DNA of 64,000 nucleotides from an uncultured Bacteroidales bacterium. GTDB taxonomy: Bacteria; Bacteroidota; Bacteroidia; Bacteroidales; Paludibacteraceae. The position numbers were made by a program, and so were the translations under genes. The notes beneath the pieces were generated by a model that saw only the letters and a program-made list of their open reading frames with translations, made no database searches and was not told where the DNA came from. Every line of letters starts with the position of its first letter. Positions within the stretch are counted from its first letter, which is position 1. This document shows, in pieces, positions 1 through 64,000 of the stretch. The DNA is taken from NCBI GenBank assembly GCA_937901025.1, contig CALCGR010000151.1, forward strand, positions 2,714-66,713, written 5' to 3'.

Positions 1-324
1 GTAAGTAATGCCCCCGGCAGACCCGGTTGGGTGATCGTTAAGAAGAAACCCGGACCACGTAACCCGAGGGGAAAAAGAAAGAACCTATGGGTGATGCCGG
101 AAACACAAAAGATGGGTGTCGATAAACTGAAGGCGAATCAAGCAAAAGCCTCCGAGATTTACAAGGACTCCGAAAAAAGAGAGCAATTAAGGCAAGAGTA
201 TATCCGTTGGAAAAGTGAAGAGAGACGACACGGAAGGGACGGGTATCTGTTTCACGGGAAGCGATGCCGCTATCTATGGGACTATGTGAGGATAAAAGTG
301 GGGGTAGAGGGGGTAGAGGAGTAG
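1..324 (+). CDS. Unknown basic protein, C-terminal fragment (frame open from base 1)
   Basis: Frame +1 has no stop from base 1 to TAG 322-324. K/R-rich stretch KKKPGPRNPRGKRK. No family recognised. The stop codon lies inside repeat A1. Confidence 0.3.
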   Translation, partial: VSNAPGRPGWVIVKKKPGPRNPRGKRKNLWVMPETQKMGVDKLKANQAKASEIYKDSEKREQLRQEYIRWKSEERRHGRDGYLFHGKRCRYLWDYVRIKVGVEGVEE

Positions 325-344
325 GGGAGTAGAGGGGTAGGGTA
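299..344. repeat. Micro-array family A copy A1, (GTAGRGGR)n, G-rich strand on +
   Basis: gtgggggtagagggggtagaggagtaggggagtagaggggtagggt. Degenerate tagagg units continue to about 445. An 11-nt tandem duplication of gaccagaaac lies at 379-400. Confidence 0.85.
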
Positions 345-497
345 TCGTTAGGACACCTATGGAAACAGAGTAGAGGCAGACCAGAAACTGACCAGAAACC
401 GAGTGGATGTTGAGTGATAGAGGACGGTTAGAGGCGGGGGAGAAGAATGCGCATTTTGCAAAAAGTGCGCATTTTTTGTTGCAAAAACGTAAATTTA

Positions 498-529
498 TTT
501 GCGTATATGAAAAAAAATCCGTAATTTTG
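498..529 (+). promoter_or_regulatory. Bacteroidetes-type promoter P1 (for the PIN TA pair)
   Basis: TTTG 498-501, 20-nt spacer, TAATTTTG 522-529. Belongs to the conserved cassette aaatttgcgtatatgaaaaaaa..gtaattttgcag. Confidence 0.7.
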
Positions 530-559
530 CAGCGCAAAACTGCAAAAACAATTAAAATT

Positions 560-799
560 ATGATTCCTGTAGTAGCACGCACATCTCAACAATTCGGGTT
601 AAATCCGATGCAATTACATTTGGTAAGTATGCTGAACTTTAATTCAACGAAGGCTGCTGAACAACGCCTTAAGGTTGCGTTGGAGCAATTCTATCTTACG
701 GAGTTTAATCAAATGAAGGAGCATCTCTACGCGTCCGGAGAACTAACTGAAGCTGCAATAACCGAGGGCGCTAATAGGCACTTCCGTACTCCGTATTGA
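560..799 (+). CDS. Putative antitoxin partner of the PIN toxin (79 aa)
   Basis: The first ATG after promoter P1 is at 560. The stop at 797-799 abuts or overlaps the PIN gene start. Small and helical-looking. Assigned from position only. Confidence 0.55.
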   Translation: MIPVVARTSQQFGLNPMQLHLVSMLNFNSTKAAEQRLKVALEQFYLTEFNQMKEHLYASGELTEAAITEGANRHFRTPY

Positions 800-801
800 T
801 T

Positions 802-1215
802 ATGAATGTAGTTCTAGATTCTAATGTGATTTTGCAGGTGGCTTTTACACAAAAACCACTTAAAATTGTTTGGGATAAATTGTTGGAGGGATCTTACACC
901 TTGTGTGTGACGGAAGATATTTTATATGAGTATCAAGAGAAAGTAATTGATTGTTTCCAGAATGAACAGTTAGCCAATCTTCTGATTAACACCTTGCTTA
1001 ACTGCTCGCATGTAAAACGAATTGATGCGTTCTTTAGGTATAATCTTATAACATCTGATCCTGATGATAATAAGTTCGTGGATTGTGCTTTAGCTTGCAA
1101 TGCGAAATATATTGTAACGGAAGACTCGCATTTTGAAGCATTGAAGGGGATAGACTTCCCTAAAGTGGATGTGATTAATTTGTCGGAATTTATATCTATT
1201 CTGCAAAAAAAGTAG
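802..1215 (+). CDS. PIN-domain toxin (VapC-like ribonuclease)
   Basis: N-terminal VVLDSNVIL, DPDDNKFVDCALA and C-terminal YIVTEDSHF acidic motifs are typical of PIN toxins. An alternative TTG start is at 796. Confidence 0.8.
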   Translation: MNVVLDSNVILQVAFTQKPLKIVWDKLLEGSYTLCVTEDILYEYQEKVIDCFQNEQLANLLINTLLNCSHVKRIDAFFRYNLITSDPDDNKFVDCALACNAKYIVTEDSHFEALKGIDFPKVDVINLSEFISILQKK

Positions 1216-1239
1216 TAAAATATAGGTATAAACTCTTTA

Positions 1240-1273
1240 GCGGTAATATCAATAGCGATATTATCGCTTTTTT
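1240..1273 (+). terminator. Rho-independent terminator after the PIN TA pair
   Basis: Arms gcggtaatatc (1240-1250) and gatattatcgc (1257-1267) with one wobble, then TTTTTT at 1268-1273. Confidence 0.7.
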
Positions 1274-1335
1274 GTCCCCTAAAATTAGCAAAATATAACT
1301 TTTTGTGAAATTGTTCCTTTTTTATTGCAAATAAA

Positions 1336-1367
1336 TTTGCATATATCAAAAAAAAGTTGTACCTTTG
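1336..1367 (+). promoter_or_regulatory. Promoter P2 (giant surface protein gene)
   Basis: TTTG 1336-1339, 20 nt, TACCTTTG 1360-1367. Same cassette: aaatttgcatatatcaaaaaaaagttgtacctttgcag. Confidence 0.7.
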
Positions 1368-1391
1368 CAGCGATTTTTGAATGGAGAATAT

Positions 1392-1423
1392 ATGCCCTTC
1401 CCGAAATAAAAACGGGGGGGGGC
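1392..1423 (+). promoter_or_regulatory. 5' leader element: 5-codon mini-ORF, hairpin and G9 homopolymer
   Basis: atg ccc ttc ccg aaa taa at 1392-1409. gcccttcccg (1394-1403) can pair, with G-U pairs, to cgggggggggc (1413-1423). Nine consecutive G at 1414-1422. Confidence 0.4.
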
Positions 1424-1500
1424 GTAATTTATTGATATATAGTGAGTTAGAAACGAACTAAAATATAAATAACTTTAAGTTTAACTAAAATTCATTTATT

Positions 1501-4500
1501 ATGAAAAAATTTTCATTATTTATGCTAATGGCAGTCGGACTGCTGATTAGCGGAAGTATGTGGGCAGATACCCCGTATTGGTATTCCTATCTTAGCGAAG
1601 AAACAGAATCAAGTGGAACAATTTATGGGCAGCAGAGTCAGACTTGGGAGCAGGATATTTGGTTTGCCTTTGATGGTTTTACGAGTACCGTGGTAGAATA
1701 TCCAAATCCACCCATATTCGACCCTGATAATGTTTGTAATGATTCACACCAACAAGACTTATGGTCTCTCTCTCATGTGGTAAAAATGATGAAAGATGGA
1801 TTTTTGAAATGGTCGGGAGTTAGCACTGCAGTTGATGAAGGTTCTAAGGGTTCTCAATCGTTCATCTTGAAAATGGACAATCATACTCTGACGATTGATG
1901 AAGATGGGATGTTTGATATAAGAGGGGTAATGCCCAATTTGTATTGTCCTCCTTTTTTCGCAGATGATTATAAAGCCTCTAACTTCACTATTAGTGGTGG
2001 CACAACAAAAGGAGTGATAGATTGTAAAAATTCTGTTGTTCCTTTCCAATTAGGTATTTGTTCTGAATTAACTTTGGAAAATGTTGAGATTAAAACAGTA
2101 AACGACATAGTGGCAATTTCATCTACCGGAGGTGCGTATGAAAAAACAAGTCGTAACGGATACATACCTAATAAGATATTAACCAAAGGAACGGTAAATA
2201 TTAGCAAGATTAGTATTGACGGATGTGGCTACTCTTCTACTACATCAAATACAAATTACATCCCTGTTGTTGAAAACTCGGGTAATTTAACAACTACAAT
2301 AAATACTAAAGGAAGGAAATCTGCTGTTCTTCCAGAACTTCCTGTTCTTGAGGTTAAGAACAATGCCAATGCCACGATGAATCTTAGCATTGTTATGAAT
2401 TATACTAAAGAAACATATGGTTATGGTACAATCAACATCACTAACGAAGGTACAATTGTCATTGAAGGCGGTGAAATTCTTGGTGGTATTTCTTATTCAG
2501 GAAATGGTACTATTCAAATGAAAGCTGGAACGATATGTGAAGCTGCATACGAAGCTTTAGTAGCTACCGAAAAGTTCTCATTGTATCCTGGTACGACGGA
2601 AGCTTCGCACACTGGTGGAAAGTACGTTTTTGAAGCAGGAAGTGCGGTTCCTGTTGCAAATATAATTAAAGATGACGTTATTACCGGTTGCTCTTCTCTC
2701 GAAAATGCATTCGGAGGAGCAACAGCCGGTTCTACTATTCAATTTGTAGGAGAGGGAAGTTCCTTGACTATGAGCCAAGATGCCACCCTCGCTTCGGGTG
2801 TGACTCTTGACTTAAATGGTGGTACTTTAGATTGTGGCGATTACCGTTTGTCTATGGGTGAAGGTTCCAATACCTCTATTATCAAAAATGGTTCGATAAC
2901 AGGTAGCAATAATAATGGGCTTATAGCTATTGAGAATAATTGCGCTATTGATTTCCAAAATATTACCTTCAGCAATGCTGCTAAACAATATGCGATTGAA
3001 TCACATCAATCAAATGCTACAAATGTATCTATCTCAATTGACGCAAATACAACTTTTGCGAATAGCGATTATGCATTGTTTATGAATACTACGCATACAA
3101 CGGTTACGAACTATTCCACTATAGGTATTTCTTCTTCAGGAACGATAACTTGGAGTGATAATGCTACTATCAACAATTACGGAACATTGAACTATGGCGT
3201 TAATACCACTGCTACCAATGGCGGATCTAATATGACTTTCAACAACCACGCTGGTACGATGAATATCCTCAAAGGTACTTATAGCGGATGTACCTTTACT
3301 GTTGATGGTGGTACGATGAATGTTGGGAGCAAGGATTTGACGGTAAAAAATACAGTTACGTTCTCTCGCACTTCTGGCACATTGAATATCGTAGATGGAA
3401 ACTTTGTCGGTGCCGATGTTTCTGGTGTTGTTTCTGTTGTAAAAGGTGGTTCCTTCAAAAAGAATGACGCAACCTATAGTTGGTTGAATACTTACAAGCA
3501 GTCTGATTTAGATGTTGTTGCAACAATTGTAAACAGTAAAGAAGCGTATGTTGTTGCCTCTTCCTCTGCCTTTGTTGCCGAGTGGAACGGAATGAAATTT
3601 ATCTATTTGGATGATGCTATCAAAAAAGCACAAGCAGGTGACGAAGTAAATTTGATTGGTAATACTACGGAAAGTGTGACTATCTCAAAGAATATTACAC
3701 TGAATCTTGTTTCCGGCACACTGACGGGTAATGTCACCATTGCTGCGGATGTTACGATTAATGGAACACTCCAAGAGGGTGTTTATCAAGGCACCATCAA
3801 TGGTGGCAATGGCTCTGCTATTAAGTTCAGTGGCAGTCGCACTTTGACTATCAATGGCGGTAACTTTACTGCTGAGGGGACAAAGCCAGTTATAGATATG
3901 AATAGTACCACAAATACTGATGTTTATGCTTTGATTGTCAACAATGGTAATTTTGTTGGTTCGTCAAATGTATCGAAAGATGGTTCAATCATTTCTACGA
4001 CAAGTGCAGGTTACAATAGAGCAAATATCACGATAAATAGAGGCGAATTCAGTATGATGGCAGGAAAACCCACAACCAATAAATTGGCATTGATTTGCTT
4101 TGCCCCAATTAATAGCAATGGTTCTACATTGACTATCAAGGAAGGTAACTTTACTATTGATTATTCTGTCAAGAATACTGGCAATTACAACTGGGCTTGT
4201 GTAGCTGCTTCTGGACAATACAACACTATGAATATTACCGGTGGTTCGTTTGAAAACAAAACGACTGCTGATAAATATAGTAGTAGTAACGTAGGTTATG
4301 GTAATGCATTGTTGGTTTACGATGCGTTTGGTTCCGTTTCTCTTGCTAACGCAAAATTCAAGAGTTACGGAAAAGCAGGTTGGATTTGGGCAAATCAGAT
4401 GGCTCTTAAAGAATTCGATGTTGATAATGTTACCTTTATTAGTGAGGCTCAAAGAGCACTTGATTTAGGTACATGGAAAGATAACCAAACAATGACTATT

Positions 4501-6771
4501 GCAGGTGGTTATTTTGAAGGAGATTTTGGTATATTTATTGGCGGCAGTGCTACTGCAACGGGAAAGATATCTATTACGGATTGCAACATTGATGCAAAAA
4601 CAACTGGTATCGGAGTTACAAGCACTCAATATACAATCGCTATCACCGGCGGAACCATCATCAGTGGTAAGAAAGGTGTCAATGTAGGATGCGAAACCAT
4701 GATGACTATTGGTGGTTCTGCATCCATCAAGGGTGGTACTTATGGAGTTTACAATGATAAGGGATCTATCAACATCACCGGTGGCCGTATCTGGGGTGAG
4801 ACCAACTCAGTGTTCAATACGAAATATTTGGAATGTGCAGGACTTCAAGGAATAGTTGAAGTAACTGGTGGTGTGTTCAATAATCGTCCTGTACCTGAGG
4901 GTTATATCGTTCGTGGAGGAACGCCTGCTTCTGCACCAAAACGCGCTGCATCAGGCCTAATTGCTGGTGGCGGTGACGGAACACCTCCAGGAGGAGGAAA
5001 TAAACCAGAGCCTTGTCCTAGTGATGATCCTCAAGAAGGCAATGCTACTATCTTAGGTGTTGGATTAGATGTTATCACAAATACAGATAAAACAACATAT
5101 GACTTAGGCTATCTTTATACCGTTGGAAGACTAACAGGAGCAAATATCTCGGTTAATCCAGATGCTGAAGATAGTGGATTAGGTCTCGATTGGTCAGAGA
5201 ACGACACTTGGACAAATGGTACAGAAAATATGATTCCGACTATTTCTGATGATGTAGTTATTGAAGGCAGAACAGTTGTTGTCGGTAAAGACGGTAAAAC
5301 AACGGATGCTGTTGCCAATCAAGTAACTGTAAAGGGTGGAGATGATGGTAATCAAGGTGACTTGATTGTAAAAACAGGAAGCAGCCTTACTGTTGGCGAA
5401 ATCTTGAGTGTTGAAAAAGGTAATAATGATGCTTTAGGTAAAGTAACTGTAGAAGCCGGTGGTAAGTTATCCGTCGGTGAGGCTAATGACTTGACCAATT
5501 TGGACATCGTTTTGCAAGATGATGGCGTAAATGGTACAGGTGTAATGCTCTTCAACCCCGCGAACCCAACGCAAAAGGAAGTGTTCGCCACTATCGAACT
5601 TCGCACCAATGCACATAAGAACAATGATGGTACTTACTTCTGGAACTACATTGGTATTCCGTTGAAATTGAATGCTGGCGAGTTCAAGGCCGAAAACTGG
5701 GAGAAAGTTCCTGTAACAGCCGGTCAACCAACGGGCACATATTTGCAATCTTGGGACTTTACTCAAGGATGGGTGAATCAAACTATAGCGGCTTTCGCTC
5801 CATTCCAAGGAATGTCTATCGCCAACAATTCAGAAGACGGCGTTATCTATCGCTTCAAAGGAACGATGGTCGGTAATGCAGATAAGAAGATGGAATTTAA
5901 ACCTCGCGGATATAACTTCTTCGCGAACTCCTATACCGCTCCAATTGATATTCAAACGTTATTAGAAGAACAAGAAGCAGAACTTGGCGATGCTGTGAAT
6001 GCTACCGTTTATATGTTCGACACGAAAAACGGTCGCTTTGAAGGAGTGGCTAAAGGTGCTTTCGAAGGTTTCCATGCTCCGTACTTCCGTGTAATTCCTT
6101 CGATGAACGGTTTCTTCATTTTGAACAATAATACTACACCAGCAGAAAACACTATGGATTATGAAGATGCCGTTTATAACTGCGCATTAGGCAATCGTCC
6201 TATCTTTGCTCCGAAACACGAAGCCATGAACTTCTCTCGCGTTCACATCAATGTAGAAGCCGATGGTTCGAAGGATGGTTTGTACCTCATTGAGAACGAT
6301 GAATTTACCTCCGAGTTTGAGAATGGCTATGATGTTGTGAAGTATATGACCAAAGGTCAATATAACATCTATGCTCAAACTACTACAGGTCGTCAATCTG
6401 AACTCTTCAATAGCAATATCGAAGGTACGATGATTGGCTTCGAAGCTGCTGCAGACCAAACGATGTACACGATGAGCTTTGACGAAGTACAAGGCGACAA
6501 CTTCGTGCTGACCGATATGGTAACGGGCGAATCTGTTGAAATGAGCGAGGGTAACACCTATACCTTCTTCGCAGAGGCTGGTCAAAGCAATGATAACCGC
6601 TTCCTCGTAACGCGTGCGAACAAAGTTCCGACCACTATTGGTGGTTTGAAGAGTAACGCGAAAGCACAAGGTATCTATTCCGTAACAGGTCATTACTTTG
6701 GCAATGTAACCGAGTGGAACCGCTTACCGCAAGGCGTTTATATGGTCAATGGCGTAAAAGTAATTAAATAA
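1501..6771 (+). CDS. Giant secreted surface protein, predicted parallel beta-helix repeats, T9SS-type C-terminal domain
   Basis: Signal peptide MKKFSLFMLMAVGLLISGSMWA. About 1400 aa of G/N/T/S-rich imperfect repeats (..GGT..NI.G..). C-terminus ..GIYSVTGHYFGNVTEWNRLPQGVYMVNGVKVIK resembles a T9SS sorting domain. Confidence 0.75.
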   Translation: MKKFSLFMLMAVGLLISGSMWADTPYWYSYLSEETESSGTIYGQQSQTWEQDIWFAFDGFTSTVVEYPNPPIFDPDNVCNDSHQQDLWSLSHVVKMMKDGFLKWSGVSTAVDEGSKGSQSFILKMDNHTLTIDEDGMFDIRGVMPNLYCPPFFADDYKASNFTISGGTTKGVIDCKNSVVPFQLGICSELTLENVEIKTVNDIVAISSTGGAYEKTSRNGYIPNKILTKGTVNISKISIDGCGYSSTTSNTNYIPVVENSGNLTTTINTKGRKSAVLPELPVLEVKNNANATMNLSIVMNYTKETYGYGTINITNEGTIVIEGGEILGGISYSGNGTIQMKAGTICEAAYEALVATEKFSLYPGTTEASHTGGKYVFEAGSAVPVANIIKDDVITGCSSLENAFGGATAGSTIQFVGEGSSLTMSQDATLASGVTLDLNGGTLDCGDYRLSMGEGSNTSIIKNGSITGSNNNGLIAIENNCAIDFQNITFSNAAKQYAIESHQSNATNVSISIDANTTFANSDYALFMNTTHTTVTNYSTIGISSSGTITWSDNATINNYGTLNYGVNTTATNGGSNMTFNNHAGTMNILKGTYSGCTFTVDGGTMNVGSKDLTVKNTVTFSRTSGTLNIVDGNFVGADVSGVVSVVKGGSFKKNDATYSWLNTYKQSDLDVVATIVNSKEAYVVASSSAFVAEWNGMKFIYLDDAIKKAQAGDEVNLIGNTTESVTISKNITLNLVSGTLTGNVTIAADVTINGTLQEGVYQGTINGGNGSAIKFSGSRTLTINGGNFTAEGTKPVIDMNSTTNTDVYALIVNNGNFVGSSNVSKDGSIISTTSAGYNRANITINRGEFSMMAGKPTTNKLALICFAPINSNGSTLTIKEGNFTIDYSVKNTGNYNWACVAASGQYNTMNITGGSFENKTTADKYSSSNVGYGNALLVYDAFGSVSLANAKFKSYGKAGWIWANQMALKEFDVDNVTFISEAQRALDLGTWKDNQTMTIAGGYFEGDFGIFIGGSATATGKISITDCNIDAKTTGIGVTSTQYTIAITGGTIISGKKGVNVGCETMMTIGGSASIKGGTYGVYNDKGSINITGGRIWGETNSVFNTKYLECAGLQGIVEVTGGVFNNRPVPEGYIVRGGTPASAPKRAASGLIAGGGDGTPPGGGNKPEPCPSDDPQEGNATILGVGLDVITNTDKTTYDLGYLYTVGRLTGANISVNPDAEDSGLGLDWSENDTWTNGTENMIPTISDDVVIEGRTVVVGKDGKTTDAVANQVTVKGGDDGNQGDLIVKTGSSLTVGEILSVEKGNNDALGKVTVEAGGKLSVGEANDLTNLDIVLQDDGVNGTGVMLFNPANPTQKEVFATIELRTNAHKNNDGTYFWNYIGIPLKLNAGEFKAENWEKVPVTAGQPTGTYLQSWDFTQGWVNQTIAAFAPFQGMSIANNSEDGVIYRFKGTMVGNADKKMEFKPRGYNFFANSYTAPIDIQTLLEEQEAELGDAVNATVYMFDTKNGRFEGVAKGAFEGFHAPYFRVIPSMNGFFILNNNTTPAENTMDYEDAVYNCALGNRPIFAPKHEAMNFSRVHINVEADGSKDGLYLIENDEFTSEFENGYDVVKYMTKGQYNIYAQTTTGRQSELFNSNIEGTMIGFEAAADQTMYTMSFDEVQGDNFVLTDMVTGESVEMSEGNTYTFFAEAGQSNDNRFLVTRANKVPTTIGGLKSNAKAQGIYSVTGHYFGNVTEWNRLPQGVYMVNGVKVIK

Positions 6772-6967
6772 TTAATAATCAATAAAATAATGAATAATAT
6801 GAATAAAGTATATGTAAGCCCTGTGTGCCACCTCGATGAGGTGGCTGCACAGATGAGCGTAATTTGCAGCACGTCTGGAGAAGATATTCCCGTTTTAAGT
6901 CCAGAGAAAGATCATGGAGGAGTTGGCGTACCACAAGCTCCCAAAATTGTTTAAAATTGTTAATATT

Positions 6968-7663
6968 ATGAAAAAGTTTAGTATATTATTTGCGCTTGTG
7001 ATGACCATCTCCGCGATGGCACAAACGCCTGCGTTCAATCGCATAAGAATTAATCTGCAAAATACAAATACAACAAGATCTGATTATGCGTATTTAATTG
7101 AGTCGCCAGATTTTACGGAAGATTTTGAGAATGGCTATGATGTTATCAAAGGCACCTTAGGAGGGGATATCTTTGTGTATAGTATAACTACCGATGGAAG
7201 ACAATCGGATTATTTCAATAACACACTCGAAAATTTGCCGATTGGTTTTTGGAATAAGACCGATAATGCTGCTACGATGAAGTTCACTTTCTCGGAGATT
7301 CAGCATGGATTGGAGGGTGATTTTACGTATTATCTCAAAGATAATTCTAACGACTCCTTAACGATTATTAACCAATTTACTGAATATGTCTTTACCGCTG
7401 CTGCTAACGAACAAAACGACACTCGCTTTATGATTGTAAAGCCTGAGTTCAAAATCTGCACCACTTTCGACCACGTAGAAATCTACGAGAACCAAGGTTC
7501 GGACAATATCGTCATCACCAAGATGGCGGGCGATACCGTGGTTAATGTAGCTCCGGTACCCGTTTATCAAGCAATCGACCTCTCCGCTCAACCCGCCGGT
7601 CACTACTTCCTGTATGTGAACGGCGAGCAGTACGAGTTCTGCAATAAACCCGAAGCGAAGTAA
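6968..7663 (+). CDS. Secreted protein paralogous to the pre-CTD region of the giant protein
   Basis: Signal peptide MKKFSILFALVMTISAMAQ. DFENGYDVIKG, TDGRQSDYFNN and NDTRFMIVK match EFENGYDVVKY, TTGRQSELFNS and NDNRFLVTR encoded at about 6230-6620. Confidence 0.7.
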   Translation: MKKFSILFALVMTISAMAQTPAFNRIRINLQNTNTTRSDYAYLIESPDFTEDFENGYDVIKGTLGGDIFVYSITTDGRQSDYFNNTLENLPIGFWNKTDNAATMKFTFSEIQHGLEGDFTYYLKDNSNDSLTIINQFTEYVFTAAANEQNDTRFMIVKPEFKICTTFDHVEIYENQGSDNIVITKMAGDTVVNVAPVPVYQAIDLSAQPAGHYFLYVNGEQYEFCNKPEAK

Positions 7664-7664
7664 C

Positions 7665-7741
7665 GATCTTTGAAATATTCGGACGCCGCCTTTCGCTTTG
7701 CGAAATTCCCCCGAATATGGGGATGTGATCTTTGAAATATT
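7665..7741. repeat. 15-nt perfect direct repeat pair bracketing a hairpin
   Basis: gatctttgaaatatt at 7665-7679 and 7727-7741. Between them atattcgg (7676-7683) pairs with ccgaatat (7711-7718). Confidence 0.8.
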
Positions 7742-7754
7742 GGATTTTACCGCT
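7741..7754. repeat. Left copy of a 14-bp inverted repeat flanking the vapD cassette
   Basis: tggattttaccgct is the exact reverse complement of 8338-8351. Confidence 0.8.
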
Positions 7755-7800
7755 GATTAGTGACATTTTTGCCATTAATTAGTTAAATTATGCAGAAAAA

Positions 7801-7832
7801 TTTGCATATATGGAAAAAAAGTTGTACCTTTG
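7801..7832 (+). promoter_or_regulatory. Promoter P3 (vapD pair)
   Basis: TTTG 7801-7804, 20 nt, TACCTTTG 7825-7832. Cassette aaatttgcatatatggaaaaaaagttgtacctttgcag. Confidence 0.7.
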
Positions 7833-7858
7833 CAGTCGATTTATTAAAAATAACTCTT

Positions 7859-8035
7859 ATGAAATTAGGTGATAATGTTTTTATCTCTCCCGATTTAACT
7901 CGTTTATCCAATTGGATTCAAGGGAATATTATTGACGTGGAGAATAATCCGTACAACGGAACTGTCATTTCTGCGAAGACATCTGATGGGAACATCTTCT
8001 TCGGAGTAGCTAATCTTTTTAGACCTATTGCCTAA
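7859..8035 (+). CDS. Small protein upstream of vapD, putative cognate antitoxin (58 aa)
   Basis: First ATG after P3. TAATG stop/start overlap with vapD at 8033-8037. No family recognised, so the role is inferred from position. Confidence 0.5.
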   Translation: MKLGDNVFISPDLTRLSNWIQGNIIDVENNPYNGTVISAKTSDGNIFFGVANLFRPIA

Positions 8036-8310
8036 TGTTTGCTCTTAGTTTTGATATGAACATTGCGGATTTAGAGGCTAATTATGGTAAGCCTTATAAT
8101 CCGGCGTATTATGAAATTAAGCGCATCCTGAAGCAGGATGGATTTTATTGGTTCCAGGGTAGCACTTACATGACAGATAGCAATGACCTATCGACCATAT
8201 TTAAGGCTATCATGGATCTTAAACAAATAGATTGGTTTTGTAAATCAGTGCGCGACATTCGTGGATATAGGGTGGAAGATTGGTCCGATTTCACGAGTTT
8301 GATAAAGTAA
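8035..8310 (+). CDS. vapD: VapD family endoribonuclease (Cas2-like fold)
   Basis: MFALSFDM.., EANYGKPYNPAYYEIKRIL, GFYWFQGSTY and WFCKSVRDIRGYRVEDWSDFTSLIK closely resemble Helicobacter/Haemophilus VapD as I remember them. Confidence 0.85.
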   Translation: MFALSFDMNIADLEANYGKPYNPAYYEIKRILKQDGFYWFQGSTYMTDSNDLSTIFKAIMDLKQIDWFCKSVRDIRGYRVEDWSDFTSLIK

Positions 8311-8337
8311 TTACCTTTCCTTATAGTATTTTAAAGT

Positions 8338-8351
8338 AGCGGTAAAATCCA
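8338..8351. repeat. Right copy of the 14-bp inverted repeat flanking the vapD cassette
   Basis: agcggtaaaatcca. It overlaps the 5' arm of the terminator hairpin. Confidence 0.8.
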
Positions 8352-8374
8352 TTAGCGATTTTGCCGCTTTTTTT
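8339..8374 (+). terminator. Rho-independent terminator after vapD
   Basis: gcggtaaaatc (8339-8349) and gattttgccgc (8357-8367) with one wobble, then T7 at 8368-8374. Similar in sequence to the terminator at 1240-1273. Confidence 0.75.
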
Positions 8375-8397
8375 GCGGTATTGAAAAATGAATAACC

Positions 8398-8425
8398 GTG
8401 CATCGTGCATCGTGCACCTTGCACC
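8398..8425. repeat. Micro-array family C copy C1 (heptamer GTGCATC x4), intergenic
   Basis: gtgcatc gtgcatc gtgcacc ttgcacc, immediately upstream of the 8439 gene. Confidence 0.85.
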
Positions 8426-8438
8426 AAAATAAACAACA

Positions 8439-10100
8439 ATGAAAAAATTACTTATAGCAATCGGATGCTTCATCAGCCTCTCGCTTATGGCGGGCAACCC
8501 CGTCTTGGAAGCACACGTCTGCCAAGCAGATAAGTTCTTGGCGGGCTGCGATGTGTTCCAGCGAACCGACGGCGACCAAGCCGGCGTACCTGTCGATATC
8601 GGCGGGGTGGAATATTCCCTTAACCTAACTTGGGGAACACCTGCCGAGTTCCCTTACAGTGATAGCATAGCTGTTGGAGGTAAATATATCTTCAACTGCC
8701 AAGTATTAGATGGTCCCGGTGAATACCGTGACACCCTCGTTACCGCGACCGGCTGCGACTCCATCGTTGTACTCACACTGACAGAGTACACTCCCGTACC
8801 GCCTTGCAAAGACACCACCGTCGAATACACCGACAGCGTCGCCGTAGGAGGTAAGTACATCTTCAACTGCCAGGTACTCACCGAGGCAGGAACTTATACG
8901 GAGACCCTAACCAAAGCCGATGGCTGCGATAGTATCGTTGTCCTCACGCTGACGGAGTATACCCCCGTACCGCCATGCGTACCGACTACGGGTGATACGA
9001 CTGCCTACGTCTGCCAAGGTGATGACTTCTACTGGCATGGTACAATAGCCGTAGATGGTGATACATGGACAACCACGAACGTTGCCGGATGTGACTCTGT
9101 AGTAACACTGCACATAATCGATTTGCTCCCGACCACAGGTGACACGACTGCTTATGTATGCCAAGGTGAAGAGTTTATCTGGCACGGTCAACCGGGTGTA
9201 GAGGGCGCCATATGGACGACTACGAATGTAGCCGGATGTGACTCTGTAGTAACACTGCACGTCATAGAACTTCTCCCCACTACGGGTGATACCACCGCTA
9301 CCGTCTGCCAAGGCGAACGACTGATCTGGCACGGGAAGGCGGCGAAGGACGGCCTGACATGGACCACGACCAATGCTGCCGGCTGCGACTCCATCGTCAC
9401 CCTGCACCTCACCGTGCTGCAACCCAGCTACGGCGATACGACAGCGTATGTATGCCAGTATGAGTCGTATTTCTGGCACGGAGAATGGGTAGCCAACACC
9501 GCGACATGGAAGACCACGAATGCCGTAGGCTGCGACTCGATCGTTACGCTGCACGTAGAGAAGAGTCCTACCTGGGTGGATGACTTACCCGCATATGCCA
9601 AGGACAACGATTGGTTGCTCATGATCGACCGCAAGCAATTGCGCGAACAATACGACATGGAACCGACCGAAGACCAAGTACACTGGTATAAAAAGAGAGT
9701 CAATGGATTTATCTTCCTCGGTACCGGCTACTACTTTACGAACGGTCAACCGCTGGAGGGTGACTATTACGCTCGTCTCGTAGGCATCGACCTCTCGCCC
9801 TTAGGTTCCTGTGTGGCTGAGGCGCGCACCATCACGTTGCACTGCGGCACGGAGGCTCGTGCACTCACCCTCGCTCCGACGATGGTCGGCGCCGGTGAAC
9901 CGATGGTACTCAGCAACCTCGACGCTACACAAGAGAGCACAATCGTGATTTATAACGCTGCGGGAAGTGCGATGCGCTCGTTCCGCGTGCAAGGCACCGA
10001 GACCTTCCACCTTAATGCGGAAGAGACCTCCGGAATCTACCTCATGCACGTTGAGAATGCACACCAATCTACCACCCTCAAGTTTATCGTTAACCAATAA
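8439..10100 (+). CDS. Cys-repeat secreted protein with T9SS C-terminal sorting domain
   Basis: Signal peptide. Two repeats of about 55 aa, then four of 49 aa of the form C-x..W-x..GCDS-x-V-x-L. C-terminus ..TIVIYNAAGSAMRSF..SGIYLMHVENAHQSTTLKFIVNQ is typical of T9SS type A CTDs. Confidence 0.75.
   Translation: MKKLLIAIGCFISLSLMAGNPVLEAHVCQADKFLAGCDVFQRTDGDQAGVPVDIGGVEYSLNLTWGTPAEFPYSDSIAVGGKYIFNCQVLDGPGEYRDTLVTATGCDSIVVLTLTEYTPVPPCKDTTVEYTDSVAVGGKYIFNCQVLTEAGTYTETLTKADGCDSIVVLTLTEYTPVPPCVPTTGDTTAYVCQGDDFYWHGTIAVDGDTWTTTNVAGCDSVVTLHIIDLLPTTGDTTAYVCQGEEFIWHGQPGVEGAIWTTTNVAGCDSVVTLHVIELLPTTGDTTATVCQGERLIWHGKAAKDGLTWTTTNAAGCDSIVTLHLTVLQPSYGDTTAYVCQYESYFWHGEWVANTATWKTTNAVGCDSIVTLHVEKSPTWVDDLPAYAKDNDWLLMIDRKQLREQYDMEPTEDQVHWYKKRVNGFIFLGTGYYFTNGQPLEGDYYARLVGIDLSPLGSCVAEARTITLHCGTEARALTLAPTMVGAGEPMVLSNLDATQESTIVIYNAAGSAMRSFRVQGTETFHLNAEETSGIYLMHVENAHQSTTLKFIVNQ
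8646..9569 (+). repeat. Intragenic tandem coding repeats (2 x about 165 nt, then 4 x 147 nt)
   Basis: The peptide units ..AVGGKYIFNCQVL..GCDSIVVLTLTEYTPVPPC x2 and TTGDTTAYVCQG..WHG..WTTTN.AGCDS.VTLH x4 are mirrored by DNA-level repeats. Confidence 0.85.
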
Positions 10101-10117
10101 TAGAAAGGAAAAGCATT

Positions 10118-11059
10118 ATGAAAAAGACCATCATTATTCTTAGTTTGCTGACCCTTTCCATGTGGGTTAGCGCACAAACGGCCGATACCACCGCCATAGC
10201 CACCGATACTATCGCTGTGGCCACCGATACTATCGCCGCTGATACGACCGCTACGGATACCACCGCCATCAATCGTCTGACGATAGGTGCCCGCATCGGT
10301 GCGGCATCGCTGCTGCAAAAAACCGTCGCTGACGCGAAAGGACAATTCGGCTTTGACGCGCTCCTCGACCTCCAATATGCCCATTACTGGATCAAGAAGA
10401 ACGATAATAAGTTCGGTATCCTGACCGGCCTTACCTTAGGCTATGTACAAACAGGCTTCAGGAGCAACGGCTCGCATCAGCAATATACCTTGACCGATCC
10501 CGACGGCTGGAAAGCACAGTACGACGTGACCGTCGGTGCCCTCCGCGAGAAAGATTACCAACTCCAATTGGAAATACCCGTGATGTTCTCCATGGTCCTC
10601 GGAAAAGGATTCTTCCTCAACGCAGGTCCGAAACTCCTATTGCCCGTCTATGCTTCCTACAAGCAAACCGTCGAGAACTCGACCATCAACGCTTATTTCG
10701 AACAGACGGACGTAACCGTTCGTAACGAGGATATCACCGGTCGCGCTACCGATGAACAACTCATCGGTAAGGGCAAGTCCAACAACCGCCTCAAACTCAA
10801 CATCACCTTAGGGGCAGAGTTGGGGTACGAGTGGCAACTCAATAACGGTAACTCCCTCGGTTTGGGCGCGTACGTGAATGGCGGCCTGTACAGCATGTAC
10901 AAGAACGACAACGCTACCGACCAAGCCGGTATCGTGGCCGTGACACCCGCTGTTCCCTCCAAGGTAACCATCTTCTCCGCTACCGATACGTGGACTAAAA
11001 AAATGGGATTTGTGGACTTCGGTCTCAAACTCGCTTACCACTTTAATTGGTATAAATAA
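10118..11059 (+). CDS. Outer-membrane beta-barrel protein (porin-like)
   Basis: Signal peptide ..SMWVSAQ. Alternating amphipathic strands (GILTGLTLGYVQ, LGAELGYEW, LGLGAYVNGG). Aromatic C-terminus LKLAYHFNWYK. Lies 17 nt after the T9SS cargo gene. Confidence 0.6.
   Translation: MKKTIIILSLLTLSMWVSAQTADTTAIATDTIAVATDTIAADTTATDTTAINRLTIGARIGAASLLQKTVADAKGQFGFDALLDLQYAHYWIKKNDNKFGILTGLTLGYVQTGFRSNGSHQQYTLTDPDGWKAQYDVTVGALREKDYQLQLEIPVMFSMVLGKGFFLNAGPKLLLPVYASYKQTVENSTINAYFEQTDVTVRNEDITGRATDEQLIGKGKSNNRLKLNITLGAELGYEWQLNNGNSLGLGAYVNGGLYSMYKNDNATDQAGIVAVTPAVPSKVTIFSATDTWTKKMGFVDFGLKLAYHFNWYK
10181..10270 (+). repeat. Low-complexity tandem array just after the signal peptide
   Basis: gccaccgatactatcgc is duplicated at 10199-10215 and 10220-10236 (period 21). 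It encodes ADTTAIATDTIAVATDTIAADTTATDTTAI. Confidence 0.8.
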
Positions 11060-11094
11060 CCCTCGCACCGTGCTTCCTGCACTTTTTGTGGCAT

Positions 11095-12732
11095 TTATTG
11101 CCCGAAATAGTGCAGCAGCACCTCGCTGGGGGTGAGTTCGGTTTGCTCCGCATAATGAACCATCGCACTCAGCCGCTCCACGTACTGGTCCTTGCGGTCC
11201 TCATATACCCGTTTCGGAAGGAAGATCGACTCCTGCCGCTCCTGAACAAAAGTGAAGCGACACGCTACCGTACGCGGGATATACGTAATCACTCCCCTCG
11301 CTGCCAAACTGCCTAAGATCCTATCCGCCTCTCTGCCTTTCAGCCTATCCGCCTCTACATCTATATATTGCAGCCCCGCAAAGATGCCGGTATATCGCCG
11401 CATAAGCGACTCTAATAGCGCCTGTTCGTTCTCGGATAGGCCATATTCCCGCCACTGCGACGTGGTGATCTTCACTTGTACGCGAGCACGCATCTCTTGG
11501 TCTTCCTCAAAATCGATATACCCCGCTTGCGAGAGGATATGCAGTGCCGCATAGGTAGGCAGCAACGGCAGGGACATCACGTGCATTAGGTCCTCCATGT
11601 GGATAGCGAACGAGTGACCCAGTCCGCTCCCGGCACCTACGCCTAAGTAATCGCAAGTCTTGTGATAGACCTCCTCGATAAACTCCTTGGTCGGATAGTT
11701 ATCCGTCACCCGCTTGCGCATCTTCGGCTTATCCGTCACGTCATATAACAACACCGCATAGGCGGTCTTCCCATCCCGTCCGGCGCGTCCGGCTTCTTGG
11801 AAATACGCCTCCAGGCTATCGGGCAGATCAAAGTGTACGACGAGCCTTACATCGGGTTTGTCGATACCCATGCCAAAGGCATTGGTGCAAGCCATGATAC
11901 GCGTCTTATTCTGTTTCCACGCCTGCTGTTTCTCGCTGCGCTCGAGCGACGTGAGTCCCGCATGGTAGAAGTCCGCATCAGGCAGGGCTTCCGCCAGTTC
12001 TTGCGCCCGCTTGCGGTTGCGCACATACACAATCGCCGAACCCGGCACCTTGGATAGGATATGCTGTAACTCGCCCCATTTATCGTTCGTCTTCCTCACT
12101 ACGTATTGTAAGTTCTTCCGCTCAAAACTCTGCGTGAAGACTTTCATCACCCCGAGCCTCTCACAGATGTCCTCGACGACCTTCGGGGTCGCGGTGGCGG
12201 TGATGGCTAGTAGCGGACAGGTGATGAGTTGACGGATATCGGCTATATGCAGGTAGGAGGGACGGAAATCGTATCCCCATTGGCTGATGCAGTGGGCTTC
12301 GTCCACGGCGATGAGACTGATGGGCAGTTGGGCGAGGCGTTTACGGAAATCCTCATTCTCCAACCGCTCGGGGGAGACATACAGGAAGTGGTAGGGTCCG
12401 AACTGACAGTTATCCAAGGCGGCTGCTTGTTGGTCGTGACTCATACCCGAATAGATGGCTGCCGCCAGGATATCGTGCTGCTTGAGGTTCTCCACCTGGT
12501 CCTTCATGAGGGCAATAAGCGGCGTGATGACGAGGCATAAGGACGGCTGACCCGCTTCGGCTTTGACCATCGTGGGAATCTGGAAACACAAGGACTTGCC
12601 TCCGCCCGTAGGCATCAATGCCAGCGTGTCCTGTCCCGATAGAACGGAACCGATAATCTCTTCCTGCAACGGGCGGAAGGATTCGTAACCGAAATATTTC
12701 TTTAAGACCTCAAGCGGTGTCATTGCATTCAC
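11095..12732 (-). CDS. recQ: RecQ-family ATP-dependent DNA helicase (short form)
   Basis: KKYFGYESFRPLQEEII, Walker A PTGGGKS, DEAH box VDEAHCISQWGYDFRPSY and FQEAGRAGRDG. At 545 aa it is shorter than E. coli RecQ. Confidence 0.9.
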   Translation of the reverse strand: MNAMTPLEVLKKYFGYESFRPLQEEIIGSVLSGQDTLALMPTGGGKSLCFQIPTMVKAEAGQPSLCLVITPLIALMKDQVENLKQHDILAAAIYSGMSHDQQAAALDNCQFGPYHFLYVSPERLENEDFRKRLAQLPISLIAVDEAHCISQWGYDFRPSYLHIADIRQLITCPLLAITATATPKVVEDICERLGVMKVFTQSFERKNLQYVVRKTNDKWGELQHILSKVPGSAIVYVRNRKRAQELAEALPDADFYHAGLTSLERSEKQQAWKQNKTRIMACTNAFGMGIDKPDVRLVVHFDLPDSLEAYFQEAGRAGRDGKTAYAVLLYDVTDKPKMRKRVTDNYPTKEFIEEVYHKTCDYLGVGAGSGLGHSFAIHMEDLMHVMSLPLLPTYAALHILSQAGYIDFEEDQEMRARVQVKITTSQWREYGLSENEQALLESLMRRYTGIFAGLQYIDVEADRLKGREADRILGSLAARGVITYIPRTVACRFTFVQERQESIFLPKRVYEDRKDQYVERLSAMVHYAEQTELTPSEVLLHYFGQ

Positions 12733-12742
12733 TTTTCCGCTG

Positions 12743-12774
12743 CAAAATTACAACAATTTTCTCAAATATGCAAA
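12743..12774 (-). promoter_or_regulatory. Promoter for recQ (minus strand)
   Basis: The minus strand reads aaatttgcatatttgagaaaattgttgtaattttgcag: TTTG, 20 nt, TAATTTTG. Confidence 0.65.
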
Positions 12775-12789
12775 TTTTTGTAAGAAATA

Positions 12790-12821
12790 TTTGCGTATAT
12801 TCAAAAAATGTAGTACCTTTG
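12790..12821 (+). promoter_or_regulatory. Promoter P4 for yicC, back-to-back with the recQ promoter
   Basis: TTTG 12790-12793, 20 nt, TACCTTTG 12814-12821. Confidence 0.7.
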
Positions 12822-12829
12822 CACTCACT

Positions 12830-13765
12830 ATGATAAAATCAATGACCGGCTATGGTAAGGCCGTAAGAGATTACCAGGATAAGACGCTTACCGTCGAGTT
12901 GCGCGGACTGAACTCCAAATCCTTGGATTTGAATTGCCGTATGCCCGCATTGTTAGCCGAAAAAGAGTTGGATATGCGCCAACTCATCGCCGCTCGTCTC
13001 GAGCGCGGCAAAGTGGATATGACGGTCTCCATCGTCGACCGACCGCTATCGCTGAAGGACCGCTGCGCTGAAGGACCGGCTACGCCTGAAGGACTGACCC
13101 CCATCAACGCAGAGGCATTTAAGTTTTACTACAAACAGTTGGCGGACTTGCAAGCCGAGTTGGGTATCCCTGCTTCGGCAGACTTGGTAGGGGCGGTGAT
13201 GCGTCTGCCGGCGGTGACGAAGGCGGAGAGTCAGGAGGTCGCGGCTACCTTAGACCCTGCGTTAGCTCAGTTGGTGATGGAAACCCTCACGGAGGCTATC
13301 GACGCCTTTGACGCTTTCCGCACGCAGGAGGGCGCAGCCTTGCAAGCGATGTTTGAGGACAAGCTGACGGCGATTGAGAACCTCAAGGCGGAGGTGGAAC
13401 CGTTGGAGAAAGGGAGAGTGGAGCATATCCGCGAGCACCTACTCAGTAACCTCGATAAACTGGCGGAGGAAACGAAAGAGCGCATCGATAGCAATCGCTT
13501 GGAGCAGGAGATGATCTACTACCTCGAGAAGTTAGATATCACCGAGGAGAAGGTACGATTGACCAATCATATCAAATATTTCCGCGAGACGATGAGCGGG
13601 GACGGTACGGGTGTAGGGAAGAAACTCGGGTTTATTGCCCAAGAGATGGGTCGCGAGATCAATACCTTAGGCAGCAAGTCCAATCAGTCTGAAATGCAGA
13701 TCATCGTAGTGAAGATGAAAGACTTGCTCGAACAGATCAAAGAGCAAGTGCTCAACGTACTTTAG
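12830..13765 (+). CDS. yicC: YicC family stress-induced protein
   Basis: MIKSMTGYGKA N-terminus. C-terminal ..GKKLGFIAQEMGREINTLGSKSN..MKDLLEQIKEQVLNV is typical of YicC. Start moved from 12791 to the ATG downstream of P4. Confidence 0.9.
   Translation: MIKSMTGYGKAVRDYQDKTLTVELRGLNSKSLDLNCRMPALLAEKELDMRQLIAARLERGKVDMTVSIVDRPLSLKDRCAEGPATPEGLTPINAEAFKFYYKQLADLQAELGIPASADLVGAVMRLPAVTKAESQEVAATLDPALAQLVMETLTEAIDAFDAFRTQEGAALQAMFEDKLTAIENLKAEVEPLEKGRVEHIREHLLSNLDKLAEETKERIDSNRLEQEMIYYLEKLDITEEKVRLTNHIKYFRETMSGDGTGVGKKLGFIAQEMGREINTLGSKSNQSEMQIIVVKMKDLLEQIKEQVLNVL
13051..13100 (+). repeat. 16-17-nt tandem triplet inside yicC
   Basis: gctgaaggaccgctgc / gctgaaggaccggctac / gcctgaaggactgaccc. It encodes ..LKDRCAEGPATPEGLTP. 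Confidence 0.8.
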
Positions 13766-13830
13766 ATTAAGCGGTTATATGAGCCCATGATAGACCATGC
13801 TCATAATAGTATGATTTTAAAGAAAAAAAT

Positions 13831-16800
13831 CTAAAGATTTCTTATGTCACGAACAAATAATGTCTTTGGATCCTTATAGAACTGCACAAAATCCGCCGTT
13901 GAGGTGGAGTTGGGGAGTGCACCGAAATGCTCTTTGGGCGCGTTGCGCCAAGTGAGGAAATACACAATCGGGAAACCCTCTACGGCGGGTTGCAAGACCG
14001 TTGTCCACCATGTGGGGTAGGTGTCGTTCTTGTTGCCACATTCGGTGAGAGCAATCAGTAAGCCGTGCTGTGCGGCGTACTGAGACATAAACGTTAAGTC
14101 ACGTCTGACATTATTGTAAAACCGTTTGGCTTGTGATTCGTCTTTCGTCCACTGATAGGCGTCAGGACCTAATAGGTCGACACGCCCATCGCCGGGCCAG
14201 CGTTCTAAGAAGTGTTCCAACGTGTTCTCCGTTCTCAGATTAGGAGTGTTTGCCCACACAATCTGCCCGGGCAGTTGCTCATTGAGGTAGTCCTGCGTGA
14301 GGTTCCATAACTGTTTATATTCCTCTGCCGAACAGTTGCCTTCACCCCACCAGAACCACGAGCCGTTATATTCGTGCCAAGGGCGGAAGATAAACGGAAT
14401 AGGGGTTGAAAGGCTGAAAGGTTGAGAGGCGGAGAGGCTTTTAAAAAAGTGTGCAAGGGCTTGTAACCAAGTGATGAAGAGTTCGTGGTTCTCGCCTCCG
14501 GGGAGGATACTATGTACGGTCTTTGGATCACTCACGTCCCACGCATTGCCACCTGTCTTAGGATTGCGCGGGTGCCATGACAGGGTGATGACACCTCCGC
14601 GTTCGTGTTGGCGGATAATCTCCTCGCGCATTAACTCAAACGGCACCGAATCGAGGTTCTTATTATCTCCCACCTCCAAACCTCCTAAGTCAAAGCCCAT
14701 AATCCCGGGATAGTCGCCTACGGCATCCTTCGTATCCGAACGACCGGGTTCGTATGCCCACGTAGCTCCATAGAACGGGTCGTCTTGGTGGCCGTACATA
14801 TACCCCTTACTTTGGATATGTCTCAGTCGCGCGATGAGTTGCTCGCGTGGCGTGGGCGCAGCCGAACCGTAGATACGTATCTGTTGAATCTGAACGCCCG
14901 GATCGAGGGGATAGACACGTACACGATGGGTTCCCTCCGTCGTGATAGTAGCGGTGATCGAGCGCGTGGCATATCCGCGCATAACGTTTAGTCGCCATTC
15001 GGCGGAGAAGTCCTTCTCGTGGATGTCGAACACCTGTTCGGGTTGGTCGTCGAACTGAATGGCAAATCGTGCCCCGCGTCCCTCATAGAGGTGCAACGTC
15101 GGTAAGGTGCGCACTTCGAGGCTGCAACGCCCAACGTGAAGGGGGATGTCTTGGGTGTAGGGGTGTAGGGGGGTAGAGGAGTAGGGGGGTAGGGGAATAA
15201 TCAGGGCAGGAGCCTCCGGGAAGGGTGGACACAGCCCCAAATAGATAGCGTCAATACGTGCGTCGGACGGAACATGAGTTATGCGCAAGGTGTTCTTGCC
15301 TTCGCTCACATGGAGGGTGCCGACCTTGTGCCAGGCGGGTCCTATTTGAGTGGTGTGCCATACGTTATTGATGACCGTAGCGGAAGCGTCAAAAGACTGC
15401 TCACCGCACTGTACGTGCCCAAAGACATTATCCTCGGGCAGTTTAGAGAACCGGCGAACGGGTGATAACGCACGTATCCAGAGGTCGATGTCCCCGCTTT
15501 TCTCGCTTACGAATGTAGCCCCTGTATCGGAGAGGGCTGCTGCTACATCCATCGGTCTCGACTGAGGCGCTTGGCGCACTCTTTGGATGGTGGCAGGAGT
15601 GCAATAGTCAAGGGGCAACGTGTCCGAGTAGTACCAATGGTAGGGTCTCCAGTTAAAGAAATGCTCCCATTTGCCGTCGGCGATGTCTTCGTTATAGTGC
15701 CTTGTCCATTCGTTGAGGGAGTCGTAAAGTGCCACTACTCGCTCGCCTTCTTGCAGTGCAAGAGTATCCTCTCCAAGCGAGGCGTGGTGAAGGCTCAACC
15801 GTGACAGCAGTTGCATCTCGTTGAGCATCTGTGCTCCGCGAATGGGGTAGAGGATGAGCTCAAAATAGGCCTCTCTTAGGGTCTTAGGAATACGCTGTGC
15901 TAAGGATTGTGCGCGAACGGCAATCGTTTTCCATTCGTGGATACGGGCAATGATCTCATCTTTGGGATACTCGATAAACTGAATATGCGACTCCTTGCCG
16001 CTTGCCATCAAACGATAATAGACGGCTTGTAACGCGCTTATCTCATCGGCATAGTCGGCACCGAACGTCTCGCTTGCCCAGTGGTAGATATACCGATGGG
16101 CTTGGTTGGGAGTCCATTGGTCTATATCCCACGCCATATCCATCACAAACGATATCTCTTTCTCGGCAGGTTTGATGTCCCCCACATTAAATATCCAAAT
16201 CCGTTGCGCTCCGTACCGATAAGCTTTGTTTAGCTCCGTAGCCACGAAGGTAGGGGATAAAGGACTGAGCCATATCCAGCTGGCAGGATCGCCGTGATAG
16301 GAGAGGTGGTAGTAGATACCGGCACCGCCGCTGCGACGCATCTCCTCCTCGTTGCTGAGGTTACGGGTATAACCTTGCTTGTCGTCCGACCAAAGAAGCG
16401 TCACATCCTCCGGCACTTGTAAGCCTGCGTGGTAGGCTTCTAACACTTCCTCGTAAGTGCAAAGCACCTGCGGGACTTGCTCGATGGGTTGGTTGATGTT
16501 ACGGCGAATGAGTTCACGCTGGTCGTCGATGGCCTGTTGCATGAGTTGTACGCGTTGCTCGGTGGTCTGTGCACCCTCCATCGGATAGTCGTGGATACCC
16601 CGCAAACCGAGCGTATAAGTGTTCTCGTATTTGCCGTTCGTCTTCAACCGCTCCTCCCAATAGTTGAGCATCGTCTGTCGGTTGGTGATGTAGTTGAAGT
16701 CGCCGTAGATGCCGGCGTTCTTCCACTCGTCCTCGTTATTGCGCAACATCTGTTCGCAGTGGGACGAACCCATCACAATAGCATATTTGTCAGCCAATCG

Positions 16801-17571
16801 GGCGTTCTCGCTATTGGCATTGAAGGCTTTGGAACCGTTGTGCATGGCAGGCCATAAGTAATTGGCTCGCAAGCGCAAGAGTAACTCAAACACTTTCTCA
16901 TATACCTTTGGTCCTACTTGTCCCGTCTCTTTGTCGAAAGACTGTTCCACCCACTGTGCCCATCCGCCAAAGCGCTCGTCGTTGATGAAGATTCCTCTAT
17001 ATCGCACCAAAGGCTCGTGTTGGATATATGTGCCGTTGGTTAGGTATAACGCCTCTTTGACTGTCGGTGTCACATCTGCCCACCAGTACCAAGGTGATAC
17101 TCCTATCAATCGACAGAGTGCCGTCAAACCAAAAGCCGTGCCTCGACGGTCACTACCTGCAATCACTAACAAAGGCTGACGGGTACGCGGATGAACGATC
17201 GTGGTGGTGAGACTTGCTTCCCATCGGCCGGCAATACTATCCGTGTTAATCAGTCCTTTGGCGATGAGCTCGTCGATAAGGTGACTGTGCCCGATCGTAC
17301 CTGCGATGACGGCGGGACACCGTTCGAGTTGGTTCAGCCGTTTGGCTTGCCTGACAGAGGCGGGACGAGTAGCTACTCGTTCGATATCATCTGCAAACAT
17401 CTGCGCACTAATCGCTACCACGGGATAATCGTTCTCGCTATAGTAGATAGGCGCTACTCGTTGGTTCGTATCGACCAACGGAAAAGCCTCGTTAGAGGCC
17501 GTCTCTGTCACGATGGGCGTTGCGCTCCATAGTGTCCCGACGAAACAAAGAATGGATAAAAGAATATTCAT
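13831..17571 (-). CDS. GH115 (xylan alpha-glucuronidase family) fused to a C-terminal GH26 (mannanase family) domain
   Basis: GH115: GSDRRGTAFGLTALCRLIGVSPWYWWADV, RYRGIFINDE, WPAMH, MGSSHCEQMLRNN. GH26: [38 protein letters not shown]. Start set at the ATG (MNILLSILCF..) after the promoter. Confidence 0.8.
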   Translation of the reverse strand: MNILLSILCFVGTLWSATPIVTETASNEAFPLVDTNQRVAPIYYSENDYPVVAISAQMFADDIERVATRPASVRQAKRLNQLERCPAVIAGTIGHSHLIDELIAKGLINTDSIAGRWEASLTTTIVHPRTRQPLLVIAGSDRRGTAFGLTALCRLIGVSPWYWWADVTPTVKEALYLTNGTYIQHEPLVRYRGIFINDERFGGWAQWVEQSFDKETGQVGPKVYEKVFELLLRLRANYLWPAMHNGSKAFNANSENARLADKYAIVMGSSHCEQMLRNNEDEWKNAGIYGDFNYITNRQTMLNYWEERLKTNGKYENTYTLGLRGIHDYPMEGAQTTEQRVQLMQQAIDDQRELIRRNINQPIEQVPQVLCTYEEVLEAYHAGLQVPEDVTLLWSDDKQGYTRNLSNEEEMRRSGGAGIYYHLSYHGDPASWIWLSPLSPTFVATELNKAYRYGAQRIWIFNVGDIKPAEKEISFVMDMAWDIDQWTPNQAHRYIYHWASETFGADYADEISALQAVYYRLMASGKESHIQFIEYPKDEIIARIHEWKTIAVRAQSLAQRIPKTLREAYFELILYPIRGAQMLNEMQLLSRLSLHHASLGEDTLALQEGERVVALYDSLNEWTRHYNEDIADGKWEHFFNWRPYHWYYSDTLPLDYCTPATIQRVRQAPQSRPMDVAAALSDTGATFVSEKSGDIDLWIRALSPVRRFSKLPEDNVFGHVQCGEQSFDASATVINNVWHTTQIGPAWHKVGTLHVSEGKNTLRITHVPSDARIDAIYLGLCPPFPEAPALIIPLPPYSSTPLHPYTQDIPLHVGRCSLEVRTLPTLHLYEGRGARFAIQFDDQPEQVFDIHEKDFSAEWRLNVMRGYATRSITATITTEGTHRVRVYPLDPGVQIQQIRIYGSAAPTPREQLIARLRHIQSKGYMYGHQDDPFYGATWAYEPGRSDTKDAVGDYPGIMGFDLGGLEVGDNKNLDSVPFELMREEIIRQHERGGVITLSWHPRNPKTGGNAWDVSDPKTVHSILPGGENHELFITWLQALAHFFKSLSASQPFSLSTPIPFIFRPWHEYNGSWFWWGEGNCSAEEYKQLWNLTQDYLNEQLPGQIVWANTPNLRTENTLEHFLERWPGDGRVDLLGPDAYQWTKDESQAKRFYNNVRRDLTFMSQYAAQHGLLIALTECGNKNDTYPTWWTTVLQPAVEGFPIVYFLTWRNAPKEHFGALPNSTSTADFVQFYKDPKTLFVRDIRNL
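14405..14438. repeat. Octamer micro-array (TGAAAGGC-like x4) inside the GH26 domain
   Basis: gttgaaaggc tgaaaggt tgagaggc ggagaggc on +. Read on the minus strand as SLSASQPFSLST. The paralogous GH26 domain (39439 gene) has TLVDENGQ here. Confidence 0.75.
15153..15196. repeat. Micro-array family A copy A2 inside the GH115 domain
   Basis: gggtgtaggggtgtaggggggtagaggagtaggggggtagggga. The minus-strand gene reads IPLPPYSSTPLHPYTQ. Confidence 0.85.
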
Positions 17572-17575
17572 TGTG

Positions 17576-17607
17576 CAAAGGTACGACTTTTTTTTGATAT
17601 ATACAAG
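17576..17607 (-). promoter_or_regulatory. Promoter for the GH115-GH26 gene (minus strand)
   Basis: The minus strand reads aaatgcttgtatatatcaaaaaaaagtcgtacctttgcac. The -7 TACCTTTG is perfect and the -33 is CTTG. Confidence 0.6.
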
Positions 17608-17634
17608 CATTTAGCAAAAAAAATATCAAATAAA

Positions 17635-17666
17635 TTTGCGTATATGAAAAAAATGTTGTAATTTTG
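17635..17666 (+). promoter_or_regulatory. Promoter P6 for the hipB-hipS-hipT module
   Basis: TTTG 17635-17638, 20 nt, TAATTTTG 17659-17666. Cassette aaatttgcgtatatgaaaaaaatgttgtaattttgcag. Confidence 0.7.
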
Positions 17667-17676
17667 CAGCCGAAAT

Positions 17677-17775
17677 TATATACGAACGGATATAAATAGG
17701 CAAAATACCTATTATTTATATACGAACTAATATAATATATGTAATATCAACCTTTTTTATATGCAAACGGATATA
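17677..17775 (+). promoter_or_regulatory. Three 18-bp operator-like repeats between promoter and hipB start
   Basis: tatatacgaacggatata (17677-17694), tatatacgaactaatata (17717-17734) and tatatgcaaacggatata (17758-17775), spaced 40-41 nt. Each is an imperfect palindrome TATAT-N8-ATATA. The third overlaps the ATG. Confidence 0.55.
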
Positions 17776-17967
17776 GCAACTACAGTAAAAGCATTGCGTA
17801 AGACCTACGGGCTTACTCAAGAGGATTTGGCGATGAAGTCCGGAGTAGGGCTTTGTTTTATTCGCAGTTTGGAACAAGGGAAACACACACTCCGTATGGA
17901 CAAGGTTACGCAGTTGTTGGATTATTTCAACTATTCGCTAACTGCCGTTCCTAATGCGGTGAATTAA
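17761..17967 (+). CDS. hipB: XRE/HipB-like helix-turn-helix protein
   Basis: ALRKTYGLTQEDLAMKSGVGLCFIRSLEQGK is a classic Cro/C1 HTH. First gene of the three-gene module. Confidence 0.8.
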   Translation: MQTDIATTVKALRKTYGLTQEDLAMKSGVGLCFIRSLEQGKHTLRMDKVTQLLDYFNYSLTAVPNAVN

Positions 17968-17980
17968 GTAGTATATCGAT

Positions 17981-18316
17981 ATGAGAGAAGCCGTTGTTTA
18001 TTATGAAGATGTTCCTGCGGGTGTATTAACTGAGGTGGAAGAGGATGAAATGTACCGTTTTCAGTACTTTGATTCCTATTTGTCGCATCCGGAGGCGTGT
18101 CCGATAAGTTTAACATTTCCTCTTCGTAAGGAGCCTTACGAAAAAGAGGTTCTTTTTCCTTTCTTTGATGGGTTGATTCCGGAAGGCTGGTTGTTGGATG
18201 TGGCATTACGTACCCGAGACATCAGTGTTTTGGACAGGATGTCTTTGCTATTGCTTTGCTGTAAGGATTGTATAGGAGCTGTTAGTGTTAGAGAAAAGGA
18301 GGTCGAGGATGTGTAA
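17981..18316 (+). CDS. hipS: HipA N-terminal-subdomain protein (HipS-like)
   Basis: 111 aa. ..YRFQY.., LFPFFDGLIPEGWLL and CKDCIGAVSV match the HipA N-terminal coupling domain. Stop overlaps the next start (ATGTGTAA). Confidence 0.75.
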   Translation: MREAVVYYEDVPAGVLTEVEEDEMYRFQYFDSYLSHPEACPISLTFPLRKEPYEKEVLFPFFDGLIPEGWLLDVALRTRDISVLDRMSLLLLCCKDCIGAVSVREKEVEDV

Positions 18317-19238
18317 GTGTTTGTATTGTTATCAGCCTTTGGCAGCCGGAGAACGGGATTTTCACGCTTCTTGTGCCCGTCGTTTCTTTGGGCTGACAAC
18401 GCCGCCGATGCTGGAATATTCGCGTGATAATTTAGATGAGCTGGCATCTCACATTATAGCTCAACGAACAACATTGACAGGAGTTCAACCTAAGTTGTCA
18501 CTCTATATGCAGCAAGCAGAAGGGTTGCAGCGTCTAACTATTGTCGGTTTATGGGGAGAATATATCCTTAAACCGCAGTCGGATACTTACCCTGAGTTAC
18601 CTGAAATAGAAGATTTAACGATGCATTTAGCGCAACTATGCAAGATTGATATTGTACCTCATACGTTGATACGTATGGCGGATGGCTCGTTGTGTTATTT
18701 GACACGCAGGATAGACCGGACAAAAGATGGCAGCAAAATTGCGATGGAAGACCTTTGTCAACTGACGAATCGCTTGACAGAGCATAAATATAAATGTTCT
18801 TATGAGGTGGTTGGGGAGACGATTTTGCGCTATTCGTCAGTGCCTAAGATGGATGTTGTCAATTTTTTAGATATATTGTTATTCTGCTATTTAACGGGGA
18901 ATAACGATATGCACCTTAAGAATTTTTCGCTTTACCAACCTCAAAAAGGAAAGGTGCGCCTTACACCGGCGTACGACCTTATCAATGCCGCTATTGTATA
19001 TCCTACGGAGGATGAGTTAGCTCTGAAACTTAATAATAAGCGGCGAAATATTGGTCGAGATGACTTCCTTGCTCTTGCAGAAACTTTACATATAGAATCT
19101 AAAACGGTAGATAAACTTATACAGAAATATCAAAAGTGTTGGCCGCAAGTGCAACAACTGGTGCGTTCGTCCTTTGTGTCCGAGTCGTTACAAACGTACT
19201 ATCTTCAACTCTACCAAACGCGCTTGCAAGCATTGTAA
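18309..19238 (+). CDS. hipT: HipA-family Ser/Thr kinase toxin lacking the N-subdomain (HipT-like), with N-terminal Cys/His motif
   Basis: LTGVQPKLSL (P-loop region), GNNDMHLKNFSL (catalytic loop), TPAYDL. N-terminus MCKCLYCYQPL..FHASCARRFFG. Start taken at ATG 18309, not the upstream TTG at 18285. Confidence 0.8.
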   Translation: MCKCLYCYQPLAAGERDFHASCARRFFGLTTPPMLEYSRDNLDELASHIIAQRTTLTGVQPKLSLYMQQAEGLQRLTIVGLWGEYILKPQSDTYPELPEIEDLTMHLAQLCKIDIVPHTLIRMADGSLCYLTRRIDRTKDGSKIAMEDLCQLTNRLTEHKYKCSYEVVGETILRYSSVPKMDVVNFLDILLFCYLTGNNDMHLKNFSLYQPQKGKVRLTPAYDLINAAIVYPTEDELALKLNNKRRNIGRDDFLALAETLHIESKTVDKLIQKYQKCWPQVQQLVRSSFVSESLQTYYLQLYQTRLQAL

Positions 19239-19277
19239 CTCTTTTTTAGACAAATATGCAAAAAAATATCAAAATTA

Positions 19278-19309
19278 TTTGCACATTTGCAAAAATTGTT
19301 GTATCTTTG
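19278..19309 (+). promoter_or_regulatory. Promoter P7 upstream of the CotH-family gene
   Basis: TTTG 19278-19281, 20 nt, TATCTTTG 19302-19309. Leaves a leader of about 220 nt before the ATG at 19536. Confidence 0.6.
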
Positions 19310-19412
19310 CACAAAATTTGACTTACATTGTAAGGACAACTAATCATCAGACCTTAGAAATCTAGTCCATTAATAAGAGTATGCGATGATTGTTAGCTGT
19401 TCACTCCGTTAT

Positions 19413-19486
19413 GGGTGTGGATGGCTATTTTCGTATACTCGGGCTGACTAGAGCCTCTAAGGAGAATAGCTACTGCACCCATTTTT
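19413..19486 (+). other. Long imperfect hairpin plus U-tract in the leader (candidate attenuator or sRNA 3' end)
   Basis: gggtg (19413-17) pairs with caccc (19476-80). gctattttc (19424-32) pairs with ggagaatagc (19461-70). Followed by attttt (19481-86). Confidence 0.3.
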
Positions 19487-19535
19487 AATCAAAGATGTCT
19501 CCGCTTATGCGGTATGACGATAGGGATTAAAAACC

Positions 19536-21836
19536 ATGAAACACAGTTTAGCAGTAGTACTATTTTGCGCATTGTCGTGCGCGGTGTTCAGTGAAGTTAG
19601 AATCACTGAGATCATGCAATCGAATATCGATGGCATTGTAGATGACAGTAACGAGTTTCCCGATTCTTGGGTAGAGCTCTACAACGACGGTGACGAAGCC
19701 GTCAATCTAAAAGACTACCAATTAGGTGATGGTCCTAAAGCGAAGAAAGCGTGCAATTTACCTAACTATTCCCTTGCCGGTCACAAATACGCGATTATCT
19801 ATTGCGATAAGGACGAGGACAAAGGTGCATGGCATATGTCCTTCCGTCTAGAGAGCGGTAAGGATGGTATCGTGTATCTATTCAAAAACAAAGAACCCAT
19901 CGACTCGCTCGTTGAGATTCCGAAGATGCCCGCACCTAATATATCTTACGGGCGCGCGCACGAAAACGACAAGGTGGGTTTCTTCCGTCATGCTACGCCC
20001 TACGCTACCAACGAGGACAAGGTGTATAAGAAGGATAAGATTCTGCCCGATCCGGTCTTTAGTACCCCCGGACAAGTATATACGAAAGAAGGTTATCACT
20101 CCATCAAAATCAGTGTCCCCGAAGATGCTCCGGTAGGCACTTATTTGAAGTTTACCACCAACGGCAGTATGCCTGCGGAAGAAAACGGTACGCGAGTGGA
20201 GGAATCGACCTTTCTCAATATCAATAAATCCACAGTCGTTCGGGCACGGTTGTTTCACGAGGACTACCTCAGCCCAATGGCGTGTACGGAGTCGTACCTG
20301 TTCTTAGGACACGAAACGGATATGCCGATTATCTCCTTGGTGGGTGACGAAAAATACTGGTATGACGATAAGTTCGGTATCTTAGTCGAGGGCAGTTATG
20401 TCGATTGGCAAGAGAACTTTAAGTTCGATTGGCGTCGCCCTGTGGCTCTTGAGTTCTTTGAAGGAACGAAACAAGAAGCGGTGCTGCACCAATTATGCGA
20501 GACGCGCGTACACGGTAATGCTTCCCGTGGGTTCGGACTGAAGTCGATGGCGGTATATGCCAATAAGCGTTTTGGTGAGAAAAGGCTCGAGTATGAGTTC
20601 TTTCCCGACCAAAAACCGGGATTGACGAATTTTAAATCGATCATTTTGCATAATGCCGGAAACGATTTCGATTATCTTTATTTTCGCGATGCGTTCATGC
20701 AAAAGAGCATGGCTCTCTATCAAGATATGGATTGGATGGCTTCCCGTGCAACGATTGTGTTCATCAATGGTCAATATAAGGGCATCCTTACCATCCGTGA
20801 GCGCAGTAATGAGGATCATATCTTCTCTAACTACAACGAGTTGGAGGATATCACGATGATTGAGAACTGGGGTGAACTCAAAGTCGGCGATTGGAATCAA
20901 TGGGCGGAATTGAAGGGTTTTATGGGAACAAGCGGACATAGTTATGCCGAGTACGAAAAGATGATTGATGTAGCGGAGTTTATTAATTACGAGATCGTGG
21001 AGATGTTCTATGGCAATGTCGATTGGCCGGGAAATAACATCGTTTGGTGGCGTCCGTTGAATGCAGAGACAGGTTATAAGCCCGTTTGGCGATTGCTGGC
21101 TAAAGACATGGACTATGGTTTTGGTATTTACGATATGTCGGCGGATTACAATATGTTTGAGTTTCTCTATAACCCTGACTACGATAAAGAACATAACTGG
21201 GCGAATCGGCCGGAGCATACGGCTTTCTTCCGCTATGCCATGGAGGACGAGACCTATCGGGAGGAGTATATCAATAGGGCTTTGGTTTATCTGGGGGATT
21301 TCCTGCAATATGACCGCTTGGTGCCGATGTTGGACGCAATGGTGAATGCTATTCAGCCGGAATATACCAAATACCATCGGCCGATGTATAACCAATGGTG
21401 GCCCAATTATACGGACGAATATCGCAAGGCCATTACCTGGTTACGTCAGCGGCCTGCCGCTTTTGTCAAACACATGGGTAGTCGTTATGGTCAAGGGAAG
21501 GCGGAACGGATCACTTTGACGTTTGAGGACGCGGAGAATGCAACGGTGACGATCAACGGCATCGAACTCAGCCAAGCTCAATGGGATGGTTATTGGTTTG
21601 TTGGTAGGGAAATGAACCTGCATGTTTCTTGGGCTGACGGAACGCAAAAACAGGTGCGGATTGAAACGAGCTCATTGCCGCTGACAAAGTATGTCGATAA
21701 GTCTGAAACAGACCTCGAAAAAGTGCACGATATAGGGTGCTCCATAAAGAGTCAAAATCGGAAGATTTGGAGCGAAAATGGGGTGAAAATGGTGGTAAAC
21801 GGCAAAGCAATAAATGTCCTCGGACAACAATTATGA
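19536..21836 (+). CDS. CotH kinase-family protein with N-terminal lamin-tail-like domain, secreted
   Basis: Signal peptide. RITEIMQSN..DSWVELYNDGDEAVNLKDYQLGD (LTD-like). Central HNAGNDFDYLYFRDAFMQ.. and NVDWPGNNIVWWR are typical of CotH family proteins. Confidence 0.7.
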   Translation: MKHSLAVVLFCALSCAVFSEVRITEIMQSNIDGIVDDSNEFPDSWVELYNDGDEAVNLKDYQLGDGPKAKKACNLPNYSLAGHKYAIIYCDKDEDKGAWHMSFRLESGKDGIVYLFKNKEPIDSLVEIPKMPAPNISYGRAHENDKVGFFRHATPYATNEDKVYKKDKILPDPVFSTPGQVYTKEGYHSIKISVPEDAPVGTYLKFTTNGSMPAEENGTRVEESTFLNINKSTVVRARLFHEDYLSPMACTESYLFLGHETDMPIISLVGDEKYWYDDKFGILVEGSYVDWQENFKFDWRRPVALEFFEGTKQEAVLHQLCETRVHGNASRGFGLKSMAVYANKRFGEKRLEYEFFPDQKPGLTNFKSIILHNAGNDFDYLYFRDAFMQKSMALYQDMDWMASRATIVFINGQYKGILTIRERSNEDHIFSNYNELEDITMIENWGELKVGDWNQWAELKGFMGTSGHSYAEYEKMIDVAEFINYEIVEMFYGNVDWPGNNIVWWRPLNAETGYKPVWRLLAKDMDYGFGIYDMSADYNMFEFLYNPDYDKEHNWANRPEHTAFFRYAMEDETYREEYINRALVYLGDFLQYDRLVPMLDAMVNAIQPEYTKYHRPMYNQWWPNYTDEYRKAITWLRQRPAAFVKHMGSRYGQGKAERITLTFEDAENATVTINGIELSQAQWDGYWFVGREMNLHVSWADGTQKQVRIETSSLPLTKYVDKSETDLEKVHDIGCSIKSQNRKIWSENGVKMVVNGKAINVLGQQL

Positions 21837-21856
21837 TACTATTTTAACTTATTGCC

Positions 21857-22735
21857 ATGGCACAGAATGTCTTATTAGAGATTGCTCCTCTGACGGAGAA
21901 GGATAGTTTATTTATTGTAGAACGGCATAAAAAAGAGTTCTCTTACCCTATCCATAAACACAACTGTTGCGAGTTGAATTTTATTCGTGGCGGCAAGGGT
22001 GTAGAGCGCGTCGTTGGGGACAGTATAGAGAAAATTGAGGACCTTGAATTGGTGCTTCTTACAAGCGATATTGAGCACTCTTGGCAACAAGGGGATTGCA
22101 GTGCGGAGGATATACAGGAAATAACCATTCAGTTTGAGTTGTCCTGTTTGCCGGAGGCATTGTTAAAAAAGAACCAGTTTGCCAGTATTGCCCAACTTGT
22201 TGAACGGGCAAAAAACGGAGTCGCTTTCTCGCAAACGGGTATTCTAACTATCTATTCGCTACTGATGTCCTTGCTTAAGGAAGAAGATTCTTTTCAGCAG
22301 ATGCTTATATTCTTTGAGTTGCTGCATCGATTATCGTTAGATAAGGATTGTAAGACACTATCCAGTGGTAGTTTTTCGCAAACGGGATCGCCCTCGGGTT
22401 CGCGTCGCGTACAAAAGATAAAAGACTATGTGCAGGCATACTATAAGGAGGACATAAAACTCTGTCAATTAGCGGATTTGATAGGGATGACAGAGGTCGG
22501 CTGCTCGCGATTCTTTAAGATGCGTACGGGTCGAACAATCAGTGAATATATCACGGAAGTGAGGCTCGGCCATGCCTCTCGTTTGCTGGTGGATACCACG
22601 CAGAGTATTGCCGAAGTGGCATACGATTGCGGGTTCAATAACCTAAGTAATTTCAATCGATTGTTCCATAAGGTAAGGCGCTTTACTCCTACGCAGTTTA
22701 GGAATACGTACCAAAAGAACAAGATTCTCTTGTAG
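21857..22735 (+). CDS. AraC-family transcriptional regulator (cupin-like sensor plus HTH)
   Basis: C-terminal ..LADLIGMTEVGCSRFFKMRTGRTISEYITEVRLGHASRLL..SIAEVAYDCGFNNLSNFNRLFHK. It sits directly upstream of susC. Confidence 0.85.
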   Translation: MAQNVLLEIAPLTEKDSLFIVERHKKEFSYPIHKHNCCELNFIRGGKGVERVVGDSIEKIEDLELVLLTSDIEHSWQQGDCSAEDIQEITIQFELSCLPEALLKKNQFASIAQLVERAKNGVAFSQTGILTIYSLLMSLLKEEDSFQQMLIFFELLHRLSLDKDCKTLSSGSFSQTGSPSGSRRVQKIKDYVQAYYKEDIKLCQLADLIGMTEVGCSRFFKMRTGRTISEYITEVRLGHASRLLVDTTQSIAEVAYDCGFNNLSNFNRLFHKVRRFTPTQFRNTYQKNKILL

Positions 22736-22827
22736 TTTTTTGCCCAAAATAGAATTGTAAACTCGACTTTGCAAAAATCGTATTATTATTTGTTAACAAA
22801 CTATTCGTTCACGTCGCAAAAAAGCAG

Positions 22828-22835
22828 TAATTTTG
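22828..22835 (+). promoter_or_regulatory. -7 box TAATTTTG upstream of susC
   Basis: gcagtaattttgcag matches the 3' half of the promoter cassette. No clear TTTG at -33. Confidence 0.45.
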
Positions 22836-22929
22836 CAGCGTGAAATCGACAATATATATTTGTGCAAGCAAATAGATATTAAAAACAACAATTAACCCTT
22901 TTTATTAACCCTTAAAATTTCATTACCAA

Positions 22930-25900
22930 ATGATGACAAAAAACAAACTTGTTACCCGTTTTGCAATGACAATGATGGCGCTTTTCGTATCGTCCGCTTT
23001 GTTTGCTCAGGTAACGGTCTCCGGTGTCGTTGTCGATGAGAACGAAGAACCGGTCATTGGCGCTAGCATTTTGGTTAAGGGAACGACATCCGGTACGGTT
23101 ACCGATTTTGATGGTAACTTCGAGATGAACGTTGCTGATGCTAATGCTACCCTGGTAGTTTCTTACGTGGGTTTGGAGACGCAAGAAGTTGCTCTTCGTA
23201 ACCGTAAGGTAGTTAATGTTAAGTTGGTTGCCAACACAGAAGTTCTGGACGAACTGGTAGTCGTAGGTTACGGCTCGATGAAGAAGTCCGACTTAAGTGG
23301 TGCAACCGTTTCCATGAAGGAGGAAGATTTGAAGAACCAAATCACGACTTCTCTGGACCAAGCCTTTGCCGGTAAAGCTGCCGGTGTGACGGCTGTTCAG
23401 ACCAGTGGTGCTCCGGGTTCGTCTTCGTCTATCCGCGTCCGCGGTCAAGGTACCGTCAATGCCGGTGCAGAGCCTCTGTACGTTATTGATGGTGTGATCG
23501 TTCAAGGTAGCGGTGCTTCCGCTTCGGGTTATGGTTTAGGCTCTCTGGGTAATGGTAAGGTTTCTACCATTTCTCCTATTGCCACTTTAAACCCGCAGGA
23601 TATCGTATCCATGGAAATCTTGAAAGACGCCTCTGCAACCGCTATTTATGGTGCGCAAGGTGCGAATGGTGTCATCCTTATTACCACCAAACACGGTAAA
23701 GAAGGTAAGGCACAATTCAGTTATGATGGTATGGTTGCTTGGAGTCAGCAGACCAAGCGCTTAGGTATGATGAACCTGCGCGAGTATGCTCAATACCAAT
23801 GTGACTTGGCTGATCAAGGTGAGATTGAGAGTCGTAGTATTTCTACGTACTATCGCAATCCTCAGTATTTAGGTGAAGGTACCAACTGGCAGGATGCTAT
23901 CTTCCAAACCGGTTTCCAACACCAACACCAAATTTCTGCACAAGGTGGTACAGAGAAGATACACTACTATTTGAGTGGTTCTTATATGAAACAAGACGGT
24001 ACTATTATTGGTTCGTCCTTTGATCGTTTCAGCGTACGTGCTAACATCGATGCCCAACTGACCAAATGGTTAAAACTGGGTTTGAATGCTACTTATGCCA
24101 CCACCAATGAAGACATTAAGTTGGCTGATGGTGAGCAAGGTATTATTTTCTATTCTTTGGCTGCCAACCCGGATCAACCTATTTATGATTTGGATGGTAA
24201 CTATTTCGTAGGCCGTAGCCGTGAAGGTTCGGGTGCTTCTGTTAACCCGATTGCTGAGGCTATGCTGAAGAGTAACACCTTGAAACGTCAAAAATTGATG
24301 GGTAACATCTTCTTGGAGATTCAACCCGTTAAGCAATTTACGTTCCGTTCTGACTTCGGTTTCGACGTATCGTCTGCAAAGGCTAATACGTTTGTTCCGA
24401 CGTATGACTTCGGTTATGTTAAACAAACGATCAACAGTATCTCTCAACAAAACAACAACAGTACTTATTGGCAGATTAAGAACTATGCTACTTATGCTGA
24501 CAATAAAGCCGGTCATAGTTGGAGTATCATGTTGGGTCAAGAGGCTTGGTTGAGCAAATGGGAGTATCTCCGTGGTGCTTCTTCGAACCTTCCTTCGGAT
24601 GATGTTCAGAACATTCAATTAGGTGATCCTACCACTTATAGTATTGGTCAAGGTTATGGTGCCACTTCCATGGTTTCCGCCTTTGCGCGCGCGACATATA
24701 ATTATGGTGAGCGTTACTATTTAACTTATACGTTCCGTTATGATGGTAGTTCCAACTTCGGTCCTAAGAACCGTTGGGCTCCGTTTAACTCTGTAGCCGT
24801 TTCTTGGCGTTTCTCGAACGAGAAGTTCTTTGAGCCTATCCGCGATGCTTGGTCGAACGGTAAACTCCGTTTCGGTTGGGGTCAAACGGGTAACGCTAAC
24901 ATCGGTGCTTTCGCATGGGGTGCCGGTATCAGCAGTATCTTCACCGGTGCAGGAACAGCTACCGGTAGTTCCGTTGGTTATCGTCCGAGTAACTTAGCTA
25001 ACCCGTATATCCACTGGGAGAAACAAGAGCAATTCAACGTAGGTCTCGACCTTGGTTTTGTTAATGACAAGATCATGTTGAATGCCGATTACTATTACAA
25101 GAAATCTAACGATATGTTGATGGACCTCCAATTGCCGTCCTATATGGGAACGAGCGGTAACGGTTCTTCTGCATTAGCTGCTCCTAAAGGTAACTACGGT
25201 ACGATTCTCAACCAAGGTGTTGAAATCAGTTTAGATATCAATCCGTTCCGCGGTAAGAAAGTGGAGTGGGAGAGCAATATCCAAGTATCCGTTAACCGCA
25301 ACAAACTCGTTGCTTTGGACGGAACCGCTAACGCATCGTTGGTTGGTAAAGGTCAATGGGATGATGTTGTTAGCCGCACCCTCGTAGGTGAGAGCTTATA
25401 CAACTTCTATGGCTATGAGGTAGAAGGTATCTATCAAGACCTTGAGGATATTATGAATAGCCCGAAGACGCTGACTCATCCTGCTGATGGTAACTTCGCC
25501 CGTGGTAATACGGTATGGCCCGGTGACTTGAAGTTTAAGGATGTCAATAATGATGGCGTTATCAATGAGCTTGATAAGACGAACATCGGTAGCCCGCTGC
25601 CTAAGTTCACCTTCGGTTGGACGAACACGTTGCGTTTCTTCGGTGTTGACTTGACCATCTTCTTGAATGGTTCGTATGGTAACCAAATCCTCAACTACAC
25701 GAAGATGGGTAGTGCTAACTCGAATACTTCTATTTCGAGTATGAAGTCTCAATGGACGAACCAACTTCGTGACGTGGTTGCAACCCGCGCTCAACTGGAG
25801 CCTATCAATCCTGATAAGGAATATCCGTTTGTTAACGCGTCCGGTGTACAAATTAACAACTGGTACGACGATGTTACCAACGTTCGCGTGAAGAATCCGG

Positions 25901-26229
25901 ACGCTAAGAACCCTCGTGCTTCTGTTAATGCTGACCCGAACGATAACGACCGTATTTCGAGCCGTTACGTTGAAGATGGTAGTTATCTGCGTATTAAGAA
26001 CGTTGTGTTAGGTTATACATTGCCTAAGAAAGTGCTCAAGAAAATGCACTTTGATAACTTCCGTATCTATTTGAATATCCAAAACTTGGCTACATTCACC
26101 AAGTATAGTGGATATGATCCTGAAGTCGGTGCTTCTGCACAAGATGCTACCGGTTTGTCCTTCGGCGTTGACTATGGACGTTATCCGTCCCCGACAACGT
26201 ATGCTCTTGGTTTAAACATCGCATTCTAA
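22930..26229 (+). CDS. susC: SusC/RagA-family TonB-dependent outer-membrane transporter
   Basis: Signal peptide. Carboxypeptidase-regulatory-like domain (VSGVVVDENEEPVIGASILVKGTTSGTVTDFDGNF). Plug region (VVVGYGSMKKSDLSGA). 1099 aa, ending ..LGLNIAF. Confidence 0.92.
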   Translation: MMTKNKLVTRFAMTMMALFVSSALFAQVTVSGVVVDENEEPVIGASILVKGTTSGTVTDFDGNFEMNVADANATLVVSYVGLETQEVALRNRKVVNVKLVANTEVLDELVVVGYGSMKKSDLSGATVSMKEEDLKNQITTSLDQAFAGKAAGVTAVQTSGAPGSSSSIRVRGQGTVNAGAEPLYVIDGVIVQGSGASASGYGLGSLGNGKVSTISPIATLNPQDIVSMEILKDASATAIYGAQGANGVILITTKHGKEGKAQFSYDGMVAWSQQTKRLGMMNLREYAQYQCDLADQGEIESRSISTYYRNPQYLGEGTNWQDAIFQTGFQHQHQISAQGGTEKIHYYLSGSYMKQDGTIIGSSFDRFSVRANIDAQLTKWLKLGLNATYATTNEDIKLADGEQGIIFYSLAANPDQPIYDLDGNYFVGRSREGSGASVNPIAEAMLKSNTLKRQKLMGNIFLEIQPVKQFTFRSDFGFDVSSAKANTFVPTYDFGYVKQTINSISQQNNNSTYWQIKNYATYADNKAGHSWSIMLGQEAWLSKWEYLRGASSNLPSDDVQNIQLGDPTTYSIGQGYGATSMVSAFARATYNYGERYYLTYTFRYDGSSNFGPKNRWAPFNSVAVSWRFSNEKFFEPIRDAWSNGKLRFGWGQTGNANIGAFAWGAGISSIFTGAGTATGSSVGYRPSNLANPYIHWEKQEQFNVGLDLGFVNDKIMLNADYYYKKSNDMLMDLQLPSYMGTSGNGSSALAAPKGNYGTILNQGVEISLDINPFRGKKVEWESNIQVSVNRNKLVALDGTANASLVGKGQWDDVVSRTLVGESLYNFYGYEVEGIYQDLEDIMNSPKTLTHPADGNFARGNTVWPGDLKFKDVNNDGVINELDKTNIGSPLPKFTFGWTNTLRFFGVDLTIFLNGSYGNQILNYTKMGSANSNTSISSMKSQWTNQLRDVVATRAQLEPINPDKEYPFVNASGVQINNWYDDVTNVRVKNPDAKNPRASVNADPNDNDRISSRYVEDGSYLRIKNVVLGYTLPKKVLKKMHFDNFRIYLNIQNLATFTKYSGYDPEVGASAQDATGLSFGVDYGRYPSPTTYALGLNIAF

Positions 26230-26247
26230 TAAAGAAAGGATAAGATT

Positions 26248-28068
26248 ATGAAAAAGATATTTAATTTAGCAGTTATTGCTACTGTCGTTCTTTCGTTAAC
26301 GGGTTGCGAAGATTTCCTCAACCGTCCGACGATTGATAACTATAGTACAGGTAATTACTACCAAAATGATGAACAATGCATCATGGGTGTAAACTACTTG
26401 TATAACTCTCCTTGGTATGATTTCCAACGTGGATTCTTAGCAATGGGTGATTGCATGGCGGGTAACTACCATGATGATCAATACGGATTCTTACAACTCT
26501 CTCCGCAAGCTGCCGGTGACTATGCTACGAATATGTCTAAGTCCTTGTGGTCTGTGAATGGTCACTGCTCTACTGTGATTGAGAATATTGTTGCCGCTAA
26601 AGGTCCTAGTTCGGAGATTAAACGTCAAACCATTGGTGAAGCATTGGTTTGGAAAGCAATGGCTTATTTCTATTTGGTTCGTGTTTATGGTGAAGTGCCC
26701 ATTATCCACAAACCGGCTGATATGATTAACGAAGGTAACTATAATGCAGTTTATCGTAACACGAAAGAGAACTTGTATGACTACATTCTCATGATTCTTG
26801 AAACGGCTGAAACGCTGTTGCCGAAGAACCCTGCTCCTAACGGACGTGTGGACTACTGGTCTGCTCGCGCATTAGAGGCTAAGGTTTATTTGACTATGGC
26901 AGGTGTTAGCGGTCAACTGAATCAAGACTATTTGAAGAAAGCGTTCGACATCTCGAAAGACGTGATTGATAATTCCGGTCGTCATTTGATGGCTGATTAT
27001 GAACAAATCTTCTGGGGTGAGAACAATATCAGCGAAGAGGCTCTCATTTCTTGGATGTGGTCCGGTAAGACGACTGAGGCTTCCGGTTGGACGGCTCAGA
27101 ACTCGTTCCAAAATGACCTTGCTTTCGGTGAGATGGGTCAAAGTAAGGATAACTGGGGCGCTTGGAAAGGTGCACAAGTTAACTTGCAAGAGATCTTCGG
27201 TGTAACCGCTCTGGATAACCCTGCTACTCGTGCTGACATTGATAAGGACGCTCGTCGTCACGCTACTTACATGCTTCCGGGTGATGTATATCCTCACTTC
27301 TGGAGAACCGTTGGTGGCTTGGACGTACTCAAAGCTGTCTTTGATGATAGTTATGCACGTTTCGGTCTGCCGGGAAGTTGGGGTTCCAACACGGGTACAT
27401 TCGTTTGCGTTAAGCACTGCTATGGCGACTATGATGACCACACAGCTATGTTCGGTTATGCTCCTGCTCGTAACATGACGAGTGCTGTAGCTACCCACCT
27501 GCTCCGTTTAGGTGACCTGTACTTGGTTAACGCTGAGGCTGCTGTCCTTGGTGGTGGCGACATTGCTTATGGTCTTGCTCGTTTGAACGATGTTCGTCGT
27601 CGTTCCATCAAGGACTATCAAGATGCCGGTACTTATACATTTGAAGATGTATGGACGGAGCGTCGTAAAGAGCTCGCTATGGAAGGTGACCGTTGGTACG
27701 ACTTGGTTCGCGTAAGTTACTACAATGCTGATTTTGCTCTGAATAACCCGATTGATGGTTTGAAGATTCAAAAGCGTGGCGATTACTGGAACAAGGATTA
27801 CACCTATAAGACATTCTATGAGTCCTATAAGGGTAATGAGAATAACAAAGCCGCTTGGGTTTGGGATTTAGGTGAAGATGAGTTCCGTTATCCGACCAAT
27901 GAAGAGAGAGCTCAGCCACAAGCTTATCAAACTTCTCTTACCGATGCTGTGTTCCGTATGCCGATTACGGCTGATGACGTAATCTTCAACGGCAACTTAG
28001 CTACCGGTGTTGCTCCTATTAATGAGGATGTACGTGCGAAGTACACTTACGATTTTTCTAATCTTTAA
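26248..28068 (+). CDS. susD: SusD/RagB-family glycan-binding lipoprotein
   Basis: Lipobox LSLTGC. ..RRKELAMEGDRWYDLVR.. motif. Immediately follows susC. Confidence 0.9.
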   Translation: MKKIFNLAVIATVVLSLTGCEDFLNRPTIDNYSTGNYYQNDEQCIMGVNYLYNSPWYDFQRGFLAMGDCMAGNYHDDQYGFLQLSPQAAGDYATNMSKSLWSVNGHCSTVIENIVAAKGPSSEIKRQTIGEALVWKAMAYFYLVRVYGEVPIIHKPADMINEGNYNAVYRNTKENLYDYILMILETAETLLPKNPAPNGRVDYWSARALEAKVYLTMAGVSGQLNQDYLKKAFDISKDVIDNSGRHLMADYEQIFWGENNISEEALISWMWSGKTTEASGWTAQNSFQNDLAFGEMGQSKDNWGAWKGAQVNLQEIFGVTALDNPATRADIDKDARRHATYMLPGDVYPHFWRTVGGLDVLKAVFDDSYARFGLPGSWGSNTGTFVCVKHCYGDYDDHTAMFGYAPARNMTSAVATHLLRLGDLYLVNAEAAVLGGGDIAYGLARLNDVRRRSIKDYQDAGTYTFEDVWTERRKELAMEGDRWYDLVRVSYYNADFALNNPIDGLKIQKRGDYWNKDYTYKTFYESYKGNENNKAAWVWDLGEDEFRYPTNEERAQPQAYQTSLTDAVFRMPITADDVIFNGNLATGVAPINEDVRAKYTYDFSNL

Positions 28069-28081
28069 AAATTAAACAACA

Positions 28082-29392
28082 ATGAAAAATATAGTTAAAT
28101 TTGTTGGCATCGTATTAGCTACGGCATTGGTTGCAGTGGGTATGTCCTCTTGCAAACAAGACCCTTATAAATACGTTGTGACGGATGGTCAGCCGGTGAT
28201 TAAGTATATCACCACGACCGAAGCCTCTGCTGCTGACTCGTTGATTACGGGTGCAGCCACAGAAGCTGTAATCTGCATTGTTGGTGAGAATTTGACCTCG
28301 GTTAAGGAAGTTTATTTCAATGACTTGAAAGCTATCTTGAGTTCGAGTTTTATCACCTACAACACTATGCTTGTTCAAGTTCCCGCCTCTATTCCCGGTG
28401 AAGTAACGAATAAGATTTACTTCAAAGCCAAGAATGGTGAAACCGTTACTTTCCCCTTTGAGGTGGAAGTTCCCGGACCGACCGTAACCGGTACTGTTTG
28501 TGAATATGTTCTGCCCGGTAAGCAAGGCGTTCTGCAAGGAAACTATTTTGTTGACGATCCTAACGTTCCGTTAGAGGTTGTTATGCCTGATGGTCAAGCT
28601 GCTAAGGTGGTTAGTTTCACTCAAACGAGTTTGACCTATGAGGTTCCTGCCGGTAGTACTGCAAGCGGTAAGATTATGGTTAAAACCATTTATGGTAGCT
28701 GCGAGAGTAACTTTAACTTCAACGACAAGACCAACATCCTCTTCGACTGGGATGCTGATGAAGCTTCTTTGACTACTCCTTATGGTAAGGCTAATGGTTG
28801 GCAACCCGCTACGGCACACATCGGTGTAACGGATGACGTTGAACCGATTGACGGTAAGTATATCTACTTCACAGGTGACTTGTCTGCCGGTCCCGGTGCT
28901 GTATGGGATGAAGGTCCTTGGAGCTTCACTTTCTGGCCCGGCGATAACTGGGGAACCGTTTATCCGAACCTGCAAGAGAATACTGAGTTTGCTGCTATTT
29001 TGGCAAGCCACAAGTGGGATGAACTTAAGCTCAAATTTGAGGTATGTGTTCCGAAGGCAAGTCCTTGGGCTGCTCAAGGTTTAGGTATTTACTTCACCCC
29101 GAAATCGTATGTTGATGGTACGAACCAAAACAACGGTTATTATGCTGACGCTGCGTTCCCACGTGCTTGGTATATGCCTTGGAAGGACAGTGGAAGCTTT
29201 GATACCGGTGGTGAATGGATTACCGTTATTATTCCGATGACTGAGTTTAAGTACAACCACGAAGGTAATGCTGTAGGTGGCATTGACGAGACTTATTTCG
29301 ATGGTATGTCTATGTTCTTATGGAACGGCGGCGTACAGGGTAAGGATTGCCACGCTTTCGTAGCTGTAGATAATATTCGTGTAGTGCCCTAA
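28082..29392 (+). CDS. Surface glycan-binding lipoprotein with IPT/TIG-like domain (SusE/F position)
   Basis: Lipobox GMSSC. ITGAATEAVICIVGENLTSVKEVYFND is IPT-like. The C-terminal half is rich in W and aromatic residues. Confidence 0.6.
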   Translation: MKNIVKFVGIVLATALVAVGMSSCKQDPYKYVVTDGQPVIKYITTTEASAADSLITGAATEAVICIVGENLTSVKEVYFNDLKAILSSSFITYNTMLVQVPASIPGEVTNKIYFKAKNGETVTFPFEVEVPGPTVTGTVCEYVLPGKQGVLQGNYFVDDPNVPLEVVMPDGQAAKVVSFTQTSLTYEVPAGSTASGKIMVKTIYGSCESNFNFNDKTNILFDWDADEASLTTPYGKANGWQPATAHIGVTDDVEPIDGKYIYFTGDLSAGPGAVWDEGPWSFTFWPGDNWGTVYPNLQENTEFAAILASHKWDELKLKFEVCVPKASPWAAQGLGIYFTPKSYVDGTNQNNGYYADAAFPRAWYMPWKDSGSFDTGGEWITVIIPMTEFKYNHEGNAVGGIDETYFDGMSMFLWNGGVQGKDCHAFVAVDNIRVVP

Positions 29393-29412
29393 TGCTTAAA
29401 AATTAACGAATT

Positions 29413-31788
29413 ATGAAAACATTCAATAAATTTATGATGTTGGTAGGTCTCGCCATAGTGGCGAGCCTAACCATCACCTCTTGCAAGACGGATAGACTGA
29501 ATACAAATCCGCTTGACAAGAAAGGTGTTACCCTCGTGGCTTACGGACCTAATCCTGTAGCACGTGGTGGTTATATGCGCTTCATGGGTACCGGTATGGA
29601 TCAAATTGCTTCCATCACCTTGGCAGGTCAAGAATTAACGGTTGAACCTGTGAGCAAGGAAGAGGTTAAGGCTTTGATCCCTCAAGATGCCAAGATTGGT
29701 AAAGTCGTTTTGAAAGCCAATGACGGTACTGAACTCGTAGGCTCGAGAGAGGTTACTTATACCGAGCCTGTTGGTTTCGACAAAGACAAAGCCTTTGAGC
29801 CTGCTACTGTTAAAGCCGGTCAAACGTTGAAGATTAACGGTGAATACCTCAACCTTGTAACGAAGGTTATCTTCGCTGAAGGCGTAGAGGTTACCAAGTT
29901 CAAAGAGCATGATCGCAAGTACATTGTGATTGAGAACTTCCCCGCAGAAGCTCAAACAGGTAAGGTTACCTTATCGTTCGTTGCTACCGGTGACACGATT
30001 GCTCAAGAGATTCCTTCCGAGACTAAGCTGAACGTTGTTCTTCCTTCTGTAGCTGAAATTGCTGAGTTCACTGAGGTGAAAGCCGGTGATAAGAAGACCA
30101 TTGAAGGTGAAAACTTAGACTTAGTTGTTGATGTTGTTACCTCTACCGGTGATACGCTGGACTTTATCGTTAGCAACGAAGGAGCTCAGATTGAAATCAC
30201 GATGCCTGAGGTTGTAACGAACTGCGTCATCAACGTATTTGCTGCTTCCGGCATTGCCGTTCCGGTAGCTACTATCGGTGTGGCTCTGCCTAAGGTTGCT
30301 TCGGTTGAAGACAATACCGATGTAAGAGAAGGTAGCGAAGTTGTTATCAATGGTACCGACATGGCTATCGTTTCCGCTATCAACTTCGTTGATATCAAGG
30401 GTAATGCTATCACCGTTGATGGTGACGGTATTTCGGTTACGGAAACGCAAGTTGTCGTTGCTGTACCGGCTGCTGCCATTACGGGTGCAATGGTTATCAA
30501 GACTACCGCCAATATTGATGTAGAAGATGAGAAACTCACTATCGAGACTCTCAAACCCGCTGTTACTGCTTTCAATCCCGCAGAGATTGCTATGGGTGGT
30601 ACCGTTGCTGTCAATGGTACAGACCTTGACCTCGTTAAGACTGTTACGCTGACCGGTGGTGCTGTTTTGGAGCCTGCTGACGCTTCTGAAACAACCTTCA
30701 ACATCACGATTCCTTATGCTAATGCTGAGACCGGTAAGGTTACGCTGACTATGCACAATGGTGAGACCGTTGAGACGGACGTTGAGTTGACAATCAACGC
30801 TCCTGAGTGCTGCTACGTTGTAGAATGGCCGGATCCCGAAGTTGAAATCAAGGCCGGTACGATGATGGTTATCACCGTGGCTAACATTGACAAACTGACG
30901 ACCGTTAAGATTGATGGTCAAGATTGCCAAATCATCAAGATGGGTGACCAATTATACATCGCTGTTCCTGATGCAGCCGGTAAGAACTCGGTTATCACTC
31001 TCGTTTCCGAGAATGGTTCGATTGACTATCCGTATGCATTCGTTCCTAACACCGAACAAAAACGTTCGTTGTGGAAGGGTGCTCTGCCTATCAGCTGGGG
31101 TGATGATGGCAAGATTCATATTGCCGCAAGTGCAATGGCTGAAGTTCCCGCAGGTGCTGAATTGGTTATGTGCTACACGCAAATAGATCAAACTTGGGGT
31201 CAAGCTCAAATGTGCTTCGGTGACTGGAGTAAGAAACTCTTACCTGATGGTACAACGACCACCGGTGACGGTGCATTGGTTCCGACGGACATCTATGGTT
31301 GGTTCACTGATGGTATTCTCTATCGTGAGACTCCGATTGTATTAACGGATGAGTTATTAACAGATCTCCGCGCTCACGTAGATGGTAATGGTGATATTCT
31401 CCACATCCAAGGTTCTGACCTTATCTTCAACGAGGTTTATGTTCGTTGGACGATTTCGTTGGAGACTACGCTGGCTACCGGTCCGTTCATTGCAACTGGT
31501 TGGGGAGCTCAACCTACTGTTTTGAATAATGGAGAACTCGCTGGAGCGAAAGCCGGTCAGATTCTGCGCATGTACATTACTCCGATTGATGGTGGTTATT
31601 GGCAAGTGCAATTATTCCCGACCGACTGGTCTGCACAAGTTGTTGCCTTTACTGCCGGTGATTGGGACTTAGCTGCACATAATGGTGCTATTGAAATCGT
31701 TTTGACGGATGAAATAATCAGTAAATTCCAACCGGGTATCGTTCTTAATGGCGATTTGACTCAAGTTGATAAGATTACTCTCGAGTAA
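29413..31788 (+). CDS. Surface lipoprotein with multiple IPT/TIG-like repeats
   Basis: Lipobox LTITSC. Repeated modules ..G..L.I.G.NLDLV..V.. (for example GTDLDLVKTVTLTGG). Confidence 0.6.
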   Translation: MKTFNKFMMLVGLAIVASLTITSCKTDRLNTNPLDKKGVTLVAYGPNPVARGGYMRFMGTGMDQIASITLAGQELTVEPVSKEEVKALIPQDAKIGKVVLKANDGTELVGSREVTYTEPVGFDKDKAFEPATVKAGQTLKINGEYLNLVTKVIFAEGVEVTKFKEHDRKYIVIENFPAEAQTGKVTLSFVATGDTIAQEIPSETKLNVVLPSVAEIAEFTEVKAGDKKTIEGENLDLVVDVVTSTGDTLDFIVSNEGAQIEITMPEVVTNCVINVFAASGIAVPVATIGVALPKVASVEDNTDVREGSEVVINGTDMAIVSAINFVDIKGNAITVDGDGISVTETQVVVAVPAAAITGAMVIKTTANIDVEDEKLTIETLKPAVTAFNPAEIAMGGTVAVNGTDLDLVKTVTLTGGAVLEPADASETTFNITIPYANAETGKVTLTMHNGETVETDVELTINAPECCYVVEWPDPEVEIKAGTMMVITVANIDKLTTVKIDGQDCQIIKMGDQLYIAVPDAAGKNSVITLVSENGSIDYPYAFVPNTEQKRSLWKGALPISWGDDGKIHIAASAMAEVPAGAELVMCYTQIDQTWGQAQMCFGDWSKKLLPDGTTTTGDGALVPTDIYGWFTDGILYRETPIVLTDELLTDLRAHVDGNGDILHIQGSDLIFNEVYVRWTISLETTLATGPFIATGWGAQPTVLNNGELAGAKAGQILRMYITPIDGGYWQVQLFPTDWSAQVVAFTAGDWDLAAHNGAIEIVLTDEIISKFQPGIVLNGDLTQVDKITLE

Positions 31789-31810
31789 TCCATCATCTGC
31801 TATACAAATT

Positions 31811-31843
31811 CAGGGGAAGTCGCAAGACCTCCCCTGTTTTTTT
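31811..31843 (+). terminator. Rho-independent terminator after the susCD/SGBP unit
   Basis: caggggaagtc GCAA gacctcccctg (11-bp stem, one mismatch), then T7 at 31837-31843. Confidence 0.8.
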
Positions 31844-31883
31844 GATACTAATTTATCCAAAATCGTTGCAATAGTGCGCATTA

Positions 31884-31915
31884 TTTGCATAAGTGCAAAA
31901 GATTTTGTAACTTTG
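31884..31915 (+). promoter_or_regulatory. Promoter P9 for the 17-gene CAZyme run
   Basis: TTTG 31884-31887, 20 nt, TAACTTTG 31908-31915. The upstream gtgcgcatt motif is also seen at about 455-470. Confidence 0.65.
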
Positions 31916-31947
31916 TAGCCAAATTAGAAAAACATTCAATTTATAAT

Positions 31948-33075
31948 ATGAAACACAGTCTTATTATTTCCTTGGCAAGTGTACTCACTTTGACCGCTTG
32001 CGGGCAGCAAGAGTCTGCCGTTTCCGTTGCTCCGCTCAAACAGACGGTTGGGCAGCATTTCGCTATCGGCTGCGCTCTGAACACGAAAATCGTTAACCGT
32101 TCTGACAGTAAAGCCAACCGGATGGTGGTAACCCACTTTAACTCTATCGTCGCTGAAAACTGCATGAAAGAGGAGAGTCTCTCTCCCCGTGAAGGTCAAT
32201 GGAGATGGAAAGATGCGGATAAGTTGGTCGCTTTCGGAGAGGCGAACAACATGCGCATCATCGGTCACTGCCTCGTATGGCACTCGCAAGCAGCTCCGTG
32301 GATATTCACCGACGAAGAGGGTAACGACGTGAGCCGCGAAGTACTTATCGAGCGTATGCATAATTATATCGCCACCGTCGTAGGCCGCTATAAAGGTCGT
32401 ATCTACGGTTGGGACGTTTGCAATGAGTGTTGGAATTCGGACGGCACGATGCGCGACACCAAATGGCGCGAGATCATCGGCGATGACTATATGGAACTCG
32501 CCTTCCGCTTTGCCCACGAAGCCGACCCGGATGCAGAACTCTACTACAACGATTATGACATGTCCAAACCTGCCAAATATTTGGCGGTTTGTCAGATGGT
32601 TCGCGACTTCCAAACGAAGGGTATCCGCATTGATGCCGTAGGTATGCAGAGCCATAACGGACTCACTTATCCCGACCTCACGGACTACGAGAACGCGATG
32701 GATAGTTTAGCCGCTACCGGCGTCAAAGTCAATATCACCGAGCTGGATATCAATGTGCTGCCCCGTCCCGAAGAGTTCTTGGCCGGTGGCGCCGATATCA
32801 GCGAGATGTTCAAGTACCGTCCCGAACTGGATCCTTATCGCAACGGACTGCCCGAAGACGTGGCTGCCTCGATTGACCAACGCTGGTTGACTTTCTTCGA
32901 GATATACAAACGGCACGAACACCAGATTGACCGCGTCACGTTGTGGGGGCTTAGCGATAAAGACTCGTGGCTCAACGATTGGCCTATTGACGGAAGACGC
33001 AACTACGGAGTGTTGTTTGACCGCAACTATGACCCTAAAAGTGTAATAACCAATATCGAAAAACTATATGAATAA
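31948..33075 (+). CDS. GH10 endo-1,4-beta-xylanase (lipoprotein)
   Basis: LTLTACGQQ lipobox. AENCMKEESL, GHCLVWHSQ, WDVCNE and NITELDI catalytic-region motifs. Start moved to the ATG after P9. Confidence 0.85.
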   Translation: MKHSLIISLASVLTLTACGQQESAVSVAPLKQTVGQHFAIGCALNTKIVNRSDSKANRMVVTHFNSIVAENCMKEESLSPREGQWRWKDADKLVAFGEANNMRIIGHCLVWHSQAAPWIFTDEEGNDVSREVLIERMHNYIATVVGRYKGRIYGWDVCNECWNSDGTMRDTKWREIIGDDYMELAFRFAHEADPDAELYYNDYDMSKPAKYLAVCQMVRDFQTKGIRIDAVGMQSHNGLTYPDLTDYENAMDSLAATGVKVNITELDINVLPRPEEFLAGGADISEMFKYRPELDPYRNGLPEDVAASIDQRWLTFFEIYKRHEHQIDRVTLWGLSDKDSWLNDWPIDGRRNYGVLFDRNYDPKSVITNIEKLYE

Positions 33076-34471
33076 CACAAAAAACAATCCCGAACGCCTT
33101 AGTTGGCTTACGCGCATCGGATTTGCTTCCGGTGACATGGCGCAAAATCTGATTTATCAGACCGTATGCATGTATCTGCTCTTTTTCTACACGGATATAT
33201 ATGGTCTATCCCCTGCTGTGGCTGCCACGATGTTCCTCGTTGTCCGCCTTGTGGATGTACTCTGGGATCCGATGGTCGGTACCTTCGTTGACAAACACCA
33301 CCCTCGCTGGGGCAAATACCGTTCCTACCTCGTCTTGGCCGGTCTGCCTCTGACCGTACTGGCTATTCTGTGCTTCTGGAACGGCATGGAGGGACAGACA
33401 GAGACCATCAAGATCATCTACGCCTACGTAACTTATGTAGGTCTGTCGATGCTCTATACGCTGGTTAATGTGCCTTACGGTGCCCTCAACTCTTCGCTTA
33501 CGCGCGACACGGACGAGATAACGGTGCTGACCTCTATCCGTATGTTCATGGCGAACTGCGGCGGACTGGCTGTCAGTGCCGGTATTCCTATTCTCGTGGC
33601 TGCTCTTGCGGCTCCGGGGGCAGAACTGCCTATTAAGATGGCGTTGTTCATGGGACTGGGTTCGCTGCCCTCCTTTATCTTTATGCCGCTCGTGCCGGCT
33701 ATCCGCCGCAAAGTGGGGAAGAAGAATATGTTCTATATCTTCCTTTCCATTGCTATTTTGGGTATGGCGATGCTGTATGTCATTAGCAAAGTGGGTTCGG
33801 TAGCGGATAATATCGTTCTTATCTATATCGCTCAGTTTATCAAATCGACCGGTGTGATTGTGGCTACCGGTTATATGTGGGCACTCATTCCCGAAGTCAT
33901 CACCTATGCCGAATATACGAGCGGGAAACGAATTGCCGGTATCGTAAACGCATTGACGGGAATCTTCTACAAAGCCGGTATGGCTCTGGGTGGTGTTATC
34001 CCGGGAGCAGTGCTCGCCTTTACGCAGTATCAACCTACGGCAGAAAGTGCCAGCACGTTGCCTAAAGACTCGTCCGCTTGGTTCGTGGCAATGCTTATCT
34101 ATGCGGTCTTCGGTTTCGCGTTGCTTGTGTTCTGCTTCTCGCAATGTAAGGAGCGTGTGGTAATGGATGCGGAGGCTACGAAGAATGTTAAGGTGTCCGA
34201 TTTGTGGATGGAGTTTGTGCGTAACCGCCCATTGCGTATTGTAGCCTACTTCTTCATCACCGCTTTTGCTATGATGTCTGTCGGCAACTCTGCCGGAGCT
34301 TATTTTATGAATAACATGGAGACTCAGACGCCTCTTGCCCAAGAGGGTATCCGTTGGCTGGTCTGCGTCATCCCGGCGATACTGCTGATGCTCGCTATGT
34401 TCATTATCTCCCGTTATGAACTGACCGACGAGAAAATTGACGAAATGAACAAACAATTAAATTCCAAATAA
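33068..34471 (+). CDS. GPH-family (glycoside-pentoside-hexuronide) cation symporter
   Basis: GFASGDMAQNLIYQ.., VRLVDVLWDPMVGTFVDK and about 12 TM segments. GH10-symporter-GH43 order as in Bacteroidales xylan clusters. Confidence 0.85.
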   Translation: MNNTKNNPERLSWLTRIGFASGDMAQNLIYQTVCMYLLFFYTDIYGLSPAVAATMFLVVRLVDVLWDPMVGTFVDKHHPRWGKYRSYLVLAGLPLTVLAILCFWNGMEGQTETIKIIYAYVTYVGLSMLYTLVNVPYGALNSSLTRDTDEITVLTSIRMFMANCGGLAVSAGIPILVAALAAPGAELPIKMALFMGLGSLPSFIFMPLVPAIRRKVGKKNMFYIFLSIAILGMAMLYVISKVGSVADNIVLIYIAQFIKSTGVIVATGYMWALIPEVITYAEYTSGKRIAGIVNALTGIFYKAGMALGGVIPGAVLAFTQYQPTAESASTLPKDSSAWFVAMLIYAVFGFALLVFCFSQCKERVVMDAEATKNVKVSDLWMEFVRNRPLRIVAYFFITAFAMMSVGNSAGAYFMNNMETQTPLAQEGIRWLVCVIPAILLMLAMFIISRYELTDEKIDEMNKQLNSK

Positions 34472-34472
34472 T

Positions 34473-35396
34473 ATGAAAACACGTTATTTATTCAGCAAAG
34501 ACTACATGGCAGACCCTTCTGTACATGTTTTTAACGGAAAAGTGTATATCTATCCTTCTCACGATATTGATAACAATACCGGTGAGAACGACAACGGCGA
34601 TCATTTCGCTATGCGTGACTACCACGTTTTGCGTCTTGATAATATAGAAGAAGGCGAAGCCGTGGATTGCGGTAAGATCCTTGACTTGGACGATATCCCA
34701 TGGGCTAGCAAACAACTGTGGGATAACGATGTGGTAGAGAAGGACGGCAAGTACTACCTTATCTATAGCGGTAAGGACAAGAGCGGTATTTTCCGCCTTG
34801 GTGTAGCGATTGCTGATAATCCGGAAGGCCCGTTCAAACCCGAAGCCGATCCTATTCGCGGTTCCTACAGTATTGACCCCTGTATGTTCAAAGACGAGGA
34901 TGGCTCGATTTACTGCATTTGGGGCGGTATTTGGGGTGGACAATTGCAGTTCTATAAAGACAACGCCTTGGTAGCCGATGCTCCCTATTTGCCTAAAGGT
35001 ACGGAACCTTGTATCTGCCCGCGTATCGCTAAGATGACGGACGATGTGTTGCAGTTTGCTGAGGAACCCCGCGAAGTGGTTATTCTCAACGAGAACGGCG
35101 AGAGGATGTTGGCGGAGGATATCCATCACTTCTTTGAGGGCAGTTGGTTGCATAAAGAGGGTGACAAGTATATCCTTACCTATTCCACCGGAGATACTCA
35201 TTTGCTTTGCTATGCTGAAGGTAATAACCCTTACGGACCCTTCACGTTCAAGGGCGTATGGCTTGAACCGGTGGTAGGCTGGACGACCCATTGTAGTGTG
35301 ATTGTGGTCAACGGAAAACGACTGCTGTTCTTCCACGATAGCGTACCTTCCAACGGCGTGACTTGGCTGCGTTCCCTTAAAGTAAAAGAAATTTAA
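34473..35396 (+). CDS. GH43 beta-xylosidase/alpha-L-arabinofuranosidase (Xsa-like, cytoplasmic)
   Basis: DYMADPSVHVFNGKVYIYPSHD, ENDNGDHFAMRDYHV and GSYSIDPCMF resemble Bacteroides Xsa. No signal peptide. Confidence 0.85.
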   Translation: MKTRYLFSKDYMADPSVHVFNGKVYIYPSHDIDNNTGENDNGDHFAMRDYHVLRLDNIEEGEAVDCGKILDLDDIPWASKQLWDNDVVEKDGKYYLIYSGKDKSGIFRLGVAIADNPEGPFKPEADPIRGSYSIDPCMFKDEDGSIYCIWGGIWGGQLQFYKDNALVADAPYLPKGTEPCICPRIAKMTDDVLQFAEEPREVVILNENGERMLAEDIHHFFEGSWLHKEGDKYILTYSTGDTHLLCYAEGNNPYGPFTFKGVWLEPVVGWTTHCSVIVVNGKRLLFFHDSVPSNGVTWLRSLKVKEI

Positions 35397-35420
35397 TAAC
35401 CCTAAAATAATTTTATACAA

Positions 35421-36992
35421 ATGAAATCTTTTCGTTTCGCGCTGTTGGCGCTCATAGGTCTGCTAACCATCGTTTCTTGCAAACCCAAACCCGTAGAACC
35501 CGAATCGCCTGAAGTTAAAACTACACTCAATGTTGAGAGTTGTTCCATCAAAGAGGGCGCTTTTGTTGATATTCTCCGTACCACGTCCGTTACGATTATG
35601 TTCGGTAATGGTATGATGATTAAATTGAGTGACACTCCCATTACGCTTAATGGCGCAGCCGTTACCCCGAAGATGAATGGTGAGTGGACAGGTATCGAGA
35701 TTGCTTTGGCATTAGAGGCAGAGAAAGATTATGAACTCATCATTCCTCAAGGGGCGGTGCAATTATACAAAGACGCTTCTCGCGTTAATCCCGAGTTTAA
35801 GTTGCACTTTACCACCAAGGAGAGCGAACGACCTGTTGATCCGGGAATCACAGCTCATAACCTCGTAGAGAAATTAGGCTTTGGTTGGAACCTCGGCAAC
35901 CACTTCGATAGTTATAACGAGCAGTTCGAGTATAATGGTTCGAAGGGTATTGAATGGGGTTATTGGGATGGTGCTAAACCGACACAAGCCCTCTATACAA
36001 GCTTGGTTGATGCCGGTTTCAAGACACTCCGTATGCCTATCACTTGGGGTAACTGGCAAGTAAGGGAGAATTATGCGATTGCAGATAATTTCATGGCAGA
36101 GGTGAAGCAGAACGTAGATTGGGCAGTGGAAGCCGGTCTGTTCGTGCTCGTCAACACCCACCACGACGAGTATTGGCAGGATGCTGTACATGCTTTGGGA
36201 AACATGGCACTCCGCGATTCGATAGAGGAGCGTATCAAAGCCACGTGGCAACAGATTGCCGTTGCGTTCAAGGACTACGATAATGATAAGCTGATGTTCG
36301 AGACCTACAACGAGATTCACGATGATAACTGGGGGTGGGGAAGTCTGAATTACAATGGCTTATGTCAACTCATGGAGCGGTGGAATCAAATAGCGGTCGA
36401 TGTGATTCGCGCTACCGGTGGCAATAACGCTGACCGTTGGATAGGCGTTCCGTCTTTCTGCGCCTCGGATATCTTCACGGTGGGTCCTAAGCACGTACTC
36501 GCTATTCCGGAAGACCCTGCTAATAAAATCATGGTTGCTGTCCATACGTATGCCCCGTTTGAGTTCTGCACCGAAGGAACGGTTCAACAATGGGGTCATA
36601 CGGCTACTGAAGCTAAGGCTGCTAAAAATGGCGAAGCGGATGTGAGAAACTTCTTCGATAAACTTAAGAAAGAGTTTATTGATAAGGATATACCTATCTA
36701 CGTAGGAGAGTTCGGTTGCGAGACACGCGCCAATGCTGCTGACGAGAAATACCGCACGTACTTTATGGAGTATCTCTGCCGTGCATCGTATTTTGCCGGT
36801 ATTCCTGTCATGTTGTGGGATAATAACAACAATAATCAAGGCACCGGTGGCGGTGGTGAGTGCTTCTGGTATGTTAACCACACGACAGGCGCACTGAATA
36901 CTCCGGAATTGATAGCTACGATGGTCAAAGCCGCTACCAGCGACAATGCCGCCTATACCCTCGAATCTATTTATAACAACGCACCGAAATGA
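35421..36992 (+). CDS. GH5 endoglucanase-type glycosidase (lipoprotein, N-terminal Ig-like region)
   Basis: Lipobox [47 protein letters not shown]. Confidence 0.8.
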
Positions 36993-39442
36993 CCTACGGA
37001 TATTTTGATGACAAGAACAGGGAATATGTGATTGAGAATCCTGCAACCCCTTTCCCTTGGATAAACTACCTTGGTAACGAAGATTTCTTCGGATTGATTT
37101 CCAATACAGCCGGTGGTTACACCTTCTGTAAGGACGCCAAGTTCCGCCGTATCACCCGCTATCGTTATAACGGCGTTCCGATGGATGCCGGTGGCCGTTA
37201 TTTCTATATCAAAGACGGCGACACCGTTTGGAACCCGGGATGGAAACCGTGTAAGACCCCGCTCGATAGTTACGAGTGCCGTCACGGCATGAACTATACC
37301 CGCATCACAGGAAAGAAGGATGGAGTAGAGGCTTCTTTGCTCACTTTTGTGCCTTTGCATACCTGGGCAGAGGTGCATAAACTGACCCTTACTAACCATA
37401 CACCGGACACCAAACACCTTCAACTCTTCAGTTTTGCTGAATGGTGCCTCTGGAATGCTTCTACGGATATGGAGAACTTCCAAAGGAATTGGAGTACGGG
37501 GGAAGTCGAAGTTGAAAACTCCATCATTTATCATAAGACGGAGTATAAGGAGAGGCGGAATCATTATGCTTTCTATGCGCTCACAAACCGCAAGGCGGAT
37601 GGTTTTGATACCGATCGCGAATCGTTTATCGGGTTATATAATGACTTCTCTAATCCCCAATGTGTGATGAATGGTCTGCCGGCTATGTCCGTAGCCCATG
37701 GCTGGAGCCCGATAGCGTCCCATTATGTGGAACTGACTTTGCAACCCGGTGAGAAAAAAGACCTTATTTTCCTACTGGGTTATGTAGAGAACGAACAAGA
37801 CGAGAAATTCTGCGCAGCGGATATCGAGCGTAAACGCAAAGGCGAACTTATCAGTTCTCAAGATAGCGACGTGACCTTAATCAATAAGGCGCGCGCGCAC
37901 GAACTCATCGAGCGCTTTGCTACTGTGGAAGCCGTGGATAAAGCTTTTGCCGAACTGAGGACTTTATGGGACGGGTTACTCAGTACATTTACTGTGGATA
38001 GTAAAGATGAACGCCTCAACCGTATGGTGAACATCTGGAACCAATACCAATGTATGATCACCTTCTGCTTCAGCCGTTCCGCCTCGTTCTTTGAGTCGGG
38101 AATCGGACGCGGCATGGGTTTCCGCGACAGTAACCAAGACCTCGTCGGATTTGTGCACCAGATTCCAGAACGTGCTCGCGAACGAATCATCGATATAGCT
38201 TCTACGCAGTTCCCTGACGGCGGATGCTATCACCAATATCAGCCGCTTTCCAAACGCGGAAATAACGATATCGGCGGCGGATTCAATGACGACCCGATGT
38301 GGCTGATCTTTGGTACAACTGCTTATATCAAAGAGACAGGCGACTACTCGATATTGGATGAGAAGGTGCCCTTCGATAACCAACCCGGCACGGAAGTGAG
38401 CCTGCTGGAACACCTACGTATCAGTTTTGACCACGTAGTCAATAACCTCGGTCCACAACACTTACCCCTCATCGGTCGCGCCGACTGGAACGACTGTCTT
38501 AACCTCAACTGCTTCAGTTGGGACCCGAATGAGAGTTTCCAAACAACGGAGAATAAAACCGAAGGCAGCAAGGCGCAATCGCTGATGATTGCCGGGTTGT
38601 TCGTTTTTTGCGGTAAAGACTATGCTGAACTCTGCCGTGTTCTCCATCAAGATAAGGAAGCCGAAAGAGCACAAAAAGAAATCGACAAGATGATCGAGGC
38701 TGTGAAAACGTATGGTTGGGACGGGGAGTGGTACTTGCGTGCCTACGATTTCTTTGGCAATAAGATTGGTTCTAACGAGAACGAGGAAGGTAAGATCTTC
38801 ATTGAGTCCCAAGGTTTTTGTACGATGGCGGAGATTGGTAAAGAGGATGGATTGGTAGATAAGGCGCTTGACAGTTGCAAGAAATATTTAGATACCCCTC
38901 ACGGCATGGTGCTCAACCATCCGGCGTTTACGACCTATCACGTGGAGATGGGCGAGATATCCTCCTATCCCGCAGGCTACAAAGAGAATGCCGGTATCTT
39001 CTGTCATAACAACCCGTGGGTGATCATCGGCGAAGCGAAGACCGGTCGAGGCAACGATGCTTGGGAACACTATACGAAGATTGCTCCTGCTTGGATAAAG
39101 GACCAAGACCTGCATAAGATAGAACCATACGTTTATTGTCAGATGGTAGCCGGTAAGGATGCGGCTAAACCCGGTGAGGGAAAGAACTCGTGGCTTACGG
39201 GTACCGCTGCTTGGAACTGGCTCACTGTATCGCAGTATATCCTCGGTATCCAACCCGGATTCAACGAACTGATTATTGATCCTTGTCTGCCGTTGGAGAT
39301 GGACGGGTTTACAGTAAAGCGCAAATGGCGTGAAGCGGAGTACGAGATTATTGTTCGCAACCCGAACCATAAACAGAAAGGGGACAAGCCGACGGTAGTA
39401 GCTTATCGACCCGGCAAACAAACCATTGAAATAATATTATGA
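36989..39442 (+). CDS. GH94 cellobiose/cellodextrin phosphorylase
   Basis: [29 protein letters not shown] is the hallmark N-terminus. 817 aa with no signal peptide. ATGA overlap with the upstream gene. Confidence 0.85.
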
Positions 39443-41841
39443 AAAATTTAACTTACATTTTGTTAGGATTGATTTTGACCGCTTGCGGCCAATCGACAGC
39501 GAACTCTGTGAACACTAATCATCCCTATCGCGATGTAGCCACGGCTGCTATTAAGGCTTACTACTATCAGCGTTCGGGCGTAGCCATTGAAAAACCCTAT
39601 GCCGGCGTTTATGCTCGTGAGGCAGGTCACCCGGATACACACGTATTGGTACACCCTTCCGCTGCTACCGACTCCCGTCCTGCGGGAACGGTTATCTCCA
39701 GCCCATATGGTTGGTACGATGCCGGAGATTATGGTAAGTATATCGTCAATTCCGCCTACACGGTGGGAATGATGATGATGGCATATCAGTGGCAACCGGA
39801 GTATTACAAGTGTCTCGATGTGAATATCCCCGAGAGCGGGAGCAAGGTACCCGACTTACTCGAGGAGGTGATGTTCAACCTCAAATGGATGCAAACGATG
39901 CAAGACGAGGACGGAGGTGTGTATCATAAACTGACTACACCGACGTTTGAGAGTTTTATCAAACCTACTGAGTGTAAGCAGACACGCTATGTGGTGATGA
40001 AAGCGACGCCCGCTACCCTTGATTTTGCAGCCTCGATGGCTATGGCTGCCCGTATATATGCTCCGTTCCCCGAATATAAAAACTTCTGCTCTACTGCCCT
40101 TAAACAAGCGCGTCATGCTTGGGAATGGGCTGTGGCTCACCCCGAGACGTACTATGACCAAGCCGGTATGGCAAAACGGTTTGAACCCGAAATCAAAACC
40201 GGTGGCTATGGTGATCATAACTGTTCTGACGAGTTCTTCTGGGCCGCCACCGAACTATGGCTGGCTACCGGAGATAAACAGTTTGAGGAGGCGATGCACC
40301 AATATGAACCAACCTCTTTCACATTGCCTTCGTGGGCTAATGTGGCAGGCATAGCTATGTATGAGTGCATAGATGAATACAAGGACCCGTTCTTGGATTA
40401 TATCAAGTCTTGTCCACTTGAATACGGACACGGACTGAAAGATTTCTATTGGGGTTGCAACGGGGAAGCGTGTGCAGGCAAGGGAGCGGCTATGCTCTTG
40501 GCTTATCGGCTCACCGGTGAAGAGAAATACTTGCATAGTGCTGAACAGACTGCCGATTGGTTGTTGGGTAATAACCCAACCGGTTACTGTTTTATCACCG
40601 GTTTTGGTGAGAAACAAGTTATGCATCCGCACCATCGTCTCAGTGCTTCTGACGATGTGGAAGCACCTATCCCGGGTTGGATGGTGGGCGGACCTAATCC
40701 GCTCAAACAGGACGGCTGCGACTATTTTAATGTTGAGCGCGCTAAATGCTATGCCGACCTTACGGAGGCATACGCTTGCAATGAGATAGCCATCAACTGG
40801 AATGCCACTTTGATTCCGCTGATGGCAGGGTTGGATAAGATACACACCACTCCTAAGCAAGCTCTCATCGAGCGTTTGCGTTTCCTCTCCCGTCGCGGTA
40901 TCATGTTCGGTCACCAAGACGATCCCTTCTACGGCACTACGTGGCAATGGGAAAAAGGTCGCTCGGATACCTACGAACTGGTGGGTGACTACCCGGGCGT
41001 GATGGGCTTCGATTTAGGCGGACTGGAAGAAAAACATGATAAGAACCTCGATAGCGTACCCTTTGAGTGGATGCGTGAGGAGGCTGTCCATCATGTTAAA
41101 AACGGCGGTGTGGTTACTTTCTCTTGGCACCCGCGCAACCCGCGTACCGGTAGCAATGCGTGGGATGTGAGTGATCCTACGACGGTTCTCAATATCCTAC
41201 CGGGGGGCGAACAACACGAACTATTCTTGGAGTGGATGAATGATGTGGCTACGTTCCTTGAGACATTGGTAGATGAGAACGGACAACCGATTCCGTTTAT
41301 CCTCCGTCCGTGGCACGAGTATAACGGGTCGTGGTTCTGGTGGGGCTGGAAAAACTGCACCAACGAACAATGGCTTGCTCTTTGGAATATGTTCCAAGAT
41401 TATATGAACAAGCGTATGCCGACGAATATCGTTTGGTGCTGCTCACCTAACCTCGACGGACATTTCACAACCGAGTATTTGGAAAGTCGCTTCCCTGAAC
41501 AAGGACGCGTGGATATCCTTGGCTATGATACCTACCAATGGGGTACAGAAAAAGATTTCGTTTCGCAGTCCAAGGCAGATATAAAGTTCCTCTATGCTTA
41601 TGCACAGGAGCATAATATGCTTTTCACCATCAGCGAGTGTGGTATTCAGAACTCCCCCGTAGCCGACTGGTGGACGCGCGTGTTCTTGCCTTTGACCGAA
41701 GGCAAGGAGGTTTGCTATTTCCTTCCTTGGCGTAATTGGCACAAAGAACATTTCGGCGCGGCCAAAGGCCTCAAAACCGAAAAAGACTTTATCAAACTCT
41801 ATAAAAATCCTAGAACATTATTCCTAAAAGACCTACAATAA
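39439..41841 (+). CDS. GH9-like endoglucanase domain fused to a C-terminal GH26 domain (lipoprotein)
   Basis: Lipobox LILTAC. GH9-like [33 protein letters not shown]26: [38 protein letters not shown]. Confidence 0.75.
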
Positions 41842-41842
41842 T

Positions 41843-41870
41843 CACTAACCACTAAGCACTAACCACTAAT
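41843..41870. repeat. Micro-array family E copy E1 (heptamer CACTAAC x4), intergenic
   Basis: cactaac cactaag cactaac cactaat fills nearly the whole 31-nt gap between two genes. Confidence 0.85.
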
Positions 41871-41872
41871 CT

Positions 41873-43216
41873 ATGGCAACTATTAAAGAAAAACTCGCTT
41901 ATGCAATGGGCGATGCTGCTGCGGGCGGTATCACGTGGAAGATTATGTCCACTGTTTTTCCCTTGTTTTTTACCAATGTCTTCGGACTTAGTTTTGCGGA
42001 TGCCGCTATCCTTATGTTGTTAGCGCGTCTGTTTGACGTAGTAACCGACCCGATTATGGGTTCACTTGCTGACCGAACACAGTCTAAATGGGGCACGTAT
42101 CGTCCGTGGCTTATCTTTGGAGCTATTCCTTACGGACTGATTTTTGCGCTTTTACTTTTTACACCGGACCTCGGTCCTGTCGGTAAGCGCATTTATGCCT
42201 ATACGCTTTATTTGGCGATGATGGCTGTTTATACGGCAGTGAATGTGCCTTATGGTTCGTTGCTTGGTGTGATGACCGAAGATGATAACGAGAAAAACCA
42301 GTTCTCGTCCTATCGTATGGTGGGAGCTTATTTGATGGGATTTATCACCCTCATTATCTTCCCATACGTTCAGAAATGGATAGGCGGTACGCAGGCTCAC
42401 CAATATGCCGTTATCGGTGCTGTCTTTGGAGGATTGGCAGCTTTGATGACATTGCTTTGCGGTTTGATGACCAAGGAGCGCATTAAACCCAAACGCGCCG
42501 AGAAATACGATTGGAAACAGTTTGTGGATCTGGTTAAGAATAAACCGTGGCTCTACCTTACCGCGACAGGTATCTGCACTAATTTCTTTAATGGTTTCCG
42601 TTATGCTGCTGCGGGATATATGTTCACTTATTGCCTCCATGGCGATGTTACTTTTGGACAGTTTATCATTAACTTCACCGTCTTTATGGCAATCGGTGAG
42701 GTCACGTGTATGATCTTTGGCGGTATATCTCCTGTCTTCACTAAATGGGTTGGCAGTAAAAAGAAAGCTTTTATCATTGCCGCCTTCATTTGCGCTGTGA
42801 CTTCGGTTATATTCTTCTTTATCCCGATGGATCCTGCCTATATGTGGCTTATGATTCTGGTGGTTATCCTCACCTCCGTGGGTGTGGGTATCTATTCGCC
42901 TCTGCTGTGGTCAATGTATGCCGATGTGGCAGACTATGCTACTGAGACCTTCGGAACCTCCTCGACGGGACTGATCTTCTCGTCGGGTACGATGGCTCAG
43001 AAATTAGGCGGCGCTATCTCGGGTTCGCTCATTGCGGCTCTATTAGGTTGGGCAGGTTTAGTGTCCTCTCAGGATATGGTTACGGGTGAAACGATTGTGA
43101 CCATCACGAACGAATCGGCTGTGCAGATGATGATTTGGTGTCTGTTCTCACTGATTCCGGCAGGTATAGCCTTGATTATGGCTTGGCTGGTGTATCGATT
43201 CCCGATTAAGAAATAG
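41873..43216 (+). CDS. GPH-family cation symporter (second copy)
   Basis: YAMGDAAAGG.., ARLFDVVTDPIMGSLADR and about 12 TM segments. Precedes the epimerase, as in the mannobiose pathway. Confidence 0.85.
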   Translation: MATIKEKLAYAMGDAAAGGITWKIMSTVFPLFFTNVFGLSFADAAILMLLARLFDVVTDPIMGSLADRTQSKWGTYRPWLIFGAIPYGLIFALLLFTPDLGPVGKRIYAYTLYLAMMAVYTAVNVPYGSLLGVMTEDDNEKNQFSSYRMVGAYLMGFITLIIFPYVQKWIGGTQAHQYAVIGAVFGGLAALMTLLCGLMTKERIKPKRAEKYDWKQFVDLVKNKPWLYLTATGICTNFFNGFRYAAAGYMFTYCLHGDVTFGQFIINFTVFMAIGEVTCMIFGGISPVFTKWVGSKKKAFIIAAFICAVTSVIFFFIPMDPAYMWLMILVVILTSVGVGIYSPLLWSMYADVADYATETFGTSSTGLIFSSGTMAQKLGGAISGSLIAALLGWAGLVSSQDMVTGETIVTITNESAVQMMIWCLFSLIPAGIALIMAWLVYRFPIKK

Positions 43217-43222
43217 TTTAAA

Positions 43223-43246
43223 GTGGAGAGTTTAGAGTTTAGAGAC
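43223..43246. repeat. Micro-array family B copy B1 (reverse orientation) covering the epimerase start
   Basis: gtg gagagtt tagagtt tagagac, read as M-E-S-L-E-F-R-D. Confidence 0.8.
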
Positions 43247-44338
43247 ATATTAACGACGAATATCCTGCCTTATTGGCTAAGGTTGCAAGACCCTGTCCAT
43301 GGCGGGTTCTACGGGCAAGTGCTCGCAGATGAGACAGTTGTCAAAGAGGCAAACCGCGGAGCCATCCTCTATGGTCGTATCCTCTGGACTTTCTCTGCCG
43401 CCTATCGCGCGTTAGGAAATAAGGAGTATCTGGTGGCAGCCGAGAATGCGAAGGACTATATCCTCAACCATTTTATTGACCGTCAGCAGGGTGGGGTATA
43501 TTGGGAACTCGACTATTTAGGCAACCCTGTTAATGACCGCAAACAGTTCTATGCTTTGGGTTTTGTCCTTTATGGACTTACGGAGTATATCCTCGCCACC
43601 GGCGACGCTGCGGTCCTGCCTTATGCCATTGACCTCTATCGCTGTATTGAGCAACACGCTTGGGACCCGCAATCGGGTGGTTATATCGAGGCTACTCAAC
43701 GCAATTGGAGTGCTATCTCCGATTATCGCTTGAGCGAAAAAGATGTCAATGCACCTAAGTCGCAAAACACCCACCTGCATATCCTCGAACCCTATACAAA
43801 CCTCTATCGTGTTTGGCCACAAGAGGAGGTCAAACAGTCGATTCTGCGTCTTATCGAGGTCTTCAAAAACCATATCATTCAGCCTTCCGGTCATCTCGGT
43901 CTATTCTTTGATATGCAGTGGCACCCCTCATCTCTAAACTCTCAACTCTCAACTCTCAACTATTCTTGCGGTCACGACATCGAGTTCTCGTGGCTATTGG
44001 ATGAGGCTTGCGAGGTGATTGGTGTGAACGAGGACGAGACCGTTCAACGTGTGGCACAAGCAGCCAAAGAGGGTCTCTTGTCCGACGGACGAATGGAAGG
44101 TACGTGGTGGGAACAGTGTGAAACCATCATTGGTTATACGAATATCTATCGCCGTTTTGGAGGCGAGGAAAACAAACGAATAGCTGAGCGTTGTTGGGAA
44201 GCGACCAAAAAATATTTCATCGATTACGAACATGGCGAGTGGTGGGAGTATCCCTACTCCCAAGCAGACAAGGCCGGCTTTTGGAAATGTCCATATCATA
44301 ATTCACGATTATGCATACACTTATTATCTTTTTGTTAA
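43223..44338 (+). CDS. Cellobiose 2-epimerase / N-acylglucosamine 2-epimerase family
   Basis: ILPYWL.., GGVYWELDYLGNPVNDRKQFYALGFVLYGLTEY, NTHLHILEPYTNLY, GHDIEFSWLL. The only possible start before the conserved ILPYW is GTG at 43223. Confidence 0.8.
   Translation: MESLEFRDILTTNILPYWLRLQDPVHGGFYGQVLADETVVKEANRGAILYGRILWTFSAAYRALGNKEYLVAAENAKDYILNHFIDRQQGGVYWELDYLGNPVNDRKQFYALGFVLYGLTEYILATGDAAVLPYAIDLYRCIEQHAWDPQSGGYIEATQRNWSAISDYRLSEKDVNAPKSQNTHLHILEPYTNLYRVWPQEEVKQSILRLIEVFKNHIIQPSGHLGLFFDMQWHPSSLNSQLSTLNYSCGHDIEFSWLLDEACEVIGVNEDETVQRVAQAAKEGLLSDGRMEGTWWEQCETIIGYTNIYRRFGGEENKRIAERCWEATKKYFIDYEHGEWWEYPYSQADKAGFWKCPYHNSRLCIHLLSFC
43931..43964. repeat. Micro-array family B copy B2 (heptamer CTCTCAA), in frame in the epimerase
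   Basis: tctctaaactctcaactctcaactctcaactatt, read as SLNSQLSTLNY. Confidence 0.9.
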
Positions 44339-45726
44339 CACTTCCGTCGCTTATTTGCGACAACATGCTGCTGCAGCAGCAAGCAAACGTTAACCTCTGG
44401 GGCACCGCTACTCCGGGTAACACCGTATCGGTTTATGCCACATGGGGAGAACAAGTAGAAACAACCGTAGGCAAAGATGGCAAATGGCTCGTCCAAATCC
44501 CTACACCCGCTGCGTCTTACACGGAGCATACGCTCACGTTCGTGGAGACGCCCACCAAAAGGGCTTACTATAATCCCGATCCGGTGCAAGTGAACCACGT
44601 CCTCGTCGGTGAGGTGTGGTTTGGTTGCGGACAGAGTAACATGGAGATGCCCCTGATGGGTTTTTGGCAATGTCCTACCGAAGGGGCGAATAAAGAGATT
44701 GCTACCGCAGGACAATATGCCGGTAAGATTCGTTATGCGGTTATTGACCACGTTCCCGCGATGGAACCGCAGGACTTTATGTCCGGTCAATGGTATGAAT
44801 GTAATGCTTTCAATGCTCCTCGTTTTGGTGCAGCAGGGTATTTCTTTGCCAAACTGTTACAACAAGCCCTCGATATCCCCGTGGGTGTTATCAACTGCTC
44901 TTGGGGCGGTAGCCGCGTAGAAGGTTGGTTACCTCGCGAGATCCTCAATACCTACAAGGATGTGGATCTTACCGAAAAAGGAATGAAACAATGGGAAAAA
45001 CAAGACTATATGCGTCCGCTCGTGATGCACGACGGTATGCTGTGGCCTTGCCATTACTACACGGTCAAAGGATGGATATGGTATCAAGGTTGCTCGAACA
45101 TCGGTCATGCAGACACCTATACCGACCGTATGGAGACGCTTGTTAAGTATGTTCGCGGTTTATGGAAGAACGATAAGATGCCGTTCTATTTCGCTGAGAT
45201 AGCACCCTTCCGTCATGGCGACCCGCAAGCTACTTGGGCTGCTGAACTGCGTGAGTCGCAATGGGCACTGGAAGACCGCGTACCATATTGCAAAGGTATC
45301 TCTACCAACGACCTTGTGTACGATTATGAGATAGACAATATCCACCCTGCACAAAAACAAGCCGTAGGCGAACGTTTTGCTTATCTCGCTCTCAATCACG
45401 ATTACGGATTTAAGACTGTTTATGCCGATGCTCCGCGTTATGAGCGTCACGAGATTAGTGGCAACCATATTGATGTGTATTTCACCAACTGCGCCGATGG
45501 TTTCTCGCGTTGGCACGACTACAAAGGTTTTGAAGTCATCGACGAAAGCGGAAACGTGCATCCCGCTATCATTGAGGGCGTACAAGACGTGCCTCACGCG
45601 CTGCGTTTCTCCGCCGAAGGAGTTACTAACCCTAAGGCGGTTCGCTATTGCTTCCGCAATTTCCAAATAGGCAACCTCGCCAATATGCGCTACTTACCGA
45701 TTGTTCCATTTAGAACGGATAAATAA
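44311..45726 (+). CDS. SASA/DUF303-type carbohydrate O-acetylesterase
   Basis: LPSLICDNMLLQQ..NLWG and GEVWFGCGQSNMEMPL (catalytic Ser region), GGSRVEGW. Overlaps the epimerase 3' end by 28 nt. Confidence 0.75.
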   Translation: MHTLIIFLLTLPSLICDNMLLQQQANVNLWGTATPGNTVSVYATWGEQVETTVGKDGKWLVQIPTPAASYTEHTLTFVETPTKRAYYNPDPVQVNHVLVGEVWFGCGQSNMEMPLMGFWQCPTEGANKEIATAGQYAGKIRYAVIDHVPAMEPQDFMSGQWYECNAFNAPRFGAAGYFFAKLLQQALDIPVGVINCSWGGSRVEGWLPREILNTYKDVDLTEKGMKQWEKQDYMRPLVMHDGMLWPCHYYTVKGWIWYQGCSNIGHADTYTDRMETLVKYVRGLWKNDKMPFYFAEIAPFRHGDPQATWAAELRESQWALEDRVPYCKGISTNDLVYDYEIDNIHPAQKQAVGERFAYLALNHDYGFKTVYADAPRYERHEISGNHIDVYFTNCADGFSRWHDYKGFEVIDESGNVHPAIIEGVQDVPHALRFSAEGVTNPKAVRYCFRNFQIGNLANMRYLPIVPFRTDK

Positions 45727-46763
45727 TGAAAAAAGTATTGATTTTTGCCTCTCTGTTTGCTGTTATTGGCATGTTTGTCTCTTGCCAATGCAACCATCAT
45801 GTTAAGGAGTCCACTTTTGTAGGTGCTAATCTTTGGAATGGTGACCTCACGCAATTAGATGCCTTACAGACTATAGGAGTCAATAACATCCGCGTCAAAG
45901 CGACCGACGGAGAGAACCTCGATCCGCTACTCACTGAACTCGAACAACGAGACATGCAGGCCGTCCTCTTCCTTACCAATGCTTGGGAGTGGTCCACGGG
46001 GTATGAGCAGTATTATAGTCAAGCTACGGGAGAGTCTGTGCTCTTGCCTTCCGAAGTAGGTTATCCTTACTATATGGAGCATGCAGGACGGTTCCTGAGC
46101 AATGCTAAAGCCGTAGCTTTATTTGACGAATATGTCACCACGGTGGTTAATAAATACAAACACTATAAGTCTATCTATGCTTGGCAAATAGCCAACGAAC
46201 CGCGCGCCTTCGGACAAGACCCCGACGTGCTGGTTGCGTTCATTGACCACGAGGCTAAACTCATCAAGAAACTCGACCCTAATCATAAAGTCACTACCGG
46301 TTCGGAAGGTATATGGGGCTGCAACGAGGACTCCGTTCTCTGTCGCCGTATTCACGAAGTGCCCGAAATCGATTACATGACCTGCCATATCTGGCCCTAT
46401 AACTGGGGTTGGCTAAAGGATGGTATCGATTGGAAAGCGAATGTCAAAGCCTATATCCAATGGCATGAGGACATCGCTACCCGTATTGATAAACCGTTTA
46501 TTATAGAGGAGTTTGGTTTCCCGCGGGATAACCACGAGGTAACCCCTGCCCCCTACACCTCTACTCCTCTACCCCCGACTACCCAACGCGACGAGATGTA
46601 TCGTCTTATCTTCGAAAGCCTACAAACTGTGCCGCATCTTATTGGTGCTAACTTCTGGTGCTGGAAACAAGACCCTCCGCAAGAGCCTCAAGGACTGAAC
46701 TCCGTTCTGCCGACGGACACTACAACGCTCAATATTATTCGTCAATATAACGCGCAAAAATAA
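45726..46763 (+). CDS. GH5 family glycosidase, probably beta-mannanase (lipoprotein)
   Basis: Lipobox MFVSC. FVGANLWNG, AWQIANEPR, TTGSEG, CHIWPYNWGW, IIEEFG. Confidence 0.7.
   Translation: MKKVLIFASLFAVIGMFVSCQCNHHVKESTFVGANLWNGDLTQLDALQTIGVNNIRVKATDGENLDPLLTELEQRDMQAVLFLTNAWEWSTGYEQYYSQATGESVLLPSEVGYPYYMEHAGRFLSNAKAVALFDEYVTTVVNKYKHYKSIYAWQIANEPRAFGQDPDVLVAFIDHEAKLIKKLDPNHKVTTGSEGIWGCNEDSVLCRRIHEVPEIDYMTCHIWPYNWGWLKDGIDWKANVKAYIQWHEDIATRIDKPFIIEEFGFPRDNHEVTPAPYTSTPLPPTTQRDEMYRLIFESLQTVPHLIGANFWCWKQDPPQEPQGLNSVLPTDTTTLNIIRQYNAQK
46543..46584. repeat. Micro-array family A copy A3 (C-rich strand on +), in frame in GH5
   Basis: cccctgccccctacacctctactcctctacccccgactaccc, read as TPAPYTSTPLPPTT. 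Confidence 0.85.
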
Positions 46764-48328
46764 TGCAACACAATCATTTTCTACATCGTGCATCGTGCAT
46801 TGTGAATTGTGCACTTGTACTTTCACTTTCCACTTTGAGTGCCCAAAATCCCTATCTCCCTTTGTGGGAGTTTATTCCGGATGGTGAACCCTATGTGTTT
46901 GCCGATCCTGACTGTCCGGGCAAGGAACGTGTCTATATCTATGGCTCGCACGACATAGCCCAAACGGAGTATTGCGGACGTAACCAAGTGGTGTGGTCTG
47001 CACCGGTGGAAGACCTTACCCAATGGCGGTACGAGGGAGTGGCTTTTCAGTCTATTCTCGATGCTAATGGCAAGATGCTCAACGAGAGCGGTATAGGAGA
47101 TATGCTCTATGCCCCCGACATCACTTACAAAGACGGTCTCTACTATTTCTACCCCAATAACCAGACTTGGGGACATCGTAACGCACAAGTGGCTGTCGGA
47201 ACTCGTCCGGGCGGACCTTTCCATGTCATCAACTGGAACGACACTATCCCTTATAACTGCGATGGCGAACTGGGCTTTGATCCTGCTGTCTTTGTAGATG
47301 ACGACGGGCGCGTATATGCCTACTGGGGGTATATCCATAGTGAGATGGCGGAGTTAGACCCCGAAAAGATGTACTGCGTCAAAGCCGGTACGCCCATCTA
47401 TCGCGACCGGATCTCTTCCATCGAAGACTCTACCGGCATCTATCGTTTCCTCGAAGCATCCAGTATGCGGAAGATAGAGGACAAGTACGTGCTTATCTTC
47501 TCGCGTTTTACTGCCGATGGCGAGAGCGGACTGTCTGTGAGCAACTACACACTCGCTTATTGCTATAGTGATCAACCTTTGGGACCGTGGACTTATGGCG
47601 GTACTATCATCGATGCCCGTGCTCCCGGTGTAGATGATGAAGGCAATGCTATTCCTACCGCTAATCCGTTTGGTAACACGCACGGCGGGCTTTGTCTTAT
47701 CAACGGACAATGGTGGATCTTCTACCACCGGCAGACGGGACTCAATGAGTTCAGTCGGCAAGCTATGGTAGCACCCGTCCAAGTCAGTGTGGAGAAAGGT
47801 AAGGGAGGCAAAGTGATTATCAGTCAAGCCGAAGTGACCTCCGAAGGTTTCCGTACCGAGGGATTGGATCCATTGGTTAAGACTCCGGCAGCACTGATGT
47901 GCTATTTCACGCACCCCAAGAAAGCCGAACAGCAATTCCCTAATTTTACCCTGTACGGCAGTTATGTGGAACCCAAACAAAACGGTATTCCCGTAGTGAA
48001 TAACACTTCCGGAAGTACCATAGGCTATAAGTATTTCAATTTCGATGCGCTTGCAAAGGCAAAGAAAGTAAATTTTCACCTCAACCTCGTTCCTAAAACC
48101 GAAGGGCAGATCACTGTCCTTGTCGGCGGTCCTACCCCCAAACAAGGCGGCAAAGAGATTGGACGGATAAAAATCACTTCACAATCCACTAACTATGCAT
48201 CGTGCATTGTGAACCGTGCACTCTCCACGCTCAAAGGTAAACAGCCTTTGTTCTTTGTTTTCTCCTCCGAAACCGAAGGACAATCGATTTGCGACTTCTA
48301 CGATTTCCAATTTGAAATCATAAAATAA
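46763..48328 (+). CDS. GH43 family glycosidase with C-terminal beta-sandwich region
   Basis: NPYLPLWEFIPDGEPYVFADPD..RVYIYGSHD, LYAPDITYKDGLYYFY. The signal peptide is encoded by arrays C2/D1. Confidence 0.75.
   Translation: MQHNHFLHRASCIVNCALVLSLSTLSAQNPYLPLWEFIPDGEPYVFADPDCPGKERVYIYGSHDIAQTEYCGRNQVVWSAPVEDLTQWRYEGVAFQSILDANGKMLNESGIGDMLYAPDITYKDGLYYFYPNNQTWGHRNAQVAVGTRPGGPFHVINWNDTIPYNCDGELGFDPAVFVDDDGRVYAYWGYIHSEMAELDPEKMYCVKAGTPIYRDRISSIEDSTGIYRFLEASSMRKIEDKYVLIFSRFTADGESGLSVSNYTLAYCYSDQPLGPWTYGGTIIDARAPGVDDEGNAIPTANPFGNTHGGLCLINGQWWIFYHRQTGLNEFSRQAMVAPVQVSVEKGKGGKVIISQAEVTSEGFRTEGLDPLVKTPAALMCYFTHPKKAEQQFPNFTLYGSYVEPKQNGIPVVNNTSGSTIGYKYFNFDALAKAKKVNFHLNLVPKTEGQITVLVGGPTPKQGGKEIGRIKITSQSTNYASCIVNRALSTLKGKQPLFFVFSSETEGQSICDFYDFQFEIIK
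46784..46846. repeat. Graded heptamer array C2/D1 encoding the signal peptide
   Basis: catcgtg catcgtg cattgtg aattgtg cacttgt actttca ctttcca ctttgag tgcccaa, read as HRASCIVNCALVLSLSTLSAQ. Confidence 0.9.
48198..48232. repeat. Micro-array family C copy C3, in frame near the GH43 C-terminus
   Basis: catcgtg cattgtg aaccgtg cactctc cacgctc, read as ASCIVNRALSTL. Confidence 0.85.
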
Positions 48329-48338
48329 ATAACTTTAA

Positions 48339-49937
48339 ATGAACAATTCTATGAAACACTCTCAACATTTTACATCGTGCATTATGAATTGTGCACTTGT
48401 ACTTGTCACTCTTGTTCTTGCTTCCTGTCAACCCTCTGACCCGACTCTCGTCACCACCCATTATGGTAAGGTGCAGGGTTTTATGGAGGATAATATCCGC
48501 ATTTTCTTGGGTGTTCCTTATGCTCAAGCACCCGTCGGCGAACTGCGCTGGCGTGAGGCGTTGGCACCGCTACCCTATGATACGGTACTGCAAGCTAACC
48601 ATTTTGGTGATGACGCTATCGTTCCTTATGTTTATTGGGATATGCATTATCGTGGTAAACAACAATCCGAAGACTGCCTTTACCTTAATATATGGGCACC
48701 TAACACGCGTAAGTCCAACCTGCCCGTTCTCGTGTATTTCAACGGTGGCGGTTTGATAACCGGCAGTGGTAGCGAAACACGCTATGACGGTAAGTCGCTT
48801 GCTGAGCAAGGAATCATCATGATTACCGCTAATTATCGCGAGAACATCTTCGGGTTCTTTGCTCATCCCGAACTCACGGCTCGCTCGGCTGCGCACACCT
48901 CCGGTAACCAAGGGCTGACCGACCAAGCACAAGCGATTAAATGGGTATATGAAAACATCGCTAAATTCGGAGGCGATCCCAAACGCATTACTATCTCCGG
49001 CGAATCGGCAGGCTCTTTCTCCGTATCTATGCAGATGTGCTCTCCCTTGTCCAAGAACCTGTTGGCAGGCGGTATCGGTTCCAGCGGATCCGTGCTGATT
49101 CCGGATTACTACTACACGCTTGAGCAGGCCGAACAAATGGGCGTAAAGCGCGTACAAGAGGTCGGCAAGACCATTGACGAGTTACTGACTATGGACGCTT
49201 ACGAACTGGCAAAGTTGATGCCTCTTACGGATATGCCCAAACCGACCATTGACGGGTATTTCCTTACCGATAAACCGGAGAATATCTATGCCAATAACGA
49301 GCAGGCGCAGATTCCTCTTATGGCAGGGTGGAACCGCAACGAAGATAATCCGCATTGGAAAATCAAAACCAAACCGACTTTAGACAAACTGCGTCACTCC
49401 GTTTTCCCATGGTGGGACGACAAGATTTTTGCTATTTTTGACCTTTATGGCATTCACACCGATGCTGATGTCTTCACCCGCAAGTCGGTCGATATGTGCT
49501 CTGACCTCTTCACGGGAAACTGCACATGGCGTTGGTGCGACATCCACCGTCAGACGGGGCACACGGTATATCGTTACAAGTTCATGCCCGACCGCCCATT
49601 GGATGGTCAGCCGTACGACTCCCTCGCCGGTGCTTGCCACTCGGCAGATATTGAGTACTCGCTGGGTAACTTGCATCAGAACACGTTCTATAATTGGAAG
49701 GAACGCGACCATCAACTGTCTAAACTCTTCTCTTACTACACCGTTAATTTCATTCGCTGTGGTAACCCGAATGGCGAACAATACCATGATACCATGGTGA
49801 TTAACGGCAAGCAGGTAGAGGAGTGGATGCCTCTCACCGAAGAGGGCGAGACAATGATACTCGACTACGAGCCTTATCTCAATGCTGACCAAGCTATCGA
49901 AGAACGCTATCATAAACTAAACAACTTATTTAAATAA
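48339..49937 (+). CDS. Type-B carboxylesterase/lipase family protein (lipoprotein)
   Basis: Nucleophile elbow ITISGESAGSFSV, oxyanion region FNGGGLITGSG, lipobox LVLASC. Confidence 0.85.
   Translation: MNNSMKHSQHFTSCIMNCALVLVTLVLASCQPSDPTLVTTHYGKVQGFMEDNIRIFLGVPYAQAPVGELRWREALAPLPYDTVLQANHFGDDAIVPYVYWDMHYRGKQQSEDCLYLNIWAPNTRKSNLPVLVYFNGGGLITGSGSETRYDGKSLAEQGIIMITANYRENIFGFFAHPELTARSAAHTSGNQGLTDQAQAIKWVYENIAKFGGDPKRITISGESAGSFSVSMQMCSPLSKNLLAGGIGSSGSVLIPDYYYTLEQAEQMGVKRVQEVGKTIDELLTMDAYELAKLMPLTDMPKPTIDGYFLTDKPENIYANNEQAQIPLMAGWNRNEDNPHWKIKTKPTLDKLRHSVFPWWDDKIFAIFDLYGIHTDADVFTRKSVDMCSDLFTGNCTWRWCDIHRQTGHTVYRYKFMPDRPLDGQPYDSLAGACHSADIEYSLGNLHQNTFYNWKERDHQLSKLFSYYTVNFIRCGNPNGEQYHDTMVINGKQVEEWMPLTEEGETMILDYEPYLNADQAIEERYHKLNNLFK
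48373..48421. repeat. Graded heptamer array C4 encoding the signal peptide
   Basis: catcgtg cattatg aattgtg cacttgt acttgtc actcttg ttcttgc. 34 nt match 46782-46822 with one mismatch once one unit is removed. Confidence 0.9.
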
Positions 49938-49939
49938 TA

Positions 49940-51073
49940 ATGATTATGAAAAAAATCCTTTTTATCGTACTTTCACTTTCACTTTCCACACTAAGTGCCC
50001 AAGAAAAACCGCTCCTTTGCCCGACTCCCCCTATGGGTTGGTCGTCTTGGAACACGTTTGCTTGCGACATTAACGAAGACCTTATTAAAGCCGTTGCCGA
50101 TGAGATGGTTGCTACCGGACTCAAAGATGCCGGTTATCTCTATGTCAACATAGACGACTGTTGGCACGGACAACGCGATGCCGACGGGTTCATTCAACCC
50201 GACCCAGAACGTTTTCCTTCGGGTATGAAAGCGTTAGCCGACTATGTGCACAGTAAAGGACTGAAGTTAGGTATCTACTCCGATGCCGGAACAGAGACCT
50301 GCGGCGGTCGCCCCGGCAGTTTAGGTCACGAATATCAGGACGCTCTCCAATACGCTCGTTGGGGTATTGATTACCTCAAATATGACTGGTGCAATACGGA
50401 GAATGTGAATCCCAAGGGTGCCTATACGCTGATGTCAAAAGCCCTTCGCGCTACAGGACGGGATATCGTCTTCTCGCTGTGCGAGTGGGGAGATAACAAA
50501 GCCTATGAGTGGGCAGAACCTATTGGTCACCTTTGGCGTACTACAGGGGATGTGGCCTGTCTGTTCGACGGCATAGTAGACCACGGCACGTGGAAATCCT
50601 TAGGTGTGATGCCTATTGTGGATATCAACGAGAAACTGCGCCAATATGCAGGACCCAACCACTGGAACGATCCCGATATGTTGGAGGTCGGCAATGGTAT
50701 GACCCCCGCAGAAGACCGTACCCATTTCTCCCTCTGGTGTATGATGGCTGCACCGCTGATCTTAGGTAACGACATTCGTTCTATGAGTGCCGAGACCCAG
50801 GCGCTCCTCACCAATAAAGCCCTTATCGCCATCGACCAGGACCCGTTGGGCGTACAAGGTTGGCGTGAGAAGACCGAGGACGGGGTAGAGTATTGGATTA
50901 AGCCGTTGCAAAATGATAAAGAGGCTCGCTGCATCGTCAATCGTGGCAACGAACCTAAGATTATTCAACTCGACCAAAAGATTAAACCGATTCTTCCTGT
51001 CTGCAAGAAAGCACAAAAGAAATTTACCCTTGCCCCGCATGATGTAATCGTTTATGTAGAGGATAAACAATGA
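49940..51073 (+). CDS. GH27 alpha-galactosidase
   Basis: PPMGWSSWNTFACDINE, YVNIDDCW, YLKYDWC, LCEWG, PDMLEVGN. Confidence 0.9.
   Translation: MIMKKILFIVLSLSLSTLSAQEKPLLCPTPPMGWSSWNTFACDINEDLIKAVADEMVATGLKDAGYLYVNIDDCWHGQRDADGFIQPDPERFPSGMKALADYVHSKGLKLGIYSDAGTETCGGRPGSLGHEYQDALQYARWGIDYLKYDWCNTENVNPKGAYTLMSKALRATGRDIVFSLCEWGDNKAYEWAEPIGHLWRTTGDVACLFDGIVDHGTWKSLGVMPIVDINEKLRQYAGPNHWNDPDMLEVGNGMTPAEDRTHFSLWCMMAAPLILGNDIRSMSAETQALLTNKALIAIDQDPLGVQGWREKTEDGVEYWIKPLQNDKEARCIVNRGNEPKIIQLDQKIKPILPVCKKAQKKFTLAPHDVIVYVEDKQ
49967..50002. repeat. Array D2 encoding the signal-peptide C-region
   Basis: gtactttcactttcactttccacactaagtgcccaa (VLSLSLSTLSAQ). Compare 46817-46846, gtactttcactttccactttgagtgcccaa (VLSLSTLSAQ). 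Confidence 0.9.
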
Positions 51074-53016
51074 CCCTACTCATTGCTCTGACCACATTAT
51101 TACTCAATGCCGATTGGCGTTTCCATTTGGGTAACGCTGCCGATCCACAAAAGGACTTCGGTTGCGGAACGGAGTATTTCAATTACCTTACCAAAGCGGC
51201 GAGTATTCATAACGAAGGACCCTATGTCCCTTCCTTTAATGACTCCGCTTGGCAGGTGGTACAGATTCCTCACGATTGGGCAACGACCCTGCCTCACGCG
51301 CCCGAAGCCAGCCATAGCCACGGTTACCAAACCATCGGTTATGCCTATCCCGAACATAGTGTAGGGTGGTATCGCAAGATGATTACGCTAGACACGGTGG
51401 ATTATACAATTCCTCATCGCCTTATGTTTGAGGGAATTTTCCGCGATGCGCGCGTGTGGGTCAATGGGTTCTATGTAGGACATAACGAGAGCGGTTACCT
51501 TGGTGCTTCTTATACGATTACCGACTATCTGCACCCGGGCGAAAACCTTATTTGTGTGCGCGTGGATGCAACCCTACAAGAGGGTTGGTTCTACGAAGGT
51601 GCAGGCATCTATCGCAATGTCTATCTAACGATAGGCGACAGACAACAGGCAAAAAAATCTCTCAACTCTCAACTCTCAACTCTCAACTGCACACTTCACG
51701 GAGTGTGTCTCCACCAGGACCACGGCGGGGTAGGGATAGCCGTCCCGAAGGGACTGATGGAGTATCGACTCCGCAAACTCATGGCATTAGGCGTCAACGC
51801 CATTCGCACCGCCCACCATCCTGCCGCCCCCGACTTGTTGGACTTCTGCGACAGTCTCGGTATCTATATCATTGAGGAGAACCGGTTGATGGGCGCCTCC
51901 GAACAGGATTATCTAGCCCTCCAACGGATGATAGAGCGCGATCAGCATCATCCGTCGATCATCCTCTGGAGCATCGGCAATGAGGAATGGGCATTGGAGT
52001 GGAACGGGACAGGCGAACGTATTGCCCGGACGATGACAAACTGGTGTCACGCACTCGATAGGACACGGCTCGTCACCGTCGCCACCTCTTCCGGACCGGA
52101 TATCGTGCGCGGAGTGGATATAGCGGGTTTCAATTACATGAGGCAAAACGACCTTGCCGGTTTCCATGCGACTTATCCCGATCGACTCGCTATCATGACT
52201 GAGGAAACGACCGGCTGCGGTACGCGAGGCGTAGCCACATATAATGATGCTATTGAGAAGGGCTGGCAAAATGTGCTCGATAACGATTGGATACGAGGTA
52301 TCTTTTATTGGACGGGGTTTGACTATAAGGGTGAACCTAATCCTGCCCAATGGCCTTCGGTTAGCAGTTTGTTTGGTGTACTCGATCTGTGCGGGTTTAT
52401 GAAAGATGAAGCGTATTTCTTACAATCCGTTTGGACGGATAAACCGGTGTTACATATTCTTCCGCATTGGAACCTGACAGGACAAGAAGGGGATAGCGTC
52501 ACCGTGTGGGTATATTCGAATATGGACGAGGTTGAACTGCGTGTCAACGGCAAACGACTTGAACGTCAGCCGATGCCCAAGGTAGGACACCTCGAGTGGA
52601 AAACCATCTATCAACCCGGTTCTGTCGAAGCCATCGGTTATAAGAACGGACGCATCGCTAAACGAGAAAAAGTCTATACCGCCGGTCCGGCAACGCAAGT
52701 AAGTCTTGATACGGTCACCTATAGCGGTACCACAATTATGGATATCACTTTGCTTGATAAGAAAGGGCATTTCTGCCCAACCGCTTGCGACTCTGTTCAA
52801 GTGGAGTGGACACAACCCGTCCGCATCTTAGGCTACCATAACGGCAACCCTACTGCCCACCTCCAAATGCCGGACACTAAACACCAAACACTAAACACTA
52901 TAACAATCCCTGCCTTTAATGGCCATGCACAAATCATTTATGAAAATCTTCAATCTTCAATTAGCCCATCGGGTGATTATTCTAACAATATTCTTAGCGC
53001 TCGTATCATGCGCTAA
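51070..53016 (+). CDS. GH2 family glycosidase apparently lacking the Ig-like second domain (possibly degenerate)
   Basis: N-terminal sugar-binding domain (NADWRFHLG, WYRKM, VWVNGFYVGHNESGY, GIYRNVYL) runs within about 23 aa into the TIM barrel (GVCLHQDHGGVG, NAIRTAHHP, WSIGNEE, MTEETTGCGTRG). The last 77 nt overlap the next gene. Confidence 0.65.
   Translation: MTLLIALTTLLLNADWRFHLGNAADPQKDFGCGTEYFNYLTKAASIHNEGPYVPSFNDSAWQVVQIPHDWATTLPHAPEASHSHGYQTIGYAYPEHSVGWYRKMITLDTVDYTIPHRLMFEGIFRDARVWVNGFYVGHNESGYLGASYTITDYLHPGENLICVRVDATLQEGWFYEGAGIYRNVYLTIGDRQQAKKSLNSQLSTLNCTLHGVCLHQDHGGVGIAVPKGLMEYRLRKLMALGVNAIRTAHHPAAPDLLDFCDSLGIYIIEENRLMGASEQDYLALQRMIERDQHHPSIILWSIGNEEWALEWNGTGERIARTMTNWCHALDRTRLVTVATSSGPDIVRGVDIAGFNYMRQNDLAGFHATYPDRLAIMTEETTGCGTRGVATYNDAIEKGWQNVLDNDWIRGIFYWTGFDYKGEPNPAQWPSVSSLFGVLDLCGFMKDEAYFLQSVWTDKPVLHILPHWNLTGQEGDSVTVWVYSNMDEVELRVNGKRLERQPMPKVGHLEWKTIYQPGSVEAIGYKNGRIAKREKVYTAGPATQVSLDTVTYSGTTIMDITLLDKKGHFCPTACDSVQVEWTQPVRILGYHNGNPTAHLQMPDTKHQTLNTITIPAFNGHAQIIYENLQSSISPSGDYSNNILSARIMR
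51658..51687. repeat. Micro-array family B copy B3 (4 perfect CTCTCAA units) at the GH2 domain junction
   Basis: tct ctcaactctcaactctcaactctcaac, read as SLNSQLSTLN. Confidence 0.9.
52874..52901. repeat. Micro-array family E copy E2, in frame near the GH2 C-terminus
   Basis: acactaa acaccaa acactaa acactat, read as DTKHQTLNTI. Confidence 0.85.
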
Positions 53017-55360
53017 GAACGAAGTCACAATTCGCGTTACTAACCCGACTGAGAATGGCCCTAGAATAGTTCGTTTACAAGCCGTGAATGACAACACGAT
53101 TCGTGTTACTTCTACCGCAGAAAATAAACTCCGCGACCGTAAGAGTCTTGTTGTAAAATGCACGATGCACGATGCACGATGCACAGTTCACAATATCGGT
53201 GACACCGTTACCTTGCAAACCGCCACTATGGCGGTGAGCGTTGACCGCACCACCGGTCAAGTATGGGTCACTCGTCACGATGGTAAACTGCTACTCAAAG
53301 AGACAGTGGGTAGTCCTTATTTCACGCCTTATGAGTGTACACAAACGGACGTAAATAATAAAGATATCACTTATAACGGCTGGACGTATGCCGTTACGTT
53401 TGATAACCTCTATAACGAAGAAGGTCTTTTTGGCCTTGGTCAACACCAATCGGACGAATGGAACTGGAAAGGACGCGATGAGGAACTCTATCAGTATAAT
53501 ACGAAGGTTTCGCTCCCGATCATCTTCTCAACCGAAGGTTATGGTCTGATGTTCGACACCTACAGCCTCAGTCGTTGGGGTAATCCCGAACCCTATAAGG
53601 CATTGGAAGACTTGTTTGTAGTGGATACTGTGGCTCGTCGTATAGACGCGAAGACGATTGTTTACGAAGGCACCATCACACCGCATAAGACCGGTGAATA
53701 TCGATTCCTTCATTACTACTCCGGTTACCAACAACTCTTTATTGATGGGCAGCCTTTGAGCCCTACTATTTGGAGGACGGCTTGGAATCCGAATGAGCGT
53801 AAATATCGTTATTACATGGAAGAGGGATGTAATTATCATATCCGTCTTACGTGGCAACCCGATGGCGATGTAGCTTATTGCTCTCTTACCGCCCATGCGC
53901 CTGAGACACCTGAGACGCACCAACAACTACGGTTTTGGTCGGAGATGAACCCCAACCTCGACTACTATGTCTTTGCGGGCGAGAATATGGATAGTCTTAT
54001 TCACTCTTACCGTAAGCTCACAGGTAAAGCGACCCTCATGCCTGATTGGGTATTAGGCTACTGGCAGTCGCGTGAACGCTATAAGACCCAAGACGAAATC
54101 GTTGATGCTCTGCGCGGCTTCCATTCACGTAATCTGCCCATTGATAATATCGTCATGGACTGGAACTATTGGGAGCCTTCGCAATGGGGCGCTTTCACAT
54201 TTGAGGATTCTCGTTTCCCTAACCCGCAAGCCATGATTGATACCATTCATGCTTTGGGTGCTCATATAATGATCTCTTGCTGGCCTAAGTATTATCCGTT
54301 CACGGACCACTACCAAGAGATGTTTGCCAAAGGCTGGTTATATCCTCAATCGATTCGCGACTCGCTCATCGATTGGCTCGGGTTCCCGTATGCTTTCTAT
54401 GATGCCTACAATCCGAAAGCCGGCAGACTCTTTTTTGAACAACTATGGGAGCACCTTGGCACGATGGGTATTGACGCGTGGTGGATGGACGCTTCCGAAC
54501 CGAACATCAAAGACTGCACACCTATCGACTATCGCAAAGCCCTTTGCGGACCGACTTATCTCGGTTCATCGGACGAGTATTTTAATGCATATGCTTTGGT
54601 GAATGCGCAGTCTATATACGAAGGTTTGCAACGCAAAGGCGTACAGGATATTTTTCAACTCACTCGTAATGGTTTTCTTGGACAACAACGCTATTCCACC
54701 GCTACTTGGTCGGGCGATATCGGTACGCGTTGGGAAGACATGAAAGCGCAGATTACCGCCGGACAGAACTTCTCCGTGTCTGGTCTTCCATGGTGGAGTC
54801 AAGATATTGGTGGTTTCTCGGTAGAGAATCGTTATGCTGCGGCGCAATACGCTTTTGATGCTACCGGTATAGAGAATGCAGACCTTCAAGAGTGGCGCGA
54901 ACTCAATGTTCGTTGGCACCAATGGGGTGTGTTCACACCTATTTATCGTAGTCACGGACAGTTCCCCTATCGCGAGCCATGGAATATCGCTCCAGAAGGA
55001 CATCGCGCATACAAGGCAATAACTGCATGCCTCAACGAACGTTATAAACTGATGCCGTATCTAAAAGAGATGAATCGCCGTGTTAGCGAAGAGGATTACA
55101 CTATCATGCGACCTCTCGCTATGGACTATCCTACAGACCCCAAAGCTGTGAACTGCGGTTGGCAGTATATGTTTGGACCCGATATTATGGTTTGCCCGGT
55201 CTATAAGTATGGCGCTCGTGAGTGGAGCGTCTATTTTCCTGCCGGCACATGGTACGATTACTATACCGGAGAACTCGTTTCTAAGGGCAATGAGACACGT
55301 ATTGTTCCTGCCCCCTATGACCATAGCCCGATCTTTTTAAGAAATAAACAACAACTATAA
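52940..55360 (+). CDS. GH31 family glycosidase (alpha-xylosidase/alpha-glucosidase type, lipoprotein)
   Basis: Lipobox LALVSC. GIDAWWMDASEPN, TRNGFLGQQRYSTATWSGDI, PWWSQDIGGF, YRSHG. Start chosen at ATG 52940 (MKIFNLQL..). The ORF track starts at 52919. Confidence 0.8.
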   Translation: MKIFNLQLAHRVIILTIFLALVSCAKNEVTIRVTNPTENGPRIVRLQAVNDNTIRVTSTAENKLRDRKSLVVKCTMHDARCTVHNIGDTVTLQTATMAVSVDRTTGQVWVTRHDGKLLLKETVGSPYFTPYECTQTDVNNKDITYNGWTYAVTFDNLYNEEGLFGLGQHQSDEWNWKGRDEELYQYNTKVSLPIIFSTEGYGLMFDTYSLSRWGNPEPYKALEDLFVVDTVARRIDAKTIVYEGTITPHKTGEYRFLHYYSGYQQLFIDGQPLSPTIWRTAWNPNERKYRYYMEEGCNYHIRLTWQPDGDVAYCSLTAHAPETPETHQQLRFWSEMNPNLDYYVFAGENMDSLIHSYRKLTGKATLMPDWVLGYWQSRERYKTQDEIVDALRGFHSRNLPIDNIVMDWNYWEPSQWGAFTFEDSRFPNPQAMIDTIHALGAHIMISCWPKYYPFTDHYQEMFAKGWLYPQSIRDSLIDWLGFPYAFYDAYNPKAGRLFFEQLWEHLGTMGIDAWWMDASEPNIKDCTPIDYRKALCGPTYLGSSDEYFNAYALVNAQSIYEGLQRKGVQDIFQLTRNGFLGQQRYSTATWSGDIGTRWEDMKAQITAGQNFSVSGLPWWSQDIGGFSVENRYAAAQYAFDATGIENADLQEWRELNVRWHQWGVFTPIYRSHGQFPYREPWNIAPEGHRAYKAITACLNERYKLMPYLKEMNRRVSEEDYTIMRPLAMDYPTDPKAVNCGWQYMFGPDIMVCPVYKYGAREWSVYFPAGTWYDYYTGELVSKGNETRIVPAPYDHSPIFLRNKQQL
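52944..52965. repeat. Heptamer array (AATCTTC x2-3) at the GH31 start
   Basis: aaatctt caatctt caattag encodes the first residues KIFNLQL. The same bases are read in another frame as the GH2 tail. Confidence 0.7.
53161..53195. repeat. Micro-array family C copy C5 (reverse orientation), in frame in GH31
   Basis: cacgatg cacgatg cacgatg cacagtt cacaata, read as (M)HDARCTVHNI. Confidence 0.9.
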
Positions 55361-55383
55361 TTAACAATTAAAAATCAACTATT

Positions 55384-56487
55384 ATGAAAAAGCTTTTTAT
55401 TACTGCTTTAGCAGCACTGACACTAGTCGCTTGCGCCACCAAAGAAAACAATTTCAAGGTTCATCGTGGAACGAACCTCAGTCACTGGCTCTCTCAATCC
55501 GAAGTACGTGGAGAGGAACGTGCCAAACACATCCAAGAGGATGATATGGTTCGTCTCGAGTCCCTCGGGTTTGACTTTGTGCGTATCCCTATTGACGAAG
55601 TACAGATGTGGGACGAGGACGGCAATCAACTACCCGAAGCATGGGACTTACTCACCAACGGTATCGACCTTGCTATCAAGCACAACCTGCGTGTAGTTGT
55701 GGATCTGCACATCATTCGCTCACACTATTTCAATGCCGAAAACGAGGATGGTCAATCCGCCAATACCCTCTTTACTTCCGAGGCTTCGCAACAAAGGCTC
55801 ATCGACATGTGGTATGAACTGAGCGAGGTGCTACGCCACTATAGTGTAGATTCTGTGGCATACGAGTTCATGAACGAACCTGTAGCTCCTGAGCACGAAC
55901 AATGGAATCAACTGATTGCGAAGGTTCATAAAGCGTTGCGCGAAGTAGAGCCTCAACGGACACTCGTCATCGGTTCTAACTTATGGCAAGGAGTAGGGAC
56001 TTTTCAATATTTGAAGGTTCCCGAGAACGATAAGAACATCATCCTCTCTTTCCATTTCTATGAGCCGATGGTACTGACCCATTATAACACTTGGTGGAAT
56101 CCCATCCGTTTCTATACCGGTGACGTCCATTACCCGGGACAACTCATCTCTGACGAGGATTGGAATGCTTGTCCGGACGAGGTCAAACCAACCGTAGCCG
56201 ATTATCATCAAGAGTGGAACGAGGAAGTGCTCTATCAACGAATGAAACAGGCTATTGATGTGGCTGATTCGTTGGGTTTGCAACTCTTCTGTGGTGAATG
56301 GGGTGTTTATGAGAATGTCGATCGTGATTGGGCGTATGCTTGGACGCGCGATATGATTAAAGTTTTTAACCGCTTTAATGTGGCTTGGTGCACTTGGTGT
56401 TACGATGCCGATTTCGGCTTCTATGACCAGTTCAAAGAGGACTATAAAGATCGTGAACTTATCAATATCTTAATGGAAAAAGAATAA
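55384..56487 (+). CDS. GH5 family glycosidase (cellulase/mannanase type, lipoprotein)
   Basis: Lipobox [44 protein letters not shown]. Confidence 0.8.
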
Positions 56488-57647
56488 TGACTTTTATTGA
56501 ACGCAAACAATGGCTTGAGCAGCAGCACGCTGCGCTTATTAATCGCCCAAACGAGGCACAGCCCTCATTCAGCGGTATTTATACGCGTTATAAATATCCT
56601 GTACTCACCGACGAACATGCGCCCCTGACGTGGCGCTTCGACTTCAACGAGCAGCGTAACCCTTTCCTCATGGAACGTATCGGCGTTCACGCGGCTTTTA
56701 ATGCGGGCGCTATCTACCTCAATGGTAAATACTACGTCGTGGCTCGCGTCGAAGGTAACGACCGCAAGTCGTTCTTCGCAGTTGCTGAGTCCGATAATGG
56801 TATTGATGGCTTCCGCTTTTGGCCGGAACCTATTGTAATGCCAGAGTTCGGTGAACCCGCTACGAATATCTATGATATGCGTCTCACCAAACACGAGGAC
56901 GGATGGATATATGGTCTTTTCTGTGTGGAAAGACACGATGACTCGCAACCCAATGACCTCAGTGCCGCTACCGCCGCTTGCGGTATCGCTCGTACTCACG
57001 ACCTCAAGACTTGGGAACGGCTGCCCGACCTCATTGCCTCAACCCAACAGCGCAACGTCGTCCTCCATCCTGAGTTTGTCAATGGTAAGTATGCCCTCTA
57101 TACCCGTCCGCAGGACGGCTTCATCGATACCGGTAAAGGCGGAGGAATAGGGTGGGCATTAGTGGACGATATCACCCATGCTGAAATAAAAGAGGAGACC
57201 ATCATCGATCATCGTTATTACCATACGATAAAAGAAGTGAAGAACGGCGAAGGACCGCATCCTATCAAAACCCTGCAAGGGTGGCTTCACCTTGCCCACG
57301 GCGTACGCGGTTGCGCTTCAGGCTTACGCTATGTGCTATACCTCTATATGACCGCTCTTGATGAGCCTTGGAAACCCATCGCTCAACCCGGAGGGTTCTT
57401 TATGGCCCCCGAAAAGGAAGAGTATATCGGCGATGTGATGAACGTGTTGTTCTCCAATGGTTGGATAGTAAACGAAAAAGGCGAAGTATTCATCTACTAC
57501 GCCTCCTCGGATACCCGGTTACATGTAGCCACCACTACGGTGAACCAACTTGTAGATTATTGTTTACACACACCTGCCGATGGCTTTACTACCGGTGCCA
57601 GCGTAAAAGCGATACGTAATCTTATCGCTTCAAATACGGTGCAATAA
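56487..57647 (+). CDS. GH130 4-O-beta-D-mannosyl-D-glucose phosphorylase type
   Basis: [91 protein letters not shown] and [10 protein letters not shown] closely resemble the Bacteroides fragilis enzyme as I remember it. Confidence 0.9.
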
Positions 57648-58182
57648 GCTCATCCAACTGCTGAAAAGCACGGGTGAGGTCGTCGTTGATGAGTTGTACA
57701 TCAAACGCCTTAGCGTCTGCCATCTCAATGGTGGCTTTCGCGAGGCGTTTTTGTATCATCTCCTCCGAGGTGTCGCCACGGCTATGCAAGCGTCGAGACA
57801 ATTCGTCTATACTCGGCGGGCATACAAAGATAGATAGCGCTTTATCCCCGAAGATTTGTTCGAGGTGAATACCGCCCTTGACATCGACATCAAAGATAGG
57901 GATGGCACCTTTACTCTCTATGCGGTCAATCTCTGAATAGAGGGTACCATAATAAAGTCCTTCGTATACTTGTTCGTGCTCGATGAAGGCTCCTTCCTGT
58001 ATCTTTTGTTCAAACGCTTCACGGGAGATGAAGTAGTATTCGCGACCGTCCACTTCCTGTCCGCGTGGAGGACGCGTAGTGCAGGATACGGAGAGTTCAA
58101 AACGTCCGGGATAGGTAGATAGTAAATGTCGTACCATAGTGGATTTCCCGCTACCACTAGGTGCACAAATAATGATTAGCAT
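57622..58182 (-). CDS. gmk: Guanylate kinase
   Basis: P-loop [28 protein letters not shown]. Convergent 26-nt overlap with the GH130 3' end. Confidence 0.92.
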
Positions 58183-58183
58183 A

Positions 58184-59701
58184 CTAAAACTCTAACATAA
58201 CGATACTATAAGCCGGCAAAGTAATGGAAAGACCTTTATAGTTCTTGAAAGTTCTAGGTTCTACTGCGTTTGGTTGATCAAACGTATTTGTGGTGTGTAT
58301 ATCCTCTGCGGTCAGCACTTGAGCCGATTTAATCTTACCTTGGATACCTCGTAGTGTCACCGTCTGCGTCTTCTTGATGTCCGTATTGATGAGGGCCACG
58401 TGTGTTCGACCTTCTTTTTTAGAAGCAGTAACTGCTATAGCGGGTACTTGTCCGTCGGGTAAGTTAGTAAACGAATTATTTTCTATTGTCGTCGGAATCC
58501 ATGTGGCATCTTTGTGTACCTTAAACATGTTAAACACGTGATATGTAGGGGTCAAAAGCATGCGCTCTCCTTCGGTGAGAATCATTGCTTGTAATACGTT
58601 TATGGCTTGGGCGATATTCGCCATTGTAATGCGATAACTGTATTGATGGAAAATAGAGAACGATAATGCCGCTACTAATGCATCACGCATGGTGGCTTGT
58701 TGATAGAGGTGACCAGGATTAGTGCCGGGTTCTACATCGTACCACGTCCCCCATTCATCTATGATGAGATCAATATGTCGCGCTGTATCGTAACGGTCCA
58801 TAATAGCAATCGTTCGATTAATAAAATCCTCTATTTGGAGAGCTTTGAGTAGTGTTGTATAATATTCATTTTCGTCAAACATTGTGGACGAACCATGATG
58901 GTTCCAGTCTTGAGGAACGGTGTAGTAATGTAGCGAATAACCATCCATCATCGTTCCCACTTTTCGCATCAGGGTTTCTGTCCAATCATAATCGCCTGTC
59001 ACTCCTCCGCAAGCCACTTTGTATAGGTGACCATTATAATTACGCGTATAGGTAGAGTAACGACGGAAGAGATCACTATAATAATCGGCGGTCATGTTGC
59101 CTCCGCAACCCCAAGCTTCGTTACCAATACCGAGGTATCGAACATCCCATGCGTTTTCGCGTCCGTTACTGCGACGCAGATTAACGATAGTGCTTTGGCT
59201 ATTAGAAGTCATGTATTCCACCCATTTGGCTAACTCTTCTGGGGTGCCACTACCAATGTTTCCGCTGATATAAGGTTTCGCTCCCACCATCTCGCAGAAA
59301 TTGAGGAACTCATGCGTGCCGAAACTATTATCCTCCATCGTTCCTCCCCAGTTGTTGTTGCTTATGAGTGTACGTTGTTCTTGAGGTCCAATGCCGTCCA
59401 TCCAATGATAGTCATCTGCAAAACATCCTCCCGGCCAACGCAAAACGGGTATCTCTAATGTACGTAATGCCTCTATTACATCTAACCGATAACCATCTTG
59501 ATTAGGAATGGTCGAGTTTGGACCGACCCATATTCCTTCGTAAATACAGCGACCTAGATGCTCTGAAAACTGACCATAGATGTCCGCTGCAATTGTTTGA
59601 TTAGATGAGGGTTGAAGGGTGACAACGACTTGAGCTTGTGTCTCAAAACAACTCGAAATGATGATGCATGAGATTAGAAAGGAATAAATTGACTGTTTCA
59701 T
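58184..59701 (-). CDS. GH51 alpha-L-arabinofuranosidase
   Basis: IYGQFSEHLGRCIYEGIWVG, LRWPGGCFADDYHWMDGIGP, LGIGNEAWGCGG, signal peptide. Confidence 0.88.
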   Translation of the reverse strand: MKQSIYSFLISCIIISSCFETQAQVVVTLQPSSNQTIAADIYGQFSEHLGRCIYEGIWVGPNSTIPNQDGYRLDVIEALRTLEIPVLRWPGGCFADDYHWMDGIGPQEQRTLISNNNWGGTMEDNSFGTHEFLNFCEMVGAKPYISGNIGSGTPEELAKWVEYMTSNSQSTIVNLRRSNGRENAWDVRYLGIGNEAWGCGGNMTADYYSDLFRRYSTYTRNYNGHLYKVACGGVTGDYDWTETLMRKVGTMMDGYSLHYYTVPQDWNHHGSSTMFDENEYYTTLLKALQIEDFINRTIAIMDRYDTARHIDLIIDEWGTWYDVEPGTNPGHLYQQATMRDALVAALSFSIFHQYSYRITMANIAQAINVLQAMILTEGERMLLTPTYHVFNMFKVHKDATWIPTTIENNSFTNLPDGQVPAIAVTASKKEGRTHVALINTDIKKTQTVTLRGIQGKIKSAQVLTAEDIHTTNTFDQPNAVEPRTFKNYKGLSITLPAYSIVMLEF

Positions 59702-59732
59702 AATAAATAATAGTGATTGATATTTTTAGTGT

Positions 59733-60302
59733 TTAGTCGCATAGGGAAAAGAGATCGGCACGAGGGTTGATGAGCATCACGGGAACCTGACTACGCGCGA
59801 TGGCGTGCCGTTCGGGCGGACCGAAAATCAGGTCGTCCAGCCCATATTCCCTACTCGCCGTCAAGATCAGCAGGTCGTTTTTCCATTCAGCTTGCCGCTC
59901 GACCGCCTCTTTGGATAAGTTAAAACTATTTTTCTTAGCCTGCAAGACGCGGTAGCGTATCGGTTCTCCGGTGCGCTGCTTGACCGCCTCTATATGGGTG
60001 ATAATCTTATCGAGGTTCTGCTTGGCCTTGGTACCATAATCGTTCGCCGGGAGCAACAATATCTCCGCTCCCGTCTTACGCGCCAGGTAGGTGCAGATCT
60101 CCGATTTATAAACCTCCTCTTCGAGGAAGGAGACGGGGACGAGGATATGGGAGTAGAGGGGTAGGGGAGTAGAGGAGTAGGGTAGATTCATTGTATCCGT
60201 GATGAACACATACGGACGACGCTCGTCGCGACACTCGTTGAGGTGCCGCTGGATAATCGACGAGCGATTCAGACAGTGAATATATCGTATATCCTCATCC
60301 AT
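59733..60302 (-). CDS. Universal stress protein (UspA) family
   Basis: HILVPVSF.., ..LILTASREYGLDDLIFGPPERHAIARSQVPVMLINP. An alternative start at 60191 (MNLPYSSTPL..) gives a typical 152-aa Usp. Array A4 follows that ATG. Confidence 0.7.
   Translation of the reverse strand: MDEDIRYIHCLNRSSIIQRHLNECRDERRPYVFITDTMNLPYSSTPLPLYSHILVPVSFLEEEVYKSEICTYLARKTGAEILLLPANDYGTKAKQNLDKIITHIEAVKQRTGEPIRYRVLQAKKNSFNLSKEAVERQAEWKNDLLILTASREYGLDDLIFGPPERHAIARSQVPVMLINPRADLFSLCD
60149..60185. repeat. Micro-array family A copy A4, in frame in the usp-like gene
   Basis: gggagtagaggggtaggggagtagaggagtagggtag. The minus-strand gene reads LPYSSTPLPLYS. Its 35-nt core is identical to A5. Confidence 0.9.
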
Positions 60303-61809
60303 GAAGGAACCGTTTCCATTTTCTAAGCAGTTGTTTCAGATATTCAAGGTGGCGCAACTGATGGTACTTTGTCCAACTAACGAAGGCCAAAAGTAAACCT
60401 TGGCAGATAAGACCTGCTACCACATAACCTATCCATCGGTCTTCGGGGTCTAAATCAAACCCTTCCGGTGCGATAAAAATATAACTGACACTCACCATCG
60501 TCATAAACAGGGCGGGGATAAGCGTTAACATATACCCATGCTCTTTCTTATGAGAATAGAGGTACAGCGTAGCAGCCCAAAGGATGAAGACGGAGATCGT
60601 TTGGTTGGTCCAAGAGAAATAGCGCCAAACAATATCGAAGTTAACAAACGCCATTCCAAATACAGCAGCGAACAACGGCAGCGCAATGAGAAGTCGATTG
60701 CGAATGGGTTTTTGGTTAAGGTGCAGGAAGTCCGCTACCGTCAATCGCGCACTGCGTAAGGCGGTATCACCCGAAGTGATAGGAGCAACCACGACACCTA
60801 AGACGGCTAAGAATCCTCCCACTTTGCCAAGCCAAGTCTTACTGATCTTATCCACTACCAATGCGGCAATGTTCTCTCCCGGGTGCTGCGCTGCAAACGC
60901 TTGCAGACCGTCAATACCATACACTCCGTGGATAGGGTCGGCAAAGAATGTGCCTGCGGCAGCCGCCCAGATAAGAGCTAAAATACCTTCCGCCACCATC
61001 GCTCCATAGAAGATCCAACGCCCTTGGCGCTCGTTGGTCAAACAACGTGCCATTAGCGGCGACTGCGTGCTATGGAAACCACTGATAGCACCACAAGCAA
61101 TACTGACGAACATCATGGGGAAGATTGGCATATCGTTGGTTTGACGGTTGTATAAGCCGTCGGTGATTTCCGGCATCTCCATACTATGCCAACCAAGCAT
61201 GATGACCATAATACCAATACCCATAAAGAGCAGCACTGCACCAAAAATAGGATAGAAACGTCCAATCAGTTTATCCACGGGCAGTAAGGTGGCTAAGGTA
61301 TAATACAAGAAGATGATACCTAACCAGATATACCACGAAGGTAGTGGGCACATGCCTTGTAATAGGGTGGCAGGTCCGGTCATGAACGTAGTCGTAAGCA
61401 GTACCAGCAGGACGAGAATGAAAATACGCACCACAAAACCTAACCCCGGGCCAATCTCATCCTTGACAATCTCCGGCATAGAAGCACCATTCTTGCGAAC
61501 GGATAACATTCCTGCCATATAATCGTGAACGCCACCACCAAAGATGGTTCCAAACACAATCCATAGGAAAGCTGCCGGACCAAAGAAAATACCCATGATG
61601 GCACCAAAGATAGGACCTAAACCCGCAATGTTCAAGAACTGAACAAGGAAAATACGCCAACCTGCCATCGGTACATAATCCACTCCGTCAGGATGCGCCA
61701 CGGCAGGCGTCTTGGCAACAGGATTGATTCCAAAGATTTTTTCTACCAACCTTCCATACAAAAAGAAGCCGGCAACAAGAAGAACAAGAGCTATAAGGAA
61801 TGTATACAT
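60295..61809 (-). CDS. cstA: Carbon starvation protein A family transporter
   Basis: Polytopic membrane protein. FGTIFGGGVHDYMAGMLSVR and ..FHSTQSPLMARC.. are typical of CstA. Confidence 0.85.
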   Translation of the reverse strand: MYTFLIALVLLVAGFFLYGRLVEKIFGINPVAKTPAVAHPDGVDYVPMAGWRIFLVQFLNIAGLGPIFGAIMGIFFGPAAFLWIVFGTIFGGGVHDYMAGMLSVRKNGASMPEIVKDEIGPGLGFVVRIFILVLLVLLTTTFMTGPATLLQGMCPLPSWYIWLGIIFLYYTLATLLPVDKLIGRFYPIFGAVLLFMGIGIMVIMLGWHSMEMPEITDGLYNRQTNDMPIFPMMFVSIACGAISGFHSTQSPLMARCLTNERQGRWIFYGAMVAEGILALIWAAAAGTFFADPIHGVYGIDGLQAFAAQHPGENIAALVVDKISKTWLGKVGGFLAVLGVVVAPITSGDTALRSARLTVADFLHLNQKPIRNRLLIALPLFAAVFGMAFVNFDIVWRYFSWTNQTISVFILWAATLYLYSHKKEHGYMLTLIPALFMTMVSVSYIFIAPEGFDLDPEDRWIGYVVAGLICQGLLLAFVSWTKYHQLRHLEYLKQLLRKWKRFLHG

Positions 61810-62678
61810 TGTTGAATAAGTTGTTGAATCGATTCAGAATTAGGAACGAGCGGCAAACGCAAAACGTTATGGATAAGCCCCATCTGACAGAGGACGGTCT
61901 TGATCCCGCTCGGGTTACCCTCTATAAAGAGGTATTTGATGAACTCGTTATAATGCGCTTGCAAGGCTTTGTCCGCGTGTCTAACGATTTGACCAAACGC
62001 CTCGGGATAGGCATTCGACGCTACGGATATCAGTCCGTGCGCTCCTGCCGCCATACCCTCCGCGGCGAGGGCGTCATCGCCGATATATATTTTAAGGGGA
62101 GTAGAGGGGTAGGGGAGTAGAGGAGTAGGGTGGTTCCGCAAGTTAATCAGGTGTTTTATTTGGTCGAGGTTGCCGGAGGCTTCCTTGACTCCCATGATCT
62201 TATCGGGTACGGATTCGTAGATACGCATCACCGTCTCGGGGAGCAGGTTCACGCCCGTGCGCCCGGGCACGTTATATAAGATAATAGGTACGGGACTGAC
62301 CTTGGCAATGGCTACGAAGTGTTGATAGAGTCCTTCTTGAGAGGGTTTATTGTAGTAAGGAGTGACAGTCAAAATGGCCTTGCAATAGTTTAGAGTTGAG
62401 AGTTTAGAGTTTAGAGATTCTATTACTTGTGCCGTGTTATTACCTCCCAGACCGAGGACGAGAGGAAGACGTCCCTTCACTTTGTTCACTACAAAGTCCC
62501 AAACGGCGGTTTTTTCCTCCTCGGTCATCGTAGCCGCCTCCGCGGTCGTACCTAAGACCACAAGGAAATCTACTTTGCCGTCGATTTGTTTTTGTACTAA
62601 GGTGTCCAATCCTTTATAATCCACCGAACCATCGGGGAGAAAAGGAGTAATCAGTGCTGTTCCGAGACCCTGTATCAT
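61791..62678 (-). CDS. dapA: 4-hydroxy-tetrahydrodipicolinate synthase
   Basis: TALITPF, VLGTTAEAATM, VTPYYNKPSQEGLYQHF, LYNVPGRTG, GVKEASGN. Carries arrays A5 and B4 in frame. Confidence 0.92.
   Translation of the reverse strand: MIQGLGTALITPFLPDGSVDYKGLDTLVQKQIDGKVDFLVVLGTTAEAATMTEEEKTAVWDFVVNKVKGRLPLVLGLGGNNTAQVIESLNSKLSTLNYCKAILTVTPYYNKPSQEGLYQHFVAIAKVSPVPIILYNVPGRTGVNLLPETVMRIYESVPDKIMGVKEASGNLDQIKHLINLRNHPTPLLPYPSTPLKIYIGDDALAAEGMAAGAHGLISVASNAYPEAFGQIVRHADKALQAHYNEFIKYLFIEGNPSGIKTVLCQMGLIHNVLRLPLVPNSESIQQLIQQCIHSL
62097..62133. repeat. Micro-array family A copy A5, in frame in dapA
   Basis: ggggagtagaggggtaggggagtagaggagtagggtgg. dapA reads HPTPLLPYPSTPL. Confidence 0.9.
62384..62417. 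repeat. Micro-array family B copy B4 (reverse on +), in frame in dapA
   Basis: The reverse complement tctctaaactctaaactctcaactctaaactatt matches B2 at 32 of 34 positions. Read as SLNSKLSTLNY. Confidence 0.9.
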
Positions 62679-63145
62679 GAGTTGATAATTTTTAAATAAC
62701 GAATGATTTGTTCATAAAGGAAGGAGGCATTCACCTGTTTGGTGACGGCAATCATAAAATCCAAGATGCCGTGGGTGAGTTCCAATCCCGCCTTACAATC
62801 CGCCCGCGCATAGAGGGCCGCATAATGTAAAGGTCGACAAGGTTCCAAGGTGAGGTCGATGAGCAGGTCATAATTCACTTGTTGCAAATCCAACACCTTC
62901 GTCTTATCGGGACAATCGAACAGGTTGACCTCTTTGTCTAAGTCCAGGGTAAAGAGCGTAACCTCCTTGCCCTCCTTCGTCAGGGTTTCCTTGATGCGCA
63001 AGATATCCGCATTAAGCCCGGTAGGGTCCGCCTTATACAGAAGGAGCACATTGCGAATGTCCTTATAGTTCCTCAGCCTTGCTTGCCGCGGGTTTTGTTT
63101 ACGTATCGCCCGCTGTAATAACCAATCTTTTAATTTATCCAACAT
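62675..63145 (-). CDS. Conserved-looking hypothetical protein between ligA and dapA
   Basis: 156-aa ORF with 4-nt and 11-nt overlaps to its neighbours, suggesting translational coupling. No family recognised. Confidence 0.55.
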   Translation of the reverse strand: MLDKLKDWLLQRAIRKQNPRQARLRNYKDIRNVLLLYKADPTGLNADILRIKETLTKEGKEVTLFTLDLDKEVNLFDCPDKTKVLDLQQVNYDLLIDLTLEPCRPLHYAALYARADCKAGLELTHGILDFMIAVTKQVNASFLYEQIIRYLKIINS

Positions 63146-64000
63146 ATTCGTCTATCATTGTTAAGAACTCGTCTTCGGTGACGAGTGCTACACCTAATTG
63201 TTCTGCTTTCTTTCGCTTTTCCGGTCCCATGTTCTCTCCCGCGAGAATAAACGAGGTCTTGCTGCTGACCGAACCGCTGTTCTTGCCTCCGTGCGCCTCG
63301 ATAAGGTCCTTATATTCGTCCCGCGAATGGTGAGCGAATGTACCGGAGATCACAATGGACTTGCCGGCGAGTTGCGTGCCGGCATTGCCGACATTGCCGG
63401 AATCACCGGTAAACGTGACACCTGCCTCTTGGAGACGATGTACAATCTCCAGGTTCCGTATATCGTTGAAATAAGCGATGATGTTATCGGCAATCTGGTC
63501 TCCGACATCCTCGATGGCCGTGAGTTGCTCTTTCGTAGCCCATTGCAGCTTATCAATGGACGGGAAGACGTGGGCAATCTTCTTGGCGGTGGTCTCGCCT
63601 ACCATTCGGATACCGAGGGCAAAGAGTACGCGAGGCCAAGGCACTTGTTTGGAAGCCTCGATGCCCGCTAAGATATTCTCCGCCGACTTATCGCCCAGAC
63701 GTTCTTGTCTGGCTATATCCGCGTGCTTGAGCGAATAGATATCCGCGATGGAGTGGATGAGCCCTTGCGCAAAGAGTAGGTCAATCGTTTCCTCACCGAG
63801 TCCATCTATGTTCATCGCCTTACGGCTGACGAAGTGTTCTATCTTGCCTTTTAGCTGCGGCGGACACGTCATATCATTCGGACAACGCCACGCGGCTTCC
63901 CCTTCGACCCTCACCAGCGGCGTACCGCATTCGGGACATGTCTTGATAAAGTTAAAACGACCGGCTTCGCCTGTATGACCGGCTTCGCCTGTAGGATGGA
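63135..64000 (-). CDS. ligA: NAD-dependent DNA ligase, C-terminal part (continues beyond the window)
   Basis: Zn finger TCPECGTPLVRVEGEAAWRCPNDMTCPPQ, HhH region (GLGEETIDLL, IRMVGETTAKKI), BRCT (LAGKSIVISGTF..). The frame stays open upstream of the called GTG to base 64000. Confidence 0.9.
   Translation of the reverse strand, partial: HPTGEAGHTGEAGRFNFIKTCPECGTPLVRVEGEAAWRCPNDMTCPPQLKGKIEHFVSRKAMNIDGLGEETIDLLFAQGLIHSIADIYSLKHADIARQERLGDKSAENILAGIEASKQVPWPRVLFALGIRMVGETTAKKIAHVFPSIDKLQWATKEQLTAIEDVGDQIADNIIAYFNDIRNLEIVHRLQEAGVTFTGDSGNVGNAGTQLAGKSIVISGTFAHHSRDEYKDLIEAHGGKNSGSVSSKTSFILAGENMGPEKRKKAEQLGVALVTEDEFLTMIDEYVG
63961..63996. repeat. 18-nt perfect-length tandem duplication inside ligA
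   Basis: ccggcttcgcctgtatga / ccggcttcgcctgtagga (17 of 18 identical), read on the minus strand as P-TGEAGH-TGEAGR-F. Confidence 0.85.

Follow-up and report, generated by a model that had tools for sequence, protein, structure and literature searches.

What are the short tandem arrays of 6-8 nt units that recur throughout the 64,000-nt stretch of DNA analysed here (the window), and how have so many come to be read in frame within conserved genes? A first-pass annotation had counted at least 21 of them, and inspection of the window sequence found all 21 repeat stretches at the positions it gave. TRF, run on the window with an array threshold score of at least 30, recovered 19; the two that it missed (48198 and 48373) are copies, with 0-1 mismatches, of a dispersed 24-nt module, CATCGTGCATTGTGAAYYGTGCAC, for which the chance expectation is 0 matches. 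The initial list had overlooked arrays at 11327-11356 and 55359-55384. With periods 6-8, 14 and 16 merged, the window holds 23 arrays, against a mean of 2.5 (maximum 6) in 30 dinucleotide shuffles of the window; the corresponding figures are 12 versus 0.9 (maximum 3) for period 7 and 9 versus 1.1 (maximum 4) for period 8/16, and triplet shuffles gave the same enrichment. Exact copies of the arrays at 11327, 13051 and 15153 are present in the independent assembly contig L127, that at 60149 is identical over 37 nt in the independent assemblies L001, L119 and L121, and that at 62384 is exactly reproduced in L001 and L002. Thus, an origin of the arrays in assembly or polishing, for which we found no supporting point, is hardly conceivable, as the same arrays occur base for base in separate ENA metaSPAdes-named assemblies, Logan assemblies of other runs and NCBI MAGs.

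Seventeen of the 21 arrays first listed lie within ORFs, one fewer than had been proposed, and those at 299, 8398, 41843 and 43223 are intergenic (Table 1); the coding status of the arrays at 46784, 48373, 49967 and 52944 depends on the start codon chosen, because they are located in signal-peptide regions. A TAG inside array 299..344 terminates the upstream ORF that enters from the window start, and the GTG within array 43223..43246, listed as an ORF start, is probably not the true one. In-frame read-through in genes of clear identity, as originally described, is supported.

Table 1. Short tandem arrays in the window, with their gene context and, where given, the peptide or string as which they are read
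Array	Position	Strand	Location	Read as
Family A (GTAGRGGR)	299..344	.	Intergenic; G-rich strand on +	
Family C (CATCGTG) module	8398..8425	+	5' leader, 13 nt upstream of ATG 8439	
21-nt period (7 aa)	10181..10270	+	Directly after signal peptide of ORF 10118-11059	
Imperfect 8-mer, GCCTCTCA type	11327..11356	-	DEAD-box helicase C-terminal part, aa 458-468	
16-mer family (GCTGAAGGACCGCTGC)	13051..13100	+	YicC loop	
8-mer (TGAAAGGC/TGAGAGGC)	14405..14438	-	GH26 domain of GH115-GH26 protein	SLSASQPFSLST
Family A	15153..15196	-	GH115-GH26 aa 805-820	IPLPPYSSTPLHPYTQ
Family E (CACTAAC) module	41843..41870	+	31-nt gap, GH9-GH26 stop (41841) to MFS transporter ATG (41873)	
Family B module, reverse orientation (TTTAGAG)	43223..43246	.	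Intergenic, right behind MFS stop 43216	
Family B module (TCTCTAAACTCTCAACTCTCAACTCTCAACTATT)	43931..43964	+	2-epimerase domain	SLNSQLSTLNYS
Degenerate family A, C-rich strand coding	46543..46584	+	ORF 45726-46763, GH5/GH113-like mannosidase	TPAPYTSTPLPPTTQ
Family C then family D (ACTTTCA) module	46784..46846	+	GH43 signal-peptide region	HRASCIVNCALVLSLSTLSAQ
Family C module	48198..48232	+	Near GH43 C-terminus	ASCIVNRALSTL
Family C module plus CACTTGT-type units	48373..48421	+	Lipoprotein signal peptide, carboxylesterase ORF 48339-49937	
Family D module (ACTTTCACTTTCACTTTCCAC..AGTGCCCAA)	49967..50002	+	Hydrophobic core of GH27 signal peptide	
Perfect (CTCTCAA)x4.3, family B module	51658..51687	+	GH2, N-terminal domain/TIM barrel junction	
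Family E (ACACTAA) module	52874..52901	+	GH2 C-terminal domain	
(AATCTTC)x2.4	52944..52965	+	97-nt overlap of GH2 3' end with GH31 signal-peptide start	
Family C module, reverse orientation ((ATGCACG)n)	53161..53195	+	GH31 N-terminal domain	CTMHDARCTVHNI
Degenerate heptamer (AATTAAC/AATCAAC)	55359..55384	+	Immediately 5' of GH5 ATG	
Family A module	60149..60185	-	Usp-like protein	LPYSSTPLPLYSH
Family A module	62097..62133	-	DapA site 2, alpha6-beta7 loop	NHPTPLLPYPSTP
Family B module	62384..62417	-	DapA site 1, end of helix 82-91 through helix 95-98	SLNSKLSTLNYC

The phenomenon is clade-wide, shared by this gut Paludibacteraceae genome with its close relatives: 244 kb of Paludibacteraceae-type loci yielded 107 arrays of period 7/8, and most of these loci were chosen via the family A pattern, so that array densities outside the window are biased. 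About two thirds of these arrays lie inside ORFs (59 internal, 10 N-terminal and 3 C-terminal, with 18 at gene edges and 17 intergenic). Because the ORF proxy covers 94% of the census DNA, the remaining third or so, at gene edges or between genes, falls within about 6% of it. The 16-mer of 13051, the 8-mer of 14405 and the AATCTTC unit of 52944, initially taken for single-copy types, have further copies in relatives, and DapA and YicC alignments show an onset of arrays specific to one clade.

These arrays share a modular architecture, typically of about four tandem 7- or 8-nt units (the mode) spanning 30-36 nt. Lengths of heptamer arrays peak at 30-32 nt and, more weakly, at 54-72 nt, with a gap between the two at 39-53 nt, a profile unlike the broad length distribution of cyanobacterial arrays. 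Family A arrays contain 2, 3, 4 or 5 TAC units in 5, 8, 17 and 5 cases and never more than 5, and mostly start with CCCTAC and finish with TACYCCC. Consensus units lack G or C in 77 of 96 cases, compared with 29% of random k-mers, and G is absent from one strand in 70-80% of arrays. When six modules were folded, the MFE was 0 in four and no better than that of their own shuffles in the other two.

That the arrays fall into recurring families, as first proposed, is borne out by the strings they share. Those at 60149 and 62097 have an identical 34-35-nt string in common, 43931 matches the reverse complement of 62384 at 32 of 34 positions, ACTTTCACTTTCCACnnTnAGTGCCCAA is common to 46819 and 49975, and the ordered-variant module CATCGTG-CATTGTG-AAYYGTG-CAC has three copies in the window. 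The last also occurs on five contigs of a different SusC/SusD-bearing organism of 56-63% GC, another Bacteroidota. Identical 34-35-nt variants at unrelated loci within one genome were seen in two genomes, and arrays resemble each other more within than between genomes (19.1 versus 17.2 nt, permutation p = 0.01), although the excess is modest. Together with the recurring ordered module, these identities favour copying over slippage that arose independently at each site. The string shared by 60149 and 62097 yields PYSSTPLPLYS in Usp but, in another frame, PTPLLPYPSTP in DapA, so it is the DNA and not the peptide that is conserved.

DapA, YicC, LigA, GH31 and GH43 are hot spots that carry different families in different lineages, with four other unit families in four other lineages at DapA site 1 alone. 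In the YicC loop, where the window has the 16-mer family, the relative L001, 99% identical, carries a family A array. In L121, a 16-mer-family array occupies the GH2 site at 51658, AATCTTC/AATAGTC units the GH2 site at 52874, a family B array the GH31 site at 53161, and (AATCACA) units the site at 55359 upstream of GH5. Comparison with orthologues found same-length non-repetitive sequence in array-free outgroups at DapA site 1, the YicC loop and the GH43 C-terminus, where module 48198..48232 stands in place of a native 14-aa segment of GH43 homologues; this is an outcome that the first-pass annotation had itself listed as counting against its reading. Thus, the arrays are often replacements and not simple insertions, which changes the mechanism to be sought and does not make the arrays ordinary. 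Array alleles also carry the marks of recombination: DapA site 2 of L119, together with flanking synonymous differences, is the L121 allele, and the LigA array of L002 plus 12 nt downstream resembles L003. An AlphaFold model of DapA (mean pLDDT 89) places site 2 in a low-confidence loop (block pLDDT 63) and site 1 at a helix end and short helix. The translation of most modules in frame at tolerant surface sites of conserved enzymes suggests that a mutational process peculiar to the lineage, rather than a gene switch, is at work.

We favour, with roughly even confidence, an account in which the arrays are lineage-specific micro-repeat modules, neutral or selfish, that are copied in short patches, recombined between strains and filtered by selection. 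Modules would colonise unconstrained DNA, namely intergenic gaps, 5' leaders, signal-peptide regions, inter-domain linkers and the surface loops or helices of enzymes, and those within genes would be transcribed and translated as filler peptides. New copies may arise by short-patch copying from other arrays, perhaps through ectopic gene conversion, template switching or SPDIR-like single-strand integration at microhomologies, and copying would often overwrite some 30-40 nt of resident sequence in place rather than add to it; SPDIR microindels, as outlined in bioRxiv 10.1101/2023.11.22.568220, offer a mechanistic precedent. Array alleles could then move between strains and species in short tracts by ordinary homologous recombination. 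Selection would act only as a filter, keeping an intragenic module where it alters the net length by a multiple of three, presents its stop-free (G-free) strand as sense and sits at a site that accepts any sequence. In line with such a filter, the orientation of intragenic arrays follows stop-codon avoidance: the G-free strand is sense in 43 of 49 internal arrays, as opposed to 11:8 upstream of genes, and in every intragenic family A array of the census the C-rich strand is sense, with TAG on the reverse strand. Junctions inspected by eye were uninformative, demonstrating no microhomology and no donor-recipient pair.

Short-patch copying on its own leaves unexplained the four-unit mode, the G-free bias of intergenic arrays and the origin of each family's first arrays. 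Perfect conservation of some arrays, such as that in Usp, sits uneasily with neutrality, which we assume.

Somewhat unlikely is the notion that no DNA moves between loci and that replication or repair in this lineage carries a bias (transient misalignment or polymerase slippage by 7-8 nt, with homogenisation within arrays) that gradually makes unconstrained DNA periodic in place, families recurring as mutational and selective attractors. It fits the replacement of native segments without change of length, the concentration of arrays in weakly constrained DNA and their onset in a single clade, and the units that different lineages carry at DapA site 1 keep a common register and are related in part (AATCTTC, AATCAAC, AAACTCT), a pattern that in-place drift with homogenisation fits as well as replacement does. 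By the account in PMC4679880, moreover, Mrazek et al. 2007 found that heptamers outnumber every other class of long SSR in most genomes and proposed an explanation in polymerase contacts. However, such a bias would have to generate, at unrelated loci, 34-35-nt variants that are identical and keep their unit variants in the same order; it would also have to generate the same ordered module in an organism whose GC content is very different, and to fix the phase at which modules start and end, and a slippage equilibrium would not predict the sharp four-unit mode.

It is doubtful that the modules are written by a dedicated and perhaps transferable enzymatic system, in which a reverse transcriptase or primase-polymerase, say, would copy a short template about four times into gaps or breaks, each family representing a template. 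Such a system would account for the quantised length (about 30 nt, with minor classes of about 60 and 85-90 nt), the defined phase, the three-base composition and the clade-specific onset. It would also suit the patchy presence of the same units across Paludibacteraceae, another Bacteroidota, cyanobacteria and Mesorhizobium, and earlier authors concluded that a heptamer repeat had spread horizontally, although they identified no mechanism (PMC4679880). Yet neither the window nor the fetched loci contain a candidate gene, tens of families would require many templates, and cyanobacteria and Mesorhizobium carry (CTACTCCC)n as long perfect microsatellites, in contrast to the imperfect four-unit modules here, so that the shared unit may be convergent.

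Quite improbable is a reading of the arrays as functional elements, serving upstream of genes as unstructured leaders or sites for a regulator that binds single-stranded nucleic acid, and within proteins as selected linkers or signal-peptide cores. The per-base enrichment at gene boundaries and just 5' of start codons (8398, 41843, 55359), the absence of secondary structure, the arrays that encode hydrophobic cores of signal peptides and a Usp array that stays identical in genomes diverged by about 17% in nucleotide sequence are consistent with it, as is the proposal that TAACTGA repeats 5' of start codons are regulator sites (PMC4679880); arrays next to start codons could affect translation. 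Function is difficult to reconcile, however, with many unrelated unit families at the same site in orthologues, with presence and absence varying between close relatives in unchanged gene context, with the reading of the same DNA in different frames, and with cytoplasmic housekeeping hosts in which a surface-loop filler peptide has no evident role. Upstream of genes the orientation of the G-free strand is 11:8, showing no bias.

We consider the modules members of the broad bacterial class of heptamer/octamer simple-sequence repeats (LSSR, STRR, TAACTGA type). This class is closer than the Rickettsia RPE named earlier as nearest precedent, whose likeness is limited to being a tolerated in-frame foreign segment in conserved genes. 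The heptamer LSSR/STRR kind is already known, and the mostly intragenic, four-unit, overwriting variant appears undescribed. CRISPR, REP/BIME, MITE and IS identities were rightly set aside at the outset, as the arrays have no hairpin potential (MFE mostly 0), no spacers and no coding capacity.

Very improbable, finally, is the suggestion that the arrays are contingency (phase-variation) loci in which adding or removing a single unit of 7 or 8 nt toggles the host gene. The sequence itself invites it, since unit lengths that are not multiples of three would shift the frame, but the tracts, at about four units, are short and imperfect, and their hosts include the housekeeping genes dapA and yicC, and ligA in relatives. 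Differences between strains and species are all frame-preserving (net 0, 3, 15, 21, 24, 33, 36 or 39 nt), with no frameshifted allele in five DNA-level comparisons and full-length proteins in all 23 aligned DapA and all 30 aligned YicC sequences. Different samples yield identical array alleles, and the sole clean copy-number change is one extra 21-nt unit of array 10181..10270 in the near-identical L127.

All 21 short tandem arrays that the first-pass annotation had listed, each named here by the window position at which it starts, were found where it had placed them, and 19 of them are detected by Tandem Repeats Finder (TRF; score of at least 30). TRF misses 48198 and 48373, each of which is a copy of a dispersed 24-nt module, CATCGTGCATTGTGAAYYGTGCAC, that occurs five times in the window at three or fewer mismatches against zero occurrences expected by chance. 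Period-7 arrays number 12 in the window, compared with a mean of 0.9 and a maximum of 3 in 30 dinucleotide-preserving shuffles, and the same shuffles gave a mean of 1.1 and a maximum of 4 for periods 8 and 16, of which the window has 9. Merging periods 6-8, 14, and 16 gives 23 arrays against a mean of 2.5 and a maximum of 6 in dinucleotide-preserving shuffles, and triplet shuffles had an equal outcome. The reported recurrence of unit families is real, with families A (GTAGRGGR), B (CTCTCAA), C (CATCGTG), D (ACTTTCA), and E (CACTAAC/ACACTAA) recurring both in the window and in its relatives; positions 46819 and 49975 have a 28-nt pattern in common. Two arrays, 11327 in a DEAD helicase gene and 55359 upstream of GH5, had been overlooked in the first pass. 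Arrays 11327, 13051, 15153, 60149, and 62384 were found base for base in independent assemblies. The arrays are not an artefact, nor are they confined to the window's genome. Scanning the window for Rfam families and tRNAs gave no hits, and the arrays thus correspond to no curated RNA family.

A gene map of the window, drawn from Pfam scans, contains a large polysaccharide-utilisation locus between yicC and gmk with SusC/SusD-type genes, GH10, GH43, GH5, GH94, GH9-GH26, a 2-epimerase, an esterase, GH27, GH2, GH31, and GH130. The locus is bordered by housekeeping genes, a DEAD helicase gene and yicC at one end and gmk, a usp-like gene, cstA, and dapA at the opposite end. Seventeen of the 21 listed arrays, and not 18 as first counted, lie within ORFs. 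Four of these are in signal-peptide regions, and for the others, which sit inside domains or linkers, read-through in frame was borne out; predicted peptides include PTPLLPYPSTP, SLNSKLSTLNYC, and ASCIVNR.

Positions of arrays and neighbouring features (window coordinates unless a contig is named)
Position	Feature	Context
1-8000	GC 38-42%	1756-aa ORF (1501-6771) and two smaller ORFs without Pfam match; partial ORF at window start highly basic
299	Array	Intergenic; upstream ORF terminates at TAG within array
8398	Array	Intergenic; 13 nt upstream of ATG
8982-9391	147-nt (49-aa) tandem repeat, ~2.4 copies	Inside ORF 8439-10100 (without Pfam match)
10181-10270	21-nt (7-aa) tandem array	Directly after signal peptide of ORF 10118-11059
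13051-13100	YicC loop array	
13831-57647, 58184-59701	Whole glycan-utilisation locus and GH51-like arabinofuranosidase gene	Locus between yicC and gmk; GH51-like gene between usp and gmk
15197-41838	26.6 kb with 0 period-7/8 arrays	
17669-19556	hipBA-like cassette	hipB-like HTH ORF; HipA split into N-terminal ORF 17981-18316 and C-terminal ORF 18285-19238
17676-17775	Three palindromes TTATAT-N8-ATATAA, 41-nt spacing	Upstream of hipBA-like cassette
41843	Array	Intergenic; between stop and ATG
43223	Array	Intergenic; directly after stop
45726-51073	GH43 gene and carboxylesterase gene	Between GH5-type mannosidase and GH27; GH27 has its own array-built signal peptide
46784, 48373, 49967, 52944	Arrays	Signal-peptide regions
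52919-53016	97-nt overlap of GH2 ORF and start of GH31 ORF	Holds AATCTTC array; kept in L121
60149-60185	Usp array	
62097-62133	DapA site 2	
62384-62417	DapA site 1	
L003 12387-12470	Long (TAAATGG)n, 11.6 copies	Intergenic, after cstA
L003 13057-13120	Long (TAAATGG)n, 8.9 copies	Intergenic, after usp
L121 19608-20852	GH5-type mannosidase fused directly to GH27 alpha-galactosidase	

The arrays are discrete modules rather than open-ended microsatellites. Most tracts, in the window as in a census of related loci, are imperfect and hold 3.5-5 units, and module size is 28-44 nt. Heptamer array lengths peak at 30-32 nt (20 of 82 arrays with TRF set to a permissive threshold), are nearly absent from 39 to 53 nt, and form a minor class at 54-72 nt; array lengths in cyanobacterial and other loci from the same scan are broadly spread. 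Family A arrays contain two, three, four, or five TAC units in 5, 8, 17, and 5 cases, respectively, and never more than five, and they mostly start with CCCTAC and end with TACYCCC. Unit lengths are 7, 8, or 16 nt, with 21 nt appearing only in the 10181 array and as a higher-order period of family C, and frame is kept only via total length or such 21-nt periods. The consensus unit lacks either G or C in 77 of 96 arrays of at least 24 nt, compared with 29% of random 7/8-mers, and in 44 of 63 arrays when family A is excluded.

Folding of six representative modules rules out a hairpin or palindrome explanation: the minimum folding energy was 0 kcal/mol in four, and the other two, a family C module and a 16-mer array, folded no better than their own shuffles. 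A G-quadruplex (G4) explanation is also ruled out, with most other families lacking G on one strand and the canonical motif (G3+, loops of up to 7 nt) fitting 3 of 29 family A arrays; because of this poor fit, the preference for four units, present here as in GGGNATC-type repeats, is not ascribable to G4 formation. The occurrence of GGGTAGGG in arrays prompted a reading of family A as FtsK-orienting (KOPS-like GGGNAGGG) sequence, which was dropped because arrays within genes are oriented by the coding direction and have their G-rich strand antisense. As a conserved element end, the family B terminus AACTATT was rejected, since in the fetched loci it was confined to orthologous sites, and a frame preference of family B modules is not significant when the TAA-containing frame is excluded.

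Comparison contigs were obtained through homologue searches with DapA, YicC, and GH43 and through contig look-ups; exact-protein look-ups of the window's DapA and carboxylesterase gave no match, and relatives were reached via homologues instead. Two ENA assemblies supplied the near-identical strains L001, L002, and L127, and two Logan runs the near-identical strains L119 and L120. More distant are L121 (GCA_900767595.1; ~83% nucleotide identity), from a MAG named Bacteroidales at NCBI, and L003 (GCA_045627765.1; ~77-80% nucleotide identity), from a MAG named Paludibacteraceae at NCBI. Further loci with arrays belong to MAGs whose names refer to horse faeces and to a RUG-named MAG.

Several sites are hot spots at which the array family changes from relative to relative. 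DapA site 1 holds (CTCTAAA/CTCTCAA)n in the window and L001, (CATACAT)n in L119, (AATCTTC)n in L121, and (AATCAAC)n in L003, in each case between conserved flanks and with lengths equal or 3 nt apart. At the protein level, further DapA relatives have 7-aa-periodic peptides such as ITNHKSQ, the product expected of (ATCACAA)3, and outgroups of at most 66% identity have an ordinary helix of equal length, e.g., ERIHRLYEELESDY. The YicC loop carries family A, family B, a 16-mer family, or an 8-mer family depending on the relative, and several of its alleles, such as TLNSTLSTLNSQ and SPSASQPLSPSA, have the same length as the native 12-13-aa loop of outgroups. A native 14-aa segment of GH43 is replaced by NYASCIVNRALSTL, with a family B array there in the closest relative, and one inter-domain site of LigA has four different sequences in four relatives. 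The inferred polarity of these changes comes from protein comparison with distant outgroups. The AlphaFold model of the window's DapA (mean pLDDT 89.4) places site 2 in a low-confidence loop (pLDDT 63 at residues 181-190) and has site 1 spanning the end of helix 82-91 and a short helix at 95-98.

Sites in GH2, GH31, and the GH5 signal peptide differ between the window and L121, with an array there, missing, or from a different family; where only one genome has an array, that genome has a net gain of 24-39 nt and the local 15-35 nt are replaced. No target duplications are visible at the presence/absence junctions of this pair. This result and the lack of hairpin potential and coding capacity agree with the earlier exclusion of REP/BIME, MITE, and IS elements, as do contiguous units without spacers with that of CRISPR. 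Deletion of an Ig-like domain of GH2 at array 51658 was rejected, since the L121 orthologue has equal architecture and length.

Array alleles differ even between close strains. The yicC genes of the window and L001 are ~99% identical yet carry different array families, L001 and L002 likewise have different arrays in ligA, and both DapA sites set the window apart from L119. At DapA site 2, the allele of L119, along with a cluster of flanking synonymous differences, is that of L121; the L002 ligA allele resembles L003 for 12 nt past the array; and in L127 a 60-nt patch of synonymous differences adjoins the yicC array. Because flanking synonymous patches accompany the alleles, ordinary short-tract homologous recombination moves array alleles between lineages. 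We rejected a special cassette-swapping mechanism between 99%-identical strains, as the flanking synonymous clusters are ordinary short recombination tracts; patches of like kind also occur away from arrays. Certain arrays are stable, with the window, L001, L119, and L121 all having the same 37-nt Usp array despite diverged flanks.

At several sites a short patch has been replaced in place, and identical strings occur at other loci. The Usp and DapA arrays of the window (60149 and 62097) have one family A variant in common, identical over 34-35 nt with the unit order TCCT-TCCC-CCCT-TCCC, and in the genome JAZQOG a DapA array and an unrelated locus have another family A variant in common over 34 nt. 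Longest common substrings are 19.1 nt within genomes and 17.2 nt between genomes (permutation p = 0.01). Family C is not a simple repeat but an ordered series, CATCGTG-CATTGTG-AAYYGTG-CAC, found three times within 1.6 kb of the window. One DNA string encodes LPYSSTPLPLYS in Usp and PTPLLPYPSTP in DapA, and because it is read in different frames in different genes, the conserved entity is the DNA and not the peptide. Junction microhomology is limited to hints, namely CCCC preceding ATCAAC in yicC and, at a single junction in GH31, ACTAT.

The arrays are most likely a lineage-specific population of neutral or selfish micro-repeat modules. We infer that modules spread as short patches copied from other arrays and that this often overwrites the sequence already in place; they would then be shuffled by recombination and kept only where protein or DNA tolerates them. 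The nearest described mechanism for the copying would be SPDIR (short-patch double illegitimate recombination). The main rival is periodisation of resident sequence in place by polymerase or repair bias, which accounts well for length-conserving replacement and for the in-register related units at DapA site 1 but poorly for the occurrence of the same ordered variants at loci that are unrelated and in a different organism. The four-unit mode and the three-base composition are accounted for by neither explanation.

Across 244 kb of comparison loci, the census counted 107 period-7/8 arrays: 59 internal to ORFs, 10 in the first 35 codons, 3 C-terminal, 18 at gene edges, and 17 intergenic. With 72 of the 107 inside ORFs, their location is not predominantly intergenic as in LSSR/STRR; because ORFs make up ~94% of the census DNA (by a length-greedy ORF proxy), arrays are nonetheless several-fold denser per base outside genes. 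Most census loci were fetched by the family A pattern, so only the window density of ~0.3 arrays per kb is unbiased. In the tree, arrays are found in DapA relatives of at least ~68% identity and YicC relatives of at least 73%, and the next outgroups are array-free. The long intergenic (TAAATGG)n arrays of L003 have no array in their places in the window.

A genome scan for the family A octamer returned mainly filamentous cyanobacteria and Mesorhizobium, and also Paludibacteraceae/Bacteroidales gut MAGs. The cyanobacterial and Mesorhizobium arrays are long, perfect (CTACTCCC)n tracts mostly outside long ORFs, which weakens the common unit as a sign of common origin; fetched loci of Okeania, Dapis, Trichodesmium, Egbenema, and Mesorhizobium (L005, L007, L008, L010, L037, and others) hold up to 17 units. 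A metagenome contig scan found the ordered family C module, there with a 21-nt higher-order period, on five contigs (L122-L126) of one metagenome co-assembly (R14). These contigs have 56-63% GC and SusC/SusD genes, are without nucleotide similarity to the window, and represent a different Bacteroidota. They also carry other 7/8-mer arrays, e.g., (AACCTCAA)5 and (AAATTGTC)4.6.

It is conceivable, though we think it improbable, that the gut Paludibacteraceae subclade and at least one other Bacteroidota harbour an active, undescribed DNA-writing or short-patch-replacement process. Such a process, which might depend on a dedicated writing enzyme, would place four-unit, ~30-nt, three-base modules from a shared template pool into unconstrained DNA, at a rate that lets it overwrite surface segments of essential enzymes time and again and make signal peptides and linkers out of repeat DNA. 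If true, it would keep generating new peptide segments in nature and would have a genetic cause that could be identified at a single node of the tree.

Orientation within genes is biased, with the G-free strand being the sense strand in 43 of the 49 internal arrays that have such a strand, and arrays just upstream of genes show no bias (11:8). Intragenic family A arrays in the census always have the C-rich strand as sense; the reverse strand has TAG in its unit, and an 8-nt period visits all three frames. Selection acts as a filter on the arrays. Observed length differences between alleles all preserve frame, and the only clean copy-number change is of one 21-nt unit, in the 10181 array between the window and L127. 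We found no support for the earlier suggestion that the arrays could act as contingency loci for phase variation, apart from the fact that neither 7 nor 8 is divisible by 3. The tracts are short and imperfect, rather than long, near-perfect, and prone to slippage; the hosts, among them dapA, yicC, the DEAD helicase gene, and the usp-like gene in the window and ligA in relatives, include essential housekeeping genes rather than the surface or host-interaction genes typical of contingency loci. Aligned DapA and YicC homologues are full length and include no frameshifted alleles, and the aligned homologues and assemblies contain no alleles that differ by frame-shifting units. Identical alleles from separate samples, and a sole clean copy-number change of 21 nt, also argue against switching.

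Heptamer and octamer tandem repeats are already known in some bacteria, including the heptamer repeats of cyanobacterial STRR. Among long simple sequence repeats (LSSR), which have 5-11-nt units, heptamers are the leading class (Mrazek et al. 2007, as summarised in PMC4679880). The arrays resemble LSSR and STRR in being short, head-to-tail, longer and far more frequent than expected by chance, phylogenetically patchy, and built of 7-8-nt units from a few dominant families per genome, which here recur across the window and its relatives. LSSR and STRR are described as mainly intergenic with broad copy-number ranges, whereas about two thirds of the arrays here fall within the ORFs of conserved genes, copy number stays close to four with ordered unit variants in each module, and native coding sequence of equal length is often replaced.

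Direct repeats of TAACTGA have been described from Beggiatoaceae, cyanobacteria, and five Bacteroidetes, Paludibacter propionicigenes among them (MacGregor 2015, PMC4679880). Copy number is two to six, and a common place is immediately upstream of start codons; their in-ORF orientation is limited by stop codons, occasional in-ORF copies yield a 7-aa repeat, and their distribution suggests horizontal spread by a mechanism that is not known (PMC4679880). That system has a single unit, is overwhelmingly intergenic, and has in-ORF cases mostly in hypothetical proteins (PMC4679880), unlike the tens of families found here inside DapA, YicC, LigA, and glycoside hydrolases. A four-unit preference has been described for GGGNATC, a quadruplex-forming heptamer repeat found in Xanthomonas and Nostoc (Rehm et al. 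2015, PMC4692102), but the rule holds here also for units without G tracts. A four-unit rule without G4 potential calls into question the G4 explanation for the rule in Xanthomonas and Nostoc.

The first-pass annotation had taken as its nearest precedent the Rickettsia palindromic elements, which are inserted palindromes of ~100-150 bp that are tolerated in frame in conserved genes and add surface peptide. The comparison holds for short dispersed repeats in frame inside conserved protein genes and fails for palindromy, size, and hairpin formation, as the modules here are ~30-36 nt, tandem, without hairpin potential, and often overwriting. The intragenic repeat units of Borg elements are reportedly multiples of three, whereas units here of 7, 8, and 16 nt are not. 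Rapidly evolving tandem repeats in Borg ORFs create disordered protein regions (PMC9879509). Both cases involve intragenic tandem repeats that give new low-complexity protein segments. To our knowledge, SPDIR is the sole described bacterial mechanism that overwrites short patches in place, and we know of no instance in which it builds repeat families. In the preprint describing it (bioRxiv 10.1101/2023.11.22.568220), ectopic single strands anneal at microhomologies and integrate during replication with variable net length. The likeness would lie in the replacement of a short stretch in place by ectopic DNA; SPDIR is a rare mutation class detected in the laboratory.

The arrays differ from these known repeats in their mostly intragenic location in conserved enzymes, their four-unit modules of ordered variants, and their hot spots overwritten in place; our literature searches found no description of these, nor of any such arrays in Paludibacteraceae or Bacteroidales. 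Extrapolated, rather than measured, from ~0.3 arrays per kb in the window, a genome would hold several hundred to ~1000 modules. If the pattern is genome-wide, a large share of conserved proteins would contain translated repeat DNA, amounting to a natural saturation experiment on how enzymes tolerate arbitrary 10-12-residue segments and to a visible case of non-coding-type repeats turning into signal peptides and linkers. Because onset is clade-specific, the origin and spread of bacterial heptamer repeats become directly testable through gene content at one node. In practical terms, gene-start calls and orthology judged by length are distorted by the arrays, which also offer ready-made markers for strains.

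The window's array-free tract would be expected to hold ~8 period-7/8 arrays from the window average (post hoc Poisson p ~2e-4). It contains hipA, CotH, AraC, SusC/SusD, GH10, GH43, GH5, GH94, and GH9-GH26, part of it has a lower GC of 42-46%, and it may be recently acquired DNA that has not had time to gather arrays. The whole glycan-utilisation locus is missing from the close relative L001, in which usp, gmk, yicC, and the DEAD helicase gene are adjacent. Between usp and gmk, the window has a GH51-like arabinofuranosidase gene exactly where L001/L119 have (AATCTTC)/(TAGTCAA) arrays. The hipBA-like cassette is flanked by imperfect copies of one ~60-nt upstream region and is absent from the 99%-identical L127, in which the GH115-GH26 and CotH genes adjoin; the three palindromes upstream of it look like operators.

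Follow-up and report, generated by a model that had tools for sequence, protein, structure and literature searches.

Heptanucleotide arrays are the commonest long microsatellites of bacteria, and their origin and function are still without explanation. The DNA analysed here, a stretch of 64,000 nucleotides from an uncultured gut or rumen Bacteroidales bacterium (the window), raises the question of how such arrays come to lie within conserved enzymes. T(CTCTMAA)4CT arrays, named family B, are found in frame in three enzyme genes of the window, encoding a 2-epimerase (43931-43964), DapA (reverse complement of 62384-62417) and a GH2 glycosidase (51657-51688). The host genes and the family-B copies, including a fourth one at a gene junction, are as follows.

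43212 to 43245, minus strand (opposite to the epimerase gene): fourth family-B copy, at the junction of the MFS and epimerase genes; plus strand AATAGTTTAAAGTGGAGAGTTTAGAGTTTAGAGA
43223 to 44338, plus strand: host gene of the GlcNAc/cellobiose/mannobiose 2-epimerase family (PF07221, Pfam GlcNAc_2-epim; orthologue alignment)
43925 to 43964, plus strand: family-B array in the 2-epimerase, encoding (HP)SSLNSQLSTLN(Y) and adjoining the native TAT Tyr codon
51070 to 53016, plus strand: host gene for a short DUF4982-class GH2 glycosidase that lacks PF00703 (Pfam GH2)
51657 to 51688, plus strand: family-B array in GH2, four CTCTCAA units in the segment that links the N-terminal domain to the TIM barrel, encoding SLNSQLSTLN
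61791 to 62678, minus strand: host gene dapA, 4-hydroxy-tetrahydrodipicolinate synthase (Pfam DHDPS; orthologue comparison)
62384 to 62417, minus strand: family-B array in dapA site 1, units A-A-C-A, encoding SLNSKLSTLN(Y)

The epimerase copy tctctaaactctcaactctcaactctcaactatt and the reverse complement of the dapA copy tctctaaactctaaactctcaactctaaactatt agree at 32 of 34 positions, as an earlier sequence-only reading had stated, and both mismatches concern the A/C position at which the unit varies. The peptide SLNS(Q/K)LSTLN given in that reading is also recovered by translation, as SLNSQLSTLN in the epimerase and GH2 and SLNSKLSTLN in DapA, and the four perfect CTCTCAA units that it noted in GH2 are located at 51659-51686. 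A pattern search with 23 nt of CTCTMAA (three units, up to three mismatches) finds four loci in the 64-kb window, compared with 0.00 expected from 100 dinucleotide shuffles, which excludes a chance origin of the family-B matches. Tandem Repeats Finder (TRF) assigns the family-B arrays a period of 7 with 4.3-5.0 copies and 89-100% matches, in agreement with a separate repeat scan. Ten period-7 arrays are present in the window, against 0-4 for each other period of 4-12, and the period-7 excess is also seen in L120-L123 and in 833 kb of other genomes. Three unit families take in nine of the roughly ten heptamer arrays of the window, and the three family-B 34-mers have unit phase, length and both ends in common; the copies are thus related non-randomly, as had been proposed. 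Family B is a member of a lineage-wide set of short heptanucleotide tandem arrays, with the unit CTCTMAA, about 4.5 units and a length of 29-34 nt. The data come nearly all from metagenome-assembled genomes; a sequencing or assembly artefact was rejected, as the dapA array is in frame and the same in three independent assemblies (the window, L120 and L121).

The intact reading frames suggest that the family-B arrays are translated as a seven-residue cycle, LNS(Q/K)LST. Such a cycle arises automatically because a 7-nt unit is read in one orientation; only the shared reading phase of the copies is informative, with a probability of about 1 in 9 by chance. The antisense strand of the array contains stop codons in every frame, as the sequence-only reading had pointed out. 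The sense-strand array RNA has zero predicted self-structure (fold 0.0 kcal/mol), and the CTCTMAA unit has no G on its sense strand and cannot form a G-quadruplex. A structured RNA was rejected on account of this lack of a predicted fold and because Rfam gives no match in the window.

The fourth family-B copy (43212-43245), which the sequence-only reading overlooked, is 32/34 identical to the plus strand of 62384-62417. It covers the MFS stop codon TAG together with the GTG start and codons 2-7 (ESLEFR) of the epimerase gene. Here 2.5 units are read in reverse, so the proposal that only one orientation is compatible with coding does not hold for this copy. It is conserved in L125, L126 and L127 and is therefore older than the internal copies of dapA and the epimerase, and we regard it as a candidate donor copy.

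In the epimerase gene, the array consists of a degenerate CCCTCAT, CTCTAAA, three CTCTCAA and CT, followed by the native TAT. Compared with the array-less orthologue L126, which reads WKGMSNAYSCGHD at this site and has the residues KGMSNA at the array position, 39 nt stand in place of 18 native nt, and the net gain of 21 nt equals three units. L126 has neither repeat DNA nor the LNSQLSTLN peptide, contrary to the alternative raised earlier that orthologues free of the repeat might share it. A conserved ancestral peptide was likewise rejected, as array-less and distant orthologues do not contain SLNS(Q/K)LSTLN. Comparison of the occupied site with the empty one (window versus L126 and L125) reveals no flanking duplication; native sequence is replaced. 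In the AF2 model of the epimerase, the array residues are in coil with pLDDT <50 at 238-244, directly before the helix starting with GHDIE, and the array is accordingly predicted to be a disordered loop preceding this helix. Strain P0241, which is 97% identical, carries Q241K within the array as one of only three differences, corresponding to a C/A unit switch, and the L127 epimerase has CTCTCCA units at the same site. The sequence-only reading had taken the flanks shared with dapA as ends of an element. In the epimerase, the 3' TATT is the native Tyr codon plus the next base, and it is also present in array-less and distant orthologues. Since TATT is native here, and since AAG TAT TGC adjoins a different array in L122 dapA, it was not carried in by a mobile unit. 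The shared 3' TATT end may be a coincidence rather than microhomology.

The second host, dapA, is a housekeeping gene for lysine and the peptidoglycan precursor. Its array replaces helix alpha-3 with a net gain of two amino acids: in the AF2 model, the array forms the C-terminal half of this helix and the following turn with pLDDT of ~88-90, and the protein is only two residues longer at this position than PDB 3pud. The lone C unit of the array lies at the exact spot where an A would give an in-frame TAA. In the orthologues L122, L123 and L124, ATCAACA or CAATCTT arrays are found at dapA site 1 instead.

The GH2 host protein has no Ig-like domain, and the array replaces its inter-domain linker. 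Related arrays are found at the linker site in P0246 and P0248-P0250, whereas the closer relatives P0244, P0245 and L123 have a 16-nt array instead. Other species share the GH2 copy, which is old and could have grown in place. We also considered the array as the scar of a recent deletion of the GH2 Ig-like domain and rejected this idea, as the short class without PF00703 is old and widespread.

The same protein sites are occupied differently among relatives. At 10-25% divergence, they carry arrays with other 7-, 8- or 16-nt units or none, and a different array family is found at dapA sites 1 and 2, ligA, epimerase sites 1 and 2 and the GH2 linker. Moreover, most indels of at least 15 nt between congeners are arrays with 7-, 8- or 16-nt units. 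The arrays occupy and overwrite indel-tolerant surface segments, namely DapA helix alpha-3, the epimerase loop and the GH2 inter-domain linker (AF2 models for DapA and the epimerase). The expectation that the 10-11 residues are missing from orthologues is only partly borne out: array-less orthologues do not have the peptide, but native residues are replaced and the array is not simply added. All orthologue and strain variants are in frame, and no frameshifted alleles were found. For family B, unit-number polymorphism between strains was not seen (dapA is the same in three strains, and epimerase P0241 shows only the C/A switch), nor was the gain of a copy between near-identical strains; in-frame length variation is present in the 8-mer family A and not in family B.

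Two sister array families in the window display copying between loci more clearly.

62097 to 62131, minus strand: family-A irregular 8-mer array in dapA site 2, sense ACCCTACTCCTCTACTCCCCTACCCCTCTACTCCC
52941 to 52975, plus strand: composite element of AATCTTC units and a AGCCCATCGGG core, at the GH2 C-terminus and GH31 start

The family-A copies in dapA (62097-62131) and in a usp-like gene (60149-60183) are 35/35 identical, while their reading frames differ, giving PTPLLPYPSTP in one and LPYSSTPLPLYS in the other. The usp copy is kept in L120 and L123, whereas dapA site 2 is different in L120 and absent in L123, and the dapA copy differs in a strain of 98% DNA identity. In addition, CAATCTT units with the AGCCCATCGGG core are found at five loci (window 52964, one in L124 and three in L125), which represent five gene contexts in two genomes; outside the window, they are dapA site 1 (L124), epimerase site 2 (L125) and gene starts at 14203 and 15505 of L125. 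The core common to the five loci is unique and 10-12 nt long (GCCCATCGGG at minimum). Copying at the DNA level has thus taken the sister families, found in usp, dapA, epimerase, GH2 and GH31, from one locus to another, non-homologous one, whatever the reading frame. For family B itself, the evidence for DNA-level copying is weaker.

The family-B unit extends far beyond this lineage. CTCTMAA arrays occur in many phyla, including Planctomycetota, Verrucomicrobiota and Cyanobacteria, often just upstream of start codons, and such CT-rich arrays form a widespread background rather than an element private to this genome. In our cross-phylum contig scan, totals are lower bounds and counts refer to the matches listed. 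Among the matches listed, 82 of 120 CTCTMAA arrays are 29-34 nt long, with a cliff at 35 nt, and other period-7 arrays have a shoulder at 4-4.5 units (833 kb of other genomes). A preferred 3' end, ...MAACT, is found in 54 of 104 arrays among the matches listed, and the 5' ends are variable. The identical 34-mer including both ends recurs in at least 19 unrelated metagenome contexts; the joint frequency of these ends in the cross-phylum sample is ~0.4%. The flanking sequences of 117 arrays, taken from many genomes among the matches listed, show no conservation, which speaks against the discrete element with defined ends that had been proposed. When the 14-nt flanks of 116 arrays were compared all-against-all, the matches were either between orthologues or due to the repeat running on in degenerate form, with the sole exception of L009 and L047, which have an irregular junction in common. 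Regarding orientation, 57 of 133 arrays among the matches listed are sense-oriented in open frames of at least 600 nt and none is antisense. At least 26 of 97 arrays outside the window lie within long ORFs, as do three of the four family-B copies in it.

We consider it reasonably likely, taking these observations together, that the arrays, which overwrite tolerant protein loops, are copied between genes by template switching or ectopic conversion and then subjected to selection. Without the help of a transposase, an existing array would give rise to a new copy through template switching during replication or through short-patch ectopic conversion, and microhomology such as TATT may determine where it lands. 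Once in place, arrays would change by substitution at the level of the unit, by homogenisation and by gains or losses that keep the frame. Outcomes with a stop codon or a frameshift would all be removed by selection, which would fix the orientation and force every third unit to carry a C. The copies inside genes are probably passengers, either neutral or slightly deleterious. Independent microsatellite growth, in which slippage starts from local seeds and the likeness of the copies reflects a lineage-wide mutational or selective preference for the unit, appears unlikely. In its favour, the unit is widespread across phyla, flanks are generally not conserved, the 3' boundary in the epimerase is native sequence, the net gain there is exactly three units, unit-level changes are seen in situ, and stop avoidance on an A-rich array would force the AACA pattern of dapA. 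However, slippage cannot yield a 35/35 irregular array or a unique core at five loci, single 7-nt steps would frameshift dapA, and orthologous sites alternate among 7-, 8- and 16-nt families. The common phase, length and ends of three 34-mers within 64 kb also argue against independent growth, given how rarely both ends occur jointly. A non-autonomous MITE- or REP-like element of ~34 nt that an enzyme encoded elsewhere would mobilise in trans (a transposase, an HUH endonuclease, or an array-synthesising reverse transcriptase or primase), is rather doubtful. It would explain the narrow length range with its cliff, the preferred 3' phase, the recurrence of the 34-mer form in unrelated contexts, the patchy cross-phylum distribution of the unit and the strong sense-strand bias even in untranslated leaders. 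Nevertheless, family B shows no terminal inverted repeats or target-site duplications, native sequence is replaced where a target should be cleanly interrupted, 5' ends vary, and no transposase, reverse transcriptase or integrase is found among the genes of the window. We also know of no enzyme that makes such arrays.

Two functional readings fare worse. Contingency tracts, in which the enzymes would be turned off and on as single units are gained or lost, are suggested by a unit length that is not a multiple of three and by positions in ORFs and beside start codons, and bet-hedging is plausible for polysaccharide-utilisation enzymes. Phase variation is nonetheless very improbable, as dapA is a housekeeping gene with the same array in three strains, the observed orthologue variants are all in frame, and the arrays are short (~4 units) and often broken by A/C variants. 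It is hardly credible that the LNSQLST heptad was recruited for protein function as an amphipathic helix, with the DNA likeness being secondary. Leu at i and i+4, the helix modelled in DapA and the same reading phase of the three window copies agree with such a peptide module, but the array is disordered in the epimerase model, close orthologues have unrelated peptides or nothing at the site, the same DNA is also found in leaders, where it is not translated, and in reverse orientation, and a sister family is read in different frames. The copying and selection scheme that we favour leaves certain features aside: plain template switching or slippage would not predict the cross-phylum heptamer, the 29-34 nt ceiling or the ...AACT end, which may be signs of a mutational bias or of a dedicated process. 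As a long shot, a dedicated, horizontally spread synthesis-and-patch process might lay down a repeat of ~30-34 nt with a fixed template end at DNA breaks or stalled forks, for example through the activity of a reverse transcriptase, a primase-polymerase or a telomerase-like enzyme that uses a 7-nt template. If true, it would account for the cross-phylum heptamer, the length ceiling, the ...AACT end and the hot spots, some of them inside essential genes, at which native sequence is repeatedly replaced.

Family B is an array of an already known kind, the bacterial long simple-sequence repeat (LSSR) or STRR type. Heptanucleotide LSSRs include the cyanobacterial STRR and the GGGAATC arrays of Xanthomonas and Nostoc, and a preference for four units, a location between co-oriented ORFs and differences between species at the same loci are described (PMC4692102). 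TAACTGA heptamer arrays are reported from Beggiatoaceae, Cyanobacteria and Bacteroidetes (PMC4679880), and LSSRs were surveyed by Mrazek et al. 2007, as summarised in the same article. Family B shares with LSSR/STRR arrays the tandem 7-nt units, the excess of period 7, the length of about four units and the many copies per genome. It also shares the differing loci between related species and the patchy phylogeny, and its leader and junction copies have the same location between co-oriented ORFs or just upstream of starts. However, LSSR/STRR arrays are reported to be mainly intergenic and under-represented in coding DNA, whereas three of the four family-B copies are apparently translated in conserved enzymes; the family-B unit also differs in being G-less on its sense strand, which precludes a G-quadruplex. 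What is unusual in family B is the setting, that is, apparent translation within conserved enzymes with replacement of native surface segments. To our knowledge, copying across loci and switching of families at one site have not been described for LSSR/STRR arrays. A literature search for Bacteroidales or Prevotella found nothing specific on such arrays.

Other repeat systems are similar in part. Like the Rickettsia palindromic elements (RPEs), family B is a dispersed repeat lying in frame in unrelated housekeeping genes at fold-compatible positions, with no apparent function encoded by the element. RPEs are palindromic, ~100-150 bp long and encode a conserved peptide (Ogata et al. 2000, 2002, as reviewed in PMC10969869), whereas family B forms non-palindromic direct tandem arrays of ~30-34 nt, native residues are replaced, and several array families alternate at one site. 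Contingency SSRs of Haemophilus, Neisseria and Campylobacter also have units that are not a multiple of three in ORFs or near starts, but family B differs from them in its lack of frameshifted alleles, its housekeeping host, its short and interrupted tracts and its in-frame variants. With REP/BIME elements and MITEs, family B has in common a very small size, dispersal, the absence of coding capacity, reliance on host or trans functions and frequent location at operon junctions. Unlike them, it has no hairpin, inverted repeats or target duplications and is tandem inside, and no RAYT or transposase is seen in the window.

This clade provides an unusually clear natural experiment, with arrays inside conserved enzymes where each event must keep the frame, with empty, occupied and differently occupied alleles of one site among close relatives, and with direct array copies between genes. 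The birth, copying and turnover of repeats thereby become testable, as does the way in which the structural helix of a TIM-barrel enzyme tolerates rewriting by repeat DNA. On the practical side, much of the length variation among orthologues in these metagenome-assembled genomes stems from the arrays, and alignment, gene calling and strain typing can be misled by them.

Outside the coding regions, the arrays also show a leader context. A qualifying ORF in the sense orientation starts within ~28 nt downstream in 21 of 97 arrays among the matches listed (19 within 15 nt), compared with four arrays in antisense and 9% of random positions. Leader copies may act as structure-free, G-less leaders for translation initiation, a role that can be tested in the Shine-Dalgarno-poor Bacteroidota. 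In the window, the arrays at 8395, 41836 and 55359 are also in leader position, and the 43212 copy is at a gene junction.

Four loci in the window match a 23-nt, three-unit pattern of family B (CTCTMAA heptamer arrays) with at most 3 mismatches, and 0.00 are expected from shuffles.

43931-43964, + strand, tctctaaactctcaactctcaactctcaactatt: epimerase copy, in an ORF of the GlcNAc/cellobiose 2-epimerase family
62384-62417, - strand, reverse complement = tctctaaactctaaactctcaactctaaactatt: dapA copy (dapA site 1), in the DapA (DHDPS) ORF
51657-51688, + strand, array with four perfect CTCTCAA units: GH2 copy, in the GH2 ORF
43212-43245, + strand reads AATAGTTTAAAGTGGAGAGTTTAGAGTTTAGAGA, array sense opposite to the epimerase gene: junction copy

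The sequence-only reading had described the first three sequences exactly as they are found. The epimerase and dapA copies differ at 2 positions, both of them the variable fifth base of CTCTMAA, and the encoded peptides are SLNSQLSTLN (epimerase and GH2) and SLNSKLSTLN (dapA). The junction copy, absent from that reading, matches the + strand of the dapA copy at 32/34 positions. It covers the MFS transporter stop, the epimerase GTG start and codons 2-7, and is kept in three other species. The junction and epimerase copies are inverted repeats within one transcript, the former including the GTG start, and their possible duplex is predicted at -38 kcal/mol versus -15 +/- 3 in shuffles. Two related genomes (L125, L126), in which the internal array is missing, do not conserve this pairing.

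The opposite strands, (GTTGAGA)n and (TTTAGAG)n, hold TGA or TAG in every frame within three units, as had been proposed for (GTTGAGA)n, so long arrays can be coding in the CTCTMAA sense only. The dapA unit pattern is A-A-C-A, with A at each permitted unit; the third must be C because CTC TAA would give a stop in that phase. Since any 7-nt unit translated in a single orientation automatically yields the identical peptide, only the shared phase is informative in the peptide likeness between copies. The intact frames suggest that the arrays in host genes are translated.

In dapA, the 10-11 residues thought to have been added turn out to be a replacement. Window DapA is just 2 residues longer at site 1 than the solved DHDPS 3pud, and S87-N96 form the C-terminal half of helix alpha-3 and the next turn in the AlphaFold model (pLDDT ~88-90), which together indicate that the array takes the place of a structural helix. 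An ordinary helix, VVERIHRLYEELE, occupies this position in more distant Paludibacteraceae. In DapA relatives (70-97% identity) both sites hold peptides of 7-residue periodicity that are likewise repeat-coded, written in other units (for example ITNHKSQI, IFNLQSSI and INNQQSAI). Site 1 holds the following arrays in the window and related genomes.

Window and two strains (98% DNA identity): (CTCTAAA)-type
L122: (ATCAACA)-type
L123: (CAATCTT)4
L124: (CAATCTT)n-AGCCCATCGGGC-(CAATCTT)n

The closest array-less epimerase orthologue, from L126, does lack the peptide and reads W-KGMSNA-YSCGHD, where the window protein has W-HPSSLNSQLSTLN-YSCGHD; 39 nt stand in place of 18 native ones, which makes the site 21 nt (three units) longer. 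A (CTCTCCA)-type array lies at the same site in another relative, L127. The model shows the array residues as coil (pLDDT below 50) directly before the GHDIE helix. A second epimerase loop, WWEYP...DKAGFW, has four different states in four genomes. The GH2 copy sits in a short linker of a class that lost its Ig-like domain long ago; several species have related arrays there, and the closest relatives a 16-nt tandem array instead. Most indels of at least 15 nt that separate the window from its congeners are arrays of 7-, 8- or 16-nt units.

This GH2 (51070-53016, residues ~187-207) belongs to a short class without Ig-like PF00703, and the linker that remains is almost entirely repeat-coded in the clade; in one orthologue, P0247, the 7-residue motif IGDRRQA is repeated about six times in tandem. 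In-frame 16-nt tandem arrays GGTCTTTCAGCRAAGC (GLSAKRSFSEA-type peptides) occur in GH2, epimerase and other genes (L123 18950-19020, L127 ~13460-13500). A hairpin-like in-frame insert, CTCACCTCCCCTTCGGGGGGAGGCTGGGAGGGGGC, was seen in the GH9/GH26 gene of L127 (~7750, aligned to window ~41029).

The epimerase of a 97%-identical strain shows only three differences from the window protein: Q241K within the family-B array, an 11-residue array of family A (irregular 8-mers) present at epimerase site 2, and a single ordinary substitution. The arrays are the fastest-changing portions of these genes, and every change seen is in frame.

Copies within two sister families are related by copying. In family A, 62097-62131 (dapA site 2) and 60149-60183 (usp-like gene) are identical at 35/35 positions (+ strand GGGAGTAGAGGGGTAGGGGAGTAGAGGAGTAGGGT) and are read in different frames (PTPLLPYPSTP in dapA, LPYSSTPLPLYS in the usp-like gene). 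The usp copy is kept in a strain (L120) and in another species (L123); dapA site 2 is different in L120 (98% DNA identity) and empty in L123. This pair is a case of recent ectopic copying at the DNA level. The other family combines CAATCTT units with a non-repetitive, partly palindromic core, AGCCCATCGGG(C/T), in five gene contexts.

Window 52941-52975 (at 52964): GH2 C-terminus/GH31 start
L124 ~10260-10330: dapA
L125 ~9980-10030: epimerase
L125 14203-14270: gene start beginning MKIFNSPSGVQS
L125 15505-15575: gene start beginning MKIFNSPSGVQS

For family B, three 34-mers in the window agree in the phase of their units, in length and at both ends. Among the matches listed in a cross-phylum sample, a 5' T at phase 0 was found in 15/117 arrays and ATT after AACT in 4/56; this rare combination of ends points indirectly to copying. 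The exact 34-mer form recurs in at least 19 unrelated metagenome contexts, largely rumen-type samples as judged from contig names. Of the discrete element with non-array flanks seen in the sequence-only reading, the shared ends stand, but in the epimerase the 3' TAT is the gene's own Tyr codon, found also in array-less and distant orthologues; in L122 dapA, TAT TGC follows a different array. Neither inverted termini nor target duplications were found for family B. These points speak against an element that carries cargo, so the shared 3' end is a coincidence or a microhomology landing site.

Period 7 predominates in the window, with 10 tandem arrays versus 0-4 for any other period; the units are CTCTMAA (four copies), GCACGAT (three), CACTAAM (two) and AATCTTC, and 8-mer arrays of family A are also present. 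Heptamer arrays lie immediately 5' of start codons at three places.

8395-8425: ATG at 8439
41836-41869: ATG at 41873
55359-55384: ATG at 55384

At the intergenic site orthologous to 41836, L125 carries a TTCCTTA array and L127 no array. The window comprises a hemicellulose utilisation locus and housekeeping genes; its genes include no transposase, integrase or reverse transcriptase, and it has no Rfam matches. N-terminal signal peptides of several secreted glycosidases/esterases are also partly array-encoded (46772-46846, 48354-48404, 49969-50002, 52919-53000), in CATCGTG, ACTTTC and AATCTTC units, and neighbouring genes have 84-85% DNA identity there.

A scan for (CTCTMAA)4 in one genome per GTDB species, its counts being lower bounds, gave >119 loci, almost all in MAGs. 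The matches listed include gut and rumen Bacteroidales, Planctomycetota, Verrucomicrobiota, Acidobacteriota, Cyanobacteria, Chloroflexota and Fibrobacterota. Among them, 57/133 arrays are sense-oriented in open frames of at least 600 nt, and 0 antisense. An ATG-opened ORF of at least 450 nt follows within ~28 nt downstream, in sense, for 21/97 arrays listed (19 of the 21 within 15 nt), compared with 4 antisense cases and 9% of random positions. The perfect array measures 29-34 nt in 82/120 of those listed, with a sharp drop at 35 nt, and 54/104 end in the ...MAACT phase. Nearby arrays in array-bearing genomes use related AACTNTC-form units. Nearly all data behind the array comparisons come from MAGs, and the structures are models.

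Family B belongs to the bacterial heptanucleotide tandem arrays, as described in PMC4679880 and PMC4692102 (and Mrazek 2007 as cited in those). It resembles them in its preference for about four units, its sites between co-oriented ORFs and 5' of start codons, and sequence turnover at conserved loci. New relative to that kind are its setting within coding sequence, the way native protein segments are overwritten, different array families alternating at one site, and the direct evidence for inter-locus copying. As a repeat within coding sequence it is most like the Rickettsia palindromic element (PMC10969869), from which family B departs in size and in palindromic structure.

We consider it somewhat probable that the arrays arose by copying through template switching or short-patch ectopic conversion, after which units would change in situ and strong purifying selection would act against stop codons and frameshifts. 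In-gene copies would then be passengers. Leader copies may have a function, as leaders free of G and of structure; the predicted fold of the array RNA is 0.0 kcal/mol. Neither the ceiling of 29-34 nt nor the ...MAACT end phase is an ascertainment effect, and unbiased slippage predicts neither of them. These two cross-phylum features would be compatible with a dedicated process of synthesis, an origin that we regard as improbable; copying followed by selection is preferred.

Elsewhere in the window, a ~48-nt motif (TTTGC.TATAT ... GTA..TTTGCAG) occurs in eight copies 5' of genes (491-538, 1329-1376, 7794-7841, 12783-12830, 17628-17675, 19271-19318, 22797-22844, 31877-31924) and appears to resemble the Bacteroidota -33/-7 promoter consensus (TTTG / TAnnTTTG). 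The 1756-residue ORF at 1501-6771 has no Pfam match at E <= 1e-5. The ORF at 8439-10100, also with no Pfam match, contains a 147-nt tandem repeat (8982-9422; 2.4-3 copies, 65-77% identity), and an intergenic 41-nt tandem repeat (17676-17775, 2.5 copies) lies 5' of a HipA-like kinase gene (18285-19238).

Follow-up and report, generated by a model that had tools for sequence, protein, structure and literature searches.

Repeat arrays translated into putative signal peptides of neighbouring secreted-enzyme genes in an uncultured Paludibacteraceae bacterium

The window analyzed here, a stretch of 64,000 nucleotides from an uncultured gut Bacteroidales bacterium of the Paludibacteraceae, contains consecutive genes coding for the sugar-degrading enzymes GH43, a carboxylesterase and GH27, preceded by GH5, the stop codon of which overlaps the GH43 start (TAATG), and followed by GH2 and GH31. 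The 5' ends of several of these genes consist largely of short repeats that are translated as part of the protein, and the features on which our analysis centers are the following (a slash marks a predicted cleavage position).

46763 to 46843, plus strand: putative GH43 signal peptide MQHNHFLHRASCIVNCALVLSLSTLSA, cleavage predicted before Q28 (translation, homologues)
46772 to 46827, plus strand: direct-repeat copy A, a carboxylesterase-type N-terminal module with its core at 46781-46819 (48/57 to 48354-48410)
46784 to 46813, plus strand: tandem heptamers CATCGTG/CATTGTG/AATTGTG, some 4.3 units with just 2 perfect ones (86% matches at period 7 in Tandem Repeats Finder; period scan)
46814 to 46846, plus strand: Leu-Ser hexamer (CTTTCM) module with cleavage site ..STLSA/Q, the GH43-type part (homology, 29/34 to GH27)
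46820 to 48362, plus strand: GH43 segment between the two direct repeats, missing from the related genome L085 (BLAST)
48351 to 48428, plus strand: putative carboxylesterase lipoprotein signal peptide MKHSQHFTSCIMNCALVLVTLVLAS/C, lipobox LASC (translation, database protein start)
48354 to 48410, plus strand: direct-repeat copy B, in frame with copy A, core at 48363-48401
49946 to 49999, plus strand: putative GH27 signal peptide MKKILFIVLSLSLSTLSA/Q (translation, conservation)
49969 to 49986, plus strand: ACTTTC hexamer array of 3 units, coding for the Leu-Ser repeat of GH27 (Tandem Repeats Finder period 6, 100% matches)
52940 to 53011, plus strand: putative GH31 lipoprotein signal peptide with an AATCTTC array (52945-52961) and a small hairpin, AGCCCATCGGGTG (52963-52975)

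The sequence likenesses among the N-termini of GH43, the carboxylesterase and GH27 are real and lie far above chance. The 30-mer at 46791-46820 is found again at 48373-48402 with a single mismatch (none expected in shuffles), and local alignment of GH43 46772-46827 with carboxylesterase 48354-48410 yields 48 identical bases out of 57, with a score of 33 against a mean of 7.4 (sd 1.2) in shuffles. The GH27 N-terminus matches the 3' part of the GH43 array at 29 of 34 bases (score 21.5; shuffles 7.2, sd 1.3). A preliminary description of this DNA had pointed out both the likeness of 48371-48404 to 46782-46822 and the reuse of the GH43 3' part by GH27; these figures bear it out on both counts, and its translations agree with our re-translation. 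The DNA is truly common to the gene starts, as that description held in speaking of a shared cassette rather than of a by-product of whole-gene duplication, which is discarded because the mature parts belong to unrelated Pfam families. An assembly artefact is likewise out, the same arrays being present in independent NCBI, ENA and Logan assemblies. A further copy of the module, unnoticed before, lies at 48196-48240 in the GH43 C-terminal domain, in the same reading frame (SCIVNRALSTL).

All the strains compared keep the GH43 ATG at 46763 along with the sequence context upstream of it. A GH43 start downstream of the array can be rejected, because no in-frame ATG, GTG or TTG yields a signal peptide, the ATG is conserved and the homologues all present a signal peptide. 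In particular, in each of the 44 distant GH43 homologues inspected the conserved NPYLPLWE is immediately preceded by a signal peptide or lipobox; most of their signal peptides end in ..A before QNP or NP[YFI], the rest being of the lipoprotein type. The starts originally placed at 48339 (carboxylesterase) and 49940 (GH27), on the other hand, have to be moved to the conserved and annotated codons at 48351, where the 528-aa database protein of the source contig (P0151) begins, and 49946, with the arrays still inside the coding sequence. The layout of the peptides is that of signal peptides: R9 is followed in GH43 by SCIVNCALVLSL, a hydrophobic core of 12 residues with a mean Kyte-Doolittle value of 2.17 (2.3-2.6 in homologues), and KK in GH27 by ILFIVLSLSLST (2.34). 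Considering small residues at -3/-1 and Gln at +1, the cleavage sites read L-S-A/Q-N-P-Y in GH43 and L-S-A/Q-E-K-P in GH27, the ..ALSLSTLSAQ end of the latter being kept across Paludibacteraceae GH27 proteins of 69-95% identity; Gln at +1 corresponds to the Q-rule of Bacteroidetes signal peptides (PMC5837995). Lipoboxes of the form [LVI][ASTVI][GAS]C are found in the carboxylesterase (L-A-S-C, 48417-48428) and in GH31 (L-V-S-C, 53000-53011), and the lipobox cysteine is present in all orthologues. The single Arg in the n-region of GH43 and an Asn within its hydrophobic core point against a signal peptide. Taken together, the N-termini of GH43 and GH27 are plausible Sec signal peptides of the signal peptidase I type with Gln at +1, and that of the carboxylesterase is a plausible Sec signal peptide of the lipoprotein type; all three would presumably act as functional export signals. 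The original proposal that arrays encode export-signal N-termini is thus upheld insofar as the arrays are translated and form the n- and h-regions, the ATG at 46763 is conserved and the homologues are alike.

The structure of the GH43 array differs from that first put forward, which had eight heptamer units drifting stepwise across 46784-46846. Tandem Repeats Finder supports period 7 for 46784-46813 only; the remainder (46814-46846) is composed of CTTTCA/CTTTCC hexamers, homologous to the (CTTTCM)n Leu-Ser N-termini of the GH43 orthologues in L001, L086 and L087, and alignments break at 46819 (versus L085) and at 46812 (versus L082). Since period 7 reaches only to 46813, the 3' part is hexameric and the alignments break there, the supposed eight units are the junction of two modules. 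The stretch 46784-46846 is a chimera of a carboxylesterase-type heptamer module and a Leu-Ser hexamer module that carries the cleavage site and is common to GH27. The 5' part of GH43 (46763-46819) is probably a copy of the carboxylesterase-type module, and the 3' part is the GH43-type Leu-Ser module with its cleavage site; the Leu-Ser stretch is common to GH43 and GH27, with the ..LSTLSAQ ending of GH27 as its own, kept among its relatives.

Comparison with orthologous N-termini in relatives, a check already suggested in the preliminary description, bears on the same point: start codons and cleavage sites are kept and the array DNA between them differs. Where the mature proteins of strains are more than 90% identical, the DNA that codes for their signal peptides is a mosaic of differing repeat modules, and GH43 orthologues more than 91% identical in the mature part keep the A/QNPY cleavage site with signal peptides made from different arrays. 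In three independent genomes, neighbouring non-homologous genes have a module in common, and it is a different module in each. In the window it is the pair GH43/carboxylesterase, with the 48 of 57 bases given above; the pair GH27/GH31 in L085 is identical at 79 of 84 bases, which form both N-termini, and the pair carboxylesterase/GH27 in L086 at 56 of 62, as against background scores of only 8-11 for the same gene pairs in L087 and L001. Indels fall at array sites in 3 of 3 cases between the window and L084 and in 6 of 6 between L086 and L087. The window and L084 differ in 466 alignment columns over about 15.7 kb when substitutions and gap positions are counted together, or at some 3% of bases, and are nonetheless identical at all three arrays; the protein P0155 is unaltered on 17 contigs. 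At the carboxylesterase array, the window and L001 have different unit counts, and alleles in these two are related by whole-module replacement with the frame restored (e.g. +7 and -4 nt). Homology between the two window copies reaches into the flanks beyond the array (ATGMAACAC..). The Logan contig L082 lacks the start codon, and a TAA in frame precedes its Leu-Ser array. Synteny with the window is missing over the upstream 209 nt of this contig, which may therefore be chimeric, so that L082 could be either a real 'off' allele or an assembly chimera. Some contigs, such as L086 and L087, end at arrays.

The two direct repeats flank a segment that is absent in L085. BLAST places L085 7597-10057 on window 44344-46819 and L085 10019-11599 on window 48363-49943; the overlap, L085 10019-10057, aligns to both copies A and B and is exactly the 39-nt repeat. 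No GH43 stands between GH5 and the carboxylesterase in L085, where the two are immediate neighbours. The carboxylesterase site is the older module site, because the CATCGTG array is found there also in the L001 and L085 orthologues. Recombination between copies A and B would remove GH43 and leave the carboxylesterase signal peptide intact, which is the L085 arrangement; alternatively, that arrangement could be ancestral and GH43 a later insertion.

The preliminary description had treated the cassette as special to three operon junctions, a view that does not hold, for its repeat families are dispersed window-wide, in spacers and in enzyme cores alike:

8397 to 8425, plus strand: intergenic array of CGTGCAT heptamers, 14-42 nt before the start at 8439
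41843 to 41869, plus strand: CACTAAC heptamer array (unit containing TAA), intergenic, directly upstream of an MFS transporter start
43227 to 43244, plus strand: AGAGTTT array over the first codons of the epimerase gene
43932 to 43961, plus strand: CTCTCAA array in the cellobiose 2-epimerase-like gene (SLNSQLSTLNY), +7 aa versus PDB 3wkf
48196 to 48240, plus strand: array-coded segment of the GH43 C-terminal domain, aa 478-493, YASCIVNRALSTLKGK
51659 to 51688, plus strand: four CTCTCAA units in GH2, in frame (SLNSQLSTLNC)
52874 to 52905, plus strand: ACACTAA array at the junction of the GH2 C-terminus and GH31; the TAA of unit 2 reads CAA in the coding frame
53158 to 53184, plus strand: four ATGCACG units (reverse complement of CGTGCAT) in GH31, in frame (KCTMHDARCT)
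55359 to 55384, plus strand: intergenic array of AATTAAC-like units immediately before the GH5 start (55384)
62387 to 62416, minus strand: CTCTAAA/CTCTCAA array (sense on the minus strand) in DapA, in frame (SLNSKLSTLNY)

Short 7-nt tandem arrays are thus present in many copies, with period 7 over-represented: the window holds 8 such arrays, versus 0-1 at each other period from 4 to 12, and 896 kb of other Bacteroidales loci hold 25, versus 1, 1, 11, 6 and 5 at periods 5, 6, 8, 9 and 10. Seven of 12 period-7 arrays lie near starts (-60 to +90 nt), against 1.26 expected (P = 1.5e-4). About half the arrays of the window lineage are within coding sequence, versus 16 of 25 intergenic in other Bacteroidales. 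Units within coding sequence are stop-free in sense, most of their reverse complements containing stops, and stop-containing units occur between genes or, in coding sequence, only where the TAA is out of frame (52874). Relative to homologues of solved structure, in-frame repeat DNA corresponds to +7 aa in the epimerase and to +7 aa and +2 aa in DapA, the latter array lying at the position of a helix (+2 aa versus PDB 3pb2), and metagenome ORFs likewise contain repeat DNA in frame. The GH43 48196-48240 site is hypervariable among GH43 proteins more than 91% identical; in L083 it holds nine CTCTNNA units, and the array takes the place of native sequence that is about as long in distant homologues. 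The GH2 site has a different module in L084, with CAATTCAT units and a GCCGAAGGC hairpin. An Rfam search of the whole window gave no match at gathering thresholds, and our literature searches for heptamer arrays in Bacteroidales returned general work on heptanucleotide repeats but no direct description.

On these grounds it seems reasonable to postulate, with a probability of roughly 0.68, that these N-termini are genuine Sec signal peptides, that repeat-module DNA has been copied between neighbouring gene starts, and that the arrays serve as joints and raw material and not as an on/off switch. The n- and h-region DNA is put together from two modules, the RTGCAYY-family heptamer and the CTTTCM Leu-Ser hexamer, both of them belonging to dispersed repeat families common in this Paludibacteraceae lineage and mostly intergenic in other Bacteroidales. 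Arrays build up where constraint is lowest, namely at gene junctions, in the stretch from start codon to cleavage site and in variable stretches of conserved enzymes. Modules are copied among the 5' ends of neighbouring genes with start codon and cleavage site unmoved, presumably because the repeats seed gene conversion or ectopic recombination over short tracts. The arrays would act as evolutionary raw material and recombination joints rather than as a rapid on/off switch. Which way the copying went, and by what mechanism, is inferred from no more than a few metagenome-assembled contigs, in which gene conversion and the replicative spread of an element would look the same.

A bolder version, which we put forward tentatively and regard as rather doubtful, is that the lineage harbors actively proliferating translated mini-repeats that act as portable N-terminal export modules and in-frame recombination joints; these would be arrays of heptamers or octamers, part of them palindromic or provided with a small GC hairpin. 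If so, a polysaccharide-utilisation locus (PUL) could gain or lose genes, GH43 and GH2 for instance, while the gene that follows kept its signal peptide. Segments of enzyme surfaces would be rewritten again and again at fixed hot spots, and secreted-enzyme operons would evolve through a repeat-driven modular system.

Several of these observations would also be expected if the modules were non-autonomous mobile elements, akin to MITEs, REPs or Rickettsia palindromic elements and moved by a transposase in trans, with the cassettes as independent insertions, a reading that takes in the preference for gene starts and existing arrays and that we consider unlikely. The families are multi-copy and contigs break at arrays; small-GC-hairpin modules occupy three L085 sites within 6 kb, and one epimerase site, empty in the window, has two different modules in two lineages. 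In many metagenome contigs, moreover, the same heptamer family makes long palindromes (in L142 the stem measures 33 bp, -68 kcal/mol), some of them in frame in ORFs with N-termini that, judged by eye, are MnmA-, GH2- and GH31-like. Only matches with a period-7 context were used from the metagenome 17-mer scan; among the matches listed, about half had no array context and are probably due to chance, chance matches being roughly estimated at 100 for a collection of this size. However, such palindromic relatives are found only in other contigs; those of the window are direct arrays with a single arm, ends that vary and no inverted partner nearby. Comparison by eye of the few variant junctions brought out no obvious target-site duplications and no obvious terminal inverted repeats, several events exchange one stretch for another of similar length instead of being clean insertions, and the homology continues from the array into the flanks as conversion tracts would. 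Moreover, no transposase, reverse transcriptase or integrase was identified in the 29 of 38 ORFs scanned against Pfam (all but the nine at 22930-39442). Integron-like cassettes, with a site-specific integrase and attC-type flanking sites, do not fit: that same set of ORFs shows no integrase, and the junction repeats vary from junction to junction.

It is quite improbable that the arrays are cis-regulatory elements near start codons, translated into signal peptides incidentally. They are enriched around start codons, most units are G-poor on the sense strand, and a similar role has been proposed for TAACTGA repeats upstream of start codons (PMC4679880). Nevertheless, many arrays lie deep in coding sequence, and the unit sequence at a given gene is wholly different between close strains; hence there is no conserved binding site. 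Nor is RNA structure signalled around the starts, where folding energies from -30 to +60 resemble those of dinucleotide shuffles (z -1.7 to +1.3).

The preliminary description had further suggested that unit-number slippage switches individual enzymes on and off, the genes thus being contingency loci in which slipped-strand mispairing alters the heptamer count, shifts the frame and toggles export or translation, as in Neisseria opa. A 7-nt unit, not divisible by 3, within the 5' part of the coding sequence (codons 8-17 in GH43) is what such loci present, and both the differing unit count of the carboxylesterase array in the window and L001 and the one contig without a usable start (L082, upstream non-syntenic and possibly chimeric) could be read in this way. 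We nonetheless deem switching very improbable. It is unsupported because perfect units number only two, in an array of 4.3 copies with 86% matches, far from a long near-perfect slippable tract; documented phase-variable heptanucleotide tracts have 13-38 copies (PMC2651432). The three arrays are the same in L084 at about 3% divergence, P0155 is unaltered on its 17 contigs, and alleles change by frame-keeping replacement of whole modules and not by a series of +/-1 unit: alleles among close strains are in-frame replacements only, L082 being ambiguous. Finally, an independent selection of similar signal peptides through convergence or codon bias, with no DNA transfer between genes, is scarcely credible even though signal peptides of the lineage often end in ..LSLSTLSAQ, and is effectively refuted by near-identical DNA over 30-84 nt, including synonymous positions and atypical n-region residues (HNHF.HRASCIVN), by L085 breakpoints that fall at the repeat, and by a sharing that is genome-specific and missing in sister strains.

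The favored reading, copying of repeat modules between gene starts, implies that simple repeats, usually seen as intergenic noise or phase switches, can become coding sequence for export signals and enzyme segments, and can serve as recombination joints that reshuffle the genes of polysaccharide-utilisation loci with secretion kept intact. In practical terms, gene callers and signal-peptide predictors applied to these genomes will meet odd N-termini, the arrays are places where metagenome assemblies break, and clustering of orthologues by length or N-terminus will separate otherwise near-identical proteins.

Among known systems, Rickettsia palindromic elements, reportedly described by Ogata in 2000 in frame within protein-coding genes, resemble the arrays in that translated repeat DNA lies in frame at tolerant sites of conserved enzymes (epimerase, DapA +7 aa), with palindromic versions inside ORFs of metagenome contigs. 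They are defined palindromes of 100-150 bp, however, whereas those in the window are non-palindromic direct arrays, 20-45 nt long, some of which replace native sequence instead of being inserted into it. The BrickBuilt units of Porphyromonas gingivalis measure some 22-23 bp and are intergenic. As outlined in its source, BrickBuilt is a minisatellite carried in a MITE (PMC4596501); it shares with REP/BIME and with the present modules a composite, multi-copy and dispersed nature, with tandem units plus inverted or hairpin parts, and it too belongs to the Bacteroidales. The arrays resemble the TAACTGA and STRR types of heptamers, the latter reportedly described in cyanobacteria by Mazel in 1990, in being short (2-6 copies), dispersed, lineage-specific, dominated by period 7 and clustered shortly before start codons. 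The published repeats are said to be intergenic and perhaps regulatory. Many of the present arrays are translated, either into signal peptides or into in-frame enzyme segments; they also belong to other unit families, which replace one another from strain to strain at a given site. Heptanucleotides are the commonest class of long simple-sequence repeats in prokaryotes, according to the summary of Mrazek 2007 given in PMC4679880, and heptamer repeats just upstream of start codons have been reported there, including in Paludibacter. Together with the well-documented CTCTT repeats in the leader-peptide-encoding region of Neisseria opa (PMC3960869), these publications overtake the preliminary remark that such a cassette had not been seen described: repeat-encoded leader peptides and abundant heptanucleotide repeats near start codons are already known. 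As in opa, the unit length of the tandem repeat is not divisible by 3, and the repeat, placed within the 5' coding sequence, is translated as the hydrophobic part of the signal peptide. The number of opa repeats varies, slipping at about 1e-3 per generation and giving rise to phase variation (PMC3960869); the arrays described here, in contrast, are degenerate, with two perfect units, the same across about 3% divergence, and vary by module replacement.

The N-termini of the GH43, carboxylesterase and GH27 enzymes share DNA, as the preliminary description had reported; its sequences and translations were reproduced as described, and alignments of the three N-termini score far above shuffled controls. 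The 30-mer at 46791-46820 occurs again at 48373-48402 with a single mismatch (0 expected by chance), the N-termini of GH43 and the carboxylesterase are identical at 48 of 57 bases (local score 33 against 7.4 ± 1.2 for shuffled sequences) and those of GH43 and GH27 at 29 of 34 (21.5 against 7.2 ± 1.3). A fourth copy, overlooked before, lies at 48196-48240, in frame inside the C-terminal domain of GH43 (score 22 against 6.6 ± 1.1). The enzymes are encoded in a mannan-type polysaccharide-utilisation locus with co-directional, tightly packed genes:

Genes of the locus
GH9/GH26
MFS transporter
cellobiose 2-epimerase-like protein
SASA esterase
GH5-like mannosidase
46763-48328, GH43
carboxylesterase
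GH27
GH2
GH31
GH5
GH130

The eight graded heptamers described for GH43 do not form one array: with Tandem Repeats Finder, a period of 7 is recovered at 46784-46813 alone (4.3 copies, 86% matches). After 46813 the sequence consists of CTTTCA/CTTTCC hexamers (Leu-Ser), to which the N-termini of GH43 orthologues are homologous, and alignments with related contigs stop at 46812-46819. The stretch is therefore a chimera of two modules, as the repeat-built N-terminal DNA blocks are called here. For the carboxylesterase and GH27, the start codons that are conserved and annotated lie at 48351 and 49946 instead of 48339 and 49940. The original observation is thus largely real and its interpretation right in part: the shared, translated cassette that would encode export signals stands, the single graded array and the lack of precedent do not, and no evidence of an on/off switch was found.

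All 44 distant GH43 homologues inspected carry a signal peptide or a lipobox directly before the conserved NPYLPLWE. At 46763, the GH43 ATG shares bases with the stop codon of the preceding gene (TAATG), and every strain compared retains this ATG along with its context. The hydrophobic cores, the residues at -3/-1 and the Gln at +1 are acceptable for signal peptides, the last of these fitting the Bacteroidetes Q-rule (PMC5837995), and lipoboxes are present in the carboxylesterase and GH31. These N-termini are therefore predicted to act as export signals; the first mature residues would be Gln28 (as pyroGlu) in GH43, Gln19 in GH27, and a lipidated Cys26 in the carboxylesterase and Cys24 in GH31. 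A GH43 start 3' of the array was rejected, as no other in-frame start would give a signal peptide.

At species level, the nearest genome was assembled from a metagenome and is labelled 'Paludibacteraceae bacterium' (GCA_045599545.1); several database relatives likewise bear the name Paludibacteraceae. The GH43 protein of that genome is 94% identical to that of the window (DNA ~80%), and the next homologues are at most 59% identical. GH43 proteins more than 91% identical are hypervariable only at the signal peptide and at the C-terminal array site, both of which hold different arrays in different strains, and the carboxylesterase and GH27 N-termini are likewise hypervariable and array-built, strain by strain. 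In three genomes, adjacent non-homologous genes have one module in common, and the module is a different one in each genome. GH43 and the carboxylesterase share it in the window and in the related contig L084; in L086 it is shared by the carboxylesterase and GH27 (56 of 62 bases identical), neither of which carries it in the close strain L087; and in L085 it is shared by GH27 and GH31 (79 of 84), including a small hairpin, AGCCCATCGGGCG. The L085 module also forms the N-terminus of the window GH31, and the L085 epimerase holds a further copy. The epimerase site concerned (after ..GEWWEYP) is empty in the window at 44253, while L084, 97% identical to the window, has a 33-nt octamer insertion there and L085 (7381-7440) an AATCTTC-plus-hairpin module; both insertions add 33 nt. 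This is apparently a hot spot for insertions. Every indel between close strains falls in an array (3/3 for the window and L084, 6/6 for L086 and L087). Short-read contigs also end or lose synteny exactly at arrays (the ends of L086 and L087 at ~window 51635, the start of L082 at window 46812), and the arrays therefore seem to be multi-copy and to break assemblies.

Gene content of the locus varies among these relatives: in L001 it ends after GH27, and L085 (GCA_045598805.1) lacks GH43 and also GH2 (window 51070-53016 compared), its carboxylesterase gene directly following GH5 and its GH31 gene GH27. In BLAST alignments, L085 7597-10057 corresponds to window 44344-46819 and L085 10019-11599 to window 48363-49943; the 39-nt overlap between the two is the direct repeat, and the indel, window 46820-48362, is GH43. 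Recombination between the repeat copies would leave the carboxylesterase signal peptide intact, because both are in the same reading frame. The data fit either a loss of GH43 in the L085 lineage or a gain in that of the window. Elsewhere in the window, a very large ORF at 1501-6771 (1756 aa) and its neighbours at 6914-7663, 8439-10100 and 10118-11059 are without Pfam match; the third of these four contains a 147-nt tandem repeat (8982-9391, ~2.4 copies, 75% matches) that is probably a repeated protein domain.

Translated arrays extend beyond signal peptides. The window has 8 arrays of period 7, against 0-1 at each other period from 4 to 12. Unit families that recur are CGTGCAT (at 5 sites), CTCTMAA (at 4) and CACTAAM (at 2), besides CTACYCCY octamers. 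Of 12 period-7 arrays, 7 fall between -60 and +90 nt relative to a start codon, against an expectation of 1.26 (P = 1.5e-4). The array-coded peptide SLNS(Q/K)LSTLN(Y/C) occurs in frame in three unrelated enzymes, the epimerase (43932-43961), GH2 (51659-51688) and DapA (62387-62416). Set against homologues whose structures are solved, the epimerase gains 7 aa from this array and DapA, at a helix position, gains 2 aa, and an octamer array lengthens a DapA loop by 7 aa; at the GH43 C-terminal site, a native stretch of about equal length has been replaced. The octamers constitute a second repeat class:

Octamer CTACYCCY arrays in the window (GGGGGTAG on the plus strand)
300-342, inside a short open reading frame, at the edge of the window
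15153-15196, sense-oriented inside a minus-strand ORF
60141-60182, sense-oriented inside a minus-strand ORF
62095-62130, sense-oriented inside a minus-strand ORF

The last three of these four encode PLLPYPSTPL-type peptides. A filter against stop codons accounts for the orientation of arrays within coding sequence: units there are stop-free in sense, whereas most of their reverse complements hold a stop. Units with stops occur only between genes; the sole exception is at 52874, where, in the coding frame, CAA is read in place of the TAA of unit 2. From that position on, the upstream flank and the 98-nt overlap of the longest GH2 and GH31 ORFs (52919-53016) consist largely of ACACTAA and AATCTTC arrays, and the GH2 C-terminal tail may be read-through into junction repeats. 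A 41-nt AT-rich tandem repeat (17676-17775, 2.5 copies) lies between the GH115/GH26 and HipA-like genes. Period 7 also dominates in 896 kb of other Bacteroidales loci, where, by a crude gene call, arrays are mostly intergenic (16/25) and 2/25 are inside coding sequence.

At least 120 stretches matched GCATCGTGCATTRTGAA in a metagenome scan, and about half of the matches listed are true arrays of the heptamer family. Among these matches, RTGCAYY-family arrays mostly lie between genes, and many of them make up the two inverted arms of a long palindrome with a GC-rich core such as GGCTTTCAGCGCGTAGCC (contigs L142, L151, L099, L148, L182 and L190; the L142 stem is 33 bp, -68 kcal/mol). Large ORFs of some contigs contain these arrays in frame, with the peptide ..ARCTMHDARLN.SDDAG.NRASCIVNREP.. 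as a result; by eye, the N-termini of such ORFs resemble MnmA, GH2 and GH31. Some of the palindromes, too, are in frame within ORFs that resemble housekeeping and glycoside-hydrolase genes, and L190 has a lipoprotein signal peptide made up of the arrays. Such palindromes and in-frame arrays keep alive the view that the modules are mobile elements, although the window copies are one-armed. At the few junctions compared, neither terminal repeats nor target duplications are obvious, and no transposase was detected in Pfam scans covering 29 of the window's 38 ORFs.

The proposal that slippage switches these enzymes on and off at high frequency fares worse. The arrays hold only two perfect units, whereas heptamer tracts with documented phase variation run to 13-38 copies (PMC2651432) and slippage of opa repeats occurs at ~1e-3 per generation (PMC3960869). 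L084 has the same sequence at all three arrays, although 466 alignment columns differ (substitutions plus gap positions) over ~15.7 kb; one carboxylesterase allele is unchanged on 17 contigs, and where alleles differ, a module has been replaced and the frame restored. For these reasons the comparisons do not support such switching. The sole unit-count series is an in-frame hexamer, the database GH43 proteins P0004 and P0009 differing by one Leu-Ser unit. L082 has no start codon, and a stop codon precedes its Leu-Ser array in frame, but upstream this contig is not syntenic with the window and may be a chimera.

In the literature searched we found no account of a Bacteroidales lineage in which such arrays are systematically translated as signal peptides and as segments of enzymes, of modules shared between neighbouring gene starts, or of arrays as in-frame joints of a gene indel. 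The in-frame repeat insertions recall the Rickettsia palindromic elements. Components of the arrangement have precedents: repeat-encoded leader peptides are documented in Neisseria opa (PMC3960869), and heptamers near start codons are also known. Heptanucleotides are reported to be the commonest class of long simple sequence repeats in most of the prokaryote genomes surveyed, and short heptamer arrays lie just 5' of start codons in Beggiatoaceae, cyanobacteria and some Bacteroidetes, Paludibacter among them (PMC4679880).
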